A stretch of 40,261 nt of DNA from Candidatus Omnitrophota bacterium (lineage in GTDB: Bacteria > Omnitrophota > Gorgyraeia > Aquiviventales > Aquiviventaceae). Below are positions 1-40,261 of the stretch, one piece after another. Both the position numbers and the translations under genes were made by a program. The stretch lies in NCBI GenBank assembly GCA_016206675.1, contig JACQRD010000080.1, forward strand, positions 1 to 40,261, in the 5' to 3' direction. The notes under the pieces were generated by a model. That model searched no databases. It was not told the origin of the DNA and saw only the letters and a program-made list of their open reading frames with translations. How positions within the stretch are numbered: the stretch's first letter is position 1; every line of letters begins with the position of its first letter.

Positions 1-879
1 CAGCCCCGAGATCAGGCGCCCCTGGCGCACCGCCTCGCGCATGCCGGAAAGCCGCCGGCCTGAGGCTTCCATCTCGACAAACTCGGCCAGCTCGGAGTCC
101 CGGTACAACAGATCCACCGCCGTGCCCTTCGCGACGAACTGCCCCCGCACCAGCCGCACCTCGCGCGGATCCGTCACCACCGCCCGCAGCCCGCGCCCAT
201 TGAGGTAGCCGGCCAGCTCCTGAAACTCATCGGTGCCGGTGGTAAAGTCGGTGTTTTCGATGAGGGCGATGCCGCGCACCGGCCGGCCCAGCCGCCGCGA
301 GACGGCGTGCAGCTCATCGACCAGCAGCTGGCGCGGATCCGGCGTGGCCGTGATCGCATGGCCGGGCAGCGCGCGCGCGAGCACGTCGCCGACCACATCC
401 AGGGTGATCGAGCAGGCGGTGGGCGCGTAGTGCACGCCGCCTACGCCCACCGCGTTGGGCTCCAGCATGCGGAAGGCGTCCCGCCAGTTGGCATGATCGT
501 AGATGGCGGTGGAGTCGAGCCGGCCGATCACCCCCAGCGGGCGGCTGCGCGGATGGACAGCCAGCTGCATCCACGCGGCGCGCGCCGGCTCGAAGGGGAT
601 GACCGCCCGCACCGATGGCACCCGGGCATAGAGGTGCGAGAGCCGCAAGAGCGCTTCCGCCAGCTGCTGGGCCATCTGGTGGAAGGTATAGAGCTGCGTG
701 CTGGTCAGCAGCCAGGGCTTCAGCGCGATGTCGATGGTCCGCGCGCGGCCGGCGTCGTCGACGTACGACATGCCGCGCACCTCGGCCAGCGCGCGGACGG
801 CATGCAGGCGGTCGTGCAGCGAGCGGCGGCTGACAGCGTGGAACGCGCGATCGAGCGTCGCGCGCGGGATGTAGTCCAT
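1..879 (-). CDS. ATP-grasp-fold amidoligase-like protein (glutathionylspermidine-synthase-like or circularly permuted ATP-grasp). Only the N-terminal 293 codons are present; the 3' end lies beyond the window edge.
   Basis: Hand translation of the minus strand from ATG 879-877 gives MDYIPRATLDRAFHAVSRRSLHDRLHAVRALAEVRGMSYVDDAGRARTIDIALKPW... with no stop down to position 1 and strongly GC-biased third positions. It is absent from the ORF track because it is open at the edge. GRLDS...MLEPNA resembles the R-x-D...LE-x-N signature of pre-ATP-grasp enzymes. The function call is tentative. Confidence 0.45.
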   Translation of the reverse strand, partial: MDYIPRATLDRAFHAVSRRSLHDRLHAVRALAEVRGMSYVDDAGRARTIDIALKPWLLTSTQLYTFHQMAQQLAEALLRLSHLYARVPSVRAVIPFEPARAAWMQLAVHPRSRPLGVIGRLDSTAIYDHANWRDAFRMLEPNAVGVGGVHYAPTACSITLDVVGDVLARALPGHAITATPDPRQLLVDELHAVSRRLGRPVRGIALIENTDFTTGTDEFQELAGYLNGRGLRAVVTDPREVRLVRGQFVAKGTAVDLLYRDSELAEFVEMEASGRRLSGMREAVRQGRLISGL

Positions 880-927
880 GGGAGTTCATTCTATACTAGA
901 CGAAACGCGGCGTCCAAGCTACCTGGT

Positions 928-1065
928 CCGTTTGTCGGTGACGTTCATCGGTGACGTAGCCCGTGTCGGTGTTCGGTAACGTTGTTCGTCTTACGTCTTT
1001 GACGAATCACGTAACCGACTGACGAAGCGGGCTACGTTACCGACAGACGAATGACGTCACCGAAC
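928..1065. repeat. Imperfect ~138-bp palindromic element of the GGTGACG/CGTCACC word family (copy 1), in the divergent region upstream of tldD.
   Basis: Left arm 928-990, loop 991-1000, right arm 1001-1065. The arms are about 80% complementary. It contains the TGACGTCA palindrome at 1051-1058 and is homologous to 2581-2709. Confidence 0.85.
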
Positions 1066-1094
1066 TATGGAGGACAACCAGAATTCCCTATGCT

Positions 1095-2576
1095 ATGATT
1101 CGTCAAACTTTCATGGCCGACCGCTCGGTGCCTCGCGACCTCATCGAGTCGCTCATCCGCGATTTGAAACGGCGCGGCGTCGATTACGCCGACGTCCGCT
1201 GGGAGCGGTTGCTCCACGAACATCTCCTCGCCGAGCAGGGCTGCGTGACCACGGTCAGCCTCTCTGAAAGCGCCGGCATCGGCATCCGGGTGCTCCTGAA
1301 GGGCTCGTGGGGCTTCGCCTCCACCCCGCATGTGACCAAGGCACGCCTGGCGCGGACGGTGGCTGACGCCATCGACCTGGCCAGAGCCTCCGCCGCGGTC
1401 AATAAGCAGCCGCGGCCCCTTGCTCCGGTGGAGCCGGTGAAGGCGCGGCATCGCTCGCCGTGCGCGGTCGATCCCTTCGACGTGCCCCTCTCAAAGAAGC
1501 TCGACTACCTCTTATGGGCCAACCAGGCGCTGTTGGGGCCGGATGCGATCCGTCGGGCGAGCAGCCATATGGACTTCTTCAAGCGGCGCAAGCTGTTCTG
1601 CTCAACCGACGGCGCGCAGATCGAGCAGGTGATCGTCGAAAGCGGGGCGGGCCTTGAAGTCGTCGCGCAAAGCGGCGGCGAAGTGCAAACCCGGTCGTTC
1701 CCGAATTCGCACCACGGGGCGCTGGCGCAGGCCGGCTTCGAGTATGTGAAGCGGCTGGACTTGGTGGGGGGTGCCTCGACGGCGCGGGAAGAAGCCCTGC
1801 ACCTGTTGCGCGCCAAGCCGCCGCGCGCCGGCCAGACCACGGTGATCCTGCATCCCACCCAAGTCGTCATGCAACTGCACGAATCGTGCGGCCATCCGGC
1901 GGAGCTGGATCGCGTGCTCGGGCAGGAACTGAGCTACGCCGGCGGCAGCTTCCTCATCCCGGAGGCGCTCAACCGCCTCCAGTACGGCTCCCGCCTGGTG
2001 AACATCATTGCCGATGCCACGGTCGCCAGCGGCGTGGGCAGCTTCGGTTTTGACGACGAAGGCGTGCCGGCGCGGCGGGTCGAGCTGGTGCGTGACGGCC
2101 GGTTTGTCGGCTACCTCAGCTCGCGGGAGTCGGCCGCGCGGCTGAAGCTGCCCTCTAGCGGCGGCATGATGCGGGCGGATGGCTGGAGCGTGCCGCCGCT
2201 GATCCGCATGACCAACGTCAATCTCGAGCCCGGCGAGGGCACGCTGGAGGAGCTGATGCGCAACGTCAAGCGCGGCTACCTACTGTCGACCAACAAGAGC
2301 TGGTCCATCGACGACCGGCGGCTCAACTTCCAGTTCACGACGGAAATCGGCTGGGAGATCCTCGAGGGGCGCCTGGGGGCGATCGTCAAGAATCCCCTGT
2401 ATACGGGGATGACCCCGCAGTTTTGGGGCCGCTGCACCGGCGTGGGACGGCGCGAGGACTGGCAGCTGTGGGGCGTGCCGAATTGCGCCAAAGGCGAACC
2501 GATGCAATTGATGCACGTCGGCCACGGAGCGCCGTATGCCCGTTTCGATCACGTGAGCGTTGCTGCGGCAACATGA
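1095..2576 (+). CDS. tldD: Metalloprotease TldD
   Basis: 493-aa ORF with the HESCGH metal-binding motif and TldD/PmbA-family similarity throughout. An alternative start exists at ATG 1113. Confidence 0.93.
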   Translation: MIRQTFMADRSVPRDLIESLIRDLKRRGVDYADVRWERLLHEHLLAEQGCVTTVSLSESAGIGIRVLLKGSWGFASTPHVTKARLARTVADAIDLARASAAVNKQPRPLAPVEPVKARHRSPCAVDPFDVPLSKKLDYLLWANQALLGPDAIRRASSHMDFFKRRKLFCSTDGAQIEQVIVESGAGLEVVAQSGGEVQTRSFPNSHHGALAQAGFEYVKRLDLVGGASTAREEALHLLRAKPPRAGQTTVILHPTQVVMQLHESCGHPAELDRVLGQELSYAGGSFLIPEALNRLQYGSRLVNIIADATVASGVGSFGFDDEGVPARRVELVRDGRFVGYLSSRESAARLKLPSSGGMMRADGWSVPPLIRMTNVNLEPGEGTLEELMRNVKRGYLLSTNKSWSIDDRRLNFQFTTEIGWEILEGRLGAIVKNPLYTGMTPQFWGRCTGVGRREDWQLWGVPNCAKGEPMQLMHVGHGAPYARFDHVSVAAAT

Positions 2577-2580
2577 TCTC

Positions 2581-2709
2581 CGGTGACGTCATTCGTTTGT
2601 CGGTGACGTGGCCCGTTTCGTCCGTCGGTGACGTTTGTCGTCACAGACGAACGACGTCACCGAACAACGACACGGGCAACGTCACCGATTACCGTCACCG
2701 ACACACGAC
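2581..2709. repeat. Imperfect ~129-bp palindromic element of the GGTGACG/CGTCACC word family (copy 2), between tldD and pmbA.
   Basis: Left arm 2581-2642, 3-nt loop, right arm 2646-2709. TGACGTCA lies at 2583-2590. The sequence is clearly related to 928-1065 (shared tcggtgacgt..atcggtgacgt.gcccgtgtcg). Confidence 0.85.
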
Positions 2710-2711
2710 CA

Positions 2712-4061
2712 ATGATTGGTGAAAACAAGCTCTTAACGACCTTGGCGGGCCTCGTCAAGCGGACAAAGGGGGACGGGGTCAGCGTGTGCGCGCATGCGAA
2801 GACGCGGCGCGTCTCCCGCTTCGCCTACGAAGCCATCCATCAGGATCTGCGGCAGGAGAGCATGGGGGTCACCGTCAAGGTGATCCACAACCGCCGCATC
2901 GGGATCGCCGGCGCAGAGACGCTGGAGGCGGCCAGCTTGAACCGCTGCGCGCGCGCCGCGGCGACCATCGCCCGCCACGCTCCGCAACAGCGTGACCTGC
3001 CGGCACTGCCGCAGCGCTTCCGCACCAGGGACCGGGCGGATTATGCCCCCGCAACGGCGCGCTTGCCAGCGACGGAGTGCGTGGCGGCGCTGAAAGCGCT
3101 CTTGCGCATCTGCCAGGGAGCCGGCGCCGCGCTGGCCGGCTCCCTGGTCACCGGCGAGGATGAGTTCGCGGTGGTCAACTGCGCTGGCGTGGCCTGCTAT
3201 GCCGCCTCGACGGTGGCCAGCGCGAAGCTGGTGACGATGTACCGGAGGTTGTCGGGCTACGCCAGCGGCACGCACCATGACATAGCACAGTTGGATCTGG
3301 AAGCGCTGCTGAAGCGCTCGCTCGCGCAATCGCTCAGCCAGGTCGAGCCGGTCACGCTGCCATTGGGCACCTACGAGGTGATCCTCGAGCCTGAAGCCGT
3401 AGCTGAACTGGTGAGCTGGCTGGGCTACACGGCCTTCGGGGCCAAGGCGGTTGAGGAGCGCTCCAGCTGCCTGGCGGGCCGCCTGGGCGATCAACTCATG
3501 GATCGGCGGATCACCATCTACGATGACGGCAACGACCCCGAGATGCTGCGCATGCCGTTCGACTTCGAGGGCACGCCGAAGCAGCGCGTCACACTCATCG
3601 ACAGCGGCCGGGCCGCCGGCATCGTGTATGATACGCTGTATGGGATGCGCTTCGGCCGTCCCTCCACCGGCCACGGGATGCCGCCGGGCGAAACGGAGGG
3701 CCCGCTGCCGCTGCATCTGGGCATGGCACCCGGAGCGGCCACGATGGAGGAGCTCCTGCGCGCCTGCCCGCGCGGCGTGCTGATTCCGCGGTTTCACTAC
3801 GTCAACGGCCTGCTCAACCCGCGGGAGGCGGTGATGACCGGGCTCACACGGGAGGGCGCGTGGCTCATCGAGGAAGGGCGGCTGACGCGCCCGGTGACGA
3901 CGATGCGCTTCACCCAAAGCATGCTGGAAGCGTTCAGCCATGTGGCCGGCGTCGGCAAGACGCGCGGCCTGATCGCTGACCCCAGCCAAGAGCTGGGTTG
4001 TGCCGTCGTGCCCGCGTTGCATCTCAAGAAATTTGCCTTCACAGGCAGGAGCGAACCGTGA
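2712..4061 (+). CDS. pmbA: Metalloprotease PmbA/TldE
   Basis: TldD/PmbA family ORF. The track ORF starts at GTG 2628, but its first 28 codons are only the translated palindromic element, so ATG 2712 (MIGENKLLTTLAGLVKR) is preferred. Confidence 0.9.
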   Translation: MIGENKLLTTLAGLVKRTKGDGVSVCAHAKTRRVSRFAYEAIHQDLRQESMGVTVKVIHNRRIGIAGAETLEAASLNRCARAAATIARHAPQQRDLPALPQRFRTRDRADYAPATARLPATECVAALKALLRICQGAGAALAGSLVTGEDEFAVVNCAGVACYAASTVASAKLVTMYRRLSGYASGTHHDIAQLDLEALLKRSLAQSLSQVEPVTLPLGTYEVILEPEAVAELVSWLGYTAFGAKAVEERSSCLAGRLGDQLMDRRITIYDDGNDPEMLRMPFDFEGTPKQRVTLIDSGRAAGIVYDTLYGMRFGRPSTGHGMPPGETEGPLPLHLGMAPGAATMEELLRACPRGVLIPRFHYVNGLLNPREAVMTGLTREGAWLIEEGRLTRPVTTMRFTQSMLEAFSHVAGVGKTRGLIADPSQELGCAVVPALHLKKFAFTGRSEP

Positions 4062-5269
4062 AAGGCCGCCTCGCTAGCACTCAGCACACAGCACACAGCA
4101 CACAGTGTTTCTGGTTTTTGCTGTCTGCTGTCTGCTGTCTGCTGTCTGCTGACGGATGTTCGACGCTCGTCCATATGCATCCAGCCGACCGGGCTTCGGC
4201 CGCCTCACAGCAGGCTGAGCCTCCGCTCGAGGATGGCTACACCGACTATGCGGGCATCATTCACGTCCACACCACCTACTCGCACGACGCCCATGGCCGG
4301 TTTGAGGACGTGGTGCGGGTGGCCAACGCCCAGCGGCTGGACTACGTCATCCTCACCGAGCACAACAATCTCCATCCCTTGCGCGACGGCCTGCAAGGAT
4401 GGCACGGGGCCACCCTCGTGCTTGTCGGCATGGAGATCTCCGCGCGCGACGGCCATTACCTGGCCCTGAACGTCACGCAGGAGATTAACCGCGACGCACT
4501 GACCACCCAACAGGTCATCGATGAAGTGGCGCGGCAAGGCGGGTTGGGGTTCATCGCCCACCCCTACTTCAAGCACGGCCGCTGGCGCAACTGGAACGTC
4601 CATGGCTTTACGGGGGTGGAAGCCTACAATGTGGCGCACGACACGCTGGATGAAAACCGGATGCGGCTGGTGCTCTGGACGCTGACGACGCCGGCCGAGC
4701 CGTTTTACTACTCGATTCTGGATAGGCCGTACGATCCCTTGGCGAAGTGGGACGAGCTGATCCGCCAGCACGGCCACGTGGTGGGCATCGGCTCCGCGGA
4801 TGCGCATGAGTTCCATCTGATGGGCATTAAGTTCGCCTCGTATGACGACGTCTTCCAGCTGGTGCGCACCCATGTCTTGTTGCCGGAGCCACCATTGACA
4901 GCGGAGAAGGTCTACTCCGCCCTCAAGCAAGGACATGCGTTCATGTCTATCGGCTTGATCGGCAACGCCAAGGGATTCGCCTTCGTGGCGCAGAAGGATG
5001 ACCGGGTGCTTGGCGTGATGGGGGATAGCGTGGAGCTGACCGACGGGCTGCACCTGACCACGGCGCTGCCGGCTCCGGCGAACCTGACGCTGTTTCGGGG
5101 AGGCGTGCCTGTGGCCAGCTTCACGGGAACGCGCTGGCGCATGCCGGTTGATACGCCGGGTGTCTACCGCGTCGAGGCCATGCGCCATGGCAAGCCATGG
5201 ATCTTCTCGAATCCCATCTACGTGCGCCCGGCGGCGGCGATCGTCGATAGCCCGACGCCGCATGATTAG
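4058..5269 (+). CDS. Exported PHP-domain metal-dependent phosphoesterase-like protein
   Basis: IIHVHTTYSHD and ILTEHN motifs are typical of the PHP fold. GTG 4058 overlaps the pmbA stop as GTGA and gives the signal-peptide-like N-terminus MKGRLASTQHTAHSTQCFWFLLSAVCCLLSADGC. The track start is ATG 3998. Confidence 0.8.
   Translation: MKGRLASTQHTAHSTQCFWFLLSAVCCLLSADGCSTLVHMHPADRASAASQQAEPPLEDGYTDYAGIIHVHTTYSHDAHGRFEDVVRVANAQRLDYVILTEHNNLHPLRDGLQGWHGATLVLVGMEISARDGHYLALNVTQEINRDALTTQQVIDEVARQGGLGFIAHPYFKHGRWRNWNVHGFTGVEAYNVAHDTLDENRMRLVLWTLTTPAEPFYYSILDRPYDPLAKWDELIRQHGHVVGIGSADAHEFHLMGIKFASYDDVFQLVRTHVLLPEPPLTAEKVYSALKQGHAFMSIGLIGNAKGFAFVAQKDDRVLGVMGDSVELTDGLHLTTALPAPANLTLFRGGVPVASFTGTRWRMPVDTPGVYRVEAMRHGKPWIFSNPIYVRPAAAIVDSPTPHD
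4076..4151 (+). repeat. Heptamer-periodic palindromic element of the CAGCASA/YTGTSTG family, translated as the signal peptide of the PHP protein.
   Basis: Arm 4076-4105 is (cagcaca)n, core 4106-4119 is tgtttctggttttt, and arm 4120-4151 is (gctgtct)n. Confidence 0.9.
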
Positions 5270-6272
5270 CAGACAGCAAACAGCAGACAGCAGACAGTAT
5301 TTTTGGCTCTTACTGTGTGCTGTGTGCTGTGTGCTGACGGCTATCCAAGGATGCGCCTATGCGCCATTACGGGAGGGCGCAACTCACACGCTGAAGGCGC
5401 TGCCCCAAGAACTTGTCGTGTACTACGACTACCCCGCGCACCGCCACGAGGCGGTTTCCCTGCTGATTCGGCATCACGCCGCCTTCAGCGAATACCTCGT
5501 GCGATTTCCCCTCTCTCTTCCTGCGGGCCTTAAGCCGACAGAGCCCGTGGTGGAGTTTGAATGGTTTGAATCCCATGCCGTGGGCCGGCGGGGTGCGATC
5601 GTGTTCAACCCGATCCTCGGCGGCGACTACCCGGTGGAGCGGGGCGTCTGCCGCACCTTCGCGCGGCAGGGATGGCACGTGGCACTGGTGCATCGCAAAA
5701 CCCTGAAGGTGTCTCCGGAGCATGAGGTCGCCCATCTGGAGCGGCTGCTGCGCCAGGGGATGGTGCGCATCCGCCAGGTGACGGATTGGATGACGGCGCA
5801 TGAGCGGGTGGATGCCGCGCGGCTGGGCAGTTTCGGCATCAGCATGGGAGGCATCGTCACCGTGATGGCCGCGGCGGTGGAGCCGCGCCTGCACGCGCAC
5901 GTCATCGCGCTGGCTGGGGGACCGCTCGCTGACATCCTCACCTCCTCACCCGACCGGATGATTCGCCAACCCCGCGGCTTGTACCTGGCGCGCAACCGGA
6001 TGGACCTGGAGACGATGGAACGCCTCCTGCGAGAGGCGGTCCACACCGATCCCATCCGCTTAGCCCCCTACGTCGATCGGCGGCGCGTCTTCATGGTGAT
6101 CGCGCTGGCGGATCGCACCATCGGCCGCGCCAACGCCCTGCGTTTGTGGCGGGCGCTGGGCCGCCCGCAAGCCGTGTTTCTGCCGTTCGGGCACTATACG
6201 GCCTACCTCTCTCTGCCCTATCTCCAATACGCCGGTCTGCGCTTCTTGAACGAGCAGCTCGCGAGTCCGTAG
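5262..6272 (+). CDS. Exported alpha/beta-fold hydrolase
   Basis: G-x-S-x-G nucleophile elbow (FGISMGG). ATG 5262 overlaps the upstream stop (ATGATTAG). The N-terminus MISRQQTADSRQYFWLLLCAVCCVLTAIQGC looks like a signal peptide, possibly with a lipobox Cys. The track ORF starts at 5148. Confidence 0.8.
   Translation: MISRQQTADSRQYFWLLLCAVCCVLTAIQGCAYAPLREGATHTLKALPQELVVYYDYPAHRHEAVSLLIRHHAAFSEYLVRFPLSLPAGLKPTEPVVEFEWFESHAVGRRGAIVFNPILGGDYPVERGVCRTFARQGWHVALVHRKTLKVSPEHEVAHLERLLRQGMVRIRQVTDWMTAHERVDAARLGSFGISMGGIVTVMAAAVEPRLHAHVIALAGGPLADILTSSPDRMIRQPRGLYLARNRMDLETMERLLREAVHTDPIRLAPYVDRRRVFMVIALADRTIGRANALRLWRALGRPQAVFLPFGHYTAYLSLPYLQYAGLRFLNEQLASP
5268..5336 (+). repeat. Heptamer-periodic palindromic element of the CAGCASA/YTGTSTG family, translated as the hydrolase signal peptide.
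   Basis: Arm 5268-5297 is (cagcaga)n, core 5298-5312 is tatttttggctctta, and arm 5313-5336 is (ctgtgtg)n. Confidence 0.9.
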
Positions 6273-6337
6273 TCCGAAGTCCGTAGACCGTAGCCAAACC
6301 GCTTTCGCTACGGACTACCGACTACAGACTATGGACT
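6263..6337. repeat. Heptamer-periodic palindromic element of the GTCCGTA word family, between the hydrolase gene and ispH.
   Basis: Arm 6265-6294 (gtccgtagtccgaagtccgtagaccgtagc) pairs with arm 6307-6336 at 25 of 30 positions. The hydrolase stop TAG 6270-6272 lies inside the first word. Confidence 0.85.
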
Positions 6338-6361
6338 AATCCTGCGGTACTTCCGTATAAT
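6332..6361 (+). promoter_or_regulatory. Candidate sigma70-type promoter of ispH giving a leaderless mRNA
   Basis: TGGACT (6332-6337), 18-nt spacer, perfect TATAAT (6356-6361). The ATG at 6368 is only 6 nt after the -10 box and there is no Shine-Dalgarno sequence. Confidence 0.55.
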
Positions 6362-6367
6362 GAACAC

Positions 6368-7342
6368 ATGCCTCTGCAGCGAGTGATCTTGGCCAAACCC
6401 CGCGGCTTCTGCGCCGGCGTAGACCGCGCCATCGAGGTGGTCGAGCAGGCGCTCGAGCGCTTCCCAGGGCCTGTCTACGTAAGGAAGGAAATTGTCCACA
6501 ACCCCCACGTCGTCAACGCCCTGCGGCGCAAGGGCGCGGTTTTCGTCGATGAGCTGACGGAGGTGCCCGCGGGCGCGACGACGATCTTCAGCGCCCACGG
6601 CGTCTCGCCGGCGGTCCATGAGGCCGCCCGGCAGCGGCAGCTGCAGGTGATCGACGCCACCTGCCCGCTGGTCACCAAAGTCCATGTGGAAGCCAAGCGC
6701 TTCGCCCGCGAAGGCTCCACCATGCTGCTGATCGGCCATGCCGGCCATGAAGAGGTGGAGGGCACGATGGGCGAAGCGCCGGCCTCGATCCGGCTGATCC
6801 AGACGGTGGAGGACGCCAAGACTGTCTCCGTGCCCGATCCCGACCGAGTGGCCGTCATCACGCAGACAACGCTGAGCATGGATGACACGCGGGCCATCAT
6901 CGACGCGCTGAAGGCGCGCTTCCCCAAGCTGGTGGTCCCGGCCAAGGAGGATATCTGCTACGCCACCCAAAACCGGCAAAATGCCGTGAAGGCTCTCGCC
7001 AAGGACGCCGAGGTCATCCTGGTGATCGGGGCGAACAACAGCTCCAACTCCATCCGCCTGACGGAAGTGGCCGAAGCGGCGGGGCGGCGCGCGCATCTGA
7101 TCAACGACGCCGGCGAAATCCAGGCCGGCTGGTTCGAGGGGGTTGGGTGCGTCGGGGTGACCTCCGGCGCCTCAGCCCCCGAGCATCTCGTGCAGGAGGT
7201 GGTGGAGGCCCTCAAGCGCCTGGGGGCCACGCAGGTGGAGGAATGGGAGCTGACCCGCGAAGACGTCAGCTTCGGCCTGCCCCTCGAACTGCAGAGACTG
7301 GAAGCTGGAAGCGAGAAACCGGATCCAGCCTCCAGCCTCTAG
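6368..7342 (+). CDS. ispH: 4-hydroxy-3-methylbut-2-enyl diphosphate reductase
   Basis: LytB family with the three cluster cysteines in conserved contexts (GFCAGV, ATCPLV, DICYAT). The last ~14 codons (LEAGSEKPDPASSL) are encoded by a palindromic element. Confidence 0.95.
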   Translation: MPLQRVILAKPRGFCAGVDRAIEVVEQALERFPGPVYVRKEIVHNPHVVNALRRKGAVFVDELTEVPAGATTIFSAHGVSPAVHEAARQRQLQVIDATCPLVTKVHVEAKRFAREGSTMLLIGHAGHEEVEGTMGEAPASIRLIQTVEDAKTVSVPDPDRVAVITQTTLSMDDTRAIIDALKARFPKLVVPAKEDICYATQNRQNAVKALAKDAEVILVIGANNSSNSIRLTEVAEAAGRRAHLINDAGEIQAGWFEGVGCVGVTSGASAPEHLVQEVVEALKRLGATQVEEWELTREDVSFGLPLELQRLEAGSEKPDPASSL

Positions 7343-7353
7343 CCTCCAGCTTC
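7298..7353. repeat. Heptamer-periodic palindromic element of the CTGGAAG/CCTCCAG family, covering the ispH 3' end and stop codon.
   Basis: Arm 7298-7312 is ctggaagctggaagc, the core contains GAAACCGGATC (7315-7325), and arm 7328-7353 is gcctccagcctctagcctccagcttc. It is related to 22913-22982. Confidence 0.85.
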
Positions 7354-7358
7354 GACGC

Positions 7359-7772
7359 ATGAAATCCTTCACCGAGTACCTCTGGTTCGACACTCCGAAG
7401 CGGCAGGACCTGGTCAACATCACCGACCAGATTGAGGCCCTCGTCAAGAAGAGCGGTGTTCAAGACGGCTTCTGCCTCGTTTCCGCCATGCACATTACAG
7501 CGAGCATCTGGGTCAATGACGACGAGGAGGGGCTGTGGGAGGATTTCTGGCGGCTGCTCGAGCGGCTGGCACCTTCCGGGCAGGAGTACAAGCACCACTT
7601 AACCGGCGAGGATAACGGCGACGCCCACCTGAAGCGCACGCTGGTCGGCCACCAGGCGATGCTGCCAATTACCAAAGGCGCGCTCGATCTGGGCCCTTGG
7701 GAGCAAATCTTCTACGCGGAATTCGACGGGCGGCGGAAGAAACGCGTGGTCGTCAAGATCCTGGGGCAGTGA
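7359..7772 (+). CDS. yjbQ: YjbQ/UPF0047 family protein (secondary thiamine-phosphate synthase type)
   Basis: 137-aa ORF with characteristic family length and motifs (SAMHITASIWVNDDE, HLKRTLVG, ILGQ C-terminus). Confidence 0.85.
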   Translation: MKSFTEYLWFDTPKRQDLVNITDQIEALVKKSGVQDGFCLVSAMHITASIWVNDDEEGLWEDFWRLLERLAPSGQEYKHHLTGEDNGDAHLKRTLVGHQAMLPITKGALDLGPWEQIFYAEFDGRRKKRVVVKILGQ

Positions 7773-7791
7773 CGCGCCCCGGCGGCCGGTG

Positions 7792-9468
7792 TTAGCGGCC
7801 GGTCCACGTCACCAGGGAGGTGGTGATTTCGTCCGGATCCGGTGCGAGCGGCCCTTCCTGGCCGATGTCCAGGTGATCCGACTCCAGCTCGATGACCACT
7901 TCGTTGCCCACCACATACTGGATGGCGAGCGGATTCTGGCAGCCGTCCTCGCTCTCCGAACAAGACCGGGAGCGCAGGACCACCAGCGATTCCGGCGCAT
8001 AAATCGACCCCTGAAAGTCATCCCCGGGCCGCATGAAGATCAGGCCGTGGGGCGATTGGCGGTCCGGTCTGGCTTTGAGCGCCGATTGCAGGATTTCCAC
8101 GGTTTGCGGTGTGCCGGCATCGTCGTGGGCGGAGATGGTCGCCGACAGCTCCAGGTTCCACATGGAGCGCAGCCCGAAACTGCTGAGTAATTCCTGCGTC
8201 ATCGGAAACGTCGGCAGACCCGGCAGCTTGAAGGGAGTCCCCACCAGACTGTAGGGCGTGCTACCGGTCAAAATCAAGGTGGTGGGCTTCCTGAACACCA
8301 GCTGGGGGGGGCTGTTGATGATGTCCCCGCCCCATGAACTGAGGTCGCTGCTGGGCACGATGGCCTTGGCACACAACACGATGACCTGGCTGGCCTCCTT
8401 CCCATTGCCCCGGTCCTTGATCGACCCGTCGCAGGTTACGCCAGGCGTGTTGGAGCCCTTTTCGTCATCGCACTCGAACCCGTTGTCGATCGTCACGACG
8501 GGTTGCGTCAGCGTCAGCACGTGGTTGCAGCTGCGGGTGTTGAACATGCTCGCCGTTTCGGCGAGGCCGACGGAGACTGCCCCCTCCACATAGTCGCTGG
8601 TGCCGGCCGCGGTGGCGTTGGGGTTGACGAACGTCACACCGGTCTCCTCAGGCGCCGCTGCCTCCGGGCCGTAGCTGGTTCCCTTAACACCCTGCATCAG
8701 CTCATAGCCTGTCTTGATCCCCTTCAGATCATCGCTGGCGTTGGTGCCCCAGTTGGTGACTTTGTCCCCCAGTGGCGAGGCGACCGTTACCGGCGGGTCG
8801 CTCTCTGACAAGCCGATCAACCCGTCCAGGCGAAGAACCGAATCTCCCGCGTGGGTCGTCTGCCAGGCGTGGGTCAACGTGTTCATGATGGTCTCGCCAC
8901 CAGGTGAAGGGTTGATCGCCGAGAGCACGGAACCGCGGGATGACAGTACGTTCCCGCTGACGAACGCCTTGGAGGTCTCGGTTAACTTGCCGCCGCCGAT
9001 GGCGATCGTGCCATTCGCCCAGACGCCGGTCAACGGCCCCTCCTCCTTGACGTAGGCCGTAACCTTCTGCGGCCCGGACGAAGCGGCCGTGCTTTTGGCC
9101 TCGATCTTGTAAATGATCTCTTGCTGCGGATTGAACACATAGTTGGCCTTGTGGCGGCTCTTGCCGTTGGTGTCGTTGTAAATCTTGGCGTGGACCGGAA
9201 CAATCCTGAAGGTCGCGCCGGGCAGCGACTTCACGTCATGCGTGGTCATCGCGGTCAGGGCGTCGGTCTTGTTGTGGACGAAGAAATGATCCAGGGCGCC
9301 TTCCGACATCCAGAAGGCCTGTTGGGTGTCACGGGAGACCTGCGAAGCGCGCACTTCGGTGTTGGTGCGCTGCAGTGACACCCCCCCCAGCAGGAGGAGG
9401 ATGAGGGCGGACAGATAGACCGCGAGCAGAAAGACGGCCCCGCGGTCATTCTTGAGCGATACGTTCAT
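7792..9468 (-). CDS. Large exported or membrane-anchored protein with a PilX-like (type IV pilus minor pilin/adhesin) N-terminal domain
   Basis: Strong Shine-Dalgarno site (GAAGGAGCAAG then ATG). The N-terminus DRGAVFLLAVYLSALILLLLGGVSLQRTNTEVRASQVSRDTQQAFWMSEGAL matches the PilX_N pattern of a TM helix followed by AF..AE.GL. I recognise no family in the remaining ~490 aa, which look beta-rich. Confidence 0.6.
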   Translation of the reverse strand: MNVSLKNDRGAVFLLAVYLSALILLLLGGVSLQRTNTEVRASQVSRDTQQAFWMSEGALDHFFVHNKTDALTAMTTHDVKSLPGATFRIVPVHAKIYNDTNGKSRHKANYVFNPQQEIIYKIEAKSTAASSGPQKVTAYVKEEGPLTGVWANGTIAIGGGKLTETSKAFVSGNVLSSRGSVLSAINPSPGGETIMNTLTHAWQTTHAGDSVLRLDGLIGLSESDPPVTVASPLGDKVTNWGTNASDDLKGIKTGYELMQGVKGTSYGPEAAAPEETGVTFVNPNATAAGTSDYVEGAVSVGLAETASMFNTRSCNHVLTLTQPVVTIDNGFECDDEKGSNTPGVTCDGSIKDRGNGKEASQVIVLCAKAIVPSSDLSSWGGDIINSPPQLVFRKPTTLILTGSTPYSLVGTPFKLPGLPTFPMTQELLSSFGLRSMWNLELSATISAHDDAGTPQTVEILQSALKARPDRQSPHGLIFMRPGDDFQGSIYAPESLVVLRSRSCSESEDGCQNPLAIQYVVGNEVVIELESDHLDIGQEGPLAPDPDEITTSLVTWTGR

Positions 9469-9602
9469 CTTGCTCCTTCGGCAACCCCGCTATCCCTCGA
9501 CTCGGCCGCTCACGCGGCCTCGCTCGGGACCGGAAGCTTTGCGACCCCGGATTGCTCCGGGTGTGCGTTTATCGAGAGCCCTGATCTGCCAACACCTTAA
9601 GT

Positions 9603-10820
9603 TTACCTGATCTCGCCGCGGCGCAGCAAGCGGACGAGATCGAGGTGATGGTAGGCGCCTTTTGCGGCCGGCGTCTGGGCGCCGGCATTGGCCACCCACA
9701 GATCAGGCCACGCGAAGATCACGCTCTGGATGTTGGAATCTGGAGCGACGGCCTTTGCAATCTCTTGTGCAGCAAGAGGATCCAGCGAACCAAAGCGCGC
9801 CTGAAGACCGGCGGCCTGCCCCAGATAGCGGACATCGTACGCTGAGCTGCCTGCGGGATCTTCCAGCCCAGGCCGTTGCGGATCGCCCCGGGAGGCGGTT
9901 TGCCGGTCGCGAATCGCCGGGTCCATCGCGGCATCCGCCCGCAGCACGGCATCCGGCAGCGGCCGCGCATAGCTGACGGCGTGCTCCTGTGGATCGTCAG
10001 CCGCAAACACGCGCGCGAGCGTATGGGTCGTCTCCATCGCGATCGCCCGGCGCGCCTTGGCGTCGGCCACCACGTAATTCACGCCGACGGTGCGGCGGGC
10101 CTCGCGAATGATCCGGGAGGCTTCGTCCAGCTCGCCGGCATGCTCCAGCACGCGGCGCATCAGGAAGGCCATCGGCTCACCGGCAAAGCTGAGATCCGTC
10201 GTCGCCGCGCCGACCTGGCCGAGGGAAATCTGCGCCTCGTTGACGCCGGTCAGCAGGCCGACAAAGCCTGCCCACCCGACGCTGACAAAGGCGCGCTTCC
10301 CGATGGGGTGAATAACAAAAACGGCGGGGTACTGCTGGATGCCGGCCTTAATGTTCCAGTCCAGGTTGCGCAAATGGATCAGGCGCCCATTCGCGGTGGT
10401 CCGTCCCCAGGCGGCAAAGTTGGCGCAGGAGTAGGTACGCTCCGGAATGGCGTGCAGGCGGTACAGCTCGCGCACAGCCACACCGGAGCCCTCAGCCACA
10501 CCCCGCAGCTCCTCCCAAATCTCCGATGGAATAAAGGGCGCGGCCCGCCCCCACGCGGCGTCCAACCACCAGTTGGCGGCGAGTGTCCGCACCAGCGGCA
10601 GCTTCAAGTAGCGGCGGAAATGGCGCAGGACCTGGCCGACGGCGGCCTGCACCTGCTGCCGCAAGAGCTGCCCGTGCTGCCGGCCTATGTCGTAGGGGCG
10701 GCCCTCGAGATAGACGACCGTGAGGCCATTGATCTCTTCAACCTTGGCCGCCCATGCGTTAGCACACAGCACACAGCAGACAGCACACAGCACAAACCAT
10801 ATCCGAGCCAGATGTCTCAT
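9603..10820 (-). CDS. Exported C45-family (acyl-CoA:6-aminopenicillanic-acid acyltransferase-like) Ntn hydrolase
   Basis: Signal peptide MRHLARIWFVLCAVCCVLCANAWA. The YSCANFAAWGRTTANGRLIHLRNLDW region is typical of C45/choloylglycine-like Ntn hydrolases. Its ATG overlaps the upstream stop as ATGA (10817-10820). Confidence 0.6.
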   Translation of the reverse strand: MRHLARIWFVLCAVCCVLCANAWAAKVEEINGLTVVYLEGRPYDIGRQHGQLLRQQVQAAVGQVLRHFRRYLKLPLVRTLAANWWLDAAWGRAAPFIPSEIWEELRGVAEGSGVAVRELYRLHAIPERTYSCANFAAWGRTTANGRLIHLRNLDWNIKAGIQQYPAVFVIHPIGKRAFVSVGWAGFVGLLTGVNEAQISLGQVGAATTDLSFAGEPMAFLMRRVLEHAGELDEASRIIREARRTVGVNYVVADAKARRAIAMETTHTLARVFAADDPQEHAVSYARPLPDAVLRADAAMDPAIRDRQTASRGDPQRPGLEDPAGSSAYDVRYLGQAAGLQARFGSLDPLAAQEIAKAVAPDSNIQSVIFAWPDLWVANAGAQTPAAKGAYHHLDLVRLLRRGEIR

Positions 10821-10859
10821 GGCCTGACACTGTTTGCTGTTTGCTGTTTGCTGTTTGCT
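10761..10859 (-). repeat. Heptamer-periodic palindromic element of the CAGCAAA/CTGTGTG family, straddling the ceramidase/C45 gene junction.
   Basis: Plus-strand arms are 10761-10797 and 10830-10859. The 32-nt loop carries the ATGA stop/start overlap. In the sense direction, the first arm encodes the ceramidase tail SKQQTANSVRP and the second arm encodes the C45 signal peptide. Confidence 0.9.
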
Positions 10860-12151
10860 ACTGAATCGAGCAGTTCGATCAGGCGAGCCACGACGAGCTC
10901 GCCCGCGTGGGGCCCGTTAAAGCCCATCAGCGCTTCATACTCGCCCGACTCGTACCTCGCAGCGGGCATGCAGTAGCCGATGTAGTCGTTGGCGAACCCG
11001 GCCACGATAGGAAACAGGCCCCTCGCTCGGGCGGCTTCTTTCAGCTGCCGCCCCAGCGAGGCGGAGAGATCGCAGGGTGCGCCGAACCAGACCGCCTCAC
11101 CGATTCGCACCACCGACACCGTCGCATCATCGTCGACGAACCGGCGGCTCAGCCATGACGGCAGCGCCACGTGGCGGCTGAAGCGCAGGCGCGCCGGCGG
11201 CAGCAGCAGCCGCTGCTGCAGCGCCTGCACGGCCGAAACCGGCTGGGGGGAGGCGCCCGCCAGCACGCGCTCGGCATGCCGCGCTAACGGCGCGCCGAGG
11301 AACTCCGCCCGCTCGAAGCGATCGCCGGATTTCACCGGCGCCTGATCGCCCACCGACGCTGCAAAGAACACCGCCACCGCCTGGGGAAACCGCTGCTCAA
11401 GCTCGCGGATGACCACGCCGGGATAATCCGCCGAGAGCTCCATGTTCCAAGCCCCCAACGTCGTCGGGTGGGCCGCGAAGGCGACCATCACCGCCAACGG
11501 CGTTGAGCTGCCGCGTTCATAGAACGCGCAGACCGGCAGCTCATTGTCGACGAAGCCGCCCTCTTCCACGCGATTCGTCACCAGCCCGTCGGGGGAGGCG
11601 CAGGCGCACGCCATGGCGGCCGGCCGGCGCGCCCGGTACGCGTGACCGATGGCGCGGCTGGCCGACGAGACGATCGCGTCAAAGACCGCCGGGTCAAAGT
11701 GCCCCATGGAAATTTTCTCAAGGAATCGGCTGCCGTAGGCGCCCGGGCCCGAGTGGGTATGCGTGGCCGAGAAGAACAGGGTGGTGCCAGCCGGCAGGCC
11801 TTCGGCGGCCAGCCGCCGCTCAACCGCCGCGAAGAGCCGCTCGTCAACAATCAGCAGGTCGCCGCTGGCCATGGCGACGGTCGTCTCCTCGTCTTGGAGC
11901 ACGAGGGCCCGCACGCCCACCGGATCGTGCCGGCCGGTGGACGGACGGCCCTTGCGGCGGCTGTACCCTGCCAGCGGCACCTTCGCTGGTAACTGGAACT
12001 CCTCTTTCGCGACCCCGACCGTGACCTCAGCCCATGCCCCCAGCGGAAGACAGCTCAGAAACAGTCCGCAGACGGCAGACGGCAGACGGCAGCGCTTCCA
12101 TGTTCTGCGGACTGCGGACTGCGGACTACGGACTGCCATGCAGCTTCTCAC
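10817..12151 (-). CDS. Exported neutral/alkaline ceramidase-family amidohydrolase
   Basis: GYSRRKGRPSTGRHDPVGVRALVL and SATHTHSGPG motifs are typical of the neutral ceramidase N-terminal domain. Signal peptide ...RCRLPSAVCGLFLSCLPLGAWA. The start is GTG 12151 or ATG 12139, and either overlaps the cca 3' end. Confidence 0.7.
   Translation of the reverse strand: MRSCMAVRSPQSAVRRTWKRCRLPSAVCGLFLSCLPLGAWAEVTVGVAKEEFQLPAKVPLAGYSRRKGRPSTGRHDPVGVRALVLQDEETTVAMASGDLLIVDERLFAAVERRLAAEGLPAGTTLFFSATHTHSGPGAYGSRFLEKISMGHFDPAVFDAIVSSASRAIGHAYRARRPAAMACACASPDGLVTNRVEEGGFVDNELPVCAFYERGSSTPLAVMVAFAAHPTTLGAWNMELSADYPGVVIRELEQRFPQAVAVFFAASVGDQAPVKSGDRFERAEFLGAPLARHAERVLAGASPQPVSAVQALQQRLLLPPARLRFSRHVALPSWLSRRFVDDDATVSVVRIGEAVWFGAPCDLSASLGRQLKEAARARGLFPIVAGFANDYIGYCMPAARYESGEYEALMGFNGPHAGELVVARLIELLDSVANSKQQTANSVRP
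12062..12135 (-). repeat. Heptamer-periodic imperfect palindrome (GCAGACG versus CTGCGGA/GTCCGTA words) across the cca/ceramidase junction.
   Basis: Arm 12062-12092 is cagtccgcag(acggcag)x3 and arm 12105-12135 is (ctgcgga)x3ctacggactg. Only about 5 of 7 positions per word are complementary. It contains the cca stop (12126-12128) and encodes part of the ceramidase signal peptide. Confidence 0.75.
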
Positions 12152-13598
12152 GAGCCAAGACCAGCGCTTCCTCGGTGGTGCGAACGCGCCCTTCGGCTTG
12201 CGCCTCTTCGATGGCGGCGAGCAACTCGCCGATCACGGGACCGGGTTTCAGGCTGAAGATCTGCATGAGCTGATGCCCGTCAATGAGCCGCGGCGGCCGC
12301 ACCACCTCCTCGGCCTTGAAGAAATAGGCGTTGAGCATCTCTTCAAGGAAGGCCCGCTGCTGATCCACCTGGTCAAGGCGGGAGTGAGCCCCGCGGGTGG
12401 CCATGCGGTCGGCCCACCATTCCAGCAGGCAGGCGGGGCCATCGTCTCCCAAATCTTTGAAGAACCGATACACGGCCCGGCGGGTCAGTTGCGGCTCTCG
12501 GCTTAAGAAACCCGGCCGCAGATGATGGAGCACGAGCCGGCAGACCAGCTCCGCCTCCCGGTTGGACAACTTGAGCCGCTCCACCGCCGCCTGGGCCAGC
12601 GGCAGGCCGGTGTGTTCGTGGCCGAGGAACCAAATCTCCCCATCGGGATGCACTTGGCGGCTCGACGGCTTGCCGACATCATGCAGCAGCGCGGCGAGCT
12701 TGATCAGCGCCCGATGGGAGCGGCGCTCCACGGGCTCGCGGGCGCAGTAGGCCTCCAGCGGCCGGCGCAGCGGCTCGGAAAATTCTGCGAAGTCCGCCAA
12801 GAAGCGGTCGGCCTGGCGGACCGCCTCCAGCTCGTGCGCGAGCACGTCCAAATGATGAAACGGTCCCTGGTCCATGCCGCGGCCCGCGCTGAGCTCGGGC
12901 ACCAGCACATCCAGCGCCCCCAGCGTTTCAAGACCCTGCAGCGCGGCGGCCGATGCGTTCGTCTCCAGGATGGCGAAGAGCTCATCGCGGATCCGCTCGC
13001 CTGAAACGGTGGAGAGCCGGCCGACGCTCTCCTCCATGAGCGTTCCCATGGAGGGCGCGAGCGTAAATCCGAGCTGAGCGGAAAACCGGAAGGCCCGCAG
13101 AATGCGGACCGGATCCTCCGCGAAGGTGCCGGCAAAGCACGCCGCCACTTCGCGGCGGCGCAGTGCGGCCTGCCCACCGAGCGGATCGACGAGAGGGCCG
13201 GGCTGCTGCGGGCAGCGCAGCCAATCCGCCAGGGCGACCGCCATCGCGTTGATGGTGAAATCGCGCCGGCCGAGATCCGCTTCCAGCGTCGGGCCGCGAT
13301 AGTCGCTTACGTCGAACTCATACCGCCGGCCGTCGGCGCTGACGATGAGGCGGGCCGTCCCAGCCAGCTCATCCAGCGGCACGAAGGCCGCCGGCAGCTC
13401 GGCGGCAAGCTCCCGGGCCACCGCGAGGGCGTGCCGTGGGATGGCGAGATCCACGTTGACCGATCGCGCGGTGCGGCCCAGCAGCTGATCGCGCACCAAT
13501 CCGCCGACGACGAAGGCCGGCACCCGGCGGGCCTCCATGAACGCGCGGATGCGGACCATCATCTCGATGAGTCGGCGATCGATGGATGGGGCAGACAT
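12126..13598 (-). CDS. cca: CCA-adding tRNA nucleotidyltransferase / poly(A) polymerase family protein with an HD domain
   Basis: Nucleotidyltransferase head (VVGGLVRDQLLG, DLA) plus an HD motif (AALLHDVGKP). ATG 13598 (MSAPSIDRR...) is preferred over the track start 13685. Confidence 0.85.
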   Translation of the reverse strand: MSAPSIDRRLIEMMVRIRAFMEARRVPAFVVGGLVRDQLLGRTARSVNVDLAIPRHALAVARELAAELPAAFVPLDELAGTARLIVSADGRRYEFDVSDYRGPTLEADLGRRDFTINAMAVALADWLRCPQQPGPLVDPLGGQAALRRREVAACFAGTFAEDPVRILRAFRFSAQLGFTLAPSMGTLMEESVGRLSTVSGERIRDELFAILETNASAAALQGLETLGALDVLVPELSAGRGMDQGPFHHLDVLAHELEAVRQADRFLADFAEFSEPLRRPLEAYCAREPVERRSHRALIKLAALLHDVGKPSSRQVHPDGEIWFLGHEHTGLPLAQAAVERLKLSNREAELVCRLVLHHLRPGFLSREPQLTRRAVYRFFKDLGDDGPACLLEWWADRMATRGAHSRLDQVDQQRAFLEEMLNAYFFKAEEVVRPPRLIDGHQLMQIFSLKPGPVIGELLAAIEEAQAEGRVRTTEEALVLAREKLHGSP

Positions 13599-13624
13599 CG
13601 TCAACCGATGGGTATCACGCGCAC

Positions 13625-13652
13625 TTGACAAGCGTTCGATCCCTGGCACAAT
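13625..13652 (+). promoter_or_regulatory. Candidate sigma70 promoter of the TPR gene
   Basis: Perfect TTGACA (13625-13630), 16-nt spacer, TGg-CACAAT extended -10 (13644-13652), AGGAG at 13653-13657, then ATG 13669. Confidence 0.5.
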
Positions 13653-13668
13653 AGGAGCATCATTCGCA

Positions 13669-14109
13669 ATGCCTAGACGCACCAAGTCGGAAGAGTTCCT
13701 CGATTTCGAAATTCACTTTTACGAACGGCTGCTCACCGCGCATCCCGATTTTTCCGAAGTGCTGATCCCGCTGGCCGAAGCCTACACCCGCCGCGGCCTC
13801 CACGATAAGGGATTGCAGGTGGATCTGCGGCTGACCCAGCTGCACCGCCAGGATCCGATCGCGTGGTACAACCTCGCCTGCAGCTATGCCCTGCTGAAGC
13901 GGCTGGACGAATCCCTTGACGCCCTGCACCGAGCGTGTGAGCTGGGTTACGCTGACCTGAATCACCTGCGCCGGGATCCGGATCTGGCGAACATCCGCCA
14001 TTCCCCGAAATACCGGCAACTGCTGGATGCCTTCGCCGCCCTTAAGGTAGCGCCGGCGCGCCCGGCGCTTCCGCACCCGAAGCCGCACACCGGCCCTCCA
14101 CCCGCCTAG
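13669..14109 (+). CDS. Small TPR-like repeat protein
   Basis: 146-aa ORF from ATG 13669. It has helical-repeat motifs (AWYNLACSYALLKRLDESLDALHRACELGY) and a proline-rich tail. The track ORF starts at 13537, inside cca. Confidence 0.6.
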   Translation: MPRRTKSEEFLDFEIHFYERLLTAHPDFSEVLIPLAEAYTRRGLHDKGLQVDLRLTQLHRQDPIAWYNLACSYALLKRLDESLDALHRACELGYADLNHLRRDPDLANIRHSPKYRQLLDAFAALKVAPARPALPHPKPHTGPPPA

Positions 14110-14741
14110 CGCAGCTGCCACAGCCCGCGACGGCCGTCGCGCGCTTCCCGCGAGAGCGCGCGGAACTCTTCGGCATGGGCGACATTCGGCGGAATCGTCA
14201 TCGGCTGCGCAAAACCTTCGCGCACCAGCTGCGCGTTGACCAACAGCTCGCGTGTCGGCTCCCCTGAACCTGACGGCTCGACGAGGTAGACGTACGCGAG
14301 CCACCGCCCGTAGCGGTCATGCGTCTCGACGTCAAACTCCAGCCGCACGCGCTTGCCTTCCACCAGCTGCCGATTGCGCTCGGCCGCTTCCCGGCCGAAG
14401 GGCTCCGGATCCTCCACCCAGTGATCCCCGCGCCGCCGCCGCACTTCCGGGGTGTCGATGCCGATGTAGCGGATGAGCCGCCCGTCGGACAATTCAATGG
14501 TGTCACCGTCGATGACCCGGCGGACAATGACTTCGGAGGGTGTGGCGCGAGCAGCGTGGCCAGCGCCGCGCCCGACGGCCGCCAGGATGGCGGCCGTTCC
14601 AACAACGAGCGCCGTAACGGAGTGACGGAGCAGGCGGCGCTGCGCGGCGGCGCTAGCGCTTGAGGGGACGGCCGACCTTCGCTTCAAGCGACTGGACCTT
14701 CTGGACGATCCGGCCGCCGCCGGGCTTGTCTTTGCGGTCAT
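14106..14741 (-). CDS. Membrane-anchored or exported thermonuclease (SNase-fold nuclease)
   Basis: VIDGDTIEL..IRYIGIDTPE, RYGRWLAYVY and GLWQ motifs are typical of staphylococcal-nuclease homologues, preceded by an N-terminal hydrophobic segment (VTALVVGTAAILAAV). The start is uncertain: ATG 14741 overlaps the upstream gene by 89 nt, and I found no in-frame ATG or GTG between 14653 and 14741. Confidence 0.8.
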   Translation of the reverse strand: MTAKTSPAAAGSSRRSSRLKRRSAVPSSASAAAQRRLLRHSVTALVVGTAAILAAVGRGAGHAARATPSEVIVRRVIDGDTIELSDGRLIRYIGIDTPEVRRRRGDHWVEDPEPFGREAAERNRQLVEGKRVRLEFDVETHDRYGRWLAYVYLVEPSGSGEPTRELLVNAQLVREGFAQPMTIPPNVAHAEEFRALSREARDGRRGLWQLR

Positions 14742-14967
14742 CGATGCGGATGGTGGTCATGACGCGGTTCGTCGAGCGCAGCACCGCCAGATGGCACTGT
14801 TTCGCCAGGACCATGATCCGGTCCCACTCTCCCTCCACCACGGTGCCCATGGCGCCGACGCGGTAATCCAACCCGCTCTGGTCGATGAGCTTCGCCACCT
14901 CAGCCAGCAACGTGCTGAGGCTGGGACTCTCCGTTCCGATGGGCACGATCTCTAGCTCGGCGAGCAT
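14653..14967 (-). CDS. MTH1187/YkoF-like (UPF0045) thiamine-binding-fold protein
   Basis: 104-aa ORF. The MLAELEIVPIGT N-terminus and overall size are typical of the family. Confidence 0.75.
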   Translation of the reverse strand: MLAELEIVPIGTESPSLSTLLAEVAKLIDQSGLDYRVGAMGTVVEGEWDRIMVLAKQCHLAVLRSTNRVMTTIRIDDRKDKPGGGRIVQKVQSLEAKVGRPLKR

Positions 14968-14973
14968 GCGTCC

Positions 14974-15003
14974 ACTATACCAAAAAGGTGCGACCGCCGT
15001 CCA
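14974..15003 (-). promoter_or_regulatory. Candidate promoter giving a leaderless mRNA for the MTH1187-like gene
   Basis: The minus strand reads TGGACG, 18-nt spacer, TATAGT, then 6 nt (ggacgc) and ATG (14967). There is no Shine-Dalgarno sequence. Confidence 0.45.
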
Positions 15004-15017
15004 TGCGCGTCATTGCT

Positions 15018-16127
15018 TCAGGCTGTTTGTTCAGCGGCCCGGATGCGCTCGGTGATCGGGGGGTGGTCGTAGAACATCCACACCACCCACCGCGGAGGAT
15101 TGGGATCCGCCAGATTCAGCGCCGCCAAGCGGCGCAGCGCGGCGGCGAAAGCGCGCGGCCGGCTGGCCGTCTGCACGGCGAAGCGGTCCGACTGCCACTC
15201 GAAATGGCGCGAGAGCCCGTTTTGGATGGGCAAGCCGATCAGCCCCAACACGGAGAGCCACAAGGCCAGCGCCGGAAACCCCGCGATATCCGCCAGGCCC
15301 TCCAACTGCAACCACCCCACCCAGAAGCCGGCGAGGGCGCGCGTGAGCGTGAAGGCCACCCACGATCCCACCGCGCTGATGACCAACTGCTTCGTGATAT
15401 GGCGGTAGCGGTGGTGGGCCAGCTCATGAGCTAAGACGCCTTCGATTTCCTCCGGTGTGAAGTCGGCAATCAGCGTATCGGAGAGCAGCACCCGCCGCGT
15501 GCCGCCGAGCCCTGCCAGCGCCGCGTTGGCTTTGCGCGTCTCAGCTCCTAAGTTGAAGCGGTACACCCCCAACGCCGGCAGCTTCACGCGCTCGCACAGG
15601 GCCAGCAGGCGCTTCACTAACGTCTCCTGTTCAACCGGCGTCGTCTTATAGAAGATCGGTAAGAGCACGGTCGGGAAAATGCGTGCCAACACCATGCTGA
15701 AGGCCACCCATCCGAGCGTGGCCCACAGCGGCCACGTGCGCGGGGCTGCCCGCAGCAGGACGTACAACCCCTCGATGAGCAACCCTCCTAACACGGCGCT
15801 CACCGCCAGGTGCTTGGCTTCGCGCAGGCACCATTTCGCGAAGGACATTCGGGAGAGATGAAACCGGTGCTCGAGCAGAAACCCGCCGTAAAACCGCAGC
15901 GGCAGCCCCGCCGCGTACACCAGCGACCCGAAGACGGCCAGATACCCCGCGACGACCAGCCATTCGGTTGACGTCCACCGGCGCGCCCACTCCGCGATCC
16001 CATGCGAGGCGCTGCTCAGTTGGATGAACGCTAGTACCAACGCCGAGTAGGCCAGGTCAACCAGCAGCAGACGCCGGCGGGCGCGGGCGTAGCGGCGCGC
16101 GTCGTCCACCGGTTGCGATGGGGTCAT
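15018..16127 (-). CDS. Integral-membrane M48-family (Ste24/HtpX-like) zinc metallopeptidase
   Basis: HELAHHRYRH (HExxH) motif and several predicted TM helices. Its ATG overlaps the glpD stop as ATGA (16124-16127). Confidence 0.85.
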   Translation of the reverse strand: MTPSQPVDDARRYARARRRLLLVDLAYSALVLAFIQLSSASHGIAEWARRWTSTEWLVVAGYLAVFGSLVYAAGLPLRFYGGFLLEHRFHLSRMSFAKWCLREAKHLAVSAVLGGLLIEGLYVLLRAAPRTWPLWATLGWVAFSMVLARIFPTVLLPIFYKTTPVEQETLVKRLLALCERVKLPALGVYRFNLGAETRKANAALAGLGGTRRVLLSDTLIADFTPEEIEGVLAHELAHHRYRHITKQLVISAVGSWVAFTLTRALAGFWVGWLQLEGLADIAGFPALALWLSVLGLIGLPIQNGLSRHFEWQSDRFAVQTASRPRAFAAALRRLAALNLADPNPPRWVVWMFYDHPPITERIRAAEQTA

Positions 16128-17770
16128 GCGCCGCGTCCCACCTGGACCGGCTGCTGCCCAACGGCCTGCTCCCGAAAGGAGACGGCGGCCGACAGGAATC
16201 GCAGGTAGTCCTCCGCCTGTTCGGCCGTCTGGTGAGGGCTGAAACCTCCGTAGCGCTGCAACAGCTCTTCCACCGCCGGCAGCGCATCAAGCCCATGGCA
16301 GGCGCTCCACGCCATGGGCAGCCGCCGCGCCATCACGTCAGTGATCGTGCAGGCCATTTCCTGCTGGATGGCGTAGACGCCTTCGGCGGCGAGCCACTCG
16401 TGATGCGGGCAGAGACGGTCGGCCAGCGCCGCATCGGCTCCGACGACGTGCAGAAGGGAGAGCGTGCCGGCGCCATAGCGGTTCACGAGGCGCGAGAGCG
16501 TGTCGGGATCGACGAGCCGGATCAGCTCCGGCACCTGATCAAGCAGCATGGAATGGACCGGCTCCATCAGATGCACTTGATCGGTCAGGCAGCGCTCTCC
16601 GCTGAAGCGGCCGCAGCGCATCGCCATCTCCACCGCCTGACGAGCCATCACCCGATAGGTGGTGTACTTGCCGCCCATCACGCTGATCAGCCCGGAGGTG
16701 CTGACTTCGATGCGGTGCTCGCGCGAGGCCGCGGTGGGGGTTCCTGAAAAGGCCAGCAGCGGCCTAGCACCGGCGAAGGTGGCGAGGACGTCCTCCGGTG
16801 TTAGGTGGCTGCCCGGCAAGACGCGATTGGCTTCCTCGAGAAGGTAAGCCACCTCCTCCGGCGTGGCCCGCAGATCATCCAGCGAACCGCCCACCACGGA
16901 CTCCGTCGTGCCCACAATCGAGTGCTGCGCCCATGGCAGGATGAAGAAGAGGTGCCGGTCACGGCGGCTTTCGGCCAGCACCGCGGTCTGGGCCAGCTGG
17001 CGCACGACGAGATGGATGCCCTTCGTCGGGGCCAGGCGCAGCGGCGCGTGGGGATCGTCCAGCCGGCGCACGCCGTCGGCCCACGGCCCGGTGGCATTGA
17101 TGACCATGCGCGCGCGCACCTCAACCGTCCGCCCGCCGATGCGGTCGCCCACAACCCCTCCGCAGAGCGCTCCGTCGCGGCGCAGCCACTGCAGCAGGCG
17201 GGCATAATTAAGGCACACCGCGCCGAAGCGTTGCGCTTGCAGCACATTCGCCAGGCACAGGCGCGCATCATCCATCTGGCAATCCATGTAGACGCCGGCC
17301 ACCCGCAAGCCATCCACCCGCAGCGCCGGCTCCAGCGCCGCCGCCCGCTGGGGTAGGACCATCTTGTGGGCGGGCAGGCCGCCTCGCCACGCCAACAGGT
17401 CATAGAGTGTTAAGCCCGCGTTGATCTTCCAGGCCGGCCGGCTGGAATGCGAATAGACCGGGATCATCAGCGCGAAGGGATGCACGACGGCCGGGGCGAT
17501 AGCGCGGAGAATGCGCCGCTCGCGCAGGCTTTCAAAAACCAACCGCAGCTGCCCATGCTCCAGATACCGCAAGCCTCCATGGATCAGCTTGGACGTCTTC
17601 GAGCTGGTGCCGCCGGCGAAGTCCCCCTGCTCCACGAGGGCTACCGACAGCCCGCGCATGACGGCATCGCGGGCAATGCCGGCGCCAACGATACCGCCAC
17701 CCACCACAAGAACGTCAAACGGCGTGGCGGCCAGCTGCGCGATCCGCTGGGCGCGCTGAGTCACCACCAT
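16124..17770 (-). CDS. glpD: FAD-dependent glycerol-3-phosphate dehydrogenase
   Basis: The dinucleotide-binding motif DVLVVGGGIVGAG and GlpD-family similarity run the full length. ATG 17770 (MVVTQRAQ...) overlaps the glpK stop by 1 nt (TGATG). The track start 17911 lies inside glpK. Confidence 0.9.
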   Translation of the reverse strand: MVVTQRAQRIAQLAATPFDVLVVGGGIVGAGIARDAVMRGLSVALVEQGDFAGGTSSKTSKLIHGGLRYLEHGQLRLVFESLRERRILRAIAPAVVHPFALMIPVYSHSSRPAWKINAGLTLYDLLAWRGGLPAHKMVLPQRAAALEPALRVDGLRVAGVYMDCQMDDARLCLANVLQAQRFGAVCLNYARLLQWLRRDGALCGGVVGDRIGGRTVEVRARMVINATGPWADGVRRLDDPHAPLRLAPTKGIHLVVRQLAQTAVLAESRRDRHLFFILPWAQHSIVGTTESVVGGSLDDLRATPEEVAYLLEEANRVLPGSHLTPEDVLATFAGARPLLAFSGTPTAASREHRIEVSTSGLISVMGGKYTTYRVMARQAVEMAMRCGRFSGERCLTDQVHLMEPVHSMLLDQVPELIRLVDPDTLSRLVNRYGAGTLSLLHVVGADAALADRLCPHHEWLAAEGVYAIQQEMACTITDVMARRLPMAWSACHGLDALPAVEELLQRYGGFSPHQTAEQAEDYLRFLSAAVSFREQAVGQQPVQVGRGA

Positions 17771-19254
17771 CAACGACTCCGGCTGCGCACGCGCGCCACC
17801 GCCTCTTGCCAGCCGCGAGACAACCGCTGCCGCTCGCGCGGCGGCATGCGCGGCGTGAAGACGCGCTCCGGCTGCCCCGCCAGCCGCGAGACATCCCGCG
17901 GCGTCCACCACCCAATGCCGATGCCGGCGAGCAAGGCCGCGCCCTTACCGGTATTGGCGACCATGGCGGGGCGCAAAACGGGAATGCCTAAGAGGTCGGC
18001 CTGAAACTGCATCAACCAGTCATTGCGCGCGGCCCCGCCGTCGACGCGCAGCTCACGCAGCCGCAGGCGGCTGTCTAGCTCCATTGACTCCACGACGTCG
18101 CGCGTTTGATAGGCCAGCGATTCGAGGGTGGCCCGGATGAGCACCTCACGCGTTGAGCCGCGCGTGAGGCCGATGACCGCCCCGCGCGCGCCCATGTCCC
18201 AGTACGGGGCCCCCAGCCCCACGAACGCGGGCACCACGTAGACGCCCCCCGTGCTTTTCGTGCGCCGCGCAATGGCCTCGGTGTCTGCGGCGCTGGCGAT
18301 GATCCGCAGGCCGTCGCGCAGCCACTGAATGGCGGCTCCGGCGATGAAGACGCTACCCTCCAGCGCATAGGCCGGCTCGGAACCGCCCCCGTAGACCAGC
18401 GTCGTCACCAGGCCGTGGCGGCTGCGGACGAATGTCGATCCCGTATGCAGCAGCAGAAAACAGCCGGTGCCGTAGGTATTCTTCGCTGTGCCGGGCGAGA
18501 GGCAGCCGTGGCCGACCATCGACGCCTGCTGATCGCCCGCCACGCCCGTAATGGGAAGACCGGCGGGCAGTGGCGCGCGGCCTGCCGTCACCCCAAAACG
18601 CCCGTTGGGCGGCAACACCTGCGGCAAGAGCGAGGCCGGCACGCCCAGCAGGCGGCAGAGCTGCGCATCCCACCGATGTGCGCGGATGTTGTAGAGCAGC
18701 GTGCGGGAGGCGTTGGTGAAATCGGTGGCGTGCGTCCGGCCGCCGGTGAGGTGCCAGATCAGCCAGCTGTCCACGGTGCCGAAGGCCAGCTCTCCCCGCT
18801 GCGCCTGGCGCCTAGCACCGGGCACGTGATCCAGCAGCCACTGAATCTTTGTGCCGGAGAAGTAGGCGTCCAGCACCAAACCGGTCTTCCGCTGGAACGC
18901 CCGAAGATGGCCGCGGGCTTTCAGCCGGTCGCACAGGGGGGCTGTCCGGCGGCATTGCCAGACGATCGCGTTGGCGATGGGCCGTCCGGTGCGGCGGTTC
19001 CAGACGATGGTGGTTTCCCGCTGGTTGGTGATGCCGACCGCGGCGAGGCGCCGGGGGCTGATGCGCGCGGCATCCAACGCGCGCTTGATGACGGCCCAGG
19101 TGACGGAGAGGATCTGATCCGGCCGATGCTCCACCCAGCCGGGGTGAGGGTAGTGCTGCGGCAGCTCGGCGTAGGCCCGGGACACCACCCGGCCGCGCCG
19201 GTTGAAGAGGAGCACCGTCGTCCCTGTGGTGCCCTGGTCAATCGCCAATATCAT
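17770..19254 (-). CDS. glpK: Glycerol kinase
   Basis: FGGY kinase family. MILAIDQGTTGTT, NQRETTIVW and GDQQAS motifs are present. No obvious Shine-Dalgarno sequence. Confidence 0.96.
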   Translation of the reverse strand: MILAIDQGTTGTTVLLFNRRGRVVSRAYAELPQHYPHPGWVEHRPDQILSVTWAVIKRALDAARISPRRLAAVGITNQRETTIVWNRRTGRPIANAIVWQCRRTAPLCDRLKARGHLRAFQRKTGLVLDAYFSGTKIQWLLDHVPGARRQAQRGELAFGTVDSWLIWHLTGGRTHATDFTNASRTLLYNIRAHRWDAQLCRLLGVPASLLPQVLPPNGRFGVTAGRAPLPAGLPITGVAGDQQASMVGHGCLSPGTAKNTYGTGCFLLLHTGSTFVRSRHGLVTTLVYGGGSEPAYALEGSVFIAGAAIQWLRDGLRIIASAADTEAIARRTKSTGGVYVVPAFVGLGAPYWDMGARGAVIGLTRGSTREVLIRATLESLAYQTRDVVESMELDSRLRLRELRVDGGAARNDWLMQFQADLLGIPVLRPAMVANTGKGAALLAGIGIGWWTPRDVSRLAGQPERVFTPRMPPRERQRLSRGWQEAVARVRSRSR

Positions 19255-19269
19255 CGTTTACAGTAGAGA

Positions 19270-19329
19270 GGTTGAGGGTTCAGGGGTGGGGGTTCAGGGG
19301 AATGACCCCGAACCCACAACCCTCAACCC
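19270..19329. repeat. Heptamer-periodic palindromic element of the GGGTTCG/CGAACCC family (copy 1), 16 nt upstream of the glpK ATG.
   Basis: G-rich arm 19270-19300, loop aatga, C-rich arm 19306-19329. It shares cccacaaccct[c/g]aac with 24831-24860 and 32205-32234. Confidence 0.85.
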
Positions 19330-19396
19330 AGAACACCACACGTCCTTCCGTGTGATGTAAGTATACCTGAGGAATACTACGCGGGGTTACGCGGAA

Positions 19397-19846
19397 TTAA
19401 GCGCGACTGCGGTTATGGAGGGAGGCGGCCAGCACGTTGATGGCGTCGGCGAGTTCGGTGAGCTCATCGCCAGCGCGCAGTTTCACCTGGACGTCGTACT
19501 GGCCGTTGGCCATGCGTGCTAGCGCGGCATGGATCCTGACGAGCGGGCCGGCGACCCGGTGGCTCAGGCGAACGCCCCACCAGATCACCAGCGGGGTCAC
19601 CGCCAGCAGCTCGAGCACAATCGTCCAGCACATGGTCTGCAGCAAGGAGACCATGAGGAGATTGCCGGTCAGCTCAAATGAGGAGAGTGTGAGCCAGCCG
19701 CCCACATAGACGGCGGCGACAGCCAGCACCGCCATGGCGCACAGGATGACGACCATGGCGTTGACGAAGCGAAACTGCAAGGGCCGGTTCACCACCCACC
19801 GGCGTCGGCGAGAGCGCTCTGCCCCATGCGCGTGTGCGGCCATCAT
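19397..19846 (-). CDS. Small two-TM HAMP-domain-only protein (paralogue B)
   Basis: 149 aa from ATGATG 19846, preceded by GGAGG. Features are RRRRWVVNRPLQFRF, two hydrophobic helices, and the HAMP-like HRVAGPLVRIHAALARMANGQYDVQVKLRAGDELTELADAINVLAASL. The 330-aa track ORF 19397..20389 is an over-extension. Confidence 0.7.
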   Translation of the reverse strand: MMAAHAHGAERSRRRRWVVNRPLQFRFVNAMVVILCAMAVLAVAAVYVGGWLTLSSFELTGNLLMVSLLQTMCWTIVLELLAVTPLVIWWGVRLSHRVAGPLVRIHAALARMANGQYDVQVKLRAGDELTELADAINVLAASLHNRSRA

Positions 19847-19857
19847 GCCTCCGTGTG

Positions 19858-20334
19858 CTAGGCCAGCAGCGGATCCGCCGCGTCGGCGGGCCCGTCGCTG
19901 TCCACGTGGATCAATAGGCTGTGGTCGATATAAAAATGGCGCACCCCGGTTCTCCCTGGCGTCACAGGATCCGCTTGCAGCGAAAAACCACCTCCGCCGG
20001 AAGCCGGCGCGTACGTAAAGGTATAGCCTTGCTTCGTCACCGTCGTGCCGTTGCCGATGAGATCCGGTGTCACGTACGGCGGCGAGGCCGTTCCCAGCTG
20101 CATGAGCGTCGACGGGTAGGCGTGGTAAGACAAGAAAAACATCTGGCAGGATTGGGCCACATGCCGCAACGACCCCACGGCGAGCTGCTCGTACGCGCTG
20201 ATGCGCGCGCGCTGCAGCTGGACCATCCCGATCGCCGCCAGCAGCCCCACGATCACCGCCACCATCACTACTTCGATGAGGGTGAACCCCGCCCCACGGA
20301 CGTGGGGCGGGGTGAAGGCGGCGCGGCGGCGCAT
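19858..20334 (-). CDS. Prepilin-type (type IV pilin / T2SS pseudopilin-like) protein
   Basis: 158 aa. The leader MRRRAAFTPPHVRGAG is followed by the FTLIEVVMVAVIVGLLAAIG class III signal and N-methylation motif. The track ORF 19858..20835 is an over-extension. Confidence 0.8.
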   Translation of the reverse strand: MRRRAAFTPPHVRGAGFTLIEVVMVAVIVGLLAAIGMVQLQRARISAYEQLAVGSLRHVAQSCQMFFLSYHAYPSTLMQLGTASPPYVTPDLIGNGTTVTKQGYTFTYAPASGGGGFSLQADPVTPGRTGVRHFYIDHSLLIHVDSDGPADAADPLLA

Positions 20335-20342
20335 GCGTGGAC

Positions 20343-20783
20343 TCACCCCACTCGGGTGCGAAGGAACTCGGCGAGCGTGTTGACGGCATCGGCCAGCTCC
20401 CTGAGCGAATCCCCCTTGCGCAGCGTGATGCGCTGGCGGAAATTGCCGGTGGTCATCTCCCGCAGGACGGCCATGATGCGCACCAGCGGCCCAGCGACCT
20501 TGTGGGTCATTCGCAAGCCGATCCAGACGACAACCGGCGCGATGACGAGCAGCTCGAAGGTCACCACCAATCCCACCGTGGTCAGCTGGGCCACCGCCAC
20601 CGGATCCTCGGTAAGGCTGTAGGTGCGCAGCGTAAACCACAGGGCGAAGTAGACACTCGCGAGCGCGCCAATGGTCAGCAGCAGCAGCACCGACAGCATA
20701 ATGCCGATGAACTGGTATTGCAGCGGCGGGTTGACCAGCAGCTGCCGGCGCTGGTACGCGCGCGGGCCCGGCGCAGATGCCAT
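20343..20783 (-). CDS. Small two-TM HAMP-domain-only protein (paralogue A)
   Basis: 146 aa from ATG 20783, with GGAGG 6 nt upstream. Features are QRRQLLVNPPLQYQF, two TM helices, and the HAMP-like HKVAGPLVRIMAVLREMTTGNFRQRITLRKGDSLRELADAVNTLAEFL. By eye it is about 35-40% identical to paralogue B. Confidence 0.7.
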   Translation of the reverse strand: MASAPGPRAYQRRQLLVNPPLQYQFIGIMLSVLLLLTIGALASVYFALWFTLRTYSLTEDPVAVAQLTTVGLVVTFELLVIAPVVVWIGLRMTHKVAGPLVRIMAVLREMTTGNFRQRITLRKGDSLRELADAVNTLAEFLRTRVG

Positions 20784-20818
20784 GGCACCTCCTCTTGTTT
20801 GTCCAGGGAATACCACGA

Positions 20819-20869
20819 TTTGCGCCCCTCCGCAATGGGAATTATACTGATGGGCATGTCCGTCTCACT
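20819..20869. promoter_or_regulatory. Overlapping divergent promoter pair (suhB on plus, HAMP/pilin operon on minus)
   Basis: Plus strand: TTGCGC (20819-20824), 18-nt spacer, TATACT (20843-20848). Minus strand: GTGAGA (20863-20868), 16-nt spacer, perfect TATAAT (complement of 20841-20846). The two -10 hexamers overlap by 4 bp. Confidence 0.45.
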
Positions 20870-21650
20870 GACCGCCTGCGCGCACGCGGCCGAGCACGCC
20901 GCCCGCGCGGCCGGAGCGCTACTGCTACGGCACGTCGACCGACCGAAGCGCGTGAGCACCAAGCGCAACGCCGTCGACCTCGTCACGAACATCGACCGGG
21001 CCTCCGAGCGGCTCATCTCTACGACCTTGCAGCGCGCCACACCCGCCTTCGACTTCCTCGGTGAGGAGCGCGGGGCGCGCGAGGCGGGGGCCGCCTACCG
21101 GTGGATCGTCGATCCGATCGACGGGACGAACAACTTCGTGCACGGCTTGCCGCTCTTCGGCGTCTCGATCGGCCTGGAGCACCGCGGCCGCGTGGTGGTG
21201 GGGGTGGTCTACGACCCGTCGAGGCGGGAACTCTTCAGCGCCATCCGCGGACGGGGGGCGCGGCTTAATGGACGCCGCGTGCGCGTCGCCCGCACGCGGC
21301 GGCTGGCCGAGAGCTTGGTGTCGACGGGCTTTTCCTTCAACTTCCGCCGCCACGCTCAACCCTACCAGCGGTGGTTCCGCCAGTTCCAGTGCCGCTCACA
21401 CGGGGTGCGGCGCATCGGCTCAACCGTCCTCTGCTTGGCGTGGATCGCCGCCGGGCGCCTTGAAGGTTTCTACGAACGGGACCTGTGGCCGTGGGATATC
21501 GCCGCCGGGTCGCTGTTGGTCGCGGAGGCGGGCGGGCGCGTGACGGATCTCGACGGCGGCCCGGCCAGCCTGTCGAGCGGCCAGTTGTTGGCCTCCAACG
21601 GGCGCATCCACCGCGAGATGCTGCGTATCCTGAAGAACGTGAATGGGTAA
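20850..21650 (+). CDS. suhB: Inositol monophosphatase family protein
   Basis: WIVDPIDGTNNFVHG and WDIAAG motifs. The start is ATG 20850 or 20856; the latter is 7 nt after the -10 box and possibly leaderless. The track ORF starts at 20337, inside the opposite-strand genes. Confidence 0.92.
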   Translation: MGMSVSLTACAHAAEHAARAAGALLLRHVDRPKRVSTKRNAVDLVTNIDRASERLISTTLQRATPAFDFLGEERGAREAGAAYRWIVDPIDGTNNFVHGLPLFGVSIGLEHRGRVVVGVVYDPSRRELFSAIRGRGARLNGRRVRVARTRRLAESLVSTGFSFNFRRHAQPYQRWFRQFQCRSHGVRRIGSTVLCLAWIAAGRLEGFYERDLWPWDIAAGSLLVAEAGGRVTDLDGGPASLSSGQLLASNGRIHREMLRILKNVNG

Positions 21651-21730
21651 ATGCGTCAATGAGTGAATGCGTTAGAACGTCTTAGAGTTGGCGGTTACCC
21701 ATTCACGCATCGACGCATTCACACATTTAC
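21639..21730. repeat. Palindromic element of the GTGAATG/CATTCAC word family, between convergent suhB and the rRNA methyltransferase gene.
   Basis: gtgaatgggtaa (21639-21650) is perfectly complementary to ttacccattcac (21695-21706). gtgaatgcg (21663-21671) is complementary to cgcattcac (21714-21722). The element includes both stop codons (TAA 21648-21650 and tta 21727-21729) and may act as a bidirectional terminator, although it has no T-tract. Confidence 0.8.
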
Positions 21731-22995
21731 TGTCGTTCGAGCAGCACGAACGTTTCCACGTGGGGTGTCTGCGGAAACATGTCAAACGCCCGCACCGTGG
21801 CCACCCGGTAGCGCGGGAAGGCCTCGAGCAGCACGCGCAGATCGCGAACCAGCGACACGGGATTGCACGAGAGATACGCGATACGCTGGGGCCGCGCCGC
21901 CAAGATGGCCGAGAGCACTTGCACGTGCGCGCCCTCTCGCGGCGGATCCACAATCACCGCATCCGGCTTCGCTGGCTTCAGCCAATACCGCCGGTCCATC
22001 AGCACCTCTTCCGCCCGTCCGGCGATCCACTGCGCGTTCTCCACGTCGTTGGCCGCCGCGTTAAGCCGCGCCAACTCCAGATGGTGCGGCTCGCTGTCGA
22101 TGCCGTACACCCGGCCAAACGCGCGCGAGAGATACAGCGCCGCCACCCCGACGCCGCAATAGAGATCCCACGCCACCTGATCTCGCCGCGCGGCGACGGC
22201 CTCGCGCACCGCCCGGTAGAGCCGCTCCGCTTGGATCGTGGACGACTGGAGGAAGCTCAGCGGTGCGAGTTTCACGCGCAGCCATCCGATGCGCTCCTCC
22301 AGATAGTCGCTGCCGAAGAGCCGGGTGAGCTGCTGCGGCACGGCCACATCCGCCAGGCGGTCTGTCCGGCCCCAGTACGCGCTGCAGAGCACCGGGTGCC
22401 GCTCCATCAGCCGGCCCATCAGCCCGCTGACGGCTGCCGCTGCGGCCTCGTCAAGGCCGGCGGTGGTCACCAGACACAGCAGCATGCGCTGGTCTGCGTG
22501 GCTGTAGCGGACGACGGCGTACCGGATACATCCCTGGTGGGTGCGGGGATGGTAGACCGGAAGGCCCGAGGCCTCAACCAATGCCCGCATCTCGCGCAGC
22601 ACTGGCATGACCGGTTGCGGCAGCAGCAGGCAGTCATCGAGATCGACCACGCGGCGGAAGGAGTGCCTCGCATGCAAGCCGAGGGTCACGCGGCCGCCGG
22701 CCTCGCCGAAGGTCAGCTCCGCTCTCGTGCGGTAGCGCCAGGGCTCCTCCAGCCCGATGAGCTCGAGGTCGGACGGCATGCCCGGCACGGCGGCCAGGGC
22801 GCTGCGCAGCCGCTGCCGTTTGAGGGCCAACTGGTCCGCGTAGGAAAGATCCTGCAGCGCGCAGCCCCCGCAGATCCCGAAGTACGGGCATGGCGCCTGA
22901 ACGCGCTTGAACGAAGCTGGAGGCTGGAGGCTGGAAACCGGATCGGCCTTTTCCTGCTTCCAGCTTCCTGCTTCCAGCTTCCGCTCGCTTACCAT
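21727..22995 (-). CDS. 23S rRNA (uracil-5-)-methyltransferase, RumA/RlmD family
   Basis: CPYFGICGGC iron-sulfur motif followed by a SAM-methyltransferase core (DLYCGVG, DPPREG). ATG 22995 overlaps the rhomboid stop. The track ORF (to 23772) is an over-extension. Codons 5-27 are encoded by a palindromic element. Confidence 0.88.
   Translation of the reverse strand: MVSERKLEAGSWKQEKADPVSSLQPPASFKRVQAPCPYFGICGGCALQDLSYADQLALKRQRLRSALAAVPGMPSDLELIGLEEPWRYRTRAELTFGEAGGRVTLGLHARHSFRRVVDLDDCLLLPQPVMPVLREMRALVEASGLPVYHPRTHQGCIRYAVVRYSHADQRMLLCLVTTAGLDEAAAAAVSGLMGRLMERHPVLCSAYWGRTDRLADVAVPQQLTRLFGSDYLEERIGWLRVKLAPLSFLQSSTIQAERLYRAVREAVAARRDQVAWDLYCGVGVAALYLSRAFGRVYGIDSEPHHLELARLNAAANDVENAQWIAGRAEEVLMDRRYWLKPAKPDAVIVDPPREGAHVQVLSAILAARPQRIAYLSCNPVSLVRDLRVLLEAFPRYRVATVRAFDMFPQTPHVETFVLLERQ
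22913..22982. repeat. Heptamer-periodic palindromic element of the CTGGAGG/CTTCCAG family, inside the 5' end of the methyltransferase CDS.
   Basis: Arm 22913-22936 is gaag(ctggagg)x2ctggaa, the core contains GAAACCGGATC (22934-22944), and the second arm runs to 22982 as (ctgcttccagcttc)x2c. The same plus-strand core occurs at 7315-7325. Confidence 0.85.
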
Positions 22996-23666
22996 CGGCG
23001 ACGGGGCCGCATCAGCGCCACGGCGATCATACCGGTGATGAAGCCGCCGATGTGCGCCCAAACAGCCACGCCGCCCACATCGGCCACCTGGCCGATCGTC
23101 GTCACGCCAGAGACCCACTGCAACAGAAACCACATCCCGAGAAAGAGCGACGAGGGCAGCTCCATCCGCTCCAGGAAAAAGCCCAGCGGCACCAAGGCGA
23201 TAATGCGGGCCGTCGGAAACATCAGCAGATACGCCCCGAGGATGCCGGCAATCGCGCCGCTGGCCCCCACCATGGGGATGGAGGAGCGCGGCGTGATGAG
23301 CATCTGGGTCAGCCCCGCGGCGATGCCGCTGCCGAGATACAGCAGCAGAAACCGCACATGGCCAAGCCGGTCTTCGACATTGTCGGCGAAGATCCAGAGA
23401 TACAGCATGTTGAAGCCAAGATGCAGCACACTGCCGTGCAAAAACTGCGAGGTCAGCAGCGTCAAAAACAGCTGCGGCCAGTCCAGCAGGTCGCTCCACT
23501 GGCTGACGATCCAGTGGGAGGGCACCACGCCGAAGCGGTAGACGAACGCTTCCATTGCCGGCCCCTGGCGCAATTGCTGGACGAAAACCAGGATATTGAT
23601 CGTCAGCAGCAGCCGCGTTGCCCCGGGGAATCGCTGAGAGACGATCGTATCGCGGATGGGGATCAT
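22989..23666 (-). CDS. Rhomboid-family intramembrane serine protease
   Basis: GASGAIAG (catalytic Ser) and AHIGGFITG (catalytic His) motifs, with multiple TM helices. ATG 23666 (MIPIRDTIV) is preferred over GTG 23702. Confidence 0.88.
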   Translation of the reverse strand: MIPIRDTIVSQRFPGATRLLLTINILVFVQQLRQGPAMEAFVYRFGVVPSHWIVSQWSDLLDWPQLFLTLLTSQFLHGSVLHLGFNMLYLWIFADNVEDRLGHVRFLLLYLGSGIAAGLTQMLITPRSSIPMVGASGAIAGILGAYLLMFPTARIIALVPLGFFLERMELPSSLFLGMWFLLQWVSGVTTIGQVADVGGVAVWAHIGGFITGMIAVALMRPRRRW

Positions 23667-23953
23667 CCCACCCCCTCTGCCGGCTTGCCGCAGGCAAGCC
23701 ACGAAGCCACTTCAAGCGCCAGTAGAACCTCGATGGTCGTGGCTTCGTAACGGCCTCCAAGGGCAAAAACACGTCGATGGCCGTCGGGCAGAAGTGGTGG
23801 GATCATCCCACCACCTGCCTGTCGCGGCACGTTGCGTATAAAGCCGCGTATGACGTGCCGCGGTCGCGGCGGGTGGTGAGTCTAGAAGAGGTGTCATGGC
23901 ACCCGCCGCGAGTCCCGCCGTACGGCGGGACGCAGGCAGGGGGTGGGATCATC
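23661..23953. repeat. Two tandem ~150-bp units, each bounded by inverted copies of a ~21-nt motif (GATCATCCCACCNCCT.TGCC) and with GC-rich stem-loops inside.
   Basis: Unit 1 is 23661-23807, with ends gatcatcccaccccctctgcc and ggcagaagtggtgggatcatc complementary at 18 of 21. Unit 2 is 23801-23953, with ends gatcatcccaccacctgcctg and caggcagggggtgggatcatc complementary at 19 of 21. Internal perfect stems are 23701-10/23739-48, 23823-32/23853-62 and 23865-75/23900-10, plus a 16-nt palindrome at 23914-29. Confidence 0.8.
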
Positions 23954-23969
23954 TGTCGTGCAGGACGCC

Positions 23970-24791
23970 TTACGCGGAAGGCAGGGCGAGGCCGACCAGG
24001 CAGATCTGCGCGGCGTCGGCAGAGGCCACCACGGCCTCGCGATCCAGTAGGAGGGTCACGCCGGCTTCCATCGCCAGAGAGCAGACCCCGCACGCGGCCA
24101 GCGTGGAGAGCGTCTCCGGGCCGACCACCGGAAGATCGAGCCGCCGGTCTTGTTTCGGCGCGCCGGTCTTCACGACCACCAGCTCCTCCCCCGCCAGGGC
24201 GTGGGCCCGCCGAATGGCCGCATCCGTGCCTTCAAGGGCTTCGACCGCCACGACCACACCGGACTTGACCACGACGGTCTGGCCGACGTCGAAGGCTGCC
24301 AAGGCGCGGGCGACGGCGCAGCCCAGCTCCATGTCGCGCTGCTCCTGCCGGCTCGGCGCGCGCTTCGTCAGCACACCGGCGGGACACAAGAAGGCTTCAA
24401 GGAACGTGGAGGAGTCCAACAGCGTGATCCCTTCCCGCGCCAGCCGTTGGCCGATGGCGCCAATCAGGGCGGGGGCTGAACGGTCTTTGGCTGTGGCCAG
24501 CAGGGCGACCGCTTCAAGGTCGAATGCCGAAGCACCGTCCAGCAGCACCTGTTTGGTCACCTTGCCGGCGAGGACGGCCTGCACGACCCCATGCGCCTTC
24601 AGGCGCTGGATGAGCGCGCCGACGTGGCCTACCGCCACTTCTTCGTAGGCGTCGGCGCAGGCCTGAAGCGGCGCGTTGACCCAGCCTTTCAGGCCGATGA
24701 CGATGACCCGGCGGCCCTGGCGTTTGGCCGCCTCGGCGGCATAGAGGGGAAAGCGCCCTGCCCCAGCAATAATCGCAATCGTCGAACTCAT
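23970..24791 (-). CDS. lpxI: UDP-2,3-diacylglucosamine diphosphatase LpxI (DUF1009 family)
   Basis: N-terminus MSSTIAIIAGAGRFPLY and DLPVVGPETL are typical of LpxI, and the gene sits next to lpxA. ATG 24791 is preferred; the track start TTG 24827 lies in the repeat element. Confidence 0.75.
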   Translation of the reverse strand: MSSTIAIIAGAGRFPLYAAEAAKRQGRRVIVIGLKGWVNAPLQACADAYEEVAVGHVGALIQRLKAHGVVQAVLAGKVTKQVLLDGASAFDLEAVALLATAKDRSAPALIGAIGQRLAREGITLLDSSTFLEAFLCPAGVLTKRAPSRQEQRDMELGCAVARALAAFDVGQTVVVKSGVVVAVEALEGTDAAIRRAHALAGEELVVVKTGAPKQDRRLDLPVVGPETLSTLAACGVCSLAMEAGVTLLLDREAVVASADAAQICLVGLALPSA

Positions 24792-24794
24792 CGA

Positions 24795-24860
24795 GGCTGA
24801 GGGTTCGGGGTTCGAGGTTCGGGGCAAGACCCACAGCCCTCAACCCACAACCCTGAACTC
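24795..24860. repeat. Heptamer-periodic palindromic element of the GGGTTCG/CGAACCC family (copy 2), between lpxA and lpxI.
   Basis: G-rich arm to 24824 (gagggttcggggttcgaggttcgggg), loop caagac, C-rich arm 24831-24860 (ccacagccctcaacccacaaccctgaactc). Pairing is looser than in copies 1 and 3. Confidence 0.75.
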
Positions 24861-24879
24861 ATGATGCAGTTGGCGTGGA

Positions 24880-25674
24880 TTACGCGCGGCAAACGCCGCG
24901 CTTGGACTGCTGAACGAACTCCAGGAGGTGACGGACTTCGGGGCAGGCCTGCGCCTCGCGGGCGGCCTGCTCGAGAGCATGGCGCATGGACAGCTTCGAG
25001 TGGAAGAGGACCTTAAACGCGCGATGGAGCTGCTGTTTTGCCTCAGCGGAGACGTCGGCGCGCCGCATCCCCTCCGTGTTGAGCCCGTAGACCTTGGCCG
25101 GGTAGCCGACGACCGTAGCGTACGGCGGCACGTCCTGGGCCACGCGCGAGCAGCCGCCGATGAAGGAGAGCGTGCCCACCCGCACGAACTGGTGGATGCC
25201 GACCAGCCCCCCGATGATTGCGCGGTCCTCTACGACGATGTGGCCGGCCAGCGCAGCGCTGTTGGCGATCACCACTCGGTCGCCGATCAGGCAGTCGTGC
25301 GCGACGTGGGAATACGCCATGAACAGGCCGTCGGAGCCGATGACCGTCCGGCCTCCGCCGCCTTCGGTGCCGGGATTGATGGTGACGTACTCGCGGATCT
25401 TGTTGCGGTCGCCGATGATCAGCAGGCTCTCCTCGCCGCGGTACTTCAAATCCTGGGGGATGCTGCCGACGACCGCGCCGGTAAACAGCTCGCAGTCCGC
25501 CCCGATGGTGGTGCGGCCTTCGACCACGCAGTGCGTTCCGATGATCGTCCGGGGCCCGATGCGGACATGCTCCTGGATGACCGCATACGGCCCCACGACG
25601 ACCCCCTCGGCCAGCGCGGCGTTCGGATGCACAATGGCCGTCGGGTGGATGGTCGGGCGCGGCGGTGTCGGCAT
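24880..25674 (-). CDS. lpxA: Acyl-ACP--UDP-N-acetylglucosamine O-acyltransferase
   Basis: Left-handed beta-helix hexapeptide repeats and an LpxA C-terminal helical domain. ATG 25674 has GGAG 8 nt upstream. The track start is 25743. Confidence 0.9.
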   Translation of the reverse strand: MPTPPRPTIHPTAIVHPNAALAEGVVVGPYAVIQEHVRIGPRTIIGTHCVVEGRTTIGADCELFTGAVVGSIPQDLKYRGEESLLIIGDRNKIREYVTINPGTEGGGGRTVIGSDGLFMAYSHVAHDCLIGDRVVIANSAALAGHIVVEDRAIIGGLVGIHQFVRVGTLSFIGGCSRVAQDVPPYATVVGYPAKVYGLNTEGMRRADVSAEAKQQLHRAFKVLFHSKLSMRHALEQAAREAQACPEVRHLLEFVQQSKRGVCRA

Positions 25675-25747
25675 GGGGTGCTCCGTCTGGGATCGTGGGG
25701 GTAGTTGTCCGGGCAGCTTCATCGCGCTCGTCGCCCTGGCCATACGC

Positions 25748-27073
25748 TTAATCGCTTAAGGCGAACATCAGCTCGCCTTCGCAGACCACTTTGCCTTCCA
25801 CCAGCGCGCGGGCGGCGACGGTGCCGGTGCGCGATCGCAGCTTGCCCAGCTCCGCCTCCAGCACCAGCACGTCCCCCGGCACCACCGGCTTGCGGAACTT
25901 GACCTTGTCCACCGCCATGAAGTAGGCGAACTTGCCGAGGTTTTCCTGCTTGTTGAGCATGATGATCCCGGCCACCTGCGCCATCGCCTCAATCATCAAG
26001 ACGCCCGGCATCACCGGCCGCCCGGGAAAATGGCCACGGAAGAAATAGTCGTTGATCGTCACGCACTTGATCCCCACCGCCCGGGTTTCGGTCAGCTCCG
26101 TGACGCGGTCGACGAGCAAAAACGGGTAGCGGTGCGGCAGGATCTTCTCGATCTGCGTGATGTCCAGCTGCGGCCCCACCATCACCTCGGAGGAGGCGGA
26201 CTGCAGCGACCCGATCTTCCATTGCTCCATCGCCTGCGTGAGCTTCTTCAACAGCTTCACGTTCAGCGGATGGCCGCTGCGGATGGCGATGACCCGCGCT
26301 CGCAGATGCGCGCCCAGCAGGTAGAGGTCTCCCAGCAGGTCGAGCACCTTATGCCGCGCGCACTCATCTTCGAAGCGGAGGGTGTTGTTCATCACCCCCC
26401 GCTCATCCAGCACGAGCGTATTGTCGAAGTTGGCCCCCTTGCCGAACCCCGCGGCCCGCAGGGCCTCCGCCTCCTCTTTGAGGCAGAAGGTTCGCGCCGG
26501 GGCGATGGTTTGGGCGAAGAGGTCGGCGCCATCCTGCGCGAAGGTGACCATCTGCGACTTCAGCAGCGGGTGAGGGTAGTTGAGCAGGTACGACACTCGC
26601 AAGGTCCGATCCGGCACCAGCGTAATCGAGGCCTCACCGTCCTCCACATGGATCGGCTCGCGCAGGATCACGTACCGTCGCGGCAGCTCCTGCGCCGTCG
26701 TCCCCGCCGCCCTGAACTGCTCCAGGAACTGGATCGCCGAGCCGTCCAGGCCGGGCACTTCGGGGCCCGTCACCTCCACGTAGGCGTTGTCGATGCCAGC
26801 ACCCCACAAGGCCGCCATGAAGTGCTCGACCGTCTGCACCACCACGCCGTCCTTTGAGAGGGTGGTGCGCCGCACGCTTTTGTCGACGTCCACCATCTGC
26901 GCGGACTTCACCGGGATGGCCGGCCGGTGCGGCAGGTCGGTGCGGACAAACACGATGCCCGCATCGGCCGGCGCCGGCAGCAGGCGCAACGACACCGACA
27001 CCCCGGTGTGGATGCCCACCCCGTGAATGACCACGTCGTTCGCGATGGTGCACTGGGGATCCGCAAGACTCAT
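25748..27073 (-). CDS. Bifunctional UDP-3-O-acyl-GlcNAc deacetylase / 3-hydroxyacyl-ACP dehydratase (LpxC-FabZ fusion)
   Basis: The N-terminal ~290 aa are LpxC-like (GVGIHTG, EHFMAAL). The C-terminal ~145 aa are FabZ (LPHRYPFLLVDRV, FFRGHFPGRPVMPGVL). Confidence 0.93.
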   Translation of the reverse strand: MSLADPQCTIANDVVIHGVGIHTGVSVSLRLLPAPADAGIVFVRTDLPHRPAIPVKSAQMVDVDKSVRRTTLSKDGVVVQTVEHFMAALWGAGIDNAYVEVTGPEVPGLDGSAIQFLEQFRAAGTTAQELPRRYVILREPIHVEDGEASITLVPDRTLRVSYLLNYPHPLLKSQMVTFAQDGADLFAQTIAPARTFCLKEEAEALRAAGFGKGANFDNTLVLDERGVMNNTLRFEDECARHKVLDLLGDLYLLGAHLRARVIAIRSGHPLNVKLLKKLTQAMEQWKIGSLQSASSEVMVGPQLDITQIEKILPHRYPFLLVDRVTELTETRAVGIKCVTINDYFFRGHFPGRPVMPGVLMIEAMAQVAGIIMLNKQENLGKFAYFMAVDKVKFRKPVVPGDVLVLEAELGKLRSRTGTVAARALVEGKVVCEGELMFALSD

Positions 27074-27094
27074 TGGCGCATCCGCACCTGCCGG

Positions 27095-27658
27095 TTACCG
27101 GCCTTGAGCCGCCGGCGCGGCGAGGCGGCTGTTGAGCAGCTTGAGCACCCCATCCGTCACATCGTAGCCGGACTGCGCATAGAAGAGCCCCCGCTGGTCA
27201 AGGATGAGGGCGAAGCCGTTCGCCTTGGCGTATTCGTCGATGGCCTTCTGGATATCCTTCAGGATCTCCTGTGCCAGCTTGTCGCGGTCGCGCCGCAGAT
27301 CCCGCGCAGTGCTGGCACGGAAGCGCTGCAACTCCTCCGACTGTTCCTCGACCTCGCGGGACTTCGCCTCGCGCGCGGCGTCGTTGAGCAGCTCCAGGCT
27401 CTGGCGGATCTTCTTCAGGGCGTTGACGCGCGCCTCGAGCTCTGCTTCCTTGGCCTTGCCGCGCTTTTCCAGCGCCGCGTCTTGCGCCTTCGTCCGCTCG
27501 TAGCCGTCGAAGACCTTCGCCAAGTTCACATAGCCAATCTTCAACTCCGCCGCTGAGACAACCGGACACGGATAAGCAGACAGCAGACAGCAGACAGCAG
27601 ACAGTAAAAGCCCAAACTGCCTGCTGTGTGCTGTGTGCTGATTGCTGTATGCTCTCAT
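27095..27658 (-). CDS. skp: Periplasmic chaperone Skp/OmpH
   Basis: Signal peptide, then IGYVNLAKVF and a long coiled-coil region typical of OmpH, located immediately downstream of bamA. Confidence 0.82.
   Translation of the reverse strand: MRAYSNQHTAHSRQFGLLLSAVCCLLSAYPCPVVSAAELKIGYVNLAKVFDGYERTKAQDAALEKRGKAKEAELEARVNALKKIRQSLELLNDAAREAKSREVEEQSEELQRFRASTARDLRRDRDKLAQEILKDIQKAIDEYAKANGFALILDQRGLFYAQSGYDVTDGVLKLLNSRLAAPAAQGR
27575..27653 (-). repeat. Heptamer-periodic palindromic element of the CAGCAGA/CTGTGTG family, translated as the Skp signal peptide.
   Basis: Plus-strand arm 27575-27604 is (agcagac)n, core 27605-27620, arm 27621-27653. The sense strand encodes YSNQHTAHSRQFGLLLSAVCCLLSA. 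Confidence 0.9.
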
Positions 27659-27670
27659 GCGTTGCTCCTC

Positions 27671-30031
27671 TTAGAACGAACGGCTAATGTTGAAATGGAA
27701 CCGGGGCCGCTGCTTCTCGCCGGCGACGTCGCTCAGCGGAAAGCCCAGGTCAAGCCGCACCGGCCCGATCGGCGTGTTGACGCGCGCGCCGACGCCCGTG
27801 CCGGCCTTGAACGTTTCGCCGAAGTCTTGGACCTTCCGCCAGACGTCCCCCACATCGAAGAACACCGCGCCCTTGATGATCGGCTTGCCCTGCTCGTTCT
27901 TGACGATGGTCATCACCTCTTCCATCGTGCCGACCATGGTGGCTTCGCCTCCGATCGGATCGTTCGAGCTCGGATCGCGCGGCCCCACGCGGCGCTCTTC
28001 AAACCCGCGGATCGTGCCGGAGCCGCCGCCGTAAAACCGCTCGAAAATCGGCACGCGCTCCGAATCGCCGAAGGCCTTGACGATCCCCGCCCGGACGCGC
28101 CCTTCAAAGACAAAGCGGCGCAGATGCGGCACGTAGAGGCTGGCCCCCGTCTGCGCGCGGTAGAAATCCCTGTCGGCGCCGAAGGGGCCGCCGGCCAAGT
28201 CGGCCGATGTGAAAAGATAGTAGCCGCTGGTCGGGTCGAGGCGATTGTTGCGCGCGTCATATGCCCCGCTGATGTTGAGCTCGCTGATCGTGTTGCGCCC
28301 CTGCTCGGCTTTCAAATCCGCCGAGGCCTCATCGACCACGTTGGTGATCGACGTGCGAAAGAGCTGGTAGCCCACCGTCGTGACGAGCCGGTCGAAGAAC
28401 TCCTTGCCGAGGCGCACGCCGGCTCCTCGCTGTTCCTCCTCAAACGCCAAGCCCAGGCTGCGGCTGCGCAGGCGCGTGCGGTTGTACACGTCGAGGCCGA
28501 GCGAGACGGGATGCCCGAAGATCCACGGCTCGGTGAAGGAAAGATCGAAATACCGCCGCACTGTGCCGACCTCCACCCGGAAGCGGATATCCTGTCCCGC
28601 CCCGGTGAAGTGGGGGTAGCCCAGCAGGTCGAAGTTGCGCTGCTCCAGCTCCACCAAGCCCACCAACCGGTCGACCGAGGAGAACCCGCCCCCGAAGCTG
28701 AAGCTGCCCGTTTTCGACTCCTTGACCTTCACGAGCAAATCTTCCTGATCCGGCGCGCCGGTCGGCCGGGTATCGACGCTGACCTCCTCGAAATAGCCGA
28801 GGTTGTACAGCCGCTCGATGGATTTGCGGATCTTCGCCCCGTCAAACCGCTCCCCGGGATACGCGCGCAGATCGCGCCGGACGACGATGTCCTTCGTCCG
28901 CAGGTTGCCCTGGATCTCGACGCGGCGGATCGTCACCACGTCATGCTCTTCGATCCGGTAGGTCAGGTTGACCCGCTTGCTCGACGGATCCAACTGCGGA
29001 TCCGGGGTCACTTCCGCACGGATGTAGCCGCGGTCGCCGTAGAACTGCTTGATGAGCCGCAGATCCTCCTGCAGGGCGTCGGTGCTGAAGACCGCGCCGG
29101 GCTTGAGGGTGATCACGCGCAGCACTTCCCGCTCGGGAAAGAGCCTGACCCCCTCCAACGCCACCTGGCCCACCCGGTGCTGCAGCCCTTCGACGATCTT
29201 CAAATGCACCAGCAGGCCGCGTCCCGAGGGGTCCCGGTAGATGGAGTGTTCCGCCTCTACATCCTGGTAGCCGTGCGTCCGATAAAAGGCCCGCACACGC
29301 TCCAGATCCTCCTCCAGCACCTGCTCGGTGTAGGCGCCCGAGGTAAACCAGAACCGGCGCTTCGTCTTCAGCAGCTTGAGGATGCGCCGGTCGGGGAAGG
29401 CCTGGTTGCCCTCCACCAGGACGCGGTGGATGCGCATCCGTGCGCCTTCATCGACCACCAGATAGACCGTCGCCGTGTTGGCCTGCTCATCCGTCTCGGC
29501 CCTCGAGACGATCTCGACATCGGAGAAGCCCTTGCGGGCGTATTCGGCCTTCAGCCGGTCGACCCCCTCCTTGATCCGCCGGGGATCGTAGAGCTCGCCC
29601 GCCTTTACCCCGAAGAGCTGCAGCAGGCGCTCGTGGCGCAAAAACCGCTGCCCTTCCACCTGGATGACACTGATCGTCGGCTTTTCCACGACCATGAACA
29701 CCAGCCGCAGCCCTTCCGGGGTGCGCTCGACCTCCGCCTTGACGTCCGTGAAGTACCCCAGCGCGAAGAGCCGCCGGATGTCCTCGCTGACGATCGCGCT
29801 CTGATAGGACATGCCGGCTTTCGTTTGGACTTTCGCCAGGATGGTCTCCCGCGCGACGGTCTGCGCCCCGCGCGCCTCGACATCGATGACGCGCTCGCCT
29901 TCCGCCGCGCTGACGCGGGCCGCCCCCGCCAAGACGAGCACGGCGGCGGCGAGGCCAGCGCACCCGCGGCGCAGAAACGGCACGTTGCAGCGACTCACGC
30001 GATGCTCGTTACGGCTGGGCCAATGTTTCAA
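27671..30031 (-). CDS. bamA: Outer membrane protein assembly factor BamA
   Basis: 786 aa, with POTRA repeats followed by an Omp85 beta-barrel ending in the terminal aromatic ...NISRSF. The start is uncertain because ATG 30031 overlaps the dnaB 3' end by 23 nt. Confidence 0.93.
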   Translation of the reverse strand: MKHWPSRNEHRVSRCNVPFLRRGCAGLAAAVLVLAGAARVSAAEGERVIDVEARGAQTVARETILAKVQTKAGMSYQSAIVSEDIRRLFALGYFTDVKAEVERTPEGLRLVFMVVEKPTISVIQVEGQRFLRHERLLQLFGVKAGELYDPRRIKEGVDRLKAEYARKGFSDVEIVSRAETDEQANTATVYLVVDEGARMRIHRVLVEGNQAFPDRRILKLLKTKRRFWFTSGAYTEQVLEEDLERVRAFYRTHGYQDVEAEHSIYRDPSGRGLLVHLKIVEGLQHRVGQVALEGVRLFPEREVLRVITLKPGAVFSTDALQEDLRLIKQFYGDRGYIRAEVTPDPQLDPSSKRVNLTYRIEEHDVVTIRRVEIQGNLRTKDIVVRRDLRAYPGERFDGAKIRKSIERLYNLGYFEEVSVDTRPTGAPDQEDLLVKVKESKTGSFSFGGGFSSVDRLVGLVELEQRNFDLLGYPHFTGAGQDIRFRVEVGTVRRYFDLSFTEPWIFGHPVSLGLDVYNRTRLRSRSLGLAFEEEQRGAGVRLGKEFFDRLVTTVGYQLFRTSITNVVDEASADLKAEQGRNTISELNISGAYDARNNRLDPTSGYYLFTSADLAGGPFGADRDFYRAQTGASLYVPHLRRFVFEGRVRAGIVKAFGDSERVPIFERFYGGGSGTIRGFEERRVGPRDPSSNDPIGGEATMVGTMEEVMTIVKNEQGKPIIKGAVFFDVGDVWRKVQDFGETFKAGTGVGARVNTPIGPVRLDLGFPLSDVAGEKQRPRFHFNISRSF

Positions 30032-31361
30032 ATCGGGTGTACTCTTTGATGAAGGCCAGCTTCACGGTCCCGGTGGGACCGTTGCGCTGTTTGGCGATGA
30101 GCACTTCGGCGATCCCTTTGTTGTCGTCCGTCGGGTTATAGTAGTCCTCGCGGAAGAGCATCAGCACGACATCCGCGTCCTGCTCGATGGCGCCCGACTC
30201 GCGCAAATCCGACAGCCGCGGCCGGAACGTCTCCCGGCGCTCCGGGGCGCGCGAGAGCTGGCTGACGGCGATGACCGGCACGGTCAGCTCTCGTGCGAGC
30301 GCCTTCAGCCCGCGCGAGATGACGGAGATTTCCTGCTGGCGGTTCTCCGACACGGAGGACTCGTCCATCAGCTGCAGATAATCCAGGATGACCAGCCCGA
30401 TGTTGTGCCGGCTCTTCAGCCGGCGGGCCTTGGCCCGCAGCTCCAGAATCGAGATGCTCGGCGAATCGTCGATGAAGATCGGCGCCTCGGAGAGCTTCCC
30501 GGCGGCCTTCGTGAGGTTCGGCCAGTCGCTCATGGAGAGCATGCCGGAGCGCACGTTGTGCGCGTTGATCCGGGCGTGGGCGCAGAGCATGCGCTGCACC
30601 AGATTTTCCTTGGACATCTCCAGGCTGAAGACCGCCACGCCCGTCTTGGAGATCAGCGCGGCGTGCTCCGCCACGCAGAAGGCGAAGCTGCTCTTGCCCA
30701 TCGCGGGCCGCCCCGCGACGACGATCAACTCCGCCGGCTGCAGCCCGGCCAGCTGCTGATCCAGCTCGAGGAACCCGGTGGGCAGGCCCGTGATCGCCCC
30801 CTTGCGCTGGTAGAGCGCGTCGATCATCTCGATCGAGCTCTTGATGATGTCCTTCATGGCGATAGCGTCCCGCTTAATCTTCTTCGAGGCGATGTCGAAG
30901 ATCATCGACTCCGCCTTGTCCAGCAGGACGTCCGGATCGCCGGCGCCTTCGTAGCATTCGGTGGCGATCTGCGTGGAGGCGCGGATGAGGCTGCGCAGGA
31001 TGGCTTTCTGCTTGACGATGCGGCAGTAGTGCTCGACGTTCGCCGCCGTCGGTACCACGCTGGTCAGCGTCGCCAGGTAGCTGGGGCCGCCGATCTCCTC
31101 GAGAAGATTGCGCTTGCGCAGCTCCTCCGTGACGGTCACGAGGTCGACCGCCACGCTGGCGCGATAGAGGGCCAGCAGCGTGGAAAAAATCCTTCGGTGG
31201 GGCTCGGCGTAGAAGGCCGCCTCCTCGAGCAGTTCGGCGGCGTGGACGATCGCCTCCTCCTCGAGGAGCATGGAGCCCAGCACGGCCTGCTCCGCATCCG
31301 TATTCTGCGGCGGCAGCCGCTCAACGCTGCTGGGATCAAATGTCTCGAGCTTCGGCGCCAT
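30009..31361 (-). CDS. dnaB: Replicative DNA helicase DnaB
   Basis: PPQNTDAEQAVLGSML N-terminus and Walker A GRPAMGKS. The 450-aa length indicates no intein. Confidence 0.97.
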   Translation of the reverse strand: MAPKLETFDPSSVERLPPQNTDAEQAVLGSMLLEEEAIVHAAELLEEAAFYAEPHRRIFSTLLALYRASVAVDLVTVTEELRKRNLLEEIGGPSYLATLTSVVPTAANVEHYCRIVKQKAILRSLIRASTQIATECYEGAGDPDVLLDKAESMIFDIASKKIKRDAIAMKDIIKSSIEMIDALYQRKGAITGLPTGFLELDQQLAGLQPAELIVVAGRPAMGKSSFAFCVAEHAALISKTGVAVFSLEMSKENLVQRMLCAHARINAHNVRSGMLSMSDWPNLTKAAGKLSEAPIFIDDSPSISILELRAKARRLKSRHNIGLVILDYLQLMDESSVSENRQQEISVISRGLKALARELTVPVIAVSQLSRAPERRETFRPRLSDLRESGAIEQDADVVLMLFREDYYNPTDDNKGIAEVLIAKQRNGPTGTVKLAFIKEYTRFETLAQP

Positions 31362-31366
31362 TCGTC

Positions 31367-31810
31367 CTAGGCTTTCACCACTCGCACTTTCAAGACGGCA
31401 ACCATGTCCCGATGCACCTTGACCGGCACTTCATGAAGGCCCAGCGATTTGATCGGCTGCGGCAGCTGGATGGCATGCTTCTCCACGGCCACGCCGGCGC
31501 GGGAGAGCGCGTCGAGGACATCATGCAGGGTAATGGAGCCGAAGGCCTTGCCGTCCTCCCCGAGGCTCAGCGTGAACGACAGCGCCTGCTGCTCCAATCG
31601 CTGCTTGAGCGCTTCCGCCTCGGCCTGTTGTTGCTTCAGCTTGCGGGCGCGCTGGCGCGTGATCTCCTCAACCGTCTTGACCGCTTCGGGGGTGGCGGCC
31701 ACGGCCAGCTTGCGCGGCAGCAGGAAGTTGCGGGCGTAGCCGGGCTTGACGCGCACGGTGGCGCCTTCGGTGCCTAATTGCTCAACATCTCTGAGAAGAA
31801 TAACGTCCAT
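31367..31810 (-). CDS. rplI: 50S ribosomal protein L9
   Basis: MDVILLRDVEQLG...GYARNFLLP N-terminal domain. Confidence 0.95.
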   Translation of the reverse strand: MDVILLRDVEQLGTEGATVRVKPGYARNFLLPRKLAVAATPEAVKTVEEITRQRARKLKQQQAEAEALKQRLEQQALSFTLSLGEDGKAFGSITLHDVLDALSRAGVAVEKHAIQLPQPIKSLGLHEVPVKVHRDMVAVLKVRVVKA

Positions 31811-31811
31811 T

Positions 31812-31907
31812 ATGAACGCCTGTTCAATAGCTCAATGGTTCATTAGTTCAATGGTTCTGCTCTTTTCGGAACTTCGGCACTATTGAACCATTGAACAAAT
31901 GAACGCC
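31812..31907. repeat. Low-GC palindromic element of the TTCAATGGTTC word family, between rpsR and rplI.
   Basis: A 20-bp stem, gttcattagttcaatggttc with gaaccattgaacaaatgaac, has 1 mismatch. It is flanked by the direct repeat atgaacgcc (31812-31820 and 31899-31907). Confidence 0.8.
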
Positions 31908-31913
31908 TTATTG

Positions 31914-32141
31914 CTAGGCTGACACATATGGCAGCAGTGCCATAAACCGCGCACGCTTGACCGCCCGTGTGAGCACCCGCTGATGCTTCGCGCAGGTGCC
32001 GGTCAGCCGCGACGGCAGGATCTTGCCGCGGTCGGAGACGTACCGGCCGATGCGGTCGATGTCCTTGTAGTCCACCTGGTCGACCTTTTCCGAACAGAAC
32101 CGGCAAGGCTTTTTCACAAAGATGCGTCGAATCGGGGGCAT
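31914..32141 (-). CDS. rpsR: 30S ribosomal protein S18
   Basis: 75 aa with CRFC...IDYKD...LPSRLTG motifs. Confidence 0.95.
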
Positions 32142-32167
32142 GCGTTTTCCTTCCTCAATGGCGCGCG

Positions 32168-32234
32168 TGGTTCGGGGTTCTGGGTTCGGGGCTCAGGGCA
32201 GTTGCCCACAGCCCACAACCCTGAACCCAGAGCC
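32168..32234. repeat. Heptamer-periodic palindromic element of the GGGTTCG/CGAACCC family (copy 3), between ssb and rpsR.
   Basis: Arm 32169-32198 versus arm 32205-32234 is complementary at 23 of 30 positions, with the centre gggca-gt-tgccc. Confidence 0.85.
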
Positions 32235-32248
32235 GCATGCGCTTATTT

Positions 32249-32722
32249 TTAGAATGGAACGTCGGCGTCCGTGCCGCTTTCCACCGCCGGCTCAGGCTCG
32301 CTGTCGCCGCTGGGGGCCGAGACCTCACCGGGAGCGTCTGACCGCGAGGCACTACCTGGCCCGCCCGGCCCGCCTGCCTGCGTCGCAGCTGCGGCAGGTG
32401 GGCCGAGAAACTGCACCCGGTCCGCCCGCACCTCCATGGTGGAACGCGTCTTGCCTTCGGCTTCCCAACTGCGGTAGATCAGCCGCCCTTCCACAAAGAT
32501 GGAGCGGCCCTTCTTCAAATACTGGTTGCACAGCTCCGCCTGCTTGCTCCAAACCACCACGGTCACGAAGCAGGTTTCTTCTTTGCGCTGCCCGTCCTGC
32601 CCCTTGAAGCTGGAGTTGACCGCCAGGCGCAGGTTGGCGACGGGCGTGCCGCTGGGGATGTAGCGCAGCTCGGGATCTTTGGTGAGATTGCCGATCAAGA
32701 GGACGCGGTTGAGGCTGACCAT
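32249..32722 (-). CDS. ssb: Single-stranded DNA-binding protein
   Basis: MVSLNRVLLIGNLTKDPELRY OB-fold N-terminus and the acidic tip DADVPF. ATG 32722 lies 2 nt after the rpsF stop. The track ORF is over-extended to 32857. Confidence 0.95.
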   Translation of the reverse strand: MVSLNRVLLIGNLTKDPELRYIPSGTPVANLRLAVNSSFKGQDGQRKEETCFVTVVVWSKQAELCNQYLKKGRSIFVEGRLIYRSWEAEGKTRSTMEVRADRVQFLGPPAAAATQAGGPGGPGSASRSDAPGEVSAPSGDSEPEPAVESGTDADVPF

Positions 32723-32724
32723 GG

Positions 32725-33039
32725 CTAGTTGCGCGCCGAGGCGAGCTCGTCTTCGCTTAAGATGATAAACCGCACGACCGACTCGTTGAGGCGGAAGAGC
32801 CGTTCCAGCTCGCCAATCTGCTGCGTCGGGGCGTGGAAGCGTACCACATAGTAACAACCCTCCGTCTGGCGCGCAATGCGAAAGGCCAGCCGCCGCCGGC
32901 CCATGGGCTGGATGCTGTCGATCCGTCCGCCCAACTTCTTGATTGGCTCTTCCAGCCGGGCGGCCTGCTGGGCCAGCTCCTGCTCCGTGCCGCCGGAGCG
33001 GATGATAATCATCGCTTCATATTCTCGCGTTCTGTCCAT
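32725..33039 (-). CDS. rpsF: 30S ribosomal protein S6
   Basis: REYEAMIIIR start typical of S6. ATG 33039 is preceded by AGGTGG. An alternative start is ATG 33054. Confidence 0.93.
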   Translation of the reverse strand: MDRTREYEAMIIIRSGGTEQELAQQAARLEEPIKKLGGRIDSIQPMGRRRLAFRIARQTEGCYYVVRFHAPTQQIGELERLFRLNESVVRFIILSEDELASARN

Positions 33040-33060
33040 CGCACCACCTGCCATGCAATC

Positions 33061-33633
33061 CTACGCTGCGTTGTAGCGGTTCATCACCGCGTCGATCCCG
33101 TCACGCGCCCACGCTTCGCAGGCCTCCACCGCCTGCTGAATGGCTTGCTTGATGGCCGCGCACTCCTCGCTCGGAAAGGCGCAGAGCACGTACTGCTCGA
33201 GATCCTGCGGCATCCGCGTCGTGCCCACGCCGATGCGCAGCCGGGCCACCGCGTCCGTCCCCAGCGCCTCCAGGCACGAGACCAACCCGTGGTGGCCGCC
33301 GGCGCCGCCCTGGGCTTTCAGGCGAATGGTGCCCAGCGGCAAGTTGACATCGTCACAGATGATCAGCAGATCCTCTGCCGGGGCCGCCAGCGCCTTCAAG
33401 GCGTCCCCGGACTCATTCATCATCGTCAAGGGCATCAACAGCCGGATCGGCTGTGCGGCTTGCGTATAGTCGCCGTACACCGCCGCCGGCCGTCCATCGG
33501 CCGGGTGCGCCAACGTGCAGTCGAGTGCCACCTGCCGCGCGTGCGCCAACTGCTGGATGACGGCAAAGCCCACGTTGTGGCGGGTGCCGTGATACGTATG
33601 GCCCGGATTGCCAAGACCGATCAATATCTTCAC
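33061..33633 (-). CDS. pth: Peptidyl-tRNA hydrolase
   Basis: VKILIGLGNPG...TRHNVGF N-terminus from GTG 33633. The upstream part of the track ORF (to 33699) is the translated repeat element. Confidence 0.93.
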   Translation of the reverse strand: MKILIGLGNPGHTYHGTRHNVGFAVIQQLAHARQVALDCTLAHPADGRPAAVYGDYTQAAQPIRLLMPLTMMNESGDALKALAAPAEDLLIICDDVNLPLGTIRLKAQGGAGGHHGLVSCLEALGTDAVARLRIGVGTTRMPQDLEQYVLCAFPSEECAAIKQAIQQAVEACEAWARDGIDAVMNRYNAA

Positions 33634-33634
33634 G

Positions 33635-33767
33635 TCCAAATTCCAAATCCCAAATTCCAAATCCCAGATAAGCACCAAGCACCAAGCACCAAGCACCAAG
33701 CCGTTTGGAATTTGGCGCTTGGAATTTGGAATTTATTTGGAGCTTGGGATTTGGGATTTGGTGCTTG
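33635..33767. repeat. AT-rich ~133-bp nested heptamer-periodic palindromic element (TCCAAAT, AGCACCA and TTGGGAT words), between ctc and pth.
   Basis: (tccaaat/cccaaat)x4 at 33635-33666 and (agcacca)x4.4 at 33671-33701, then complementary ttggaat/ttgggat/ggtgctt words to 33767. Confidence 0.88.
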
Positions 33768-33773
33768 CATGCG

Positions 33774-34508
33774 TTAGGCGTTCTTGCCTTCTTTGGCTTC
33801 TTTCTTCGGCTCTGCTTCAGCTTTGGGTTTGGGCGCGCCTTCCGCCGGGGCTTGCGGCTCTTCCTTCTTCTCGCGGATGACCTCCGGCTCGGTGACGGCC
33901 GCGGCCGCTTCCTCCGGCTTCTCTTCCTTCGGTTTCTGGACCGAGGCGATGGCGCTGTCCAGATCGCTCGTGATCTTGGTATGGGCGGGCGGGGCGAGGT
34001 CGCGCACGTGGATGGTGTCGCCGATCTTCATGGCGCTCACGTCGAACTCCACGCTCGCCGGAATCTCCGTCGGCAGACACTCCACCTCCACCTCGCGCAG
34101 GAAGTGCTCCAGCAGGCCGCCCTCCTGCTTGACCCCCACCGGCTCTCCCTTCAGCACCACCGGCACCTTGACCTTCAACCGCTCCGTCAGCGTGATCGCA
34201 TGGAAATCCACGTGCAGGACGCGGCCGTCCACCGGGTGGTACTGCATGGATTTCAGCAGCGCGGGCTTCTCCCATGACGGCGCGCCGGCCAGCTTGAGTT
34301 TCACCAGCGAGTGCTCCCCGGCCTTGGAATGCAGCACTTTCACCAGCGCCTTATGGTCCATCACGACGGGCACCGGCTCCATGCCGCGGCCGTAGACGAC
34401 GCCGGGGACTGCGCCCTCCCCGCGCAACCGCCGGATGCGCCGCGTGCCGACGGTCTGCCGCCGCGCAATCTTCAACTCCAGCTCTGTGGTTGCCTTTGTC
34501 TGTGCCAT
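33774..34508 (-). CDS. rplY: 50S ribosomal protein L25 / general stress protein Ctc
   Basis: GKGAVRRLR-type N-terminus (RRIRRLRGEGAVPGVVYG), two-domain Ctc form with an acidic and Lys-rich tail. Confidence 0.9.
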   Translation of the reverse strand: MAQTKATTELELKIARRQTVGTRRIRRLRGEGAVPGVVYGRGMEPVPVVMDHKALVKVLHSKAGEHSLVKLKLAGAPSWEKPALLKSMQYHPVDGRVLHVDFHAITLTERLKVKVPVVLKGEPVGVKQEGGLLEHFLREVEVECLPTEIPASVEFDVSAMKIGDTIHVRDLAPPAHTKITSDLDSAIASVQKPKEEKPEEAAAAVTEPEVIREKKEEPQAPAEGAPKPKAEAEPKKEAKEGKNA

Positions 34509-34540
34509 CTGATGTCCCTCAGGTTCTACTCACACCGGCG

Positions 34541-35515
34541 CTAGCCAGGGATGCCATCAAACAACGAGCTGATCGACTGCTCGTAGTGGATGCGCGCAAT
34601 CGCATCCCCCAGCAGCGACGCCACCGACAAGACGGTAATCTTCGGGTGCCGTGTCTGCTGGGCCAGCGGAATGGTGTCCGTCACCATCAGCTCCTTCAGG
34701 CAGGAGGAGGCGATGCGGCTCTTGGCCGGCCCCGACAACACCGGGTGCGTGACGCACGCGTACACCGCGGTCGCCCCGGCCTGCTGCACCGCCTCGGCCG
34801 CTTCCACCAAGGAGCTGCCGGTGGCGATCAAATCATCGACGAGAATGCAGGTCTTGCCTTTAACCTCGCCGAGAATGTGCATCACCTCGGTGGCCTCGGG
34901 GCTGCTGCGGCGCTTATCCACAATGGCCAATCCCGCTCCCAGCCGCTTCGCGTAGGCGCGGGCCATCTTAATGCCGCCGACATCCGGCGAGACGACGACC
35001 ACCGCCTTCAGCCGCTTCTGCCGGATGGAGCGCTCGAAGACGGTCACCGCGTAGAGATGATCCAGCGGGATGTCGAAGAACCCTTGGATTTGCCCCGTGT
35101 GCAGATCCATGGTGAGCACGCGGTCGGCCCCCGCCGTCGTGATCAGGTTGGCGACGAGCTTCGCCGTAATCGGCACGCGCGGCTGATCCTTGCGGTCCTG
35201 CCGGGCATAGCCGTAATACGGGATGACCGCCGTGATGCGCCGCGCCGAGGCGCGCCGCAGCGCATCGAGCATGATGAGCAGCTCCATCAGATTGTCGTTG
35301 GTCGGGGGGCACGTCGGCTGCACGACGAAGACGTCCTTGCCGCGCACGTTCTCATTGATCTTCAGACGGATCTCCCCCTCGCTGAAGCGGCTCACCAGCG
35401 AATCCGTCAGCGTGATGCCCAGATGCTTGCAAATCGCCTTCGCCAACGCCGGGTTGGCGTTGCCGCTGACGATGGCCAGCTCTTTGGCGAGCGCCAGGGA
35501 GGAGGGTTTCCGCAT
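34541..35515 (-). CDS. prs: Ribose-phosphate pyrophosphokinase
   Basis: PYYGYARQDRK and DLHTGQIQGFF motifs plus the PRPP-binding loop VDDLIATGSS. Confidence 0.97.
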   Translation of the reverse strand: MRKPSSLALAKELAIVSGNANPALAKAICKHLGITLTDSLVSRFSEGEIRLKINENVRGKDVFVVQPTCPPTNDNLMELLIMLDALRRASARRITAVIPYYGYARQDRKDQPRVPITAKLVANLITTAGADRVLTMDLHTGQIQGFFDIPLDHLYAVTVFERSIRQKRLKAVVVVSPDVGGIKMARAYAKRLGAGLAIVDKRRSSPEATEVMHILGEVKGKTCILVDDLIATGSSLVEAAEAVQQAGATAVYACVTHPVLSGPAKSRIASSCLKELMVTDTIPLAQQTRHPKITVLSVASLLGDAIARIHYEQSISSLFDGIPG

Positions 35516-35518
35516 GCG

Positions 35519-37087
35519 TTATCGCTTCGATCGCTTCCGCGCGACGGCCTTGCGCGCCGGCCGCGCCGCACGGCGCCTGGACTTCGACGCGGCGCGGACG
35601 GGGCGCTTCGGCTTGGCGGAAGGCCTGACGGCTTTGCGCTTGGACGGCTTCGCGGCAGGCTTCGCCGCCCGCGCCGATTTCAGCTTCATCTTGACCTTGA
35701 CCGCCCCTTCGCGCTTGGCGGGCGGCGCGCCGTCGGTTCTCGGCGCCCCGTTGGAGGCCAGCGCCCGCGTCCCTCGACTGCGCTCCCCGGCCCGACCTTC
35801 GCCAGCGCCGGGGCGGGCGGGACTCGGCCCGCCGTCCTGGCCGAGGGGCCTCGCGGGCACGCCGACGACGACCCCCTTGGCCGGCACATCGTGATCCCGC
35901 GTGACGACGCTGCCCGCCCCCGTGATGGCCCCCGGCCCGACCTTCACCGGCGCAATCAGCACGGTATCGGAGCCGATGAATGCCCCCTTGCCAATGTGGG
36001 TGGCGTGCTTCTCCTTGCCGTCATAGTTGGCGGTGATCGTGCCGGCGCCGATGTTCGCGCCCTCATCAATGGTCGCGTCGCCCAAGTACGAGACGTGGTT
36101 GATCCGCACGCGGGGCCCCACTTTCGTGCGGACTAGCTCAACGAAGTTGCCGATGCGCACCTCATCCGCCACGGCGACTCCGCGGCGCAGGCGCGCGAAG
36201 GGGCCGATCACGCAGCGCTTGCCGATCGACACGCCCGTTTCAATTACCGTGTACGGGCGGATCGTCGTGTCCGCGCCGATGGACACCCCGTAATCGATGA
36301 AGGTGGACTGCGGATCCTCGATCGTCACGCCGTTCTGCAGGTGCATGTCGACGATCCGCTGGCGGATGACGCCGGTCGCCCGGGCCAGCTCGCCGCGTGA
36401 ATTGATCCCGAGCGCCTCGGAAACCTCCTCCACCTTGGCGACGTGGATCTTCGCCCCCTCCTGCTTGGCGATGTGCGAGATGATCTGGGTGAGGTAGAGC
36501 TCCTTCTTGCTCGCGCTGGGGGTGACGGTGGCCAGGGCCGCCACCAGCGCCTGGGTGTTGCAGATGAGCGTGCCGACGTTCACTTCCCGGATGGCCCGCT
36601 GGGCGGCGTTGGCCTCAGCCTCCTCGATGATGCCGACGACCTTGCCGTTCTCATCCCGCGCGATGCGGCCGTAGCCGCTGGGGTCGGCCAAGTGCGCCGT
36701 CAGCAGGGTGCAGGTGGCCCCGGCCTTGAAATGGGTTTCAATCAGCTTTTGGACCGTCGTGCGGCGCAGCAGCGGCGTGTCTCCGTAGAGGATCAACACC
36801 TCGCCGGTGGGAGCGCCGAGTGCCTTTTTCGCCACCAACACCGCGTCGCCGGTGCCGGCGCGGTTGGGCTGCAGCACCACCTTCGTCTCCTTGGGCAGGT
36901 GTGGCTTGACCAGCTCCGCCCCCTTGCCGAGCACGACGATCGGCTGCTTGACGCCGGCGCCGGCCGCGAGATTGAGCGCGTACGAAATCATGGGGCGGCC
37001 GCAAATCGAGTGGAGCACCTTCGGCAGCTCGGACTTCATCCGCGTGCCTTCGCCCGCCGCCAAAATGATCGCGTGCACTGTTCTCAT
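35519..37087 (-). CDS. glmU: Bifunctional GlcNAc-1-P uridyltransferase / GlcN-1-P acetyltransferase GlmU, with a ~100-aa basic C-terminal extension
   Basis: ILAAGEGTRMKS nucleotidyltransferase motif and an LbH acetyltransferase domain. The tail (35522-35827) is Ala/Lys/Arg/Pro-rich (KSARAAKPAAKPSKRKAVRPSAKPKRPVRAASKSRRRAARPARKAVARKRSKR). Confidence 0.92.
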   Translation of the reverse strand: MRTVHAIILAAGEGTRMKSELPKVLHSICGRPMISYALNLAAGAGVKQPIVVLGKGAELVKPHLPKETKVVLQPNRAGTGDAVLVAKKALGAPTGEVLILYGDTPLLRRTTVQKLIETHFKAGATCTLLTAHLADPSGYGRIARDENGKVVGIIEEAEANAAQRAIREVNVGTLICNTQALVAALATVTPSASKKELYLTQIISHIAKQEGAKIHVAKVEEVSEALGINSRGELARATGVIRQRIVDMHLQNGVTIEDPQSTFIDYGVSIGADTTIRPYTVIETGVSIGKRCVIGPFARLRRGVAVADEVRIGNFVELVRTKVGPRVRINHVSYLGDATIDEGANIGAGTITANYDGKEKHATHIGKGAFIGSDTVLIAPVKVGPGAITGAGSVVTRDHDVPAKGVVVGVPARPLGQDGGPSPARPGAGEGRAGERSRGTRALASNGAPRTDGAPPAKREGAVKVKMKLKSARAAKPAAKPSKRKAVRPSAKPKRPVRAASKSRRRAARPARKAVARKRSKR

Positions 37088-37114
37088 GAGTGTCGCCTCG
37101 CGCGGTTACGATCC

Positions 37115-37933
37115 CTAGAGCGCATCATCACGATCACACGCTTGAACCGCCACATCTCCAATTGGATCGAACCCCGACTCCATCAGGAGAGCTGGGGAGC
37201 CAGGATTCGAACCTGGAGTCTTCTGATCCAAAGTCAGATGTGCTGCCATTGCACCACTCCCCAACGAGTTGCCGACCCCCATGATCCATCCGGCGATCCG
37301 ACGATTCAATGCGCTACTGCAAGCAACTCTGACTCGCACCAGGCCATGATACGCATCACCAACATTGGTCCTGCGAGTCGCGGGGCGGTGGCGCTTCCAT
37401 CGAACGTGCGCCAGTTTCTCAACGGGAACCTGTAGTTGCGTCGACCAAAAACTCCGAGCGCGTTGCGCATCACCCGTTTCATGGAGATACAGCTCGAAGC
37501 TCAGTTGCTCCTCTGAGACACCACAGATCTCTTGGGCCCATCTCATGAACAATTTGATAGCGAGGGGATCGGAGTTGGTGAAAATGACGCTTGCCGAAAC
37601 GTTTCCGGGCTTTTGCTTTGCCCCTTCAGCCCAGTAGAGCGCGAGTCCCAGCAACCAGAGGTCTCGCCGAGACAGTACGCCGATTTCTTGACTCGACGCT
37701 TCAAGAAGGGCCTGCGTTCGCGCGATGCGAGCTGCTTTGACGACCGCCGCCCCTTTTCGCTGCGCAATACGCTTCAACTCTGTCAGTCGTTGTGGTTGAG
37801 TTTCCACCAATCCTTCGGCCTTCAACCAACGCCATAACGTCGATTTGGCTACTCGGGACTGCCGGAGGATGGCCTCGTACGTCAACCCTTGACGCCGCAG
37901 ACGGAGAGCTCCATCGCGTTCAGATCGCTTCAT
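37115..37933 (-). CDS. HTH-domain protein with a LAGLIDADG-like (homing-endonuclease-like) core. The ORF has no stop of its own and reads through tRNA-Gln.
   Basis: The N-terminus has a resolvase/IS-type HTH (LTYEAILRQSRVAKSTLWRWLK). LLGLALYWAEGAK resembles a LAGLIDADG motif, followed by a VIFTNSDP...FMRW pattern. Codons from LGSGAMAAHLTLDQKTPGSNPGSP onward are the tRNA sequence itself. GC content is markedly lower than in the flanks. Confidence 0.5.
   Translation of the reverse strand: MKRSERDGALRLRRQGLTYEAILRQSRVAKSTLWRWLKAEGLVETQPQRLTELKRIAQRKGAAVVKAARIARTQALLEASSQEIGVLSRRDLWLLGLALYWAEGAKQKPGNVSASVIFTNSDPLAIKLFMRWAQEICGVSEEQLSFELYLHETGDAQRARSFWSTQLQVPVEKLAHVRWKRHRPATRRTNVGDAYHGLVRVRVACSSALNRRIAGWIMGVGNSLGSGAMAAHLTLDQKTPGSNPGSPALLMESGFDPIGDVAVQACDRDDAL
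37192..37263 (-). tRNA. tRNA-Gln (anticodon UUG)
   Basis: Hand-folded cloverleaf TGGGGAG-TG-GTGC..AGCAC-A-TCTGA-CTTTGGA-TCAGA-AGAC-TCCAGG-TTCGAAT-CCTGG-CTCCCCA-G. It has a 7-bp acceptor stem with the U1-A72 pair typical of bacterial tRNA-Gln, the GTTCGAATC T-loop, and no encoded CCA. Confidence 0.9.
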
Positions 37934-38375
37934 GCGCTGCGCTCAAAGAACTTGACACTCCCATCGTGGTTTTCGTGCGCTCGGCCTCGTAGACGTCCAA
38001 AATCTTCGCCTGCAGGTACTGGCGAAATTCCGCCGTGATCGGATGCGCGATATCGCGGTGCGCCGACGCCTCGCCGGCCTCCGCCTCCGGTGCTACCGCC
38101 GCGGGAGGCAGGCGGCTGCCGCACTGCACGCAGAACCGGCTGCCGACGTCGTTCTTAAACTGGCAGCGCCCGCACGCCACCTTCGTCTTGTGCGAGGGCA
38201 TCGCGACGAAGGGCCCGTGCCGCCCCTCGATCACCTTGATGTTGCGCACCACGAAGCAGTGATCGAACGTGACGGTGGCGTACGCCTTCAGCCGCTGCTC
38301 TCCCGGCCGCCGTTCACCCGCGCCCGTCCGTGCGACCGGCGCGCGCAGTGCGACCCGAACGTCGGTGACCTCCAT
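37920..38375 (-). CDS. spoVG: SpoVG-family protein with an inserted C4 zinc ribbon
   Basis: MEVTDVRV..LKAYATVTFDHCFVVRNIKVIEGRHGPFVAMPS...RDIAHPI matches SpoVG. ATG 38375 has GGAGGT 6 nt upstream. The CGRC-x10-CVQC insertion lies between the conserved blocks. Confidence 0.85.
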   Translation of the reverse strand: MEVTDVRVALRAPVARTGAGERRPGEQRLKAYATVTFDHCFVVRNIKVIEGRHGPFVAMPSHKTKVACGRCQFKNDVGSRFCVQCGSRLPPAAVAPEAEAGEASAHRDIAHPITAEFRQYLQAKILDVYEAERTKTTMGVSSSLSAAHEAI

Positions 38376-39252
38376 CCCGCACCTCCGCTGCGGTCTGAAC
38401 GGTCTCAATGCGCCACGAGGCCGGCGCCTGCTCGCTCAGCTGCCGTGCCACCCGACGGGCGTGAGCCGTGTTCCGACAGACGCCGAACACCGCCGGCCCG
38501 CTGCCGGAGAGACGACTGGCGAGGCAACCCTGCGAGATCAATGCCGACTGAATCGTGCGAATGACGGGACAACGCCGGATCGCTTCGGGCTCCAAATCGT
38601 TCCACATCCCTGAAGCGAGCTCGCCGAGCGAGCCGTTGCGTAAGGCGTGTTCTACTATGCTACTGGAGGGCTTCGACGCTGTCAAGCTGAATTGAGCACC
38701 TGCAAAAACCTCGCTTGTCGAAAGGCGCGCATCCGGCACCACCAGCACATGCGCCAGGCGAGGCGCGGCAGCGATGGGACGGCAGATGTCCCCCCGCCCT
38801 GTCCCGACGACATAGGGCGCATTATAGAGGAAGCATGGTACATCAGCCCCTAATTGAGCAGCTAACCCGACAAGCGTCTGGTGATCGAGCTTCAATTCCC
38901 ACAACGCATTCAGTCCGAGGAGGGCGGTGGCGGCATCCGAGGAGCCTCCCCCCAGCCCGGCGGCAATGGGGATGCGCTTGGCCAGATGGACGGCCGCACC
39001 AGGTCGGCTGCCTGCAGCGCGCTGCAGCAGGCGGGCGGCTTTCATGATGAGGTTGTCTTCCCCGCAGGAGAGCGTGGGATCGCTGCACGTCAGTTCGATG
39101 CCGCTGGGACGCGGCTCGAGGACCAGCTCGTCGGTGAGGTCGATCCACTCGAAGATCGTCTCCAGCTCATGATAGCCGTCCGGCCGCTTGCCGACGACAC
39201 GGAGATAGAGATTGAGTTTGGCGGGCGCCGCCACGCGCAGAGAAGAAGCCAT
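38314..39252 (-). CDS. ispE: 4-diphosphocytidyl-2-C-methyl-D-erythritol kinase
   Basis: APAKLNLYLRVVGKRPDGYHEL and the GHMP motif IPIAAGLGGGSSDAA. ATG 39252 is preferred over GTG 39285. The 3' end overlaps spoVG by 62 nt. Confidence 0.9.
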   Translation of the reverse strand: MASSLRVAAPAKLNLYLRVVGKRPDGYHELETIFEWIDLTDELVLEPRPSGIELTCSDPTLSCGEDNLIMKAARLLQRAAGSRPGAAVHLAKRIPIAAGLGGGSSDAATALLGLNALWELKLDHQTLVGLAAQLGADVPCFLYNAPYVVGTGRGDICRPIAAAPRLAHVLVVPDARLSTSEVFAGAQFSLTASKPSSSIVEHALRNGSLGELASGMWNDLEPEAIRRCPVIRTIQSALISQGCLASRLSGSGPAVFGVCRNTAHARRVARQLSEQAPASWRIETVQTAAEVRDGGHRRSGRTARAGRTDGRG

Positions 39253-39259
39253 CTGGGTT

Positions 39260-39304
39260 AGCACACAGCACTCAGCAATCAGCACACAGCAACTGCGGAC
39301 TGCC
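39260..39304. repeat. Solo arm of the heptamer-word families (agcacac/agcactc/agcaatc words followed by ctgcggactgcc), with no complementary partner nearby.
   Basis: agcacacagcactcagcaatcagcacacagcaactgcggactgcc. I found no inverted copy within the 39253-39331 spacer. Confidence 0.6.
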
Positions 39305-39331
39305 GCCTCAATCCGTCACGCCGAGCGGCGG

Positions 39332-40261
39332 CTAGGTGGCGGCTTGCTGCTTAAAGCGGAGGACGTCTTTGGCGGCCTTGGCGATGTCGTCGGGCATGAG
39401 ATGGAAGGCCTGAAACAGCTGCGCCGGATCGCCGGAGGTGCCGAAGCGATCCTGCACCCCCACGAAGCGCATCGGCACCGGGCACTCCTGCACCACCACC
39501 TCGGCGACCGCCCCGCCGAGGCCGCCGATGACCGTGTGCTCCTCGGCGGTGACGATCGCGCCGGTCTCTTTCGCGGCGCAGATGATGACCGGCCGGTCGA
39601 TGGGCTTGAGCGTGTGCAGATTGATGATGCGGGCCTGAAGGCCTTCCTTGGCGAGCAGCTCGGCGGCCTTCAGCGCCTGGTTGACCATGGCCCCGCAGGC
39701 GATGATCGCCACGTCATCCCCGCTGCGCAGCACGTTGGCCCGGCTGATGTGAAACGGATCGGACTCCTTGGTAATCGCCGGCACCGGCGCGCGGCCCAGC
39801 CGCAGATAGACCGGCCCGGGGTAGCTCGCACTGGCGATCGCCGCCTTTTTCGCTTCGACCGCATCGCACGGCACCACTACCGTCATGTGCGGCAGCGAGC
39901 GCAGCACGGTGAACTCTTCCAGCGCCTCCGCGGTGGCCCCGTCCGCGCCGACGGAAAGGCCGCCGTGCGAGCCGACGATTTTGACGTTGAGTTGCTGGTA
40001 GCAGACGGCCAGGCGCAGCTGTTCGAGCGTTTTGCCCGTGACGAACTGCGAGAAGGAACAGGCGAAGGGGATCTTGCCGGCGATCGCCAGCCCGGCGGCC
40101 GTGCCGATCATGTCCTGCTCGGCGATGCCGACGGAGAAAAACCGTTCGGGGTATGCCTTCTTGAACCAGATCGCCCGCGCCGAGTCCTCGAGATCGCCGG
40201 AGAGGGCCACCACCTCGGGGTTGGTGTTGCCAAGCTCCAACAAGCCTTCGCCGAATCCGTC
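39332..40261 (-). CDS. Transketolase, C-terminal (pyrimidine-binding plus C-terminal domain) subunit. The 5' end lies beyond the window.
   Basis: FGVAEQ-like motif (FFSVGIAEQDMIGTAAGLA) and a transketolase C-terminal domain. The frame stays open upstream of the track Met (40243) to the window edge (DGFGEGLLELGN...). Confidence 0.85.
   Translation of the reverse strand, partial: DGFGEGLLELGNTNPEVVALSGDLEDSARAIWFKKAYPERFFSVGIAEQDMIGTAAGLAIAGKIPFACSFSQFVTGKTLEQLRLAVCYQQLNVKIVGSHGGLSVGADGATAEALEEFTVLRSLPHMTVVVPCDAVEAKKAAIASASYPGPVYLRLGRAPVPAITKESDPFHISRANVLRSGDDVAIIACGAMVNQALKAAELLAKEGLQARIINLHTLKPIDRPVIICAAKETGAIVTAEEHTVIGGLGGAVAEVVVQECPVPMRFVGVQDRFGTSGDPAQLFQAFHLMPDDIAKAAKDVLRFKQQAAT

Follow-up and report, generated by a model that had tools for sequence, protein, structure and literature searches.

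Inverted arrays of heptamer words at gene junctions and in signal-peptide codons of a groundwater Omnitrophota genome

What occupies the junctions between genes in the high-GC, 94% coding genome of a groundwater Candidatus Omnitrophota bacterium? In a stretch of 40,261 nucleotides (the window), a preliminary description had listed 17 loci with imperfect hairpins built from tandem words of about 7 nt; all are present, at or a few nucleotides from the positions given. The tandem build was borne out by a strict detector: at period 7 it picked out 19 arrays in the window and none in 50 dinucleotide shuffles, and at periods 4-6 and 8-12 the window had none; TRF reported 25 period-7 rows. A single heptad superfamily is not upheld, as 12 elements are heptamer hairpins (4076, 5268, 6263, 7298, 10761, 12062, 19270, 22913, 24795, 27575, 32168 and 33635) and one is a solo arm (39260), whereas two are octamer hairpins (21639, 31812) and two are copies of a non-periodic palindrome (928, 2581). 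The density is about one element per 2.4 kb, with at least six unrelated words within 40 kb, and about 60% of arrays sit in inverted pairs. The word families with conserved loop cores were recovered: AGCASAC (five copies, with ends T-AGCA...TGCT(G)A), GGGTTCR (three copies in a 31-4-31 layout), CTGGARG (two copies, 7298 and 22913, with the common loop core GAAACCGGATC) and GGTGACG (two copies).

The arms pair beyond what their periodicity provides: mean complementarity is 0.82 between partner arms, whereas it is 0.49 between non-partner arms and 0.52 in random heptamer arrays (complementarity of at least 0.8 arises by chance with P = 0.016 per pair). Folded as ssDNA, the 16 hairpins gave z from -1.8 to -6.8, and the better-folding strand was sense in seven elements and antisense in seven, which fits a palindrome at the DNA level. 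Across 34 paired elements the arms measure 4.4 ± 1.0 and 4.1 ± 0.7 units, units are homogeneous within each arm, and the consensus words of the two arms are identical in 9 elements, differ at one position in 16 and differ at two in the other 9; arms typically mismatch at one heptad position, and the stem is a repeated block of 6 bp plus one mismatch. The strict 7-nt period and the 4-5 units found across families would also suit phased binding sites or non-B DNA, either with one single-strand-binding protein monomer per heptamer (PMC4679880 discusses a cold-shock protein that binds about 7 nt) or with G-quadruplexes formed by G-rich arms, the GGGTTCR arms having four G-tracts as in Xanthomonas repeats. 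We judge this very improbable, as G-tracts are missing from most families, the diversity of words exceeds what one sequence-specific protein could recognise, and two elements have period 8 and two are non-periodic.

The spacer elements, to which no strand is assigned, are as follows.

928 to 1066: first copy of the non-periodic ~135-nt palindrome, inverted arms, CGGTGACGT motif (fold z -6.8), in the divergent spacer that separates an unnamed gene (start 879, minus strand) from TldD (start 1095).
2581 to 2708: second copy of this palindrome, inverted arms (z -6.1), filling the TldD-PmbA spacer (2577-2711).
6264 to 6338: AGTCCGT/CTACGGA hairpin between the S9 gene stop and the lytB promoter; the S9 TAG stop (6270-6272) comes from the element, whose last unit gives a -35-like TGGACT.
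7298 to 7353: CTGGAAG/TCCAGCC hairpin overlapping the last 15 lytB codons (stop 7340-7342), ending 5 nt ahead of the yjbQ ATG (7359).
19270 to 19335: GGGTTCR-family hairpin, 31-nt arms, 4-nt loop (z -3.9), in the spacer upstream of glpK (ATG 19254).
21638 to 21730: octamer hairpin, TGAATGSG, period 8/16 (z -4.1), spanning an entire convergent spacer and both stop codons (21650, 21727).
22913 to 22982: GCTGGAG/TTCCAGC hairpin (z -5.4) in the rhomboid/TrmA-like spacer.
24795 to 24858: GGGTTCR-family hairpin in the lpxA-lpxI spacer, the weakest fold (z -1.8), bordered by the 8-nt direct repeat GAACTCAT.
31822 to 31904: octamer hairpin, GTTCAATR (z -6.6), filling the rpsR-rplI spacer, bordered by the 10-nt direct repeat ATGAACGCCT.
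32169 to 32236: GGGTTCR-family hairpin (z -4.5) in the ssb-rpsR spacer.
33635 to 33767: compound hairpin, words TCCAAAT and AAGCACC (z -5.1), filling the rplY(L25)-pth spacer (33634-33773).
39260 to 39291: solo AGCACAC arm in the transketolase-ispE spacer, the downstream gene being a GHMP kinase; no fold (z +0.45), no partner arm.

The association with gene boundaries is strong within the window, 13 of the 17 elements lying within 10 nt of one, whereas 10,000 random placements put 2.4 there on average and never more than 9. Elements take up 3.5% of the window's length and 38% of its intergenic nucleotides; of the 16 spacers that are 40 nt or longer, 11 contain one. The precise placement is nevertheless not a property of targeting. 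In relatives the same junctions measure -4 to +38 nt, and because the genome is 94% coding and the ancestral junctions were 0-30 nt, surviving elements must abut both genes. Spacers compared between genomes also exhibited the presence/absence differences that had been sought. For example, the lpxA-lpxI spacer measures 91 nt here, whereas in 11 relatives it holds no element and measures 14-38 nt, the L25-pth spacer is 143 nt here whilst the genes overlap (-1 nt) in L001 and L011, and TldD and PmbA overlap or abut in L155 and L157, two genomes with essentially no elements. The rpsR-rplI spacer has a homologous element in L002 and is 2-27 nt in L001, L003, L006, L008 and L011, and the rhomboid/TrmA-like junction carries elements with other words in L001 and L002. 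The 6263 and 7298 elements are both missing from the closest relative, L158 (LytB 91% identical), an absence that makes turnover fast; the lytB-yjbQ spacer of L158 is 17 nt, and the LytB tail encoded by the 7298 element, ending in LQRLEAGSEKPDPASSL before the stop, has no counterpart in homologues.

Five elements lie within coding sequence and are read as signal peptides, a point absent from the preliminary description.

4076 to 4151, plus strand: AGCACAC/GTCTGCT heptamer hairpin inside the PHP lipoprotein gene (start GTG 4058, SD AGGAG).
5268 to 5336, plus strand: AGCAGAC/GTGTGCT hairpin, signal peptide of an S9/PETase-like lipoprotein (ATG 5262); its terminal TAG is the stop codon of the PHP gene.
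10761 to 10859, minus strand: AGCACAC/GTTTGCT hairpin at the ceramidase-AAT junction, with a 35-nt loop containing the native ceramidase-stop/AAT-start overlap (ATGA).
12062 to 12136, minus strand: AGTCCGC/CCGTCTG hairpin, signal peptide of a ceramidase-like protein (ATG 12139), providing the TAG stop of the CCA-adding enzyme gene.
27575 to 27653, minus strand: AGCAGAC/GTGTGCT hairpin wholly within skp/ompH (ATG 27658, SD GAGGAG), codons 3-29 being the signal peptide.

In all five, the cleavage site or lipobox is conserved in relatives, as is the mature N-terminus. The 4076 element codes for the n- and h-regions as far as the conserved lipobox Cys, reading MKGRLA-STQHTAHSTQCFWFLLSAVCCLLSA-DGC followed by STLV (MRTLPLVAVLLMLSGC followed by AVFT in relatives); the 5268 element reads MISRQQTADSRQYFWLLLCAVCCVLTAIQGC followed by AYAPLR, the mature CAYAPLR being conserved in L154, L156 and L157; the 12062 element reads MAVRSPQSAVRRTWKRCRLPSAVCGLFLSCLPLGAWA followed by EV, and the 27575 element MRAYSNQHTAHSRQFGLLLSAVCCLLSAYPCPVVSA followed by AE. 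At 10761 the arms form 30 in-frame nt of the ceramidase C-tail and 33 nt of the AAT signal-peptide h-region, and the AAT start region (ATGAGACATCTGG) matches ATGAAACATCTCC in L155. The downstream arm is A-free in 5/5 in-CDS and 0/7 spacer elements (Fisher p 0.0013), and these A-free arms are hydrophobic in all three frames. As 7 is coprime to 3, an array gives the same 7-aa repeat in every frame, which would be why placement in signal peptides works; in the AGCASAC family the T-poor arm would supply the polar n-region and its A-free complement the hydrophobic h-region. The window and every relative compared are metagenome assemblies, in which low-complexity sequence might produce assembly or binning artefacts; the chance of this is negligible in our estimation, since the frames are open and in register through all five elements and the same architecture occurs at syntenic junctions in independent assemblies from several studies.

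The arms covary: the skp signal-peptide site has an element with co-varying arms in eight relatives, and at the orthologous bamA-skp junction arm complementarity is 0.80 within genomes and 0.64 across genomes (permutation p 5e-5), complementarity being maintained while the word changes from genome to genome. Covariation raises the alternative that these are cis-acting RNA structures selected by the host and not selfish DNA, serving as U-tract-less terminators or insulators, as RNase III-type processing or stabilising intercistronic stems, or as stems that bring the upstream stop and downstream start together and preserve translational coupling, the heptamer build being no more than the easiest way to evolve a long stem. 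The uniform arm length of about 30 nt agrees with this, as do stems that span the entire spacer and so place stop and start codons at the stem base, and at S9-lytB and rpsR-rplI other relatives have hairpins of quite different, non-heptamer sequence, as though these two spacers favoured a hairpin whatever its sequence. We nonetheless think this alternative unlikely, for folding energy shows no sense-strand advantage, terminator-type T runs are absent, many relatives are hairpin-free at the same junctions, their genes simply overlapping, and the SD/start position varies, the skp start lying upstream of the stem in the window and in the loop in L002, L006 and L010.

We favour with moderate confidence the explanation that the elements are fast-turnover, short non-autonomous palindromic repeats behaving like REPINs or MITEs. 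Whole copies have dispersed to new sites: L005 carries two at different junctions that are 97% identical over ~145 nt, non-periodic loop and flanks included, except for one 7-nt unit, a difference by whole units that points to slippage; a ~80% identical 135-nt copy of the compound 33635 element lies at a different locus in L001; and within the window there are the 928/2581 pair (opposite orientation, 76% column identity in alignment), the 7298/22913 loop core and the five AGCASAC copies with T-AGCA ends. In each element, two arrays with some 4-5 copies of a 7-nt word apiece would face each other in inverted orientation across a short loop, with arms evolving by 7-nt slippage. The hairpin itself may be the property propagated or selected, and it could form in ssDNA while the DNA replicates or transposes, in the transcript, or in both. 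As genes natively overlap or abut, surviving copies would be confined to few-nt junctions, 3' gene tails and signal-peptide coding segments. An RNA role of the hairpins we infer purely; the effect on expression would probably be REP-like, with U-tract-less intercistronic stems protecting or punctuating operon mRNA.

Counting against a mobile origin, no transposase, RAYT or parent IS was found in a search narrower than genome-wide, direct repeats resembling target-site duplications border only 2 of 16 elements (24795, 31812) and merge with the first or last array unit, and words drift continuously between genomes with no one conserved consensus, syntenic relatives having elements of this type built from other words, some at the same junctions and some at different ones. 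A purely local origin without mobility is an alternative with which the merging of the direct repeats agrees: polymerase slippage would make the heptamer arrays (7 nt was proposed as a favoured slippage unit by Mrazek et al. 2007, as cited in PMC4679880), intramolecular or fork template switching (quasipalindrome correction) would write the inverted partner nearby and keep the arms complementary, and recurring words would be convergence, e.g. A-free words from Leu/Val/Cys/Ala codons in signal peptides. The arms surround the native AAT start region in the window and, in identical layout with other words, in L154 and L156, a layout that insertion of a single unit cannot produce. Each arm is homogenised separately, a solo (CTGGTTG)3.7 array lies within a signal peptide of L155, the short L25-pth spacer of L010 contains AAGCACCAAAATC, resembling the 33635 words, and inverted heptamer pairs of similar kind in Latescibacterota and Acidobacteriota, together with Xanthomonas, hint at a general replication mechanism and not a specific mobile element. 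We still regard local origin as rather unlikely, given the L005 and L001 copies, the loop cores conserved among copies, and the non-coding GGGTTCR family, which recurs in its fixed layout with no codon constraint. The contrast first drawn between dispersed families and local slippage holds for whole copies, but local processes act as well, in the slippage of 7-nt units and in arms placed around a native start codon.

The combination was said to match no described class, yet it has a partial precedent in the GGGAATC arrays of high-GC Xanthomonas (Rehm et al. 2015, PLoS One, PMC4692102), mostly of four units, 89-93% intergenic at an average of 28 nt after the upstream ORF, with 70-75 array pairs inverted and convergent (hairpin-capable), and with repeat type maintained and length variable between related species. 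Both systems share tandem 7-nt units, inverted pairs and intergenic placement in a high-GC genome; the Xanthomonas arrays use one G-rich word only, for which G-quadruplex formation was proposed, whereas the Omnitrophota elements use many unrelated words, are far denser and include five copies translated as signal peptides. REP/BIME and REPINs, the latter being two inverted REPs (Bertels & Rainey 2011, PMC3116915; Ton-Hoang et al. 2012, PMC3333891; Di Nocera et al. 2013, PMC3733652), are likewise imperfect hairpin-forming dispersed repeats of similar total size that fill intergenic or intra-operon spacers, have no target-site duplication, form within-genome families and persist or are lost at orthologous sites. 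REPs, however, are 20-40 nt units with one conserved consensus, often a GTAG/CGTC tag and a link to a RAYT gene, and by definition they lie outside genes. The arms described here are instead tandem heptamers with drifting words and no general tag, and five elements lie in coding sequence.

MITEs include Rickettsia palindromic elements, which insert in frame into ORFs. Both are among the elements reviewed by Delihas 2011 (PMC3184786). The resemblance lies in short palindromic units without coding capacity, presence/absence polymorphism and some copies translated inside ORFs; the elements here differ in having no clear TIR-plus-TSD signature, and their in-ORF copies occur only in signal-peptide segments and 3' tails, tolerated owing to the frame independence of heptamer arrays. 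Cyanobacterial STRR heptamers were reportedly described by Mazel and colleagues in 1990. Heptamers are the over-represented long-SSR class in many bacteria (PMC4692102; MacGregor 2015, PMC4679880), and STRR, Nostoc GGGGAYT and Beggiatoaceae TAACTGA arrays are, like ours, intergenic 7-nt arrays of 2-6 or more units near starts and stops. Those arrays are almost always direct, unlike the inverted majority here, Nostoc having only few inverted pairs and MacGregor 2015 (PMC4679880) reporting one inverted case among 170 sets.

The window has a GC content of 66%, is ca. 94% coding and carries genes of housekeeping type: TldD/PmbA, a PHP-domain protein, an S9/PETase-like hydrolase, IspH/LytB, YjbQ, a CCA-adding enzyme, GlpK/GlpD, LpxI/LpxA/LpxC-FabZ, Skp, BamA, DnaB, L9, S18, SSB, S6, Pth, L25, Prs, GlmU, SpoVG, IspE and transketolase. 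By DnaB and LytB its relatives (top amino-acid identity 89% and 91%) are MAGs from groundwater that carry the label Candidatus Omnitrophota or 'uncultured Planctomycetales', and the same gene order was found in 15 + 5 fetched loci; the sample comprises 40 kb of the window genome and ~20-kb pieces of relatives. Omnitrophota are uncultured bacteria with small cells and compact genomes, and we know of nothing on their repeat content.

The 17 loci of the preliminary description (named here by start position) are real. At 12 of them TRF returned period-7 arrays in pairs, a strict detector found 19 period-7 arrays in the window against 0 in 50 dinucleotide shuffles, with 0 arrays in the window at periods 4–6 and 8–12, and in repeat search and folding every array pair formed one long imperfect hairpin. 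Of the loci, 16 fold as hairpins in ssDNA (z −1.8 to −6.8), and 39260 is a solo arm with no fold. The heptad build holds for 13 loci, but 21639 and 31812 have period 8, and 928 and 2581 are two copies, in opposite orientation, of a ~135-nt palindrome without a short period. Elements are 56–139 nt long, the arms are tandem heptamers, and at least six unrelated word families occur in these 40 kb, several recurring as described, some with a conserved loop core.

Word families of the elements, with copies in the window
AGCASAC, five copies, ends always T-AGCA...TGCT(G)A
GGGTTCR, three copies, layout 31-4-31
CTGGARG, two copies, both with the loop core GAAACCGGATC
GTCCGYA, two copies
TCCAAAT/AAGCACC, one compound copy
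GGTGACG, two copies

Across 34 paired elements from ~20 contigs, the arms measure 4.4±1.0 and 4.1±0.7 units around a median loop of 21 nt, and inverted pairs hold 60 of 102 arrays. Each single arm is internally homogeneous, and the consensus words of the two arms differ at 0, 1 and 2 positions in 9, 16 and 9 of the 34 elements. Every AGCASAC element joins a C-type arm to a G- or A-type arm, which gives a stem of repeated blocks, each of 6 bp and one mismatch. The left arm of 4076 matches the right arm of 5268 with 100% complementarity, but not its own partner. Comparison with random heptamer arrays, proposed earlier as one means of refutation, gave a mean complementarity of 0.82 for partner arms against 0.49 for non-partner arms and 0.52 for the random arrays (P(≥0.8) = 0.016), so the arms do exceed chance.

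Enrichment at gene boundaries was likewise upheld, with 13 of 17 elements ≤10 nt from a boundary, where 10,000 random placements averaged 2.4 and never exceeded 9. Elements occupy 11 of the 16 spacers ≥40 nt and 38% of the window's intergenic nucleotides, such that one structural kind of repeat makes up ~40% of this scarce DNA. Why the fit to gene ends looks exact can be read from relatives, where the same junctions are tiny: the TldD, PmbA, PHP and S9 genes overlap by 1–4 nt in relatives L155 and L157, the lpxA/lpxI spacer is 14–38 nt in 11 relatives, the L25 and pth genes overlap in L001 and L011, and the LytB/YjbQ spacer is 17 nt in L158, the closest relative. A surviving insert must therefore touch both genes, and we infer that the placement is the outcome of purifying selection on a compact genome rather than of targeting.

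Searches for a known function gave little. No element matched Rfam at gathering score (in the window only tRNA-Gln and a c-di-GMP-I riboswitch pass), terminator-like sites showed no enrichment over shuffles (11 vs. 10.9; 13 vs. 12.8), no full element stem scored as such a site and no element holds a terminator-type T run. The promoter scan also showed no enrichment, the sole overlap being a −35-like hexamer in the 6263 element. That elements are RNA stems selected by the host we consider unlikely: sense and antisense strands fold equally often better (7 against 7), and this lack of a sense-strand advantage favours a palindrome acting at the DNA level over selection on RNA alone. Conversely, the spacers between S9 and lytB and between rpsR and rplI carry unrelated hairpins in some relatives, so a stem may be useful there. 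HutP-type NAG-N4 protein-binding sites, which also have period 7, were rejected, as AG/CT is expected by chance in most 7-mers and TCCAAAT has neither AG nor CT. Beside the 6263 element, a TATAAT box lies only 7–10 nt before the lytB ATG and is kept in six genomes (window 6332–6361; L154–L158), with a −35-like TGGACT in the window coming from the last unit of that element; this spacing suggests a leaderless or near-leaderless lytB transcript.

Presence and absence of elements at orthologous junctions, a comparison the preliminary description had called for, is patchy among relatives: L154 and L156 are element-rich, L155 and L157 almost devoid, and the 6263 and 7298 elements are both missing in L158. 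Relative L005 carries two copies at different junctions which are 97% identical over ~145 nt, loop and flanks included, and which differ by exactly one 7-nt unit, and a 135-nt copy of the compound 33635 element, ~80% identical, sits at a different locus in L001. Entire units are thus copied to other sites, while slippage by units alters the arms. We put even chances on these being dispersed palindromes of REPIN/MITE-like kind, with arms driven by slippage, that junctions and signal peptides tolerate, and they may exert a putative REP-like effect on operon mRNA.

Purely local slippage and template switching, to which the copies at new places in L005 and L001 do not point, is a doubtful account and, with the host-selected RNA stems, one of the two main rivals. 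Three signs of local processes were seen. At the junction between the ceramidase-like gene and the adjacent gene AAT, the hairpin loop holds the native stop/start overlap and first codons (window ATGAGACATCTGG, L155 ATGAAACATCTCC, L154 ATGATGGACATCTGC), one arm falling within the tail of the upstream gene and the second within the signal peptide of AAT, a layout kept in three genomes with three different words. The direct repeats at 24795 and 31812 merge with terminal array units. Finally, at bamA/skp an element is present in nine genomes (the window and eight relatives) with differing words, and its arms match better within a genome than across genomes (0.80 vs. 0.64, permutation p = 5e-5). 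The arms therefore co-evolve, which could be due to selection on pairing, whole-palindrome replacement or template-switch correction. Such orthologous series, with drifting word and co-varying arms, make the origin of these palindromes testable.

Several further arrays were seen in the fetched loci. The orthologous element between the PHP and S9 genes in L154 (~6760–7110) has a ~380-nt insert in its loop, with ends that are its own ~25-nt inverted repeats (TAGAGCTCCTATCAAAATACC...), and the insert resembles a separate MITE lodged within the loop of the hairpin. L039 holds two inverted copies (6992–7065 and 8735–8802) of a 75-nt non-palindromic unit, [GACAAGC]n-AAAGCCTACTCGGT-[ATTCCGC]n, 1.7 kb apart on either side of aroE and a prepilin peptidase gene; arrays therefore also travel in non-hairpin units. 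The element-poor L155 has a perfect solo (CTGGTTG)3.7 at 7589–7614 in the S9 lipoprotein signal peptide (LLVAGCWLLVAVL), which could be a seed stage of arm formation. Inverted heptamer pairs of ~4 units per arm also occur in two outgroup loci, AATGAGC/ATTGCTC in a Latescibacterota (L013, 6824–6915) and GACGAGT/ACTCGTC in a Pyrinomonadaceae (L022, 3417–3490), so the architecture is wider than the phylum. A metagenome scan with (AGCASAC)3 yielded no usable census: of at least 120 contigs hit, most held solo microsatellites of no relation, and the multi-word palindromes appeared in only ~6.

Five elements, overlooked in the preliminary description, lie inside genes and are translated.

Genes with a translated element, with start codon and position
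PHP-domain lipoprotein, GTG 4058, SD AGGAG, start overlapping the PmbA stop as in relatives
S9 hydrolase, ATG 5262, in-gene element
AAT, ATG 10820, in-gene element
Ceramidase-like protein, ATG 12139, in-gene element
Skp, ATG 27658, SD GAGGAG, element reading MRAYSNQHTAHSRQFGLLLSAVCCLLSAYPCPVVSA↓AE

In all five proteins an element-encoded polar stretch comes first, followed by a hydrophobic stretch. In element-free relatives an ordinary signal peptide occupies the corresponding position, with conservation of the processing site (xxGC↓AYAPLR in S9, AxA↓A(K/R)VE in AAT; in PHP, ADGC↓STLV in the window vs. LSGC↓AVFT in relatives). The upstream arm of these elements is T-poor and polar, whilst the downstream arm is A-free in 5/5 in-CDS elements vs. 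0/7 spacer elements (Fisher p = 0.0013) and encodes Leu/Ser/Ala/Val/Cys whichever of the three frames is read, because the 7-nt period cycles through the frames. Two further elements overlap gene 3′ ends. Elements donate stop codons, the TAG of T-AGCA terminating the PHP gene and that of GTCCGTAG the S9 and CCA genes, and add C-terminal tails to LytB (7298) and the ceramidase-like protein (10761). Phase variation by unit number inside coding sequence was considered and is implausible for the housekeeping gene skp.

A bolder and distinctly improbable reading is that heptamer palindromes are a self-propagating repeat whose design makes a portable export-signal module. The array would be frame-independent because 7 is coprime to 3, and any insert at a gene 5′ end would give a polar n-region and then a hydrophobic h-region, since T is scarce in one arm and A is missing from its complement. 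Throughout the secretome the element could then supplant existing signal peptides or create new ones, its hairpin being kept by a dedicated, putative hairpin-recognising enzyme or by template switching, and would represent a mobile element writing functional protein-sorting signals. As arms are translated into signal peptides that keep the native lipobox or cleavage site, the elements offer a natural example of export-signal tolerance, and of a selfish repeat turned coding sequence. They are also a warning to annotators: gene callers put starts inside arrays, as in three L156 genes for exported proteins (6010, 7226 and 12609; public products MCSVL.., MCSVL.., MCYVL..), whose true starts are probably upstream, in or before the element, so that the repeats cause systematic annotation error.

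The combination of features had seemed to match no described class, yet the GGGAATC arrays of Xanthomonas come near: heptamers of a high-GC host, mostly of four units, 70–75 of them in inverted pairs, intergenic and on average 28 nt past the upstream ORF (Rehm et al. 2015, PMC4692102). Our elements share the tandem 7-nt units, ~4 per array, the convergent pairing and the intergenic position near an upstream stop. Unlike the G-rich GGGANTN type, four G-tracts occur only in GGGTTCR (3/13 heptamer elements), and AGCASAC, GTCCGYA, CTGGARG and TCCAAAT have no G-tracts. The G-rich GGGTTCR arms (19270–19300, 24795–24824 and 32169–32199) have their four G-tracts at 4-nt spacing, the minimum for an intramolecular G-quadruplex as described for Xanthomonas GGGAATC (PMC4692102); as a general explanation, the G-quadruplex was rejected because it fits one family only. 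A passage in PMC4679880 attributes to Mrazek et al. 2007 a bacterial excess of heptanucleotide repeats and the proposal of 7 nt as a polymerase slippage unit.

The definitions of REP/REPIN and MITE cover these elements only in part. REP/BIME have a 20–40-nt imperfect-palindrome unit with one conserved consensus and are strictly extragenic, whereas here units are 56–139 nt with many unrelated words and five lie in coding sequence. REP/REPIN also carry a GTAG or CGTC end tag (Di Nocera 2013), whereas no tag is common to our families, GTAG occurring only inside the GTCCGTA word and AGCASAC ends being T-AGCA. As in REPINs, two inverted units form a hairpin, units are dispersed and target-site duplication shows no general pattern; REPINs go with a RAYT (Y1 HUH transposase) gene that has copies of the repeats on both sides, and Pfam scans of the genes in the 40 kb window found no transposase. 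MITEs have terminal inverted repeats and a fixed-length target-site duplication; here direct repeats flank two elements only, 8 nt GAACTCAT (24784–24791/24855–24862) and 10 nt ATGAACGCCT (31812–31821/31898–31907), which could be target duplications or microhomology footprints, 14/16 elements having no flanking direct repeat. T-AGCA...TGCT-A ends could hide a TA duplication. MITEs share ends with a full-length insertion sequence, but the elements do not in this small sample of loci, where none bounded by inverted heptamer arrays 200–3500 nt apart and no transposase was found; between arrays so spaced lie only housekeeping genes (aroE and prepilin peptidase in L039). Cyanobacterial STRRs are heptamer arrays in intergenic DNA of heterocystous cyanobacteria, whereas here the host is an Omnitrophota and the layout inverted, not direct; the STRR words CCCCAGT, TTGGTCA and CAACAGT are absent from the window arrays. 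In the limited literature covered we found no paper on such repeats in Omnitrophota or on repeat-encoded signal peptides.

The earlier observation is confirmed and its interpretation partly supported: the elements are not categorically new, but within an unstudied phylum they represent a rich variant of heptamer palindromes, with many families and some coding copies. They join two separate literatures, on bacterial heptanucleotide excess and on REP/REPIN/MITE palindromes, and their gain and loss between close relatives provides a marker for strain typing and for genome dynamics in metagenomes.

Three features lie apart from the elements. The c-di-GMP-I riboswitch (9477–9577, (−), 56 bits, E 1.6e-8) has immediately 3′ of it a 558-aa ORF without a Pfam match (7792–9468, (−)), a candidate c-di-GMP-regulated gene. 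The tRNA-Gln(TTG) (37191–37263, (−)) lies within the 3′ part of ORF 37115–37933 (−), which has an N-terminal HTH_23/HTH_7 and a homologue in L012 (54% identical, residues 1–249); either the two may truly overlap, or the end of the ORF may have been miscalled. The SpoVG homologue (37920–38375, (−)) appears to have a zinc-ribbon segment (DZR/Zn_Ribbon_1) inserted at residues ~68–90, inside the SpoVG domain.

What the first reader, a model, noticed from the sequence alone, without database searches (positions are those of the whole stretch)
4076..5336. One palindromic family acts as a ready-made signal-peptide cassette (QQTADSR - FWLLL - SAVCCLL) on at least four exported proteins
Four copies share one architecture: 4076-4151, 5268-5336, 10761-10859 (minus) and 27575-27653 (minus). 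Each has (CAGCASA)3-4, then a conserved core reading T[TA]Y KGG YTY KTR CTG, then (YTGTSTG)3-4, which is the approximate inverse complement of the first arm.

All four are co-oriented with the gene, judged from the asymmetric core. All four are translated from within about 20 nt of the start codon:
- PHP protein: MKGRLASTQHTAHSTQCFWFLLSAVCCLLSA.
- Hydrolase: MISRQQTADSRQYFWLLLCAVCCVLTA.
- C45 hydrolase: MRHLARIWFVLCAVCCVLCANAWA.
- Skp: MRAYSNQHTAHSRQFGLLLSAVCCLLSA.

The polar arm gives the n-region. The core plus second arm give the hydrophobic h-region. A GCAGACG-word relative does the same for the ceramidase (RCRLPSAVCGLFLSCLPLGAWA).

Because 7 is coprime to 3, three heptads equal seven codons. 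All three frames therefore give the same cyclic peptide: TCTGCTGx3 gives SAVCCLL, LLSAVCC or CCLLSAV, and CAGCAGAx3 gives QQTADSR. Neither strand arm contains a stop in any frame, so an insertion in any frame yields a hydrophobic helix. The same sequence should form a 24-30-bp mRNA hairpin over roughly codons 5-30, which could also gate translation of secreted proteins.
Basis: partly seen in the sequence, partly recalled or inferred. Interest (0 to 1): 0.85.

Follow-up and report, generated by a model that had tools for sequence, protein, structure and literature searches.

The report
Repeat hairpins encoding signal peptides
In this uncultured bacterium, copies of a hairpin made of tandem 7-base repeats sit at the start of genes for exported proteins and are translated as their signal peptides, which shows repetitive DNA being reused to build export signals.

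Summary
Four copies of (CAGCA[C/G/A]A)3-4 – T-rich loop – (T[G/C]TGCTG)3-4 lie where stated. The pattern gave 22 hits against 0 in shuffles.

All five host proteins (PHP, S9-type hydrolase, C45, ceramidase, Skp) are exported. A syntenic relative without repeats (L124) has ordinary 18-24-residue signal peptides or lipoboxes at the same cleavage sites. In the window the n- and h-regions upstream of those sites are encoded by the repeat.

The same happens across relatives with many different 7-mer words. Among orthologues, 38/115 Skp and 26/97 hydrolase N-termini contain a 7-residue stretch that exactly three copies of some 7-mer would encode (0.2-0.3 expected). In 65 metagenome loci, repeats sit at the skp 5' end in 20/62, against 5/133 cytoplasmic-gene 5' ends. 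Where a word contains a stop, only the in-frame units are mutated.

It is not a dedicated cassette. The family belongs to a wider class of tandem-7/8-mer hairpins that make up about 25% of this window's intergenic DNA. A fifth copy is untranslated, upstream of cytoplasmic IspE. In relatives the polar arm lies in frame inside HisH and PurL.

Best reading: permissive repeat DNA co-opted as signal peptides. I found no published precedent. Export itself is untested.

The parts
4058..4159 (+). Signal-peptide coding region of the PHP-domain lipoprotein: GTG start at 4058 (GTGA overlap with the upstream TldD-like stop) to the lipobox Cys codon at 4157-4159
   Evidence: L124 orthologue MRNRLLLALFLLLTGC|SAL aligns with window ..LLSADGC|STL.
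4076..4105 (+). Element 1, arm 1: (AGCACAC)x4.3, translated STQHTAHSTQ (n-region)
   Evidence: TRF; translation.
4106..4118 (+). Element 1, T-rich loop (TGTTTCTGGTTTT), translated C-F-W-F
4119..4151 (+). Element 1, arm 2: (TGCTGTC)x4.7, translated LLSAVCCLLSA (h-region)
5262..5354 (+). Signal-peptide coding region of the S9-type hydrolase lipoprotein: ATG at 5262 (overlaps the PHP stop at 5267-5269) to the lipobox Cys codon at 5352-5354
   Evidence: The lipobox ..GC|AYAPLR is shared by most of the orthologues listed. The database gene call P0121 starts inside arm 2.
5268..5297 (+). Element 2, arm 1: (AGCAGAC)x4.3, translated SRQQTADSRQ
5298..5310 (+). Element 2, loop (TATTTTTGGCTCT), translated Y-F-W-L
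5311..5336 (+). Element 2, arm 2: (CTGTGTG)x3.4, translated LLCAVCCVL
10830..10859 (-). Element 3, arm 1: (CAGCAAA)x4.3 on the gene strand. Translated as the C-terminal tail of the ceramidase (..VANSKQQTANSVRP*), not as part of C45
   Evidence: The tail is absent from L124.
10795..10829 (-). Element 3, long loop. It holds the ceramidase stop and the C45 start (ATGA overlap, ATG at 10820-10818)
10761..10794 (-). Element 3, arm 2: (TGTGCTG)x4.9, translated VLCAVCCVLCA, the h-region of the C45 signal peptide (cleavage NAWA|AK)
   Evidence: L124 C45 MRAVSRLFLLLAVCCVPLATAEA|VEGE.
27551..27658 (-). Skp signal-peptide coding region: ATG at 27658 preceded by a GAGGAG Shine-Dalgarno sequence, to VVSA|AELKIGYV
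   Evidence: There is no in-frame alternative start before the cleavage site.
27622..27653 (-). Element 4, arm 1: (CAGCACA)x4.6, translated YSNQHTAHSRQ
27605..27621 (-). Element 4, loop (approximate bounds; read on the gene strand as ..GCAGTTTGGGCTTTTAC), translated F-G-L-L
27575..27604 (-). Element 4, arm 2: (CTGTCTG)x4.3, translated LSAVCCLLSA
12062..12136 (-). Ceramidase 5' arrays: (GCAGTCC)x4.6 then (CTGCCGT)x3.6, translated AVRSPQSAVRR..RLPSAVCGL within the signal peptide (cleavage AWA|EV). A TAG in unit 2 is the stop codon of the upstream CCA-adding-enzyme gene
   Evidence: L124 ceramidase ..SLVCEWSEA|AEVRAGVA.
39260..39291 (-). Fifth, half copy of the same word, (TGCTGTG)x4.6 on the gene strand. 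Untranslated, 7 nt upstream of the homology-supported ATG (39252) of cytoplasmic IspE

Best explanation
The four sites are paralogous copies of one hairpin-forming inverted repeat of tandem heptamers. The A-rich word CAGCA[C/G/A]A comes first, then a T-rich loop, then the complementary word T[G/C/T]TGCTG. This family is one word-class of a lineage-wide class of tandem 7/8-mer inverted repeats that accumulate at gene junctions.

Two properties let a copy at the 5' end of a gene be read through:
- 7 is coprime to 3, so three units are seven codons and every frame gives the same cyclic peptide.
- This word has no stop codon on either strand.

The T-rich arm gives Cys/Leu/Ala/Val/Ser. It ranks in the top 0.5-2% for hydrophobicity among all stop-free heptamer words. 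Its complement necessarily gives a polar Gln/Thr/His/Ser/Arg/Asp stretch. The result is an n-region followed by an h-region.

In five envelope proteins of this window that repeat-encoded stretch has replaced the ancestral signal peptide. The host-derived cleavage site is kept: an SPase I A-x-A site in Skp, C45 and ceramidase, and a lipobox Cys in PHP and the hydrolase.

Shown here: the anatomy, the paralogy, the exported status of the proteins in relatives, the aligned cleavage sites, the lack of alternative starts, the recurrence across relatives, enrichment at skp, and frame-specific removal of stops.

Inferred: that Sec/Lsp actually use these peptides, how the copies spread, and that the repeats persist because signal peptides, like intergenic DNA and surface loops, tolerate them (co-option rather than a purpose-built cassette).
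For: 1. Anatomy and non-randomness: (22 hits against 0 in shuffles). Shared loop sequence.

2. Proteins are exported. Pfam identifies OmpH/Skp, ceramidase, AAT/C45, PHP and Peptidase_S9. The repeat-free syntenic locus L124 has ordinary signal peptides or lipoboxes on all four neighbouring proteins, with cleavage sites aligned to the window.

3. Skp: a GAGGAG-ATG start, no in-frame start before VSA|AELKIGYV, and 115 orthologues keep that site.

4. Hydrolase: the lipobox GC|AYAPLR is shared by most of the orthologues listed.

5. Recurrence. A 7-residue window that exactly three copies of some 7-mer would encode occurs in 38/115 Skp and 26/97 hydrolase N-termini. Composition-preserving shuffles give 0.21 and 0.30. 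The mature parts give 0 and 4.

6. DNA-level arrays lie in the skp 5' region in L120, L121 and L122 and in 20/62 metagenome loci. The 5' zones of lpxC, lpxA, lpxI and dnaB have them in 5/133 (Fisher p = 1.4e-7).

7. Window tally, from my own classification: 5 of 6 proteins with cleavable signal peptides have arrays in the signal peptide, against 0 of about 33 others (hypergeometric p about 1e-5).

8. Translation signature. Some words contain a stop: CTTCTGA in L120 skp and L123 PHP, and CTTAGTG in the L123 hydrolase. In these, exactly the units where the stop would be in frame are mutated (TGA to TGT, TAG to TAT), and out-of-frame units keep the stop.

9. The same word forms the signal peptide of SurA (L052) and of the lipoprotein LptE (L107) in other MAGs.

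10. Hydropathy: the hydropathy of a word and of its reverse complement correlate at r = -0.71.
Against: - No signal-peptide predictor and no experiment was available. Export is inferred from orthologues and from inspecting the n/h/c regions.
- The gene calls stored in the database for this very contig start downstream of, or inside, the arrays (P0001 Skp 149 aa; P0121 hydrolase 313 aa).
- PHP has an in-frame ATG downstream of the element, so a cytoplasmic isoform cannot be excluded.
- The lipobox -2/-3 residues (A-D-G-C and I-Q-G-C) are not canonical.
- The enrichment counts come from loci that are not phylogenetically independent, and from one gene neighbourhood only.
- Many skp arrays belong to related words, so they may reflect one old insertion rather than many events.
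- The stop-purging evidence rests on only three arrays.
Confidence: 0.75

Rival explanations
1. The RNA hairpin is the selected function. A stem of 25-30 bp at or just after the start codon controls translation initiation, translational coupling, mRNA processing or mRNA stability of envelope-protein genes. Coding for a signal peptide is a tolerated by-product.
For: - Stable predicted hairpins of -42 to -53 kcal/mol, z down to -5.3.
- Both arms are maintained, even where only one is translated (element 3; L121, L125).
- In many relatives the skp hairpin pairs the Shine-Dalgarno/ATG region (arm word GGAGACA in the bamA-skp spacer) with the h-region codons about 100 nt downstream.
- The same class fills intergenic spacers inside operons.
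Against: - No covariation test was possible, because word changes spread to both arms by an unknown route.
- Every heptad carries a mismatch, and the ceramidase arms pair at only 4 of 7 positions.
- Loop length varies from 2 to about 340 nt.
- Arrays are not terminator-like.
- Frame-specific stop removal and the extreme hydrophobicity of the chosen word point to selection at the protein level.
- This reading is compatible with the best explanation and does not exclude it.
Confidence: 0.3
2. A dedicated mobile signal-peptide cassette. The element spreads as a unit and is selected because it confers or upgrades export on whatever ORF it lands in front of.
For: - Four copies with homologous loops in one 40-kb window.
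- Another genome shares one word between its Skp and PHP signal peptides.
- The same word serves SurA, LptE, hydrolase and Skp in other MAGs.
- The word is among the most hydrophobic possible.
Against: - All recipients already had signal peptides in the repeat-free relative, so no new export is gained.
- No target-site duplication, terminal signature or transposase was seen.
- Copies of the same word are untranslated (IspE 5'UTR, UbiD 5'UTR) or sit inside cytoplasmic enzymes.
- In L123 PHP the array sits upstream of a retained old h-region.
- Most arrays of the class are intergenic.
Confidence: 0.15
3. Phase-variable contingency loci, like the Neisseria opa CTCTT repeats. Gain or loss of one 7-nt unit shifts the frame and switches the exported protein off or on.
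For: - Non-triplet tandem repeats lie inside the leader-peptide coding region, as in opa (PMC3960869).
- Several database orthologues are called with starts inside arm 2 (MCCVLCASGC..). These could be out-of-phase alleles.
Against: - Arrays are short (3-5 units).
- The hosts are housekeeping envelope proteins (Skp, SurA, LptE).
- All five window ORFs are in phase.
- Three near-identical contigs from different samples (L131, L132, L133) have identical unit numbers.
- The truncated calls are equally explained by gene-caller behaviour, as seen for this window.
Confidence: 0.1
4. The arrays are untranslated 5'UTR or intergenic repeats. The real start codons lie downstream, as the automatic gene calls imply.
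For: The gene calls stored for this contig skip the arrays (P0001, P0121). PHP has an in-frame ATG after the element. Arrays upstream of cytoplasmic genes are indeed untranslated.
Against: - It would strip the signal peptide or lipobox from proteins that carry one in every relative examined.
- Skp and the hydrolase have no in-frame start between the h-region and the cleavage site.
- The frame stays open across arrays whose words contain stops.
Confidence: 0.05

Closest known systems
Neisseria opa pentamer coding repeats (CTCTT)n in the leader-peptide region
   Same: A tandem repeat whose unit is not a multiple of 3 lies inside the signal-peptide coding region. It is translated as part of the leader in whichever frame it is read (PMC3960869; the hydrophobic-core detail is from my own knowledge of Stern et al. 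1986).
   Different: opa has a single direct array with no inverted partner and no hairpin. It is long and hypervariable, and it works as an on/off switch for a surface adhesin. Here there are short paired arrays forming a hairpin on housekeeping envelope proteins, with no unit-number variation seen, and both the n- and h-regions are supplied.
Rickettsia palindromic elements (RPE)
   Same: A dispersed palindromic repeat found both between genes and in frame inside protein-coding genes, tolerated where the extra peptide does no harm (my own knowledge, Ogata et al. 2000). The HisH, PurL and GatA insertions in relatives look the same.
   Different: RPEs are 100-150 bp unique-sequence palindromes, not tandem heptamers. 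They are not known to furnish signal peptides. There is no sequence similarity, and the taxon differs.
Cyanobacterial STRR (short tandemly repeated repetitive) heptanucleotide repeats
   Same: Tandemly amplified heptanucleotide words, several word families per genome, mostly intergenic (my own knowledge, Mazel et al. 1990).
   Different: Different words and a different phylum. STRR are not described as paired inverted arrays translated into signal peptides. No paper in the searchable library links them.
REP/BIME-type extragenic palindromes
   Same: Short hairpin-forming repeats that accumulate in intergenic spacers of operons, as most arrays of this class do here.
   Different: REPs are extragenic by definition, are not built from tandem heptamers, and are tied to RAYT transposases. 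None of that was seen here.
Tandem repeats of Borg elements and PARCEL palindromic coding repeats
   Same: Fast-evolving repeats that create new peptide segments and are enriched in extracellular or signal-peptide proteins (PMC9879509). Palindromic coding repeats readable on both strands (PMC2996958).
   Different: In Borgs every repeat inside an ORF has a unit length divisible by three, whereas here the unit is 7. Those repeats make disordered or amphipathic domains, not the signal peptide itself.

Membership tests
Sec (SPase I) signal peptide | N-terminal position, basic n-region, hydrophobic h-region of about 7-15 residues, and small residues at -3/-1 before the mature protein | tested here: met
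   By inspection. Skp MRAYSNQHTAHSRQ-FGLLLSAVCCLLSAY-PCPVVSA|AE. C45 MRHLAR-IWFVLCAVCCVLCA-NAWA|AK. Ceramidase ..RRTWKRCR-LPSAVCGLFLSCLPLG-AWA|EV. No SignalP run was possible.
Sec (SPase I) signal peptide | Orthologues are exported and the cleavage site aligns | tested here: met
   115 Skp orthologues keep A-x-A|(A/Q/E)ELKIGYV. L124 C45 and ceramidase have ordinary signal peptides at aligned sites.
Sec (SPase I) signal peptide | Demonstrated translocation and cleavage | not testable with these tools
   Needs reporter fusions or N-terminal proteomics.
Lipoprotein (SPase II) signal peptide | Invariant Cys at +1 preceded by the lipobox [LVI][ASTVI][GAS] | tested here: inconclusive
   The Cys and the Gly at -1 are conserved: hydrolase ..AIQGC|AYAPLR (most of the orthologues listed) and PHP ..SADGC|STL against L124 ..LLTGC|SAL. 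The residues at -2 (Q, D) are non-canonical.
Neisseria opa-type phase-variable coding repeat | Non-triplet tandem repeat inside the leader-peptide coding region | tested here: met
Neisseria opa-type phase-variable coding repeat | Unit-number polymorphism that switches the reading frame | tested here: inconclusive
   No difference among the near-identical contigs L131, L132 and L133. No read-level data.
REP/BIME | Strictly extragenic location | tested here: not met
   380 of 975 array nucleotides lie inside ORFs, in signal peptides and C-terminal tails.
REP/BIME | Associated RAYT (IS200/IS605-like) transposase | not testable with these tools
   None among the window's Pfam hits. The rest of the genome is not available.
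MITE | Terminal inverted repeats flanked by target-site duplications | tested here: not met
   The flanks of the four copies share no duplication: left GCT/ATT/TAC/AGT, right ACGG/ACGG/TATCC/AACGC.
Rickettsia palindromic element | Membership of the RPE sequence families | not tested
   No RPE sequence comparison was run. RPE architecture recalled from my own knowledge (long unique-sequence palindromes) differs from these tandem heptamers, and the lineage is unrelated.
Cyanobacterial STRR | Tandem heptanucleotide units | tested here: met
   TRF period 7.
Cyanobacterial STRR | STRR consensus words (CCCCAGT, TTGGTCA, CAACAGT) in heterocystous cyanobacteria | tested here: not met
   Words here are CAGCAGA, AGTCCGT, GGTTCGG and others. 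The closest relatives are MAGs labelled Omnitrophota/NC10.
Intrinsic terminator | GC-rich hairpin followed by a U-run | tested here: not met
   In the scanned half of the window (1-20000), one of 11 terminator-like sites (12080-12064, minus strand) falls inside a ceramidase array, and the total of 11 does not exceed the 10.9 expected from shuffles. Positions 20001-40261 were not scanned.

The most novel reading that the evidence does not exclude
In a whole uncultured lineage (and perhaps in Acidobacteriota too), hairpins made of tandem heptamers may be a standing source of new signal peptides. The genetic code pairs T-centred hydrophobic codons with A-centred polar codons, and a 7-nt unit visits all three frames. 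Any stop-free A-rich/T-rich inverted heptamer repeat is therefore an automatic generator of an n-region followed by an h-region.

On this reading, such arrays repeatedly overwrite the leaders of core envelope proteins (Skp, SurA, LptE, lipoproteins). They change word by concerted evolution and are homogenised within each genome. Their mRNA stem ties the translation of secreted proteins to RNA structure.
Probability: 0.3. Interest if true: 0.85.

Novelty: new variant of a known kind. Interest (0 to 1): 0.72.

Why it matters
Signal peptides are usually treated as slowly drifting parts of their genes. Here the n- and h-regions of several housekeeping envelope proteins are encoded by a dispersed DNA repeat, and this recurs across many relatives with different repeat words.

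If confirmed, this would:
- give a concrete, testable route by which export signals are born and replaced;
- show that repeats whose unit is not a multiple of three can be stably translated, in contrast to the rule reported for Borg repeats;
- link the sense/antisense hydropathy pattern of the genetic code to a real architectural outcome.

It also has a practical side. Automatic gene callers mis-place the start codons of these exported proteins, as they did for both checked genes on this contig. Secretome predictions for such MAGs will therefore be biased.

Tried and rejected
1. Proteome-wide census of the cassette peptide.
- A profile of the four window cassettes against 1.84 billion representatives gave only 3 hits at E <= 1e-3.
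- An idealised 43-residue cassette against the 5.8-billion collection gave 29 short, mostly spurious ORFs.

2. Genome-collection scan with GCTGTNTGCTGTNTGCTGTNTGCTG.
- It returned mostly unrelated simple microsatellites from many phyla (Treponema, Streptomyces, Bacteroidota and others).
- Only L004, L042, L044, L052, L065 and L107 were informative.

3. Residue-level period-7 identity was too insensitive, because the arms span only 7-10 residues. I replaced it with the exact 'encodable by three copies of a 7-mer' window test.

4. An exact look-up of the long Skp product found nothing, because the stored gene call is the truncated one.

5. Intrinsic-terminator reading of the arrays: rejected for the scanned half of the window. 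One terminator-like site lies in a ceramidase array, with no excess over shuffles.

6. MITE reading: rejected, no target-site duplications.

7. Known RNA family: none over the arrays at Rfam gathering thresholds.

8. Literature searches for heptanucleotide or palindromic repeats encoding signal peptides, for this lineage, and for the literal peptide and DNA strings found no precedent. Subscription-only papers were not searched.

9. The co-orientation argument carries little weight. Arm order is orientation-invariant, and only three loops are informative.


Full report
**1. Observation**

TRF and my own period scan give two arms for each:
- 4076-4105 and 4119-4151
- 5268-5297 and 5311-5336
- 10830-10859 and 10761-10794 (minus strand)
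- 27622-27653 and 27575-27604 (minus strand)

The word pattern occurs 22 times in the window and never in 100 dinucleotide-preserving shuffles. The quoted translations are right.

The loops share a motif, roughly TTTNTGGYTYTTR. The copies are therefore paralogues and not independent local expansions.

Predicted RNA hairpins are -42 to -53 kcal/mol. Each heptad carries one systematic mismatch, because arm 1 and arm 2 always use different variants of the fifth base.

Corrections to the finding:
- In element 3 the C45 ATG lies in the loop and overlaps the ceramidase stop (ATGA). Arm 1 is translated as a 14-residue C-terminal tail of the ceramidase (..DSVANSKQQTANSVRP*), which the relative L124 lacks (..DGVQ*).
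- The two ceramidase arrays pair at only 4 of 7 positions.

**2. Context in the window**

The window is about 65% GC. It carries a conserved envelope and housekeeping gene set: TldD pair, PHP, hydrolase, IspH; C45, ceramidase, CCA-adding enzyme; GlpD/GlpK; RlmD, rhomboid, LpxI, LpxA, LpxC-FabZ, Skp, BamA, DnaB, L9, S18, SSB, S6, Pth, L25, Prs, GlmU, IspE.

It is full of 'tandem 7-mer (sometimes 8-mer) x3-5 / spacer / complementary array' hairpins built from many different words, including AGTCCGT, CTGGAAG, GGTTCGG and CGTGAATG.
- Arrays total 975 nt and make up 25% of the intergenic nucleotides.
- The 380 array nucleotides inside ORFs are all in the signal-peptide regions of five proteins or in C-terminal tails. 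None lies in a conserved protein body.
- The arrays upstream of Pth and of the second TldD gene are likewise untranslated.

**3. Are the host proteins exported, and is the element translated?**

The decisive comparison is L124 (GCA_900218045.1). It is a syntenic relative with no arrays in 21 kb. Its proteins have ordinary leaders at positions that align with the window's cleavage sites:

| Protein | L124 (no arrays) | Window |
|---|---|---|
| PHP | MRNRLLLALFLLLTGC\|SAL | ..LLSADGC\|STL |
| Hydrolase | MRRGPVTLCALGVLFTGC\|AYAPLR | ..AIQGC\|AYAPLR |
| C45 | MRAVSRLFLLLAVCCVPLATAEA\|VEGE | ..NAWA\|AK |
| Ceramidase | ..SLVCEWSEA\|AEVRAGVA | ..AWA\|EVTVGVA |

The 115 Skp orthologues with a recognisable anchor keep A-x-A|(A/Q/E)ELKIGYVN. 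Most of the hydrolase orthologues listed keep the lipobox ..GC|AYAPLR. PHP and the hydrolase are therefore lipoproteins.

Starts and alternatives:
- In Skp an ATG with a GAGGAG Shine-Dalgarno sequence precedes the element, and no in-frame start follows before the cleavage site.
- In the hydrolase the only later starts are GTG codons inside arm 2, which would leave no h-region.
- The gene calls stored in the database for this contig start at L39 (Skp, P0001) and at V24 inside arm 2 (hydrolase, P0121). Both remove the leader and are best read as caller errors.
- For PHP a downstream in-frame ATG exists, so a second isoform cannot be excluded.

**4. Generality across relatives**

Orthologue N-termini carry many different repeat-encoded motifs at the same place. 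Examples are SEVRGQR/LLTSDFCPL, QKAEGRE/LLPSAYC, SLVTCHL, CPLSPVPCP, LLLTAYC and CCLLSAV.

I counted 7-residue windows that exactly three copies of some 7-mer would encode. There are 11,260 such peptides out of 20^7.

| Set | N-termini with such a window | Shuffle mean (max) | Proteins with a hit in the mature part |
|---|---|---|---|
| Skp | 38/115 | 0.21 (2) | 0 (17,024 residues) |
| Hydrolase | 26/97 | 0.30 (3) | 4 (34,382 residues) |

DNA from syntenic assemblies confirms heptamer arrays in skp in L120, L121 and L122. It also confirms arrays in PHP, hydrolase and C45 of L123.

In 65 non-redundant metagenome loci chosen only by mature-Skp homology (304 kb), arrays fall as follows:
- 33 of the 45 arrays are at the skp 5' end.
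- The skp 5' zone holds an array in 20/62 loci, and bamA in 3/29.
- The lpxC, lpxA, lpxI and dnaB 5' zones hold one in 5/133. Fisher p = 1.4e-7 for skp against these.
- No array lies in any other gene body.
- 40 of the 65 loci have no arrays at all.

Caveat: these loci are not phylogenetically independent and cover one neighbourhood only.

In the window itself, by my classification, 5 of 6 proteins with cleavable leaders have arrays in the leader (BamA is the exception). None of about 33 other proteins does.

**5. Direct sequence evidence of translation**

Some arm words contain a stop codon. A tandem 7-mer visits every frame, so an unmutated array of three or more units closes all three frames. 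In three arrays, exactly the units where the stop would be in frame are changed, and the out-of-frame units keep it:
- L120 skp: CTTCTGA, with the two in-frame units changed to TGT.
- L123 PHP: CTTCTGA, with one in-frame unit changed to TGT.
- L123 hydrolase: CTTAGTG, with the in-frame TAG changed to TAT.

 The sample is small, but the pattern is what selection for read-through predicts.

**6. Why an inverted heptamer repeat makes a leader**

Each of the seven bases serves once as a codon's middle base. The number of T's in the word therefore sets the number of strongly hydrophobic residues. The complement has the same number of A-centred polar residues.

Over the 8,264 heptamers that are stop-free on both strands, the hydropathy of a word and that of its reverse complement correlate at r = -0.71.

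TGCTGT[C/G/T] ranks in the top 0.5-2% for hydrophobicity. Its complements score -1.5 to -2.1. An element with the A-rich arm first thus reads as a polar stretch followed by a hydrophobic one. This is what the sequences show.

**7. Limits of the 'cassette' idea**

The same word family serves as the leader of SurA (L052) and of the lipoprotein LptE (L107) in MAGs labelled Omnitrophota. But several observations argue against a dedicated cassette:
- The polar arm alone lies in frame inside cytoplasmic HisH (ASTQHTAHSTQQQ, L042) and PurL (IQHTAHSIQHTEG, L044).
- Other words lie in one and the same loop of GatA in two genomes (L052, L042).
- One copy sits in the UbiD 5'UTR (L004).
- In L123 PHP both arms sit in the n-region, upstream of a retained old h-region. 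This looks like an intermediate stage before the old core is lost.
- Every recipient already had a leader in the array-free relative, so no new export is created.
- I saw no target-site duplications and no transposase.
- Element lengths of 76, 69 and 79 nt are not all multiples of three.

The words found at skp form a single-substitution network. 23 of 25 have a neighbour at distance 1 or less, against a null mean of 48% and a maximum of 76%. Part of this comes from arm pairs within one element. The pattern fits old arrays that change word by concerted evolution as well as it fits repeated insertion.

**8. Mechanism chosen**

The best reading is permissive, hairpin-forming repeat DNA that persists wherever its translation is harmless: spacers, C-terminal tails, surface loops and signal peptides. 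In leaders it has been co-opted and has replaced the ancestral n- and h-regions, while the host's cleavage site is retained.

Rivals:
- An RNA-level role of the stem is a live, non-exclusive alternative. In relatives the skp stem pairs a GGAGACA spacer array, which is Shine-Dalgarno-like and includes the ATG, with the h-region codons.
- opa-like phase variation is possible but unsupported. Unit numbers are identical in three near-identical contigs.
- The 'non-coding, start downstream' view is contradicted by the comparative data.

**9. Comparison with what is known**

The closest analogues are:
- the Neisseria opa CTCTT leader repeats (PMC3960869);
- Rickettsia palindromic elements and cyanobacterial STRR heptamers (both from my own knowledge);
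- REP/BIME elements;
- Borg tandem repeats, where all repeats inside ORFs have units divisible by three (PMC9879509);
- PARCEL palindromic coding repeats (PMC2996958).

This element fails a tested defining feature of REP, STRR, MITE and intrinsic terminators. RPE sequence membership was not tested. opa-type switching stays open, because unit-number variation could only be checked on three contigs.

Nine literature searches, including the literal peptide and DNA strings, found no description of repeat-encoded signal peptides of this kind. I rate it a new variant of a known kind.

**10. What remains unproven**

- Actual export and cleavage.
- The mode of spread.
- Any regulatory role of the stem.
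- A genome-wide census. The two protein-database attempts failed for technical reasons.

Noticed in passing
window 9477-9577 (-): c-di-GMP-I riboswitch (RF01051, 56 bits against a gathering score of 35). It lies directly upstream of the 558-residue ORF 7792..9468 (-), which has a pilin-like hydrophobic N-terminus and no Pfam hit.
   Followed up: no
window 37191-37263 (-): tRNA-Gln (TTG). It lies inside the 272-residue 'HTH_23' ORF 37115..37933, so that ORF is at least partly spurious. SpoVG and this stretch are absent between IspE and GlmU in the syntenic locus L120.
   Followed up: partly
window 6264-6338, 7298-7350, 19270-19340, 21638-21727, 22913-22982, 24798-24858, 31822-31904, 32166-32231, 33632-33761: Other members of the tandem-7/8-mer inverted-repeat class, built from different words. 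They fill operon spacers and make up 25% of all intergenic nucleotides. The GGTTCGG/ACCCACA word occurs three times. Two elements use 8-mers. Orthologous spacers in relatives (LpxI-rhomboid, rhomboid-RlmD) hold arrays with different words.
   Followed up: partly
window 4076-4151, 5268-5336, 10761-10859, 27575-27653: In all four elements the two arms use different variants of the variable base (CAC/GAC/AAC). Every heptad of the stem therefore has one mismatch, and no copy is a perfect palindrome.
   Followed up: partly
window 27095-27658 (-) and 5262-6272 (+): The gene calls stored for this contig (P0001 149 aa, P0121 313 aa) start downstream of, or inside, the arrays and remove the signal peptide. 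Many orthologue calls begin MCCVLCA.. for the same reason. Secretome predictions for such MAGs will be biased.
   Followed up: yes
L121 6221-6332; L134, L141, L146, L149, L185 (skp 5' regions): In many relatives arm 1 of the skp hairpin is a GGAGACA array in the bamA-skp spacer. It looks like repeated Shine-Dalgarno sites and contains the ATG, made by a G-to-T change in one unit. Arm 2 (CTGTCTC/TGTCCCC) encodes ..SPVPCP.. just before the cleavage site. The window's Skp c-region AYPCPVVSA may be a remnant of that older arm.
   Followed up: partly
L042 5538-5573 and 7238-7303; L044 4885-4911 and 5221-5251; L052 6848-6881: Heptamer arrays translated in frame inside cytoplasmic enzymes: HisH-type GATase, PurL, and GatA at the same loop in two genomes. 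This resembles Rickettsia palindromic elements.
   Followed up: partly
L123 6683-7160: At the PHP-hydrolase junction of a relative, about 340 nt of unrelated GC-rich sequence sits between the two arms. The frame in phase with the hydrolase is open across the whole stretch.
   Followed up: no
P0243; genome-collection loci from Pyrinomonadaceae, Blastocatellia, Thermoanaerobaculia and Phycisphaerales: The same cassette (MRDSGQRTADSNFQAFLLSAVCCLLSIPALS|QVTEKISVERV..) heads a fragment that looks to me like an Acidobacteria-type VWFA-related protein. Serial arrays of different heptamers also occur in those phyla. The phenomenon may extend beyond this lineage.
   Followed up: no
window 37920-38408 (-) and 25748-27073 (-): The SpoVG ORF carries a zinc-ribbon insertion within the SpoVG domain. 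LpxC and FabZ are fused into one 441-residue protein.
   Followed up: no
window 12126-12139 (-): One unit of the ceramidase arm 1 (GTAGTCC instead of GCAGTCC) provides the TAG stop of the upstream CCA-adding-enzyme gene. In the ceramidase frame the same bases read Arg-Ser. One array therefore serves two overlapping ORF ends.
   Followed up: yes

Follow-up and report, generated by a model that had tools for sequence, protein, structure and literature searches.

Tandem-heptamer hairpins at gene junctions of an Omnitrophota contig, two of which are read as the ends of IspH and a 23S rRNA methyltransferase

Two CTGGAAG hairpins at the ends of ispH and a methyltransferase gene

The window analyzed here is a stretch of DNA of 40,261 nucleotides, a contig from an uncultured groundwater bacterium of the Omnitrophota. 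CTGGAAG repeats occur at the 3' end of ispH and at the 5' end of a methyltransferase gene, where the following features lie.

6368-7342, plus strand: ispH (4-hydroxy-3-methylbut-2-enyl diphosphate reductase), 324 aa
7292-7353, plus strand: hairpin copy 1 (RNA fold and TRF period-7 arrays)
7340-7342, plus strand: ispH stop codon TAG, within copy 1
7359-7772, plus strand: UPF0047/YjbQ gene, downstream of ispH (Pfam UPF0047)
21727-22995, minus strand: RlmD/RlmC-type 23S rRNA uracil-C5 methyltransferase, TRAM-less, 422 aa
22913-22984, minus strand: hairpin copy 2 (RNA fold and TRF period-7 arrays)
22989-23702, minus strand: rhomboid protease gene, upstream of the methyltransferase (Pfam Rhomboid)
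7315-7325 and 22934-22944, plus strand at both: loop 11-mer GAAACCGGATC, exact match

In copy 1, the 5' arm occupies approximately 7292-7312 (CAGAGA CTGGAAG CTGGAAG C), the loop 7313-7323, and the 3' arm 7324-7353 (CCAGCCT CCAGCCT CTAGCCT CCAGCTTC, with CCAGCTT following CTAGCCT). TRF called period-7 arrays at 7298-7312 and 7324-7350, and the RNA folds at -29.5 kcal/mol in the sense direction (z -3.7) and at -40.3 kcal/mol in the antisense direction (z -4.7). A preliminary description of this DNA held that the last residues of IspH and its stop codon are element sequence, and we found sequence, frame, and fold to be as described: IspH residues 311 to 324 (LEAGSEKPDPASSL) are encoded by hairpin DNA at 7298-7339, and the TAG sits in the 3' arm, making the stop a one-base, C-to-T variant of the CCTCCAG unit. 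The matching position in the sister copy reads through as SSLQPPAS. Pfam LYTB covers IspH residues 6 to 283 and the NCBIfam equivalogs residues 4 to 310 (NF002189, 460 bits against a cutoff of 444), as in a full-length family member, so the conserved profiles end at residue 310, before the hairpin-encoded tail. The ispH TAG is separated by 16 nt from the ATG of the UPF0047 gene, which overlaps the ispH stop as ATGA in two of the loci used for comparison (L001 and L121). This ATGA overlap is the arrangement of relatives without the hairpin.

On the strand of its gene, copy 2 consists of the 5' arm GGAAG CTGGAAG CAGGAAG CTGGAAG CAGGAAA, the loop AGGCCGATCCGGTT, and the 3' arm TCCAGCC TCCAGCC TCCAGCTTCG; it folds at -46.5 kcal/mol in the sense and -47.4 kcal/mol in the antisense direction (z about -5.5), with TRF arrays at 22916-22935 and 22951-22982. 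Its minus-strand reading, KLEAGSWKQEKADPVSSLQPPAS, forms methyltransferase residues 6 to 28, so the earlier placement inside codons 5 to 27 stands as to strand and frame and differs trivially in extent. The protein matches TIGR00479 rumA at 234.8 bits (cutoff, 183.55) over residues 27 to 414, corresponding to model positions 49 to 432 and hence to a protein without a TRAM domain; the Fe-S cysteine cluster and the SAM-dependent domain place it in the RlmD/RlmC (RumA) family, in which TRAM is optional, and C36, C42, and C45 are invariant among 46 homologues. The profiles begin at residues 27 to 36, after the hairpin-encoded head, and homologues are ~401 to 404 aa long, versus 422 aa in the window. 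Copy 2 adds ~15 to 21 residues, depending on the orthologue, just ahead of the cysteine cluster, and the resulting N-terminal segment is unique to the window among 120 methyltransferase homologues. A conserved QEK(A) motif falls within the 5' arm, so part of that arm may be native rather than inserted DNA.

Two of the checks proposed earlier, orthologue alignment and structure modeling, bore out the peripheral position of these segments. Each lies outside the conserved fold and is missing in close orthologues (L124 and L001 for IspH, L083 for the methyltransferase), and AF2 assigned low confidence to exactly the IspH tail (pLDDT 58, then 41) and the methyltransferase head (35, 41, and 56 for residues 1 to 30 in blocks of ten). 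Both segments are thus predicted to be disordered.

The rhomboid stop codon TAA (22991-22989) overlaps the methyltransferase ATG (22995-22993) as ATGGTAA, and the orthologous locus without the element (L083) keeps the equivalent overlap, ATGGTGA; the overlapping ATG has been retained and the hairpin placed after codon 5. One could suppose instead that the methyltransferase starts downstream of copy 2, which would then be an untranslated intercistronic element, leaving only the ispH tail translated. Two other hairpins known at this junction, of the AAGTCAA type (L081) and the TTGGAAG type (L125), are intergenic and lie upstream of the canonical ATG, as this proposal would have it, and a stem of -46 kcal/mol beginning at codon 5 would hinder free initiation. 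However, there is no in-frame ATG, GTG, or TTG between the hairpin and the essential CPYFGICGGC cluster, the next TTG lying beyond it; a conserved F-x-R-V-x-x-P-C stretch follows the hairpin directly; and ATG 22995 has the same stop-overlap context as the accepted start of the element-free locus. We therefore regard a downstream start, which the preliminary description had named as a way to exclude the element from the protein, as highly improbable.

The preliminary description also called the two sites sister copies with a shared core, and this is well founded. GAAACCGGATC occurs exactly twice in the window, once in each loop, versus 0.02 occurrences expected, and is absent from 124 other loci; CTGGAAGCTGGAAG, with 2 mismatches or fewer allowed, has 7 occurrences, none of them outside these two sites, versus 0.27 expected. 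Both sites are strong hairpins relative to shuffled sequences (z -3.7 to -5.8). The likeness of the two peptides had been attributed to near-palindromy, but copy 1 (plus strand) aligns better with the minus strand of copy 2 (score, 37) than with its plus strand (score, 29), so the copies share orientation and frame relative to their genes, and the peptides are alike for that reason. We concluded that the sites are two copies of one small hairpin-repeat family, with elements of 57 to 72 nt in which each arm has 3 to 5 tandem 7-nt units, CTGGAAG facing CCTCCAG or CTTCCAG on the opposite arm.

Tandem-heptamer hairpins in the window and beyond

CTGGAAG, earlier described as a family, does not stand alone and is one unit type in a much larger, lineage-typical class of junction hairpins. 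Approximately 15 hairpins, whose arms are tandem 7- or 8-mers of differing units, occupy about half of the gene junctions of the contig and ~3% of its length. Those other than the CTGGAAG copies include the following.

E1, 4076-4151, plus strand: AGCACAC / TGCTGTC, inside the 5' end of the PHP-domain gene, reads VKGRLASTQHTAHSTQCFWFLLSAVCCLLSADGC
E2, 5268-5336, plus strand: AGCAGAC / CTGTGTG, encodes the hydrolase signal peptide MISRQQTADSRQYFWLLLCAVCCVLTAIQGC
E3, 6264-6338, plus strand: AGTCCGT / CTACGGA, gives the hydrolase stop TAG (6270-6272), the rest being intergenic upstream of ispH
E5, 10761-10859, minus strand: CAAACAG 5' arm, ceramidase/AAT junction
E6, 12068-12136, minus strand: AGTCCGC / CTGCCGT, CCA-adding enzyme stop TAG and ceramidase N-terminus
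E7, 19270-19340, minus strand: GGGTTGA/GGGTTCG type, non-coding, HAMP gene to glpK
E8, 21638-21727, no strand: 8-mer units, CGTGAATG, between the convergent stops of inositol monophosphatase and methyltransferase
E10, 24794-24858, minus strand: non-coding, LpxA to LpxI
E11, 27575-27653, minus strand: CAGCACA / CTGTCTG, entirely in the OmpH/Skp 5' end, reads MRAYSNQHTAHSRQFGLLLSAVCCLLSAYP
E12, 31822-31904, minus strand: 8-mer GTTCAATA, non-coding, S18 to L9 genes
E13, 32169-32231, minus strand: non-coding, SSB to S18 genes
E14, 33635-33761, minus strand: compound hairpin (TCCAAAT, AAGCACC, TTTGGAA), non-coding, L25 to Pth
E15, 39260-39291, minus strand: CTGTGTG-type array with one arm only, immediately upstream of the IspE start

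Folding energies of the hairpins range from -30 to -65 kcal/mol, every 7th position is mismatched, and there are at least 8 unit types in 40 kb, including CTGGAAG, AGCAGAC, AGTCCGT, GGTTCAG, TCCAAAT, and AAGCACC. TRF found paired period-7 arrays at 15 sites, inverted as in the heptamer pairs of Xanthomonas. The 40-kb window has 19 period-7 arrays, and two 21-kb loci (L001 and L002) have 6 apiece, versus 22 in the 1.28 Mb of the other 78 loci, 16 of them in L003 and L009; in the same survey, periods 6, 8, and 9 showed no excess. A scan of the window against Rfam 15 reached gathering scores for a tRNA and a c-di-GMP-I riboswitch only and matched none of the hairpins.

The hairpins sit at junctions of overlapping or nearly touching genes (ATGA, ATGGTRA, or GTGA), so DNA added there is necessarily read as part of one neighbor or the other. 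Eight hairpins, the two CTGGAAG copies among them, overlap coding sequence, and about half of the class is non-coding. Four hairpins encode signal peptides, those of the PHP-domain protein, the hydrolase, AAT, and OmpH; these four secreted proteins or lipoproteins rely on one hairpin family for the entire signal peptide and have a near-identical h-region, LLSAVCCLLSA. The E1 reading is a lipoprotein-like signal peptide; the GTG start of its gene (4058) overlaps the PmbA stop as GTGA and has an AGGAG Shine-Dalgarno sequence, and the corresponding site in L001 reads ...LSLAGC. The OmpH/Skp start (ATG 27658) has GAGGAG 6 nt upstream. The hydrolase lipobox, xQGC/TGC, is kept in L001 and L002, where the h-regions are heptamer arrays of other units, the array in L001 being one-armed. 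In E5, the 5' arm encodes the ceramidase tail SVANSKQQTANSVRP up to its stop, the loop supplies the ATGA stop/start, and MRHLARIWFVLCAVCCVLCANA, the signal peptide of AAT, is read from the 3' arm.

Being strong, GC-rich stems located where genes end, in one case between convergent genes (E8), the hairpins could be taken for Rho-independent terminators or attenuators punctuating operons. No T-run follows either CTGGAAG hairpin, however, so that the stem-plus-T-run definition of an intrinsic terminator fails at both, where a terminator scan was also negative, and many hairpins fall in coding sequence at the start of the downstream gene. Others separate the S6-SSB-S18-L9 and lpxA-lpxI genes, which are normally co-transcribed. 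There is thus very little chance that termination explains the class.

CTGGAAG hairpins also occur in 36 unrelated metagenome contexts, for which we took a coding context only where it was confirmed by Pfam or a recognizable N-terminus, ORF length alone being too noisy at high GC. In-frame copies were found in domain III of MutS (L085), in the catalytic domain of a cyclase (L111), and in the C-terminal tail of an NrpR-like protein (L112). GTGACA and AAGTCRA units likewise recur, in L001, L002, L003, L009, and L081.

We found no transposase, clean target-site duplication, or terminal motif that could account for copying of the hairpins, and no RAYT (IS200/IS605-like) domain among the 36 ORFs of the 40-kb contig scanned with Pfam. 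Comparison of filled and empty sites at the methyltransferase and ispH junctions gave no clean duplication, and the whole element is an inverted repeat; in L081, a duplicated junction motif flanks the hairpin on both sides, and nothing further was seen. The public reads for the organism are Logan contigs, which break at repeats, and no indels were reported among them. None of the RNA runs contained the organism. Two candidate signatures of selection or coding were discarded. The sense strand folds less stably in both CTGGAAG copies, but the direction of the sense/antisense (G-U versus A-C) asymmetry was inconsistent over the 15 hairpins, and we dropped it as evidence of selection on the RNA. 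Absence of stop codons from the units is uninformative because, by our own estimate, ~84% of random 7-mers at 65% GC are stop-free on a given strand.

Age and unit turnover at conserved junctions

The hairpin at the ispH junction is absent from the locus whose IspH is 91% identical (L124), from L001, and from one X3 contig, and the closest IspH orthologues (91%, 86%, and 81% identical) have no tail. LEAGS/LETGR-type tails derived from the same hairpin were found in at least 10 of 120 Omnitrophota IspH orthologues (QKLEAGS followed by the stop, QKLETGR..., and LEAGGRKPD...PASSLQHP). The hairpin at this junction is old, and the copy in the window is no recent private insertion. The stop codon is a TAG in the 5' arm in L123 and in the 3' arm in L122 and the window, while in L121 ispH reads through the hairpin to an ATGA overlap; the stops of relatives lie at other one-base unit variants, CTAGAAG and CTTCTAG. 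Depending on the unit at which the stop falls, IspH tails are 2 to 30 aa long, and such one-base variants have created ispH stops repeatedly. Similar tails in two Terriglobia/Acidobacteriota MAGs, EKNSPDPASRQ (L008) and EKAAGDPATRH (L011), are encoded by DNA without a heptamer hairpin, and we treated the likeness as a coincidence around the word CCGGATCC.

Other hairpins, too, keep their positions between genomes. E3 has a positional orthologue in L001 (9810-9907), and at the ceramidase/AAT junction, CAAACAG/CTGTGTG in the window corresponds to GTGACAC/TGTCACC in L001 and L002. Thus, a junction position is conserved while both arms switch unit.

Such differences between junctions, and between genomes at one junction, would be expected if hairpins arose in place, with a chance local repeat expanding by 7-nt replication slippage and template switching within the strand then building the complementary arm, as a by-product of replication and repair tolerated where harmless. 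One-armed arrays, at the L002 ispH junction, in the L001 hydrolase signal peptide, and at E15, fit this process, and the periodic mismatch shows homogenization to be faster within an arm than between arms. Possible seeds also exist: a CTGGAAG array could start from ELQK(L) (CAGAAGCTG...), with which many IspH orthologues end, and the methyltransferase consensus LLxQEKA and the sequences CAGCAAGACAAGGCC / CCAGCCCTCCAGC of L083 resemble the arms in the window. Against independent origin in place, the two CTGGAAG copies share an 11-nt loop beyond chance, AGCA[C/G]AC (five copies in the window), GTGACA, and AAGTCRA units recur at non-orthologous sites within and between genomes, and the 36 contexts of CTGGAAG hairpins are unrelated. 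We consider an origin in place unlikely.

Known repeat systems and a proposed mechanism

The preliminary description likened the two copies to Rickettsia palindromic elements (RPEs), which Ogata and colleagues are said to have found in 2000, in frame inside protein-coding genes. RPEs are sequence families of 100 to 150 bp that are not known outside Rickettsia and lack tandem units. The likeness lies in short palindromic repeats, in frame in genes of conserved function, that add a lineage-specific segment outside the conserved fold, and for the CTGGAAG family at large it extends to internal insertions (MutS domain III and the cyclase). The analogy of in-frame tolerance therefore holds for the family; the copies in the window, in contrast, lie at termini and junctions and not inside folds. 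The window elements are further set apart by length (57 to 72 nt), by their tandem 7-mer arms, and by their Omnitrophota-like host, and here many unrelated units share one architecture, concentrate at junctions, and touch only termini.

A likeness in build is to the convergent GGGAATC heptamer pairs of Xanthomonas, which are facing tandem arrays present in many copies per genome and capable of forming stem-loops or cruciforms (PMC4692102). These use one G-rich unit per genome, came from a G-quadruplex study, and were reported as intergenic (Rehm et al. 2015, PMC4692102). Whether a locus has a single or a paired repeat is conserved between related genomes while length varies (PMC4692102), which we liken to the present class. 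The window, in contrast, has its many unit types, none picked for G-runs or amounting to a single G-rich quadruplex unit, and about half of its hairpins overlap coding sequence. TAACTGA heptamers of Beggiatoaceae, cyanobacteria, and Bacteroidetes and the STRR heptamers of cyanobacteria also form tandem 7-nt arrays a few nucleotides upstream of starts, sometimes overlapping ORF ends, and a role in translation has been proposed; there is one unit per genome (MacGregor 2015, PMC4679880). They are nearly always direct, with one indirect repeat in ~170 sets, and are rarely translated because the units contain stop codons (PMC4679880), whereas the window hairpins are inverted, use many units, and are often translated. 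Borg tandem repeats, too, evolve rapidly and create new disordered protein regions, with in-gene unit lengths divisible by three, but they are direct and have no complementary arm (PMC9879509).

Like the hairpins here, the REP/BIME sequences of enterobacteria and the REPINs of Pseudomonas are imperfect palindromes that occur in abundance between the genes of an operon and fall into species-specific sequence families. They are extragenic by definition, are not tandem arrays, are mobilized by RAYT, and are thought to stabilize mRNA 3' ends and to serve as protein-binding sites (see PMC3116915). The extragenic definition fails here, where eight hairpins overlap coding sequence. The reading that we favor, at a probability of roughly 60%, is that these are REP-like junction hairpins tolerated in unconstrained protein termini; their spread and function are what we infer. 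As a class, tandem-heptamer junction hairpins appear to be undescribed: the literature on Omnitrophota, of which our coverage is incomplete and novelty hence unproven, yielded no account of them.

In this REP-like reading, the hairpin would act, if at all, as nucleic acid. A ribosome ending the upstream gene would have to melt the putative intercistronic hairpin, favoring coupled reinitiation, and the hairpin may also buffer mRNA decay; the encoded peptide would be passenger sequence. Persistence would be decided by a translation filter. Hydrophilic units free of stops would be retained in cytosolic enzymes, at their termini; arm pairs of the polar/hydrophobic kind, such as CAGCACA / CTGTCTG, would persist by serving as n- and h-regions in signal peptides; and stop-containing units would remain intergenic. 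At ispH, the frame enters the hairpin and is closed by the TAG that a single C-to-T change in the 3' arm has made. Slippage or conversion would homogenize each arm internally, leaving the periodic 1-in-7 mismatch, and hairpin families would replace one another at fixed junctions.

If translation occurs as proposed, the peptides ...LQRLEAGSEKPDPASSL and MVSERKLEAGSWK... should be present, as should the cleaved termini of PHP, AAT, and OmpH. If the picture holds, a sizeable share of these genomes is a repeat class that standard annotation has ignored or silently merged into ORFs, which would bear on where starts and stops are called, on protein-length statistics, and on how signal peptides are predicted in Omnitrophota MAGs. 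It would be a second, independent case, after RPEs, of palindromic repeats inside protein genes, would provide concrete de novo coding sequence, whole signal peptides included, from non-genic repeats, and would yield a simple rule predicting where each hairpin family can survive. The junction hairpins would also offer a tractable test of translational coupling by intercistronic hairpins in genomes with overlapping genes.

A bolder version, which we think possible though doubtful, is that the hairpins are a self-renewing junction class of Omnitrophota and other uncultured high-GC lineages that makes new coding sequence routinely. With one arm polar and its complement hydrophobic, insertion of a single hairpin behind a start codon would supply a complete signal peptide, and hydrophilic families would end up as enzyme tails or as internal loops. 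A single 7-nt unit gained or lost changes the reading frame, so the hairpins could also serve as genome-wide frameshift switches at gene starts.

The passenger status of the peptides in the favored reading contrasts with a view in which the peptides themselves are the selected product, hairpins supplying modules such as signal peptides, tails, and linkers, and the IspH and methyltransferase segments being functional, for example in partner binding or stability. Four proteins taking their entire signal peptides from one family, and the persistence of LEAGS-type tails in many IspH orthologues, would fit this view, as would a variant strain whose last 19 ispH codons differ by 3 synonymous changes and 1 non-synonymous change, a very weak signal from four events only that could hint at peptide constraint. 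We judge the view very unlikely: the closest IspH orthologues lack the tail, tail length varies among those that have one, the methyltransferase segment is private to the window among 120 homologues, both segments are predicted to be disordered, and about half of the hairpins encode nothing.

Two CTGGAAG hairpins read as protein ends

In the 324-aa product of ispH (6368-7342, plus strand), ...FGLPLELQR is followed by LEAGSEKPDPASSL and then by the stop codon TAG (7340-7342). As the preliminary description had stated, this tail and its stop lie inside a CTGGAAG hairpin, and a sister hairpin lies inside the N-terminus of the RlmD/RlmC-type methyltransferase. The stop is indeed a one-base variant of the repeat unit, arising by a C-to-T change, because the TAG falls within the 3' arm unit CTAGCCT.

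The two CTGGAAG hairpins
Copy 1, plus strand, ispH/UPF0047 junction: 5' arm (CAGAGA)CTGGAAG CTGGAAG C; loop GAGAAACCGGAT; 3' arm CCAGCCT CCAGCCT CTAGCCT CCAGCTTC
Copy 2, 22913-22984, minus strand: residues 6-28 of the methyltransferase (422 aa), KLEAGSWKQEKADPVSSLQPPAS

The rhomboid gene lies upstream of the methyltransferase gene, and its TAA overlaps the methyltransferase ATG (22995-22993). All seven near-matches to CTGGAAGCTGGAAG in the window are at copy 1 or copy 2 (0.27 expected), there are exactly two occurrences of the loop 11-mer GAAACCGGATC (0.02 expected), and each copy folds far better than shuffled sequence; the pattern of the two copies is far beyond chance. The observation itself was confirmed and its interpretation supported in part; the attribution of the similarity between the two peptides to palindromy did not hold. 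The plus strand of copy 1 aligns with the minus strand of copy 2 with a score of 37, versus 29 for its plus strand, so the two copies share orientation and reading frame relative to their genes, and this explains why the peptides are alike. The loop word alone has opposite relative orientations in the two copies, reflecting either a flip of the loop between inverted arms or parallel CTTCC-to-CCTCC changes in the sense-strand 3' arms. A variant strain co-occurring in a public sequencing run (X1; window 7255-7393) carries the ispH hairpin with five substitutions (7285 C>A, 7297 A>G, 7304 G>A, 7318 A>G and 7344 C>T), three of the four in ispH codons being synonymous.

Both segments lie outside the conserved folds, as had been suggested. 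The NCBIfam IspH equivalogs cover only residues 4-310, and the sequences beyond F-x-LP-x-x-[LI], compared across 80 IspH loci of many phyla, are unrelated tails of 2-20 residues. The rumA model match begins at methyltransferase residue 27, which is model position 49, so the protein has no TRAM domain; its homologues are mostly 401-404 aa, with the N-terminus M-x5-LLxQEKAAYxRVxxPCPYFGTCGGC. AF2 models built on the homologue alignments were confident overall (pLDDT 87.3 and 84.5) but, in line with the proposed structural check, not in IspH residues 311-324 (58, then 41) or methyltransferase residues 1-30 (35, 41 and 56 in blocks of ten). The residues added by the two copies are terminal and, in the models, disordered. 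The methyltransferase has no in-frame ATG, GTG or TTG from the hairpin to its invariant Cys cluster, so making the enzyme requires translation of copy 2.

Filled and empty junctions

The window is an entire contig record from a groundwater metagenome, and its relatives are labeled Candidatus Omnitrophota or Omnitrophica. The idea that the IspH tail is a lineage-specific insertion stood in part. It is missing from the closest relative (L124, IspH 91% identical), which ends LELTRTVV before a 17-nt spacer, and from the syntenic relative L001, which ends LELTQ with an ATGA overlap, both without a hairpin. However, other orthologues share it, their IspH proteins ending in QKLEAGS, QKLETGR, QKLETGRATLKAPASSF or QKLEAGGRKPDGQPL...RPASSLQHP, and the DNA behind these tails is a CTGGAAG/CTTCCAG hairpin as in the window. 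Since it is present in several orthologues and absent from others, the ispH hairpin is old and patchy. L123 has its ispH stop, TAG, in the 5' arm (CTAGAAG) and L122 in the 3' arm (CTTCTAG), and in L121 the hairpin holds no ispH stop and the frame stays open until an ATGA overlap. These differing sites imply that stops were made repeatedly in the ispH hairpin; stops in hairpins arise through one-base unit changes.

The IspH tails of L008 (3770-3805; EKNSPDPASRQ) and L011 (EKAAGDPATRH) were rejected as kin of the window's EKPDPASSL because their DNA has no heptamer hairpin, and we judge the likeness to be a coincidence around CCGGATCC. At the same junction, L002 has a one-armed array, (GCTAGGA)x3 (10929-10952), which places three Shine-Dalgarno-like AGGAG copies immediately 5' of the UPF0047 ATG.

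The rhomboid/methyltransferase junction is empty in L083, with an ATGGTGA overlap as in the window, and is occupied between the two genes by an AAGTCAA-type hairpin in L081 and a TTGGAAG-type hairpin in L125. Among 120 homologues, only that in the window has a hairpin inside the methyltransferase ORF. There the 5' arm ends with the conserved QEK(A), and the 3' arm is followed immediately by F-K-R-V-Q-A-P-C. The native codons for LLxQEK show microhomology to CTGGAAG CAGGAAA AG, so part of the arm may be recruited native sequence. The order LpxC/FabZ-LpxA-LpxI-rhomboid-methyltransferase is kept in L081 and L083; the window has LpxI rather than LpxH, and a single ORF of 441 aa (25748-27073, minus strand) encodes its LpxC and FabZ as a fusion.

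A wider class of tandem-heptamer hairpins

Rather than standing alone as a family, the two copies belong to a wider hairpin class, which is more interesting than the copies themselves. The window holds ~15 hairpins with arms of three to five tandem 7-mers (8-mers in two), folding at -30 to -65 kcal/mol with typically one mismatch per 7 positions; the unit types include AGCA[C/G]AC, AGTCCGT, GCAGACG, GGTTCAG, TCCAAAT, AAGCACC, CGTGAATG and GTTCAATA. We counted 19 period-7 arrays in the 40-kb window, 6 in each of the syntenic loci L001 and L002 (21 kb each) and 22 in the 1.28 Mb of the remaining 78 IspH loci, 16 of these 22 being in two Terriglobia-labeled MAGs with the same hairpins. Periods 6, 8 and 9 showed no excess of arrays in the window and IspH loci. 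The class is dense in these MAGs (L003, 11 arrays in 21 kb; L009, 5 arrays in 12 kb), and their units AAGTCRA, GTGACA, CAGAAGT and ATTGYCG are partly common to Omnitrophota-like loci, which means that the class extends beyond a single phylum or that these MAGs are mislabeled.

On a Pfam-supported gene map, the window hairpins sit at gene junctions, nearly all co-directional, and roughly half of them overlap the end of a coding sequence. The hydrolase takes its stop codon from E3 and the CCA-adding enzyme from E6, and hairpins with stop-containing units (E7, E8, E10 and E12-E14) are intergenic. Four hairpins of one family encode whole signal peptides of secreted or lipoproteins.

Regions where hairpins encode whole signal peptides
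4058-4160: PHP-domain protein (E1)
5262-5345: S9-like hydrolase (E2)
10745-10820, minus strand: AAT/C45-like protein (E5)
27565-27658, minus strand: OmpH/Skp (E11)

E1, E2 and E11 lie wholly within the 5' ends of their genes, where the 5' arm is read as polar residues (STQHTAHSTQ) and the 3' arm as a hydrophobic core (LLSAVCCLLSA). E5 encodes the ceramidase tail and the AAT signal peptide (MRHLARIWFVLCAVCCVLCANA), and its loop contains the ATGA stop/start. The family arms are (CAGCACA)n, polar, and (CTGTSTG)n, hydrophobic, and the cores are near-identical among the four (LLSAVCCLLSA or VLCAVCCVL). The hydrolase lipobox (xQGC or TGC) is kept in L001 and L002, whose h-regions are also heptamer arrays, built from different units (CTGTYCA and TACTRCC). 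The ceramidase/AAT junction keeps a hairpin in the same place from genome to genome, with different units in both arms (CAAACAG/CTGTGTG versus GTGACAC/TGTCACC).

The exact two-arm CTGGAAG pattern was found at 36 metagenome loci (GC 0.35-0.71) with unrelated loops, several on contigs that also carry other heptamer hairpins. Many copies are immediately 5' of recognizable start codons (LipA, SufS, NuoL, GltB and PurH), and that in L112 forms the C-terminal tail of an NrpR-like protein. Two are truly internal, in-frame insertions in conserved domains of other uncultured bacteria: in MutS domain III (L085, ~5870-5930), where all five MutS domains share a single frame through the hairpin, and in a class III adenylate/guanylate cyclase domain (L111, ~9078-9112).

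Relation to known repeats, origin and possible roles

The two-copy finding is a variation on known kinds of repeat, namely palindromic repeats read in frame and inverted heptamer pairs. In behavior, the hairpins are nearest to Rickettsia RPEs as described in the literature. In architecture, they are nearest to the Xanthomonas GGGAATC heptamer arrays, present at 70-75 per genome as convergent pairs (PMC4692102); TAACTGA arrays are located just upstream of start codons (PMC4679880). They belong to none of these sequence families, RPEs being set apart by description, and are distinguished by a single architecture built from many unit types, by junction targeting and by frequent translation, including as signal peptides. 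A literature search of incomplete coverage found no description of such hairpins in Omnitrophota.

Hairpins sit at junctions of overlapping or abutting genes, and DNA added there is read by one neighboring gene; a translation filter may decide which unit families persist at which site. Copying or conversion between loci is suggested by the 11-mer common to both loops and by unit families that recur at non-orthologous sites, and a contribution from in-place slippage is suggested by one-armed arrays and the resemblance of units to native codons. By analogy with REP elements, the hairpin would act as nucleic acid, the encoded peptide probably being passenger sequence. The window ispH stop precedes by 16 nt an ATG lacking a Shine-Dalgarno sequence; a ribosome finishing the upstream gene would have to melt the stem, coupling the downstream start to it. 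The hairpins matched no Rfam family, their folds showed no consistent RNA-strand asymmetry, and a terminator role was unsupported.

A c-di-GMP-I riboswitch (9477-9577, minus strand; 56 bits versus a gathering score of 35) is immediately 5' of a 558-aa ORF (7792-9468, minus strand) with a pilin-like hydrophobic N-terminus, no Pfam match and no counterpart in the syntenic L001 and L002 loci. Two ~130-nt palindromes of another repeat type (TCGGTGACGT... units; 929-1062 and 2581-2707) flank the first TldD/PmbA gene, fold at -76 to -80 kcal/mol and show 84-89% mutual complementarity. A sigma-70-like promoter match, TGGACT-18-TATAAT (6332-6361, plus strand), has its -35 hexamer in the E3 3' arm and its -10 hexamer 7 nt before the ispH ATG; the unit families TTGACTT and GTGACA are also similar to TTGACA.

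Follow-up and report, generated by a model that had tools for sequence, protein, structure and literature searches.

The window (the whole stretch of 40,261 nucleotides analysed here) contains a low-GC islet that is a real insertion. Its single open reading frame (ORF) belongs to a large, undescribed family of genes for DNA-binding proteins that lie flush with the 5' ends of tRNA genes and have their own version of the tRNA in tow. We propose that the islet is a free-standing, homing-type element that would target tRNA genes and carry an immune tRNA allele, and we put the probability of this reading at roughly 0.55. Probably, then, this is a selfish element of a new homing type, and not a LAGLIDADG enzyme.

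A compositionally foreign ORF that reads through tRNA-Gln

The G+C content computed for three 100-nt intervals is 0.50 (37501-37600), 0.59 (37681-37780) and 0.69 (38101-38200), exactly reproducing the counts of 50, 59 and 69 per 100 from which the initial annotation had deduced a foreign islet of ~0.7 kb between spoVG and tRNA-Gln. The islet itself is borne out: the segment 37264-37975 has a G+C content of 0.569, below the mean for the window (0.655; z = -3.3), and it overlaps the 712-nt interval with the lowest GC anywhere in the 40 kb, which begins at 37141 and has a G+C of 0.562. At third codon positions, G+C is 0.60 in the ORF versus 0.89 in glmU.

The ORF comprises 272 codons (37933..37115, minus strand). 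As previously described, it has no stop codon of its own and stays open through the whole tRNA-Gln up to a TAG at 37115-37117, and its start overlaps the spoVG ORF (38375..37920) by 14 nt. The complete tRNA-Gln(UUG), predicted by ARAGORN and Rfam at 37263..37191/2 on the minus strand with 71 bits, is translated in frame as LGSGAMAAHLTLDQKTPGSNPGSP. Neither a promoter-like nor a terminator-like site was found between spoVG and glmU, and the 40-kb window holds no second copy of the ORF. The features of the locus are collected in Table 1.

Table 1. Features of the locus, with coordinates in the window
Feature	Coordinates	Strand	Evidence
Inserted low-GC segment, containing nearly all of the ORF body	37264..37976	-	Alignments with four empty sites; G+C 0.569 vs 0.655
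Left edge of insert	Within ~45 nt of ORF ATG		Alignment with four empty sites
Right edge of insert	At, or inside, tRNA-Gln		Alignment with four empty sites
ORF body, 223 codons, conserved in family	37265..37933	-	91 homologues, alignments, dN/dS 0.05-0.18, AlphaFold pLDDT 90
Helix-turn-helix (HTH), transposase/resolvase type, residues 9-39	37817..37909	-	Pfam HTH_23, E = 1.3e-5
Long single helix linking HTH to C-terminal domain, residues 47-84	37682..37795	-	DSSP on model
C-terminal alpha/beta domain, ~138 aa, residues 86-223	37265..37678	-	Domain model, pLDDT 92
tRNA-Gln(UUG), divergent ORF-linked allele, wholly within ORF	37192..37263	-	ARAGORN, Rfam, allele comparison
Read-through tail of ORF (tRNA and 74 nt of native spacer up to TAG)	37115..37264	-	ORF calls
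3' end of spoVG (...TKTTMGVSSSLSAAHEAI*)	37920..37976	-	Overlaps ORF start by 14 nt
Native tRNA-glmU spacer	37088..37191	-	Alignable with spacer of empty-site relative L087
glmU, downstream neighbour, anchor of conserved synteny	35519..37087	-	
spoVG with zinc-ribbon insertion, upstream neighbour	37920..38375	-	Pfam SpoVG, E = 2.8e-25; Zn_Ribbon_1

Occupied and empty sites

The islet is an insertion, as had been supposed, because close relatives with identical synteny do not have the segment. Eight such relatives (L086 to L089, L094, L106, L107 and L113), with the gene order tkt-ispE-(spoVG)-tRNA-Gln-glmU-prs, are free of it, and in these empty sites only 4-31 nt separate the tRNA from ispE or spoVG. 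The comparison covers six ORF-bearing and eight empty loci, which are phylogenetically related to one another; a ninth locus (L104) begins at the tRNA and stands outside this count. On a tree of GlmU, ORF-bearing and empty loci are interleaved, and the nearest relative of the window is L086, which is empty. Of 12 metagenome loci anchored on glmU, which were picked without regard to the ORF, two carry it. We also looked for the empty allele in the source population and found no clean joint across the ORF among the contigs of the groundwater runs; the joints that were listed are short cross-matches.

The DNA 5' of the ORF's ATG is unrelated from one ORF-bearing locus to the next, and the 3' end of the window's spoVG cannot be aligned with the end of spoVG in L086. 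No tRNA remnant was found 5' of the ORF in L127, L083 or L081, and no terminal repeats, target duplications or flanking repeats were found in the window. An insertion of the integrase type was rejected, since flanking tRNA fragments and terminal repeats were not found.

A recurrent layout against tRNA genes

We found 91 homologues of the window ORF. In 78 of 80 loci, drawn from Patescibacteria, Omnitrophota and Gemmatimonadota, the ORF is followed directly, on its own strand, by a tRNA-Gln(UUG) gene. The ORF's stop is a TAA at tRNA nucleotides 13-15 in 35 of these 78 loci and lies deeper in the tRNA or beyond it in 8 others, i.e., it is inside or past the tRNA in 43 loci in all. A complete same-strand tRNA is nested in the window ORF and in many homologues, and the tails past the tRNA vary among homologues in length and sequence. 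The read-through tail is probably non-functional as protein.

The absence of an own stop codon is a trait of the family, and not a local accident. This changes one part of the initial annotation, which had supposed that the insertion erased native stop signals at both boundaries. The supposition holds for the upstream gene, which has lost its stop and runs into the insert (spoVG in the window and, likewise, ispE in L001). It does not hold for the ORF itself, because members of the family normally abut the 5' end of the tRNA or overlap it.

The possibility that the stop was lost by a frameshift or an assembly error, or that the ORF is a chance IS fragment, has nothing in its favour except the ORF's unusual look. 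Against it, about 80 independent genomes and dozens of contigs from metagenomes show the same layout, with read-through into the tRNA in dozens of independent homologues. Moreover, the contig was recovered in four groundwater runs, its sequence is identical in several of them, and a search for terminal repeats or target duplications found none. A sequencing error or local accident is refuted by the fact that the layout recurs, and we assign it practically no chance.

More distant relatives adjoin other tRNAs. In L115, the ORF overlaps tRNA-Lys. Large viral contigs have the same architecture inside their tRNA arrays, and some of the ORFs there end 1-58 nt before tRNA-Cys or tRNA-His. No relatives were found in GenBank phages or PLSDB plasmids.

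Domains of the encoded protein

The N-terminal HTH of IS/resolvase type that had been noticed by eye was confirmed by Pfam: the match to HTH_23 scores 25.2 bits, above the gathering cut-off of 24.6, and HTH_23 is found in 83 of 88 members. In the C-terminal domain, residues G96, Y100, E103, G104, K106 (the YWAEGxK motif), W163, G197 and W216 are invariant, and N120 and D122 nearly so. This domain had no match in Pfam, NCBIfam, PHROGs or PDB sequences. With Foldseek, the domain model reached a best TM of 0.39 against the PDB, and a search of viral structures returned a match to the HTH only. We recognised no known nuclease domain, fold or motif in searches of Pfam, NCBIfam, PHROGs and the PDB, so that any enzymatic activity is purely putative. 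A profile search with the C-terminal domain matched 4569 clusters. Some proteins carry two copies of it in tandem, and one such fusion is encoded in Actinomadura flavalba upstream of tRNA-Gln-glmU. These tandem fusions suggest that the domain may work as a dimer.

The ORF does contain the string LLGLALYWAEGAK, which the initial annotation had compared to a LAGLIDADG motif. However, the family assignment is not supported by Pfam, by profile-profile comparison or by two Foldseek searches of the PDB. To be a LAGLIDADG protein, the ORF product would have to be a highly diverged, single-motif homing endonuclease fused to an HTH. Some features agree with this idea. The sequence GLALYWAEG matches the small-x3-small, acid and Gly spacing at the end of the first helix, and the acid and Gly (E103 and G104) are invariant across the family alignment, although this trait is not specific to LAGLIDADG proteins. 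The domain is ~135 aa long and opens with helix-strand-strand-helix, and the tandem two-domain versions parallel the step from LAGLIDADG homodimer to monomer. Against this, no LAGLIDADG family in Pfam (PF00961, PF03161 or PF14528) matches the window protein at E <= 1, nor do any match the 4 viral members at that threshold, and none is among the 25 families most matched by the 88 members. The hhalign probability is 0.3% for I-CreI and 0.4% for a 34-sequence profile of the I-CreI family (PF00961). No LAGLIDADG structure is among the best 50 of 344 Foldseek PDB hits to the predicted domain model, and DSSP on this model places helices, not a hairpin, between strands 3 and 4. We consider a LAGLIDADG enzyme quite improbable.

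The linked tRNA-Gln allele

Within the six ORF-bearing and eight empty loci, which are mutually related, the tRNA-Gln alleles of the empty sites are 94% identical among themselves, whereas the ORF-linked tRNA-Gln is 76% identical to the empty-site allele. ORF-linked and empty-site alleles differ at nucleotide 9, in the D and anticodon stems and in the variable loop, which has 5 nt in the window's allele. Two types of ORF-linked allele exist, one for each ORF subfamily. Because ORF-bearing loci have a divergent tRNA-Gln allele, the ORF and the tRNA, as read from these alignments, move together as a cassette. The linked alleles are 81-86% identical to ORF-linked tRNAs of Patescibacteria, in a best-of-78 comparison, versus 65-67% to the clade's own allele; as a hint of the allele's donor, this likeness is only suggestive.

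Such an allele might also belong to a toxin-immunity pair that acts on RNA. The protein would then attack the resident tRNA-Gln transcript and the linked variant would be a resistant antidote, which would make the cassette addictive. Nucleases that target tRNAs are common in conflict systems, and it is precisely in the stems that the linked allele departs from the resident one, with its identity elements kept. However, the transposase-type HTH at the N-terminus points to DNA binding, no similarity to known tRNases was found, and a cassette that replaces the only syntenic tRNA-Gln leaves no target in the cell. We regard a toxin of this kind as very improbable.

Selection, decay and a possible host function

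The ORF's dN/dS of 0.05-0.18 indicates purifying selection. In 77 of 80 loci the ORF has a lower G+C content than the flanking DNA, with a mean difference of 6 points, and decayed copies are present in L108, L079, L003 and P0080. Purifying selection over a long term would also fit a domesticated regulator. According to this alternative, an HTH protein of the host, bound to the DNA of the operon or of the tRNA-Gln gene, would regulate transcription or the amount of tRNA made. The gene would be inherited mostly vertically with frequent loss, and the conserved polar residues would be structural or contact DNA, rather than be catalytic. In addition to the strong selection, it is consistent with this view that the HTH is the only recognisable domain, that a nuclease fold was not found and that the link to one tRNA species is very stable across a huge phylogenetic range. 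If the gene is nearly universal in Patescibacteria, a host function becomes more likely. However, the gene is patchily present among close relatives whose tRNA and operon are intact, it is consistently AT-shifted relative to the host, and it comes with a different tRNA allele. Decayed copies occur, and relatives are located beside other tRNAs and inside viral tRNA arrays. It would also be odd, under normal constraints on expression, for an ORF to enter a tRNA. We think a host regulator unlikely.

Proposed homing mechanism

Returning to the homing-type element, we estimate at slightly better than even odds that the cassette consists of a gene for a putative dimeric DNA-binding protein (HTH, long helix and YWxEGxK domain) together with a cassette-specific tRNA allele. 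The protein would recognise, and probably cut, the DNA of the resident tRNA gene; the stems of a tRNA form inverted repeats by nature and, as such, would suit a dimer. Repair off the cassette-bearing copy would bring in the ORF plus the linked tRNA allele, which may be immune by virtue of its altered D and anticodon stems. The process would amount to intron-less homing, as in the T4 SegB tRNA cluster.

The ORF appears to have no promoter or terminator of its own, and would be read from the operon transcript and be coupled in translation to the upstream gene. In many Patescibacteria the stop codon is located at tRNA nucleotides 13-15, and in the window ORF it is 150 nt downstream; it is plausible that RNase P cleavage at tRNA position +1 severs the message ahead of it. 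Because this cut would precede the stop, tRNA maturation would make the mRNA a non-stop message and hold protein levels low.

A more far-reaching version strikes us as doubtful and is put forward tentatively. It holds that the C-terminal domain might define a nuclease superfamily with a new fold, comprising thousands of clusters in Patescibacteria, Omnitrophota, Actinomycetota and large viruses. Its members would be selfish tRNA-targeting cassettes whose own cleavage-immune allele replaces the host tRNA, and in which a non-stop mRNA made by RNase P limits the nuclease.

If the homing reading is true, the few homing-type nucleases would be joined by a new protein family, possibly with a new fold, and selfish alleles would overwrite essential tRNA genes in streamlined bacteria. 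It would also account for a recurrent oddity of annotation, namely HTH proteins with C-termini encoded by tRNAs. The locus would be a natural system for studying how translation competes with the maturation of a tRNA on a single transcript, and site-specific binders or cutters of DNA directed to tRNA genes are possible tools. Actinomadura flavalba, whose protein is WP_018653366.1, is a cultured carrier, which opens the way to experiments.

Comparison with known systems

Genomic islands that carry an integrase resemble the window element in that a tRNA gene sets the insertion point and in that the element supplies tRNA sequence such that a functional tRNA remains. They differ in that the window element has no integrase, consists of one ORF in ~0.7 kb and is inserted at the 5' side of the tRNA, whereas islands are at the 3' side; here, we found neither direct repeats at the flanks nor a displaced fragment of the tRNA. 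LAGLIDADG enzymes (homodimers of the I-CreI type and tandem monomers) share with the window protein a helix ending in small-x3-small-acid-Gly, a domain of ~135 aa, the existence of single-domain and tandem two-domain forms and, presumably, a selfish, site-specific lifestyle. Unlike them, the window protein has no profile, profile-profile or structural similarity to the family, its predicted strand order differs, and its ORF is outside any intron or intein.

In animal mitochondria, ORFs abut tRNAs without a spacer, and excision of the tRNAs sets the 3' ends of the mRNAs. In that tRNA punctuation, the stop codon is completed by polyadenylation, whereas the same cut in bacteria would yield a non-stop mRNA for tmRNA.

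In the literature, we found only two analogues of such a family or arrangement: selB/selC and SegB. In Alphaproteobacteria, selB ORFs contain the gene for tRNA-Sec (selC) and run into the start of the next gene, and it was proposed that tRNA processing limits the full-length protein (PMC8124441). They resemble the window ORF in being bacterial protein-coding frames that stay open across an entire tRNA gene on the same strand. However, selB encodes a housekeeping factor together with its own tRNA partner, in contrast to the mobile, patchy gene and imported allele described here.

T4 SegB performs intron-less homing in a tRNA cluster, and its target includes a conserved tRNA motif (PMC2330249). 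Unlike the window protein, a putative nuclease with no fold match, SegB belongs to the GIY-YIG enzymes, and its cleavage is proven. Also unlike SegB, ORFs of the window type are fused to the tRNA's 5' end, often borrow their stop from the tRNA, are mostly chromosomal in bacteria and are associated with one tRNA species per subfamily. In other respects the systems are alike. SegB and the other free-standing homing genes of T-even phages are in or beside tRNA genes, and SegB is present or absent among close relatives and co-inherited with flanking tRNA markers. Two features by which homing genes are recognised were found in our family as well: the ORF-bearing allele differs in the neighbouring conserved tRNA (76% vs 94%), and there are signs of gain and decay along with foreign composition (four decayed copies; 77/80 loci).

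An islet with a nested tRNA gene

On the minus strand, the window carries ispE, spoVG, a 272-codon ORF encoding an HTH protein, and glmU, in that order. The initial annotation held that this ORF overlaps spoVG by 14 nt and stays open through the entire tRNA-Gln; both points are confirmed, and its hand counts of GC (0.50, 0.59 and 0.69) were exact on recount. The islet has a GC of 0.569, below the 0.655 averaged over the window (z = -3.3), and the 712-nt stretch of minimum GC in the entire 40 kb (0.562, start 37141) overlaps it. At third codon positions, GC is 0.60 for the ORF and 0.89 for glmU. Since no promoter-like or terminator-like sites were found between spoVG and glmU, the ORF is presumably read from the operon transcript. 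Just 3' of the tRNA, an 18-nt stretch is 78% complementary to the D/anticodon arm; this may be chance, with 12 comparable pairs in 1.3 kb.

Positions of features in the window and in comparison loci (L numbers)
Feature	Sequence	Position	Strand	Remark
Low-GC segment	window	37264-37975
ORF	window	37933..37115	minus	stop TAG 37115-37117
tRNA-Gln(UUG)	window	37263..37192	minus	wholly nested in ORF, in frame
18-nt complementarity	window	37151-37168, 37225-37242
Zinc-ribbon SpoVG	window	37920-38375	minus
Zinc-ribbon SpoVG	L086	3390-3845
GlmU C-terminal tail	window	35519-35830	minus	glmU 3' end
Heptad repeats	window	33635-33761		L25-pth spacer
Intact tRNA-Gln, remnant	L003	5768-5840, 6660-6790
Contig start at tRNA	L104	1-71
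Tandem member	L114	3001-4448
Distant member, transposase, tRNAs	L115	1263-3807

Stop codons across the family

A protein search gave 91 homologues, the majority running from ...GWIxG directly into translated tRNA-Gln. A one-genome-per-species scan yielded at least 570 relatives. Their best 80 are mostly Patescibacteria, plus one Omnitrophota and one Gemmatimonadota (the taxon labels of several MAGs look unreliable). Among these best 80, tRNA-Gln(UUG) lies directly 3' of the ORF on the same strand at 78 loci. The stop is a TAA at tRNA nt 13-15, in the D loop, at 35 of the 78, so the last four ORF codons are tRNA nt 1-12; it lies deeper inside the tRNA or past it, as in the window, at 8, and 3-24 nt ahead of the tRNA at the other 35. 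It had been proposed that insertion locally removed a native stop. This is not borne out, as 43 of 78 loci stop inside or beyond the tRNA, and the absence of an own stop is a trait of the family. That the arrangement is an artefact seems exceedingly improbable.

The two exceptions among the 80 are rearranged or decayed. One (L079) has a GC-rich insert within the ORF C-terminus. The other (L003) has only a degenerate, T-arm-like remnant 3' of the ORF and an intact E. coli-type tRNA-Gln 160 nt upstream, as if the tRNA of the cassette (the ORF plus its linked tRNA allele) became redundant and then decayed.

Filled and empty sites

Relatives share the synteny tkt-ispE-(spoVG)-tRNA-Gln-glmU-prs-L25-pth-S6-ssb-S18-L9-dnaB. 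The ORF is present in L081/82, L083-85, L112, L127 and L108, and absent from L086-L089, L094, L106, L107 and L113, where the gap from ispE or spoVG to the tRNA is only 4-31 nt. By alignment, the insert extends from ~37976 to the tRNA 5' end, and the tRNA-glmU spacer is native. This comparison shows, as the initial annotation had proposed, that the low-GC segment is an insertion. Filled and empty loci interleave on the GlmU tree, and the window's closest relative on it (L086; 86% identity, GlmU core) is empty. A metagenome sample, independent of the ORF because it was anchored on the glmU start, yielded 12 usable loci: 2 with the ORF, 9 empty (3 being the contigs of L086, L088 and L089) and 1, L104, that starts exactly at tRNA-Gln nt 1. 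The latter could be an assembly break from filled/empty polymorphism at the ORF-tRNA junction.

DNA immediately 5' of the ATG is host-specific at every locus compared, and the upstream gene often overlaps the first few ORF codons (spoVG in the window, ispE in L001), so the element is essentially a bare ORF. In L083 and L127, stop and start codons overlap as ATGA.

Several neighbouring features were also observed. Close relatives differ in whether spoVG lies between ispE and tRNA-Gln. The window's SpoVG contains a ~45-aa insertion, found also in L086 and L108, and Pfam identifies its CxxC...CxxC pattern as a zinc ribbon (Zn_Ribbon_1, E = 1.5e-4). GlmU ends in a Lys/Arg/Ala/Pro-rich, histone H1-like tail of ~100 aa, and related GlmU proteins differ in length in line with it. 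Heptad repeats in the L25-pth spacer, (CCAAATY)n, (CTTGGTG)x4.6 and (GGAWTTG)n, form a long inverted repeat.

The linked tRNA allele

We compared ORF presence with tRNA allele at 14 related loci. Empty-site tRNA-Gln in the window's clade is nearly one sequence (mean 94% identity), whereas all six ORF-bearing loci have a divergent tRNA-Gln, 76% identical to the empty-site allele (maximum 82%), of type A (window, L081, L083, L127) or type B (L108, L112). Changes affect nt 9, the D stem, each of the five base pairs in the anticodon stem, and the variable loop, and none falls in the acceptor stem, the anticodon loop or the T arm. The allele follows ORF presence and subfamily rather than the GlmU tree, so ORF and tRNA are acquired jointly. 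That linked alleles are closer to ORF-linked tRNAs of Patescibacteria than to the clade's own allele is only suggestive. The pairing could also represent an RNA-level toxin with its resistant tRNA, which we consider quite improbable.

ORF GC is below that of the flanks at 77 of the best 80 loci (of at least 570), by a mean of 6.2 points. Decayed copies exist: L108 is without residues ~19-87, and in the homologue P0080 the C-terminal domain is incomplete. Purifying selection acts on the intact copies (dN/dS 0.05-0.18). We count all three as signs of a selfish element; a host or domesticated regulator is an unlikely reading of the same ORF.

The protein and its wider family

An HTH plus a LAGLIDADG-like motif had been proposed for the protein, and only the former is confirmed. 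HTH_23 scores above the Pfam cut-off and is seen in 83 of 88 family members. In the predicted models, which are confident (pLDDT 90 at full length, 92 for the domain alone), the HTH is followed by a long helix that spans residues 47-84 and by a ~138-aa alpha/beta domain. Each test run of LAGLIDADG membership was negative. Pfam gave no such match for the window protein, among the 25 most-matched families of the 88 members or for the viral members; the HTH was the sole match in a PDB profile search; and the hhalign probability was 0.3% with I-CreI itself and 0.4% with a profile built from 34 members of its family. Foldseek with the predicted model had no LAGLIDADG structure among its top 50 matches, and OmpA-like and IspF folds gave the best TM among the matches listed, 0.39; this verdict on the fold is one on predicted models and matches listed. 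Because GLALYWAEG imitates LAGLIDADG spacing and tandem versions exist, we keep a very remote relationship in mind, although it is unsupported, and a very diverged LAGLIDADG enzyme is improbable. E103 and K106 are invariant and N120 and D122 nearly so, which would be compatible with a metal-dependent active site.

A profile of the C-terminal domain alone, searched against 1.84 billion representative proteins (E <= 1e-3), matched 4569 clusters, whose proteins combine the domain with one to three HTHs or are tandem [HTH-domain]x2. One tandem member, WP_018653366.1 of the cultured actinomycete Actinomadura flavalba (GCA_000374305.1), is encoded ~100 nt upstream of tRNA-Gln-glmU-prs. The ORF of a 29%-identical relative in L115 overlaps tRNA-Lys(CUU). 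Nine viral contigs (11-500 kb) encode 221-254-aa proteins of the same architecture, all within tRNA arrays and several 1-58 nt 5' of tRNA-Cys or tRNA-His; no relatives were found in GenBank phages or PLSDB plasmids. The family is large and tied to tRNA genes generally. The distant member in L115 also has a transposase of the IS110 family and a cluster of tRNA genes beside it.

A possible homing mechanism

Our favored reading, at slightly better than even odds (roughly 55%), is that the islet is a homing-type cassette aimed at the tRNA gene. The dimeric ORF protein would recognize the resident tRNA gene as DNA and probably cut it, a putative activity; repair off the cassette-bearing copy would then copy in the ORF with its linked allele, which would itself be immune. 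RNase P cleavage at tRNA +1 is predicted to leave a non-stop mRNA. The proposed homing has a parallel in T4 SegB within its tRNA cluster (PMC2330249), and the nearest known arrangement to a tRNA within an ORF is tRNA-Sec nested in selB (PMC8124441).
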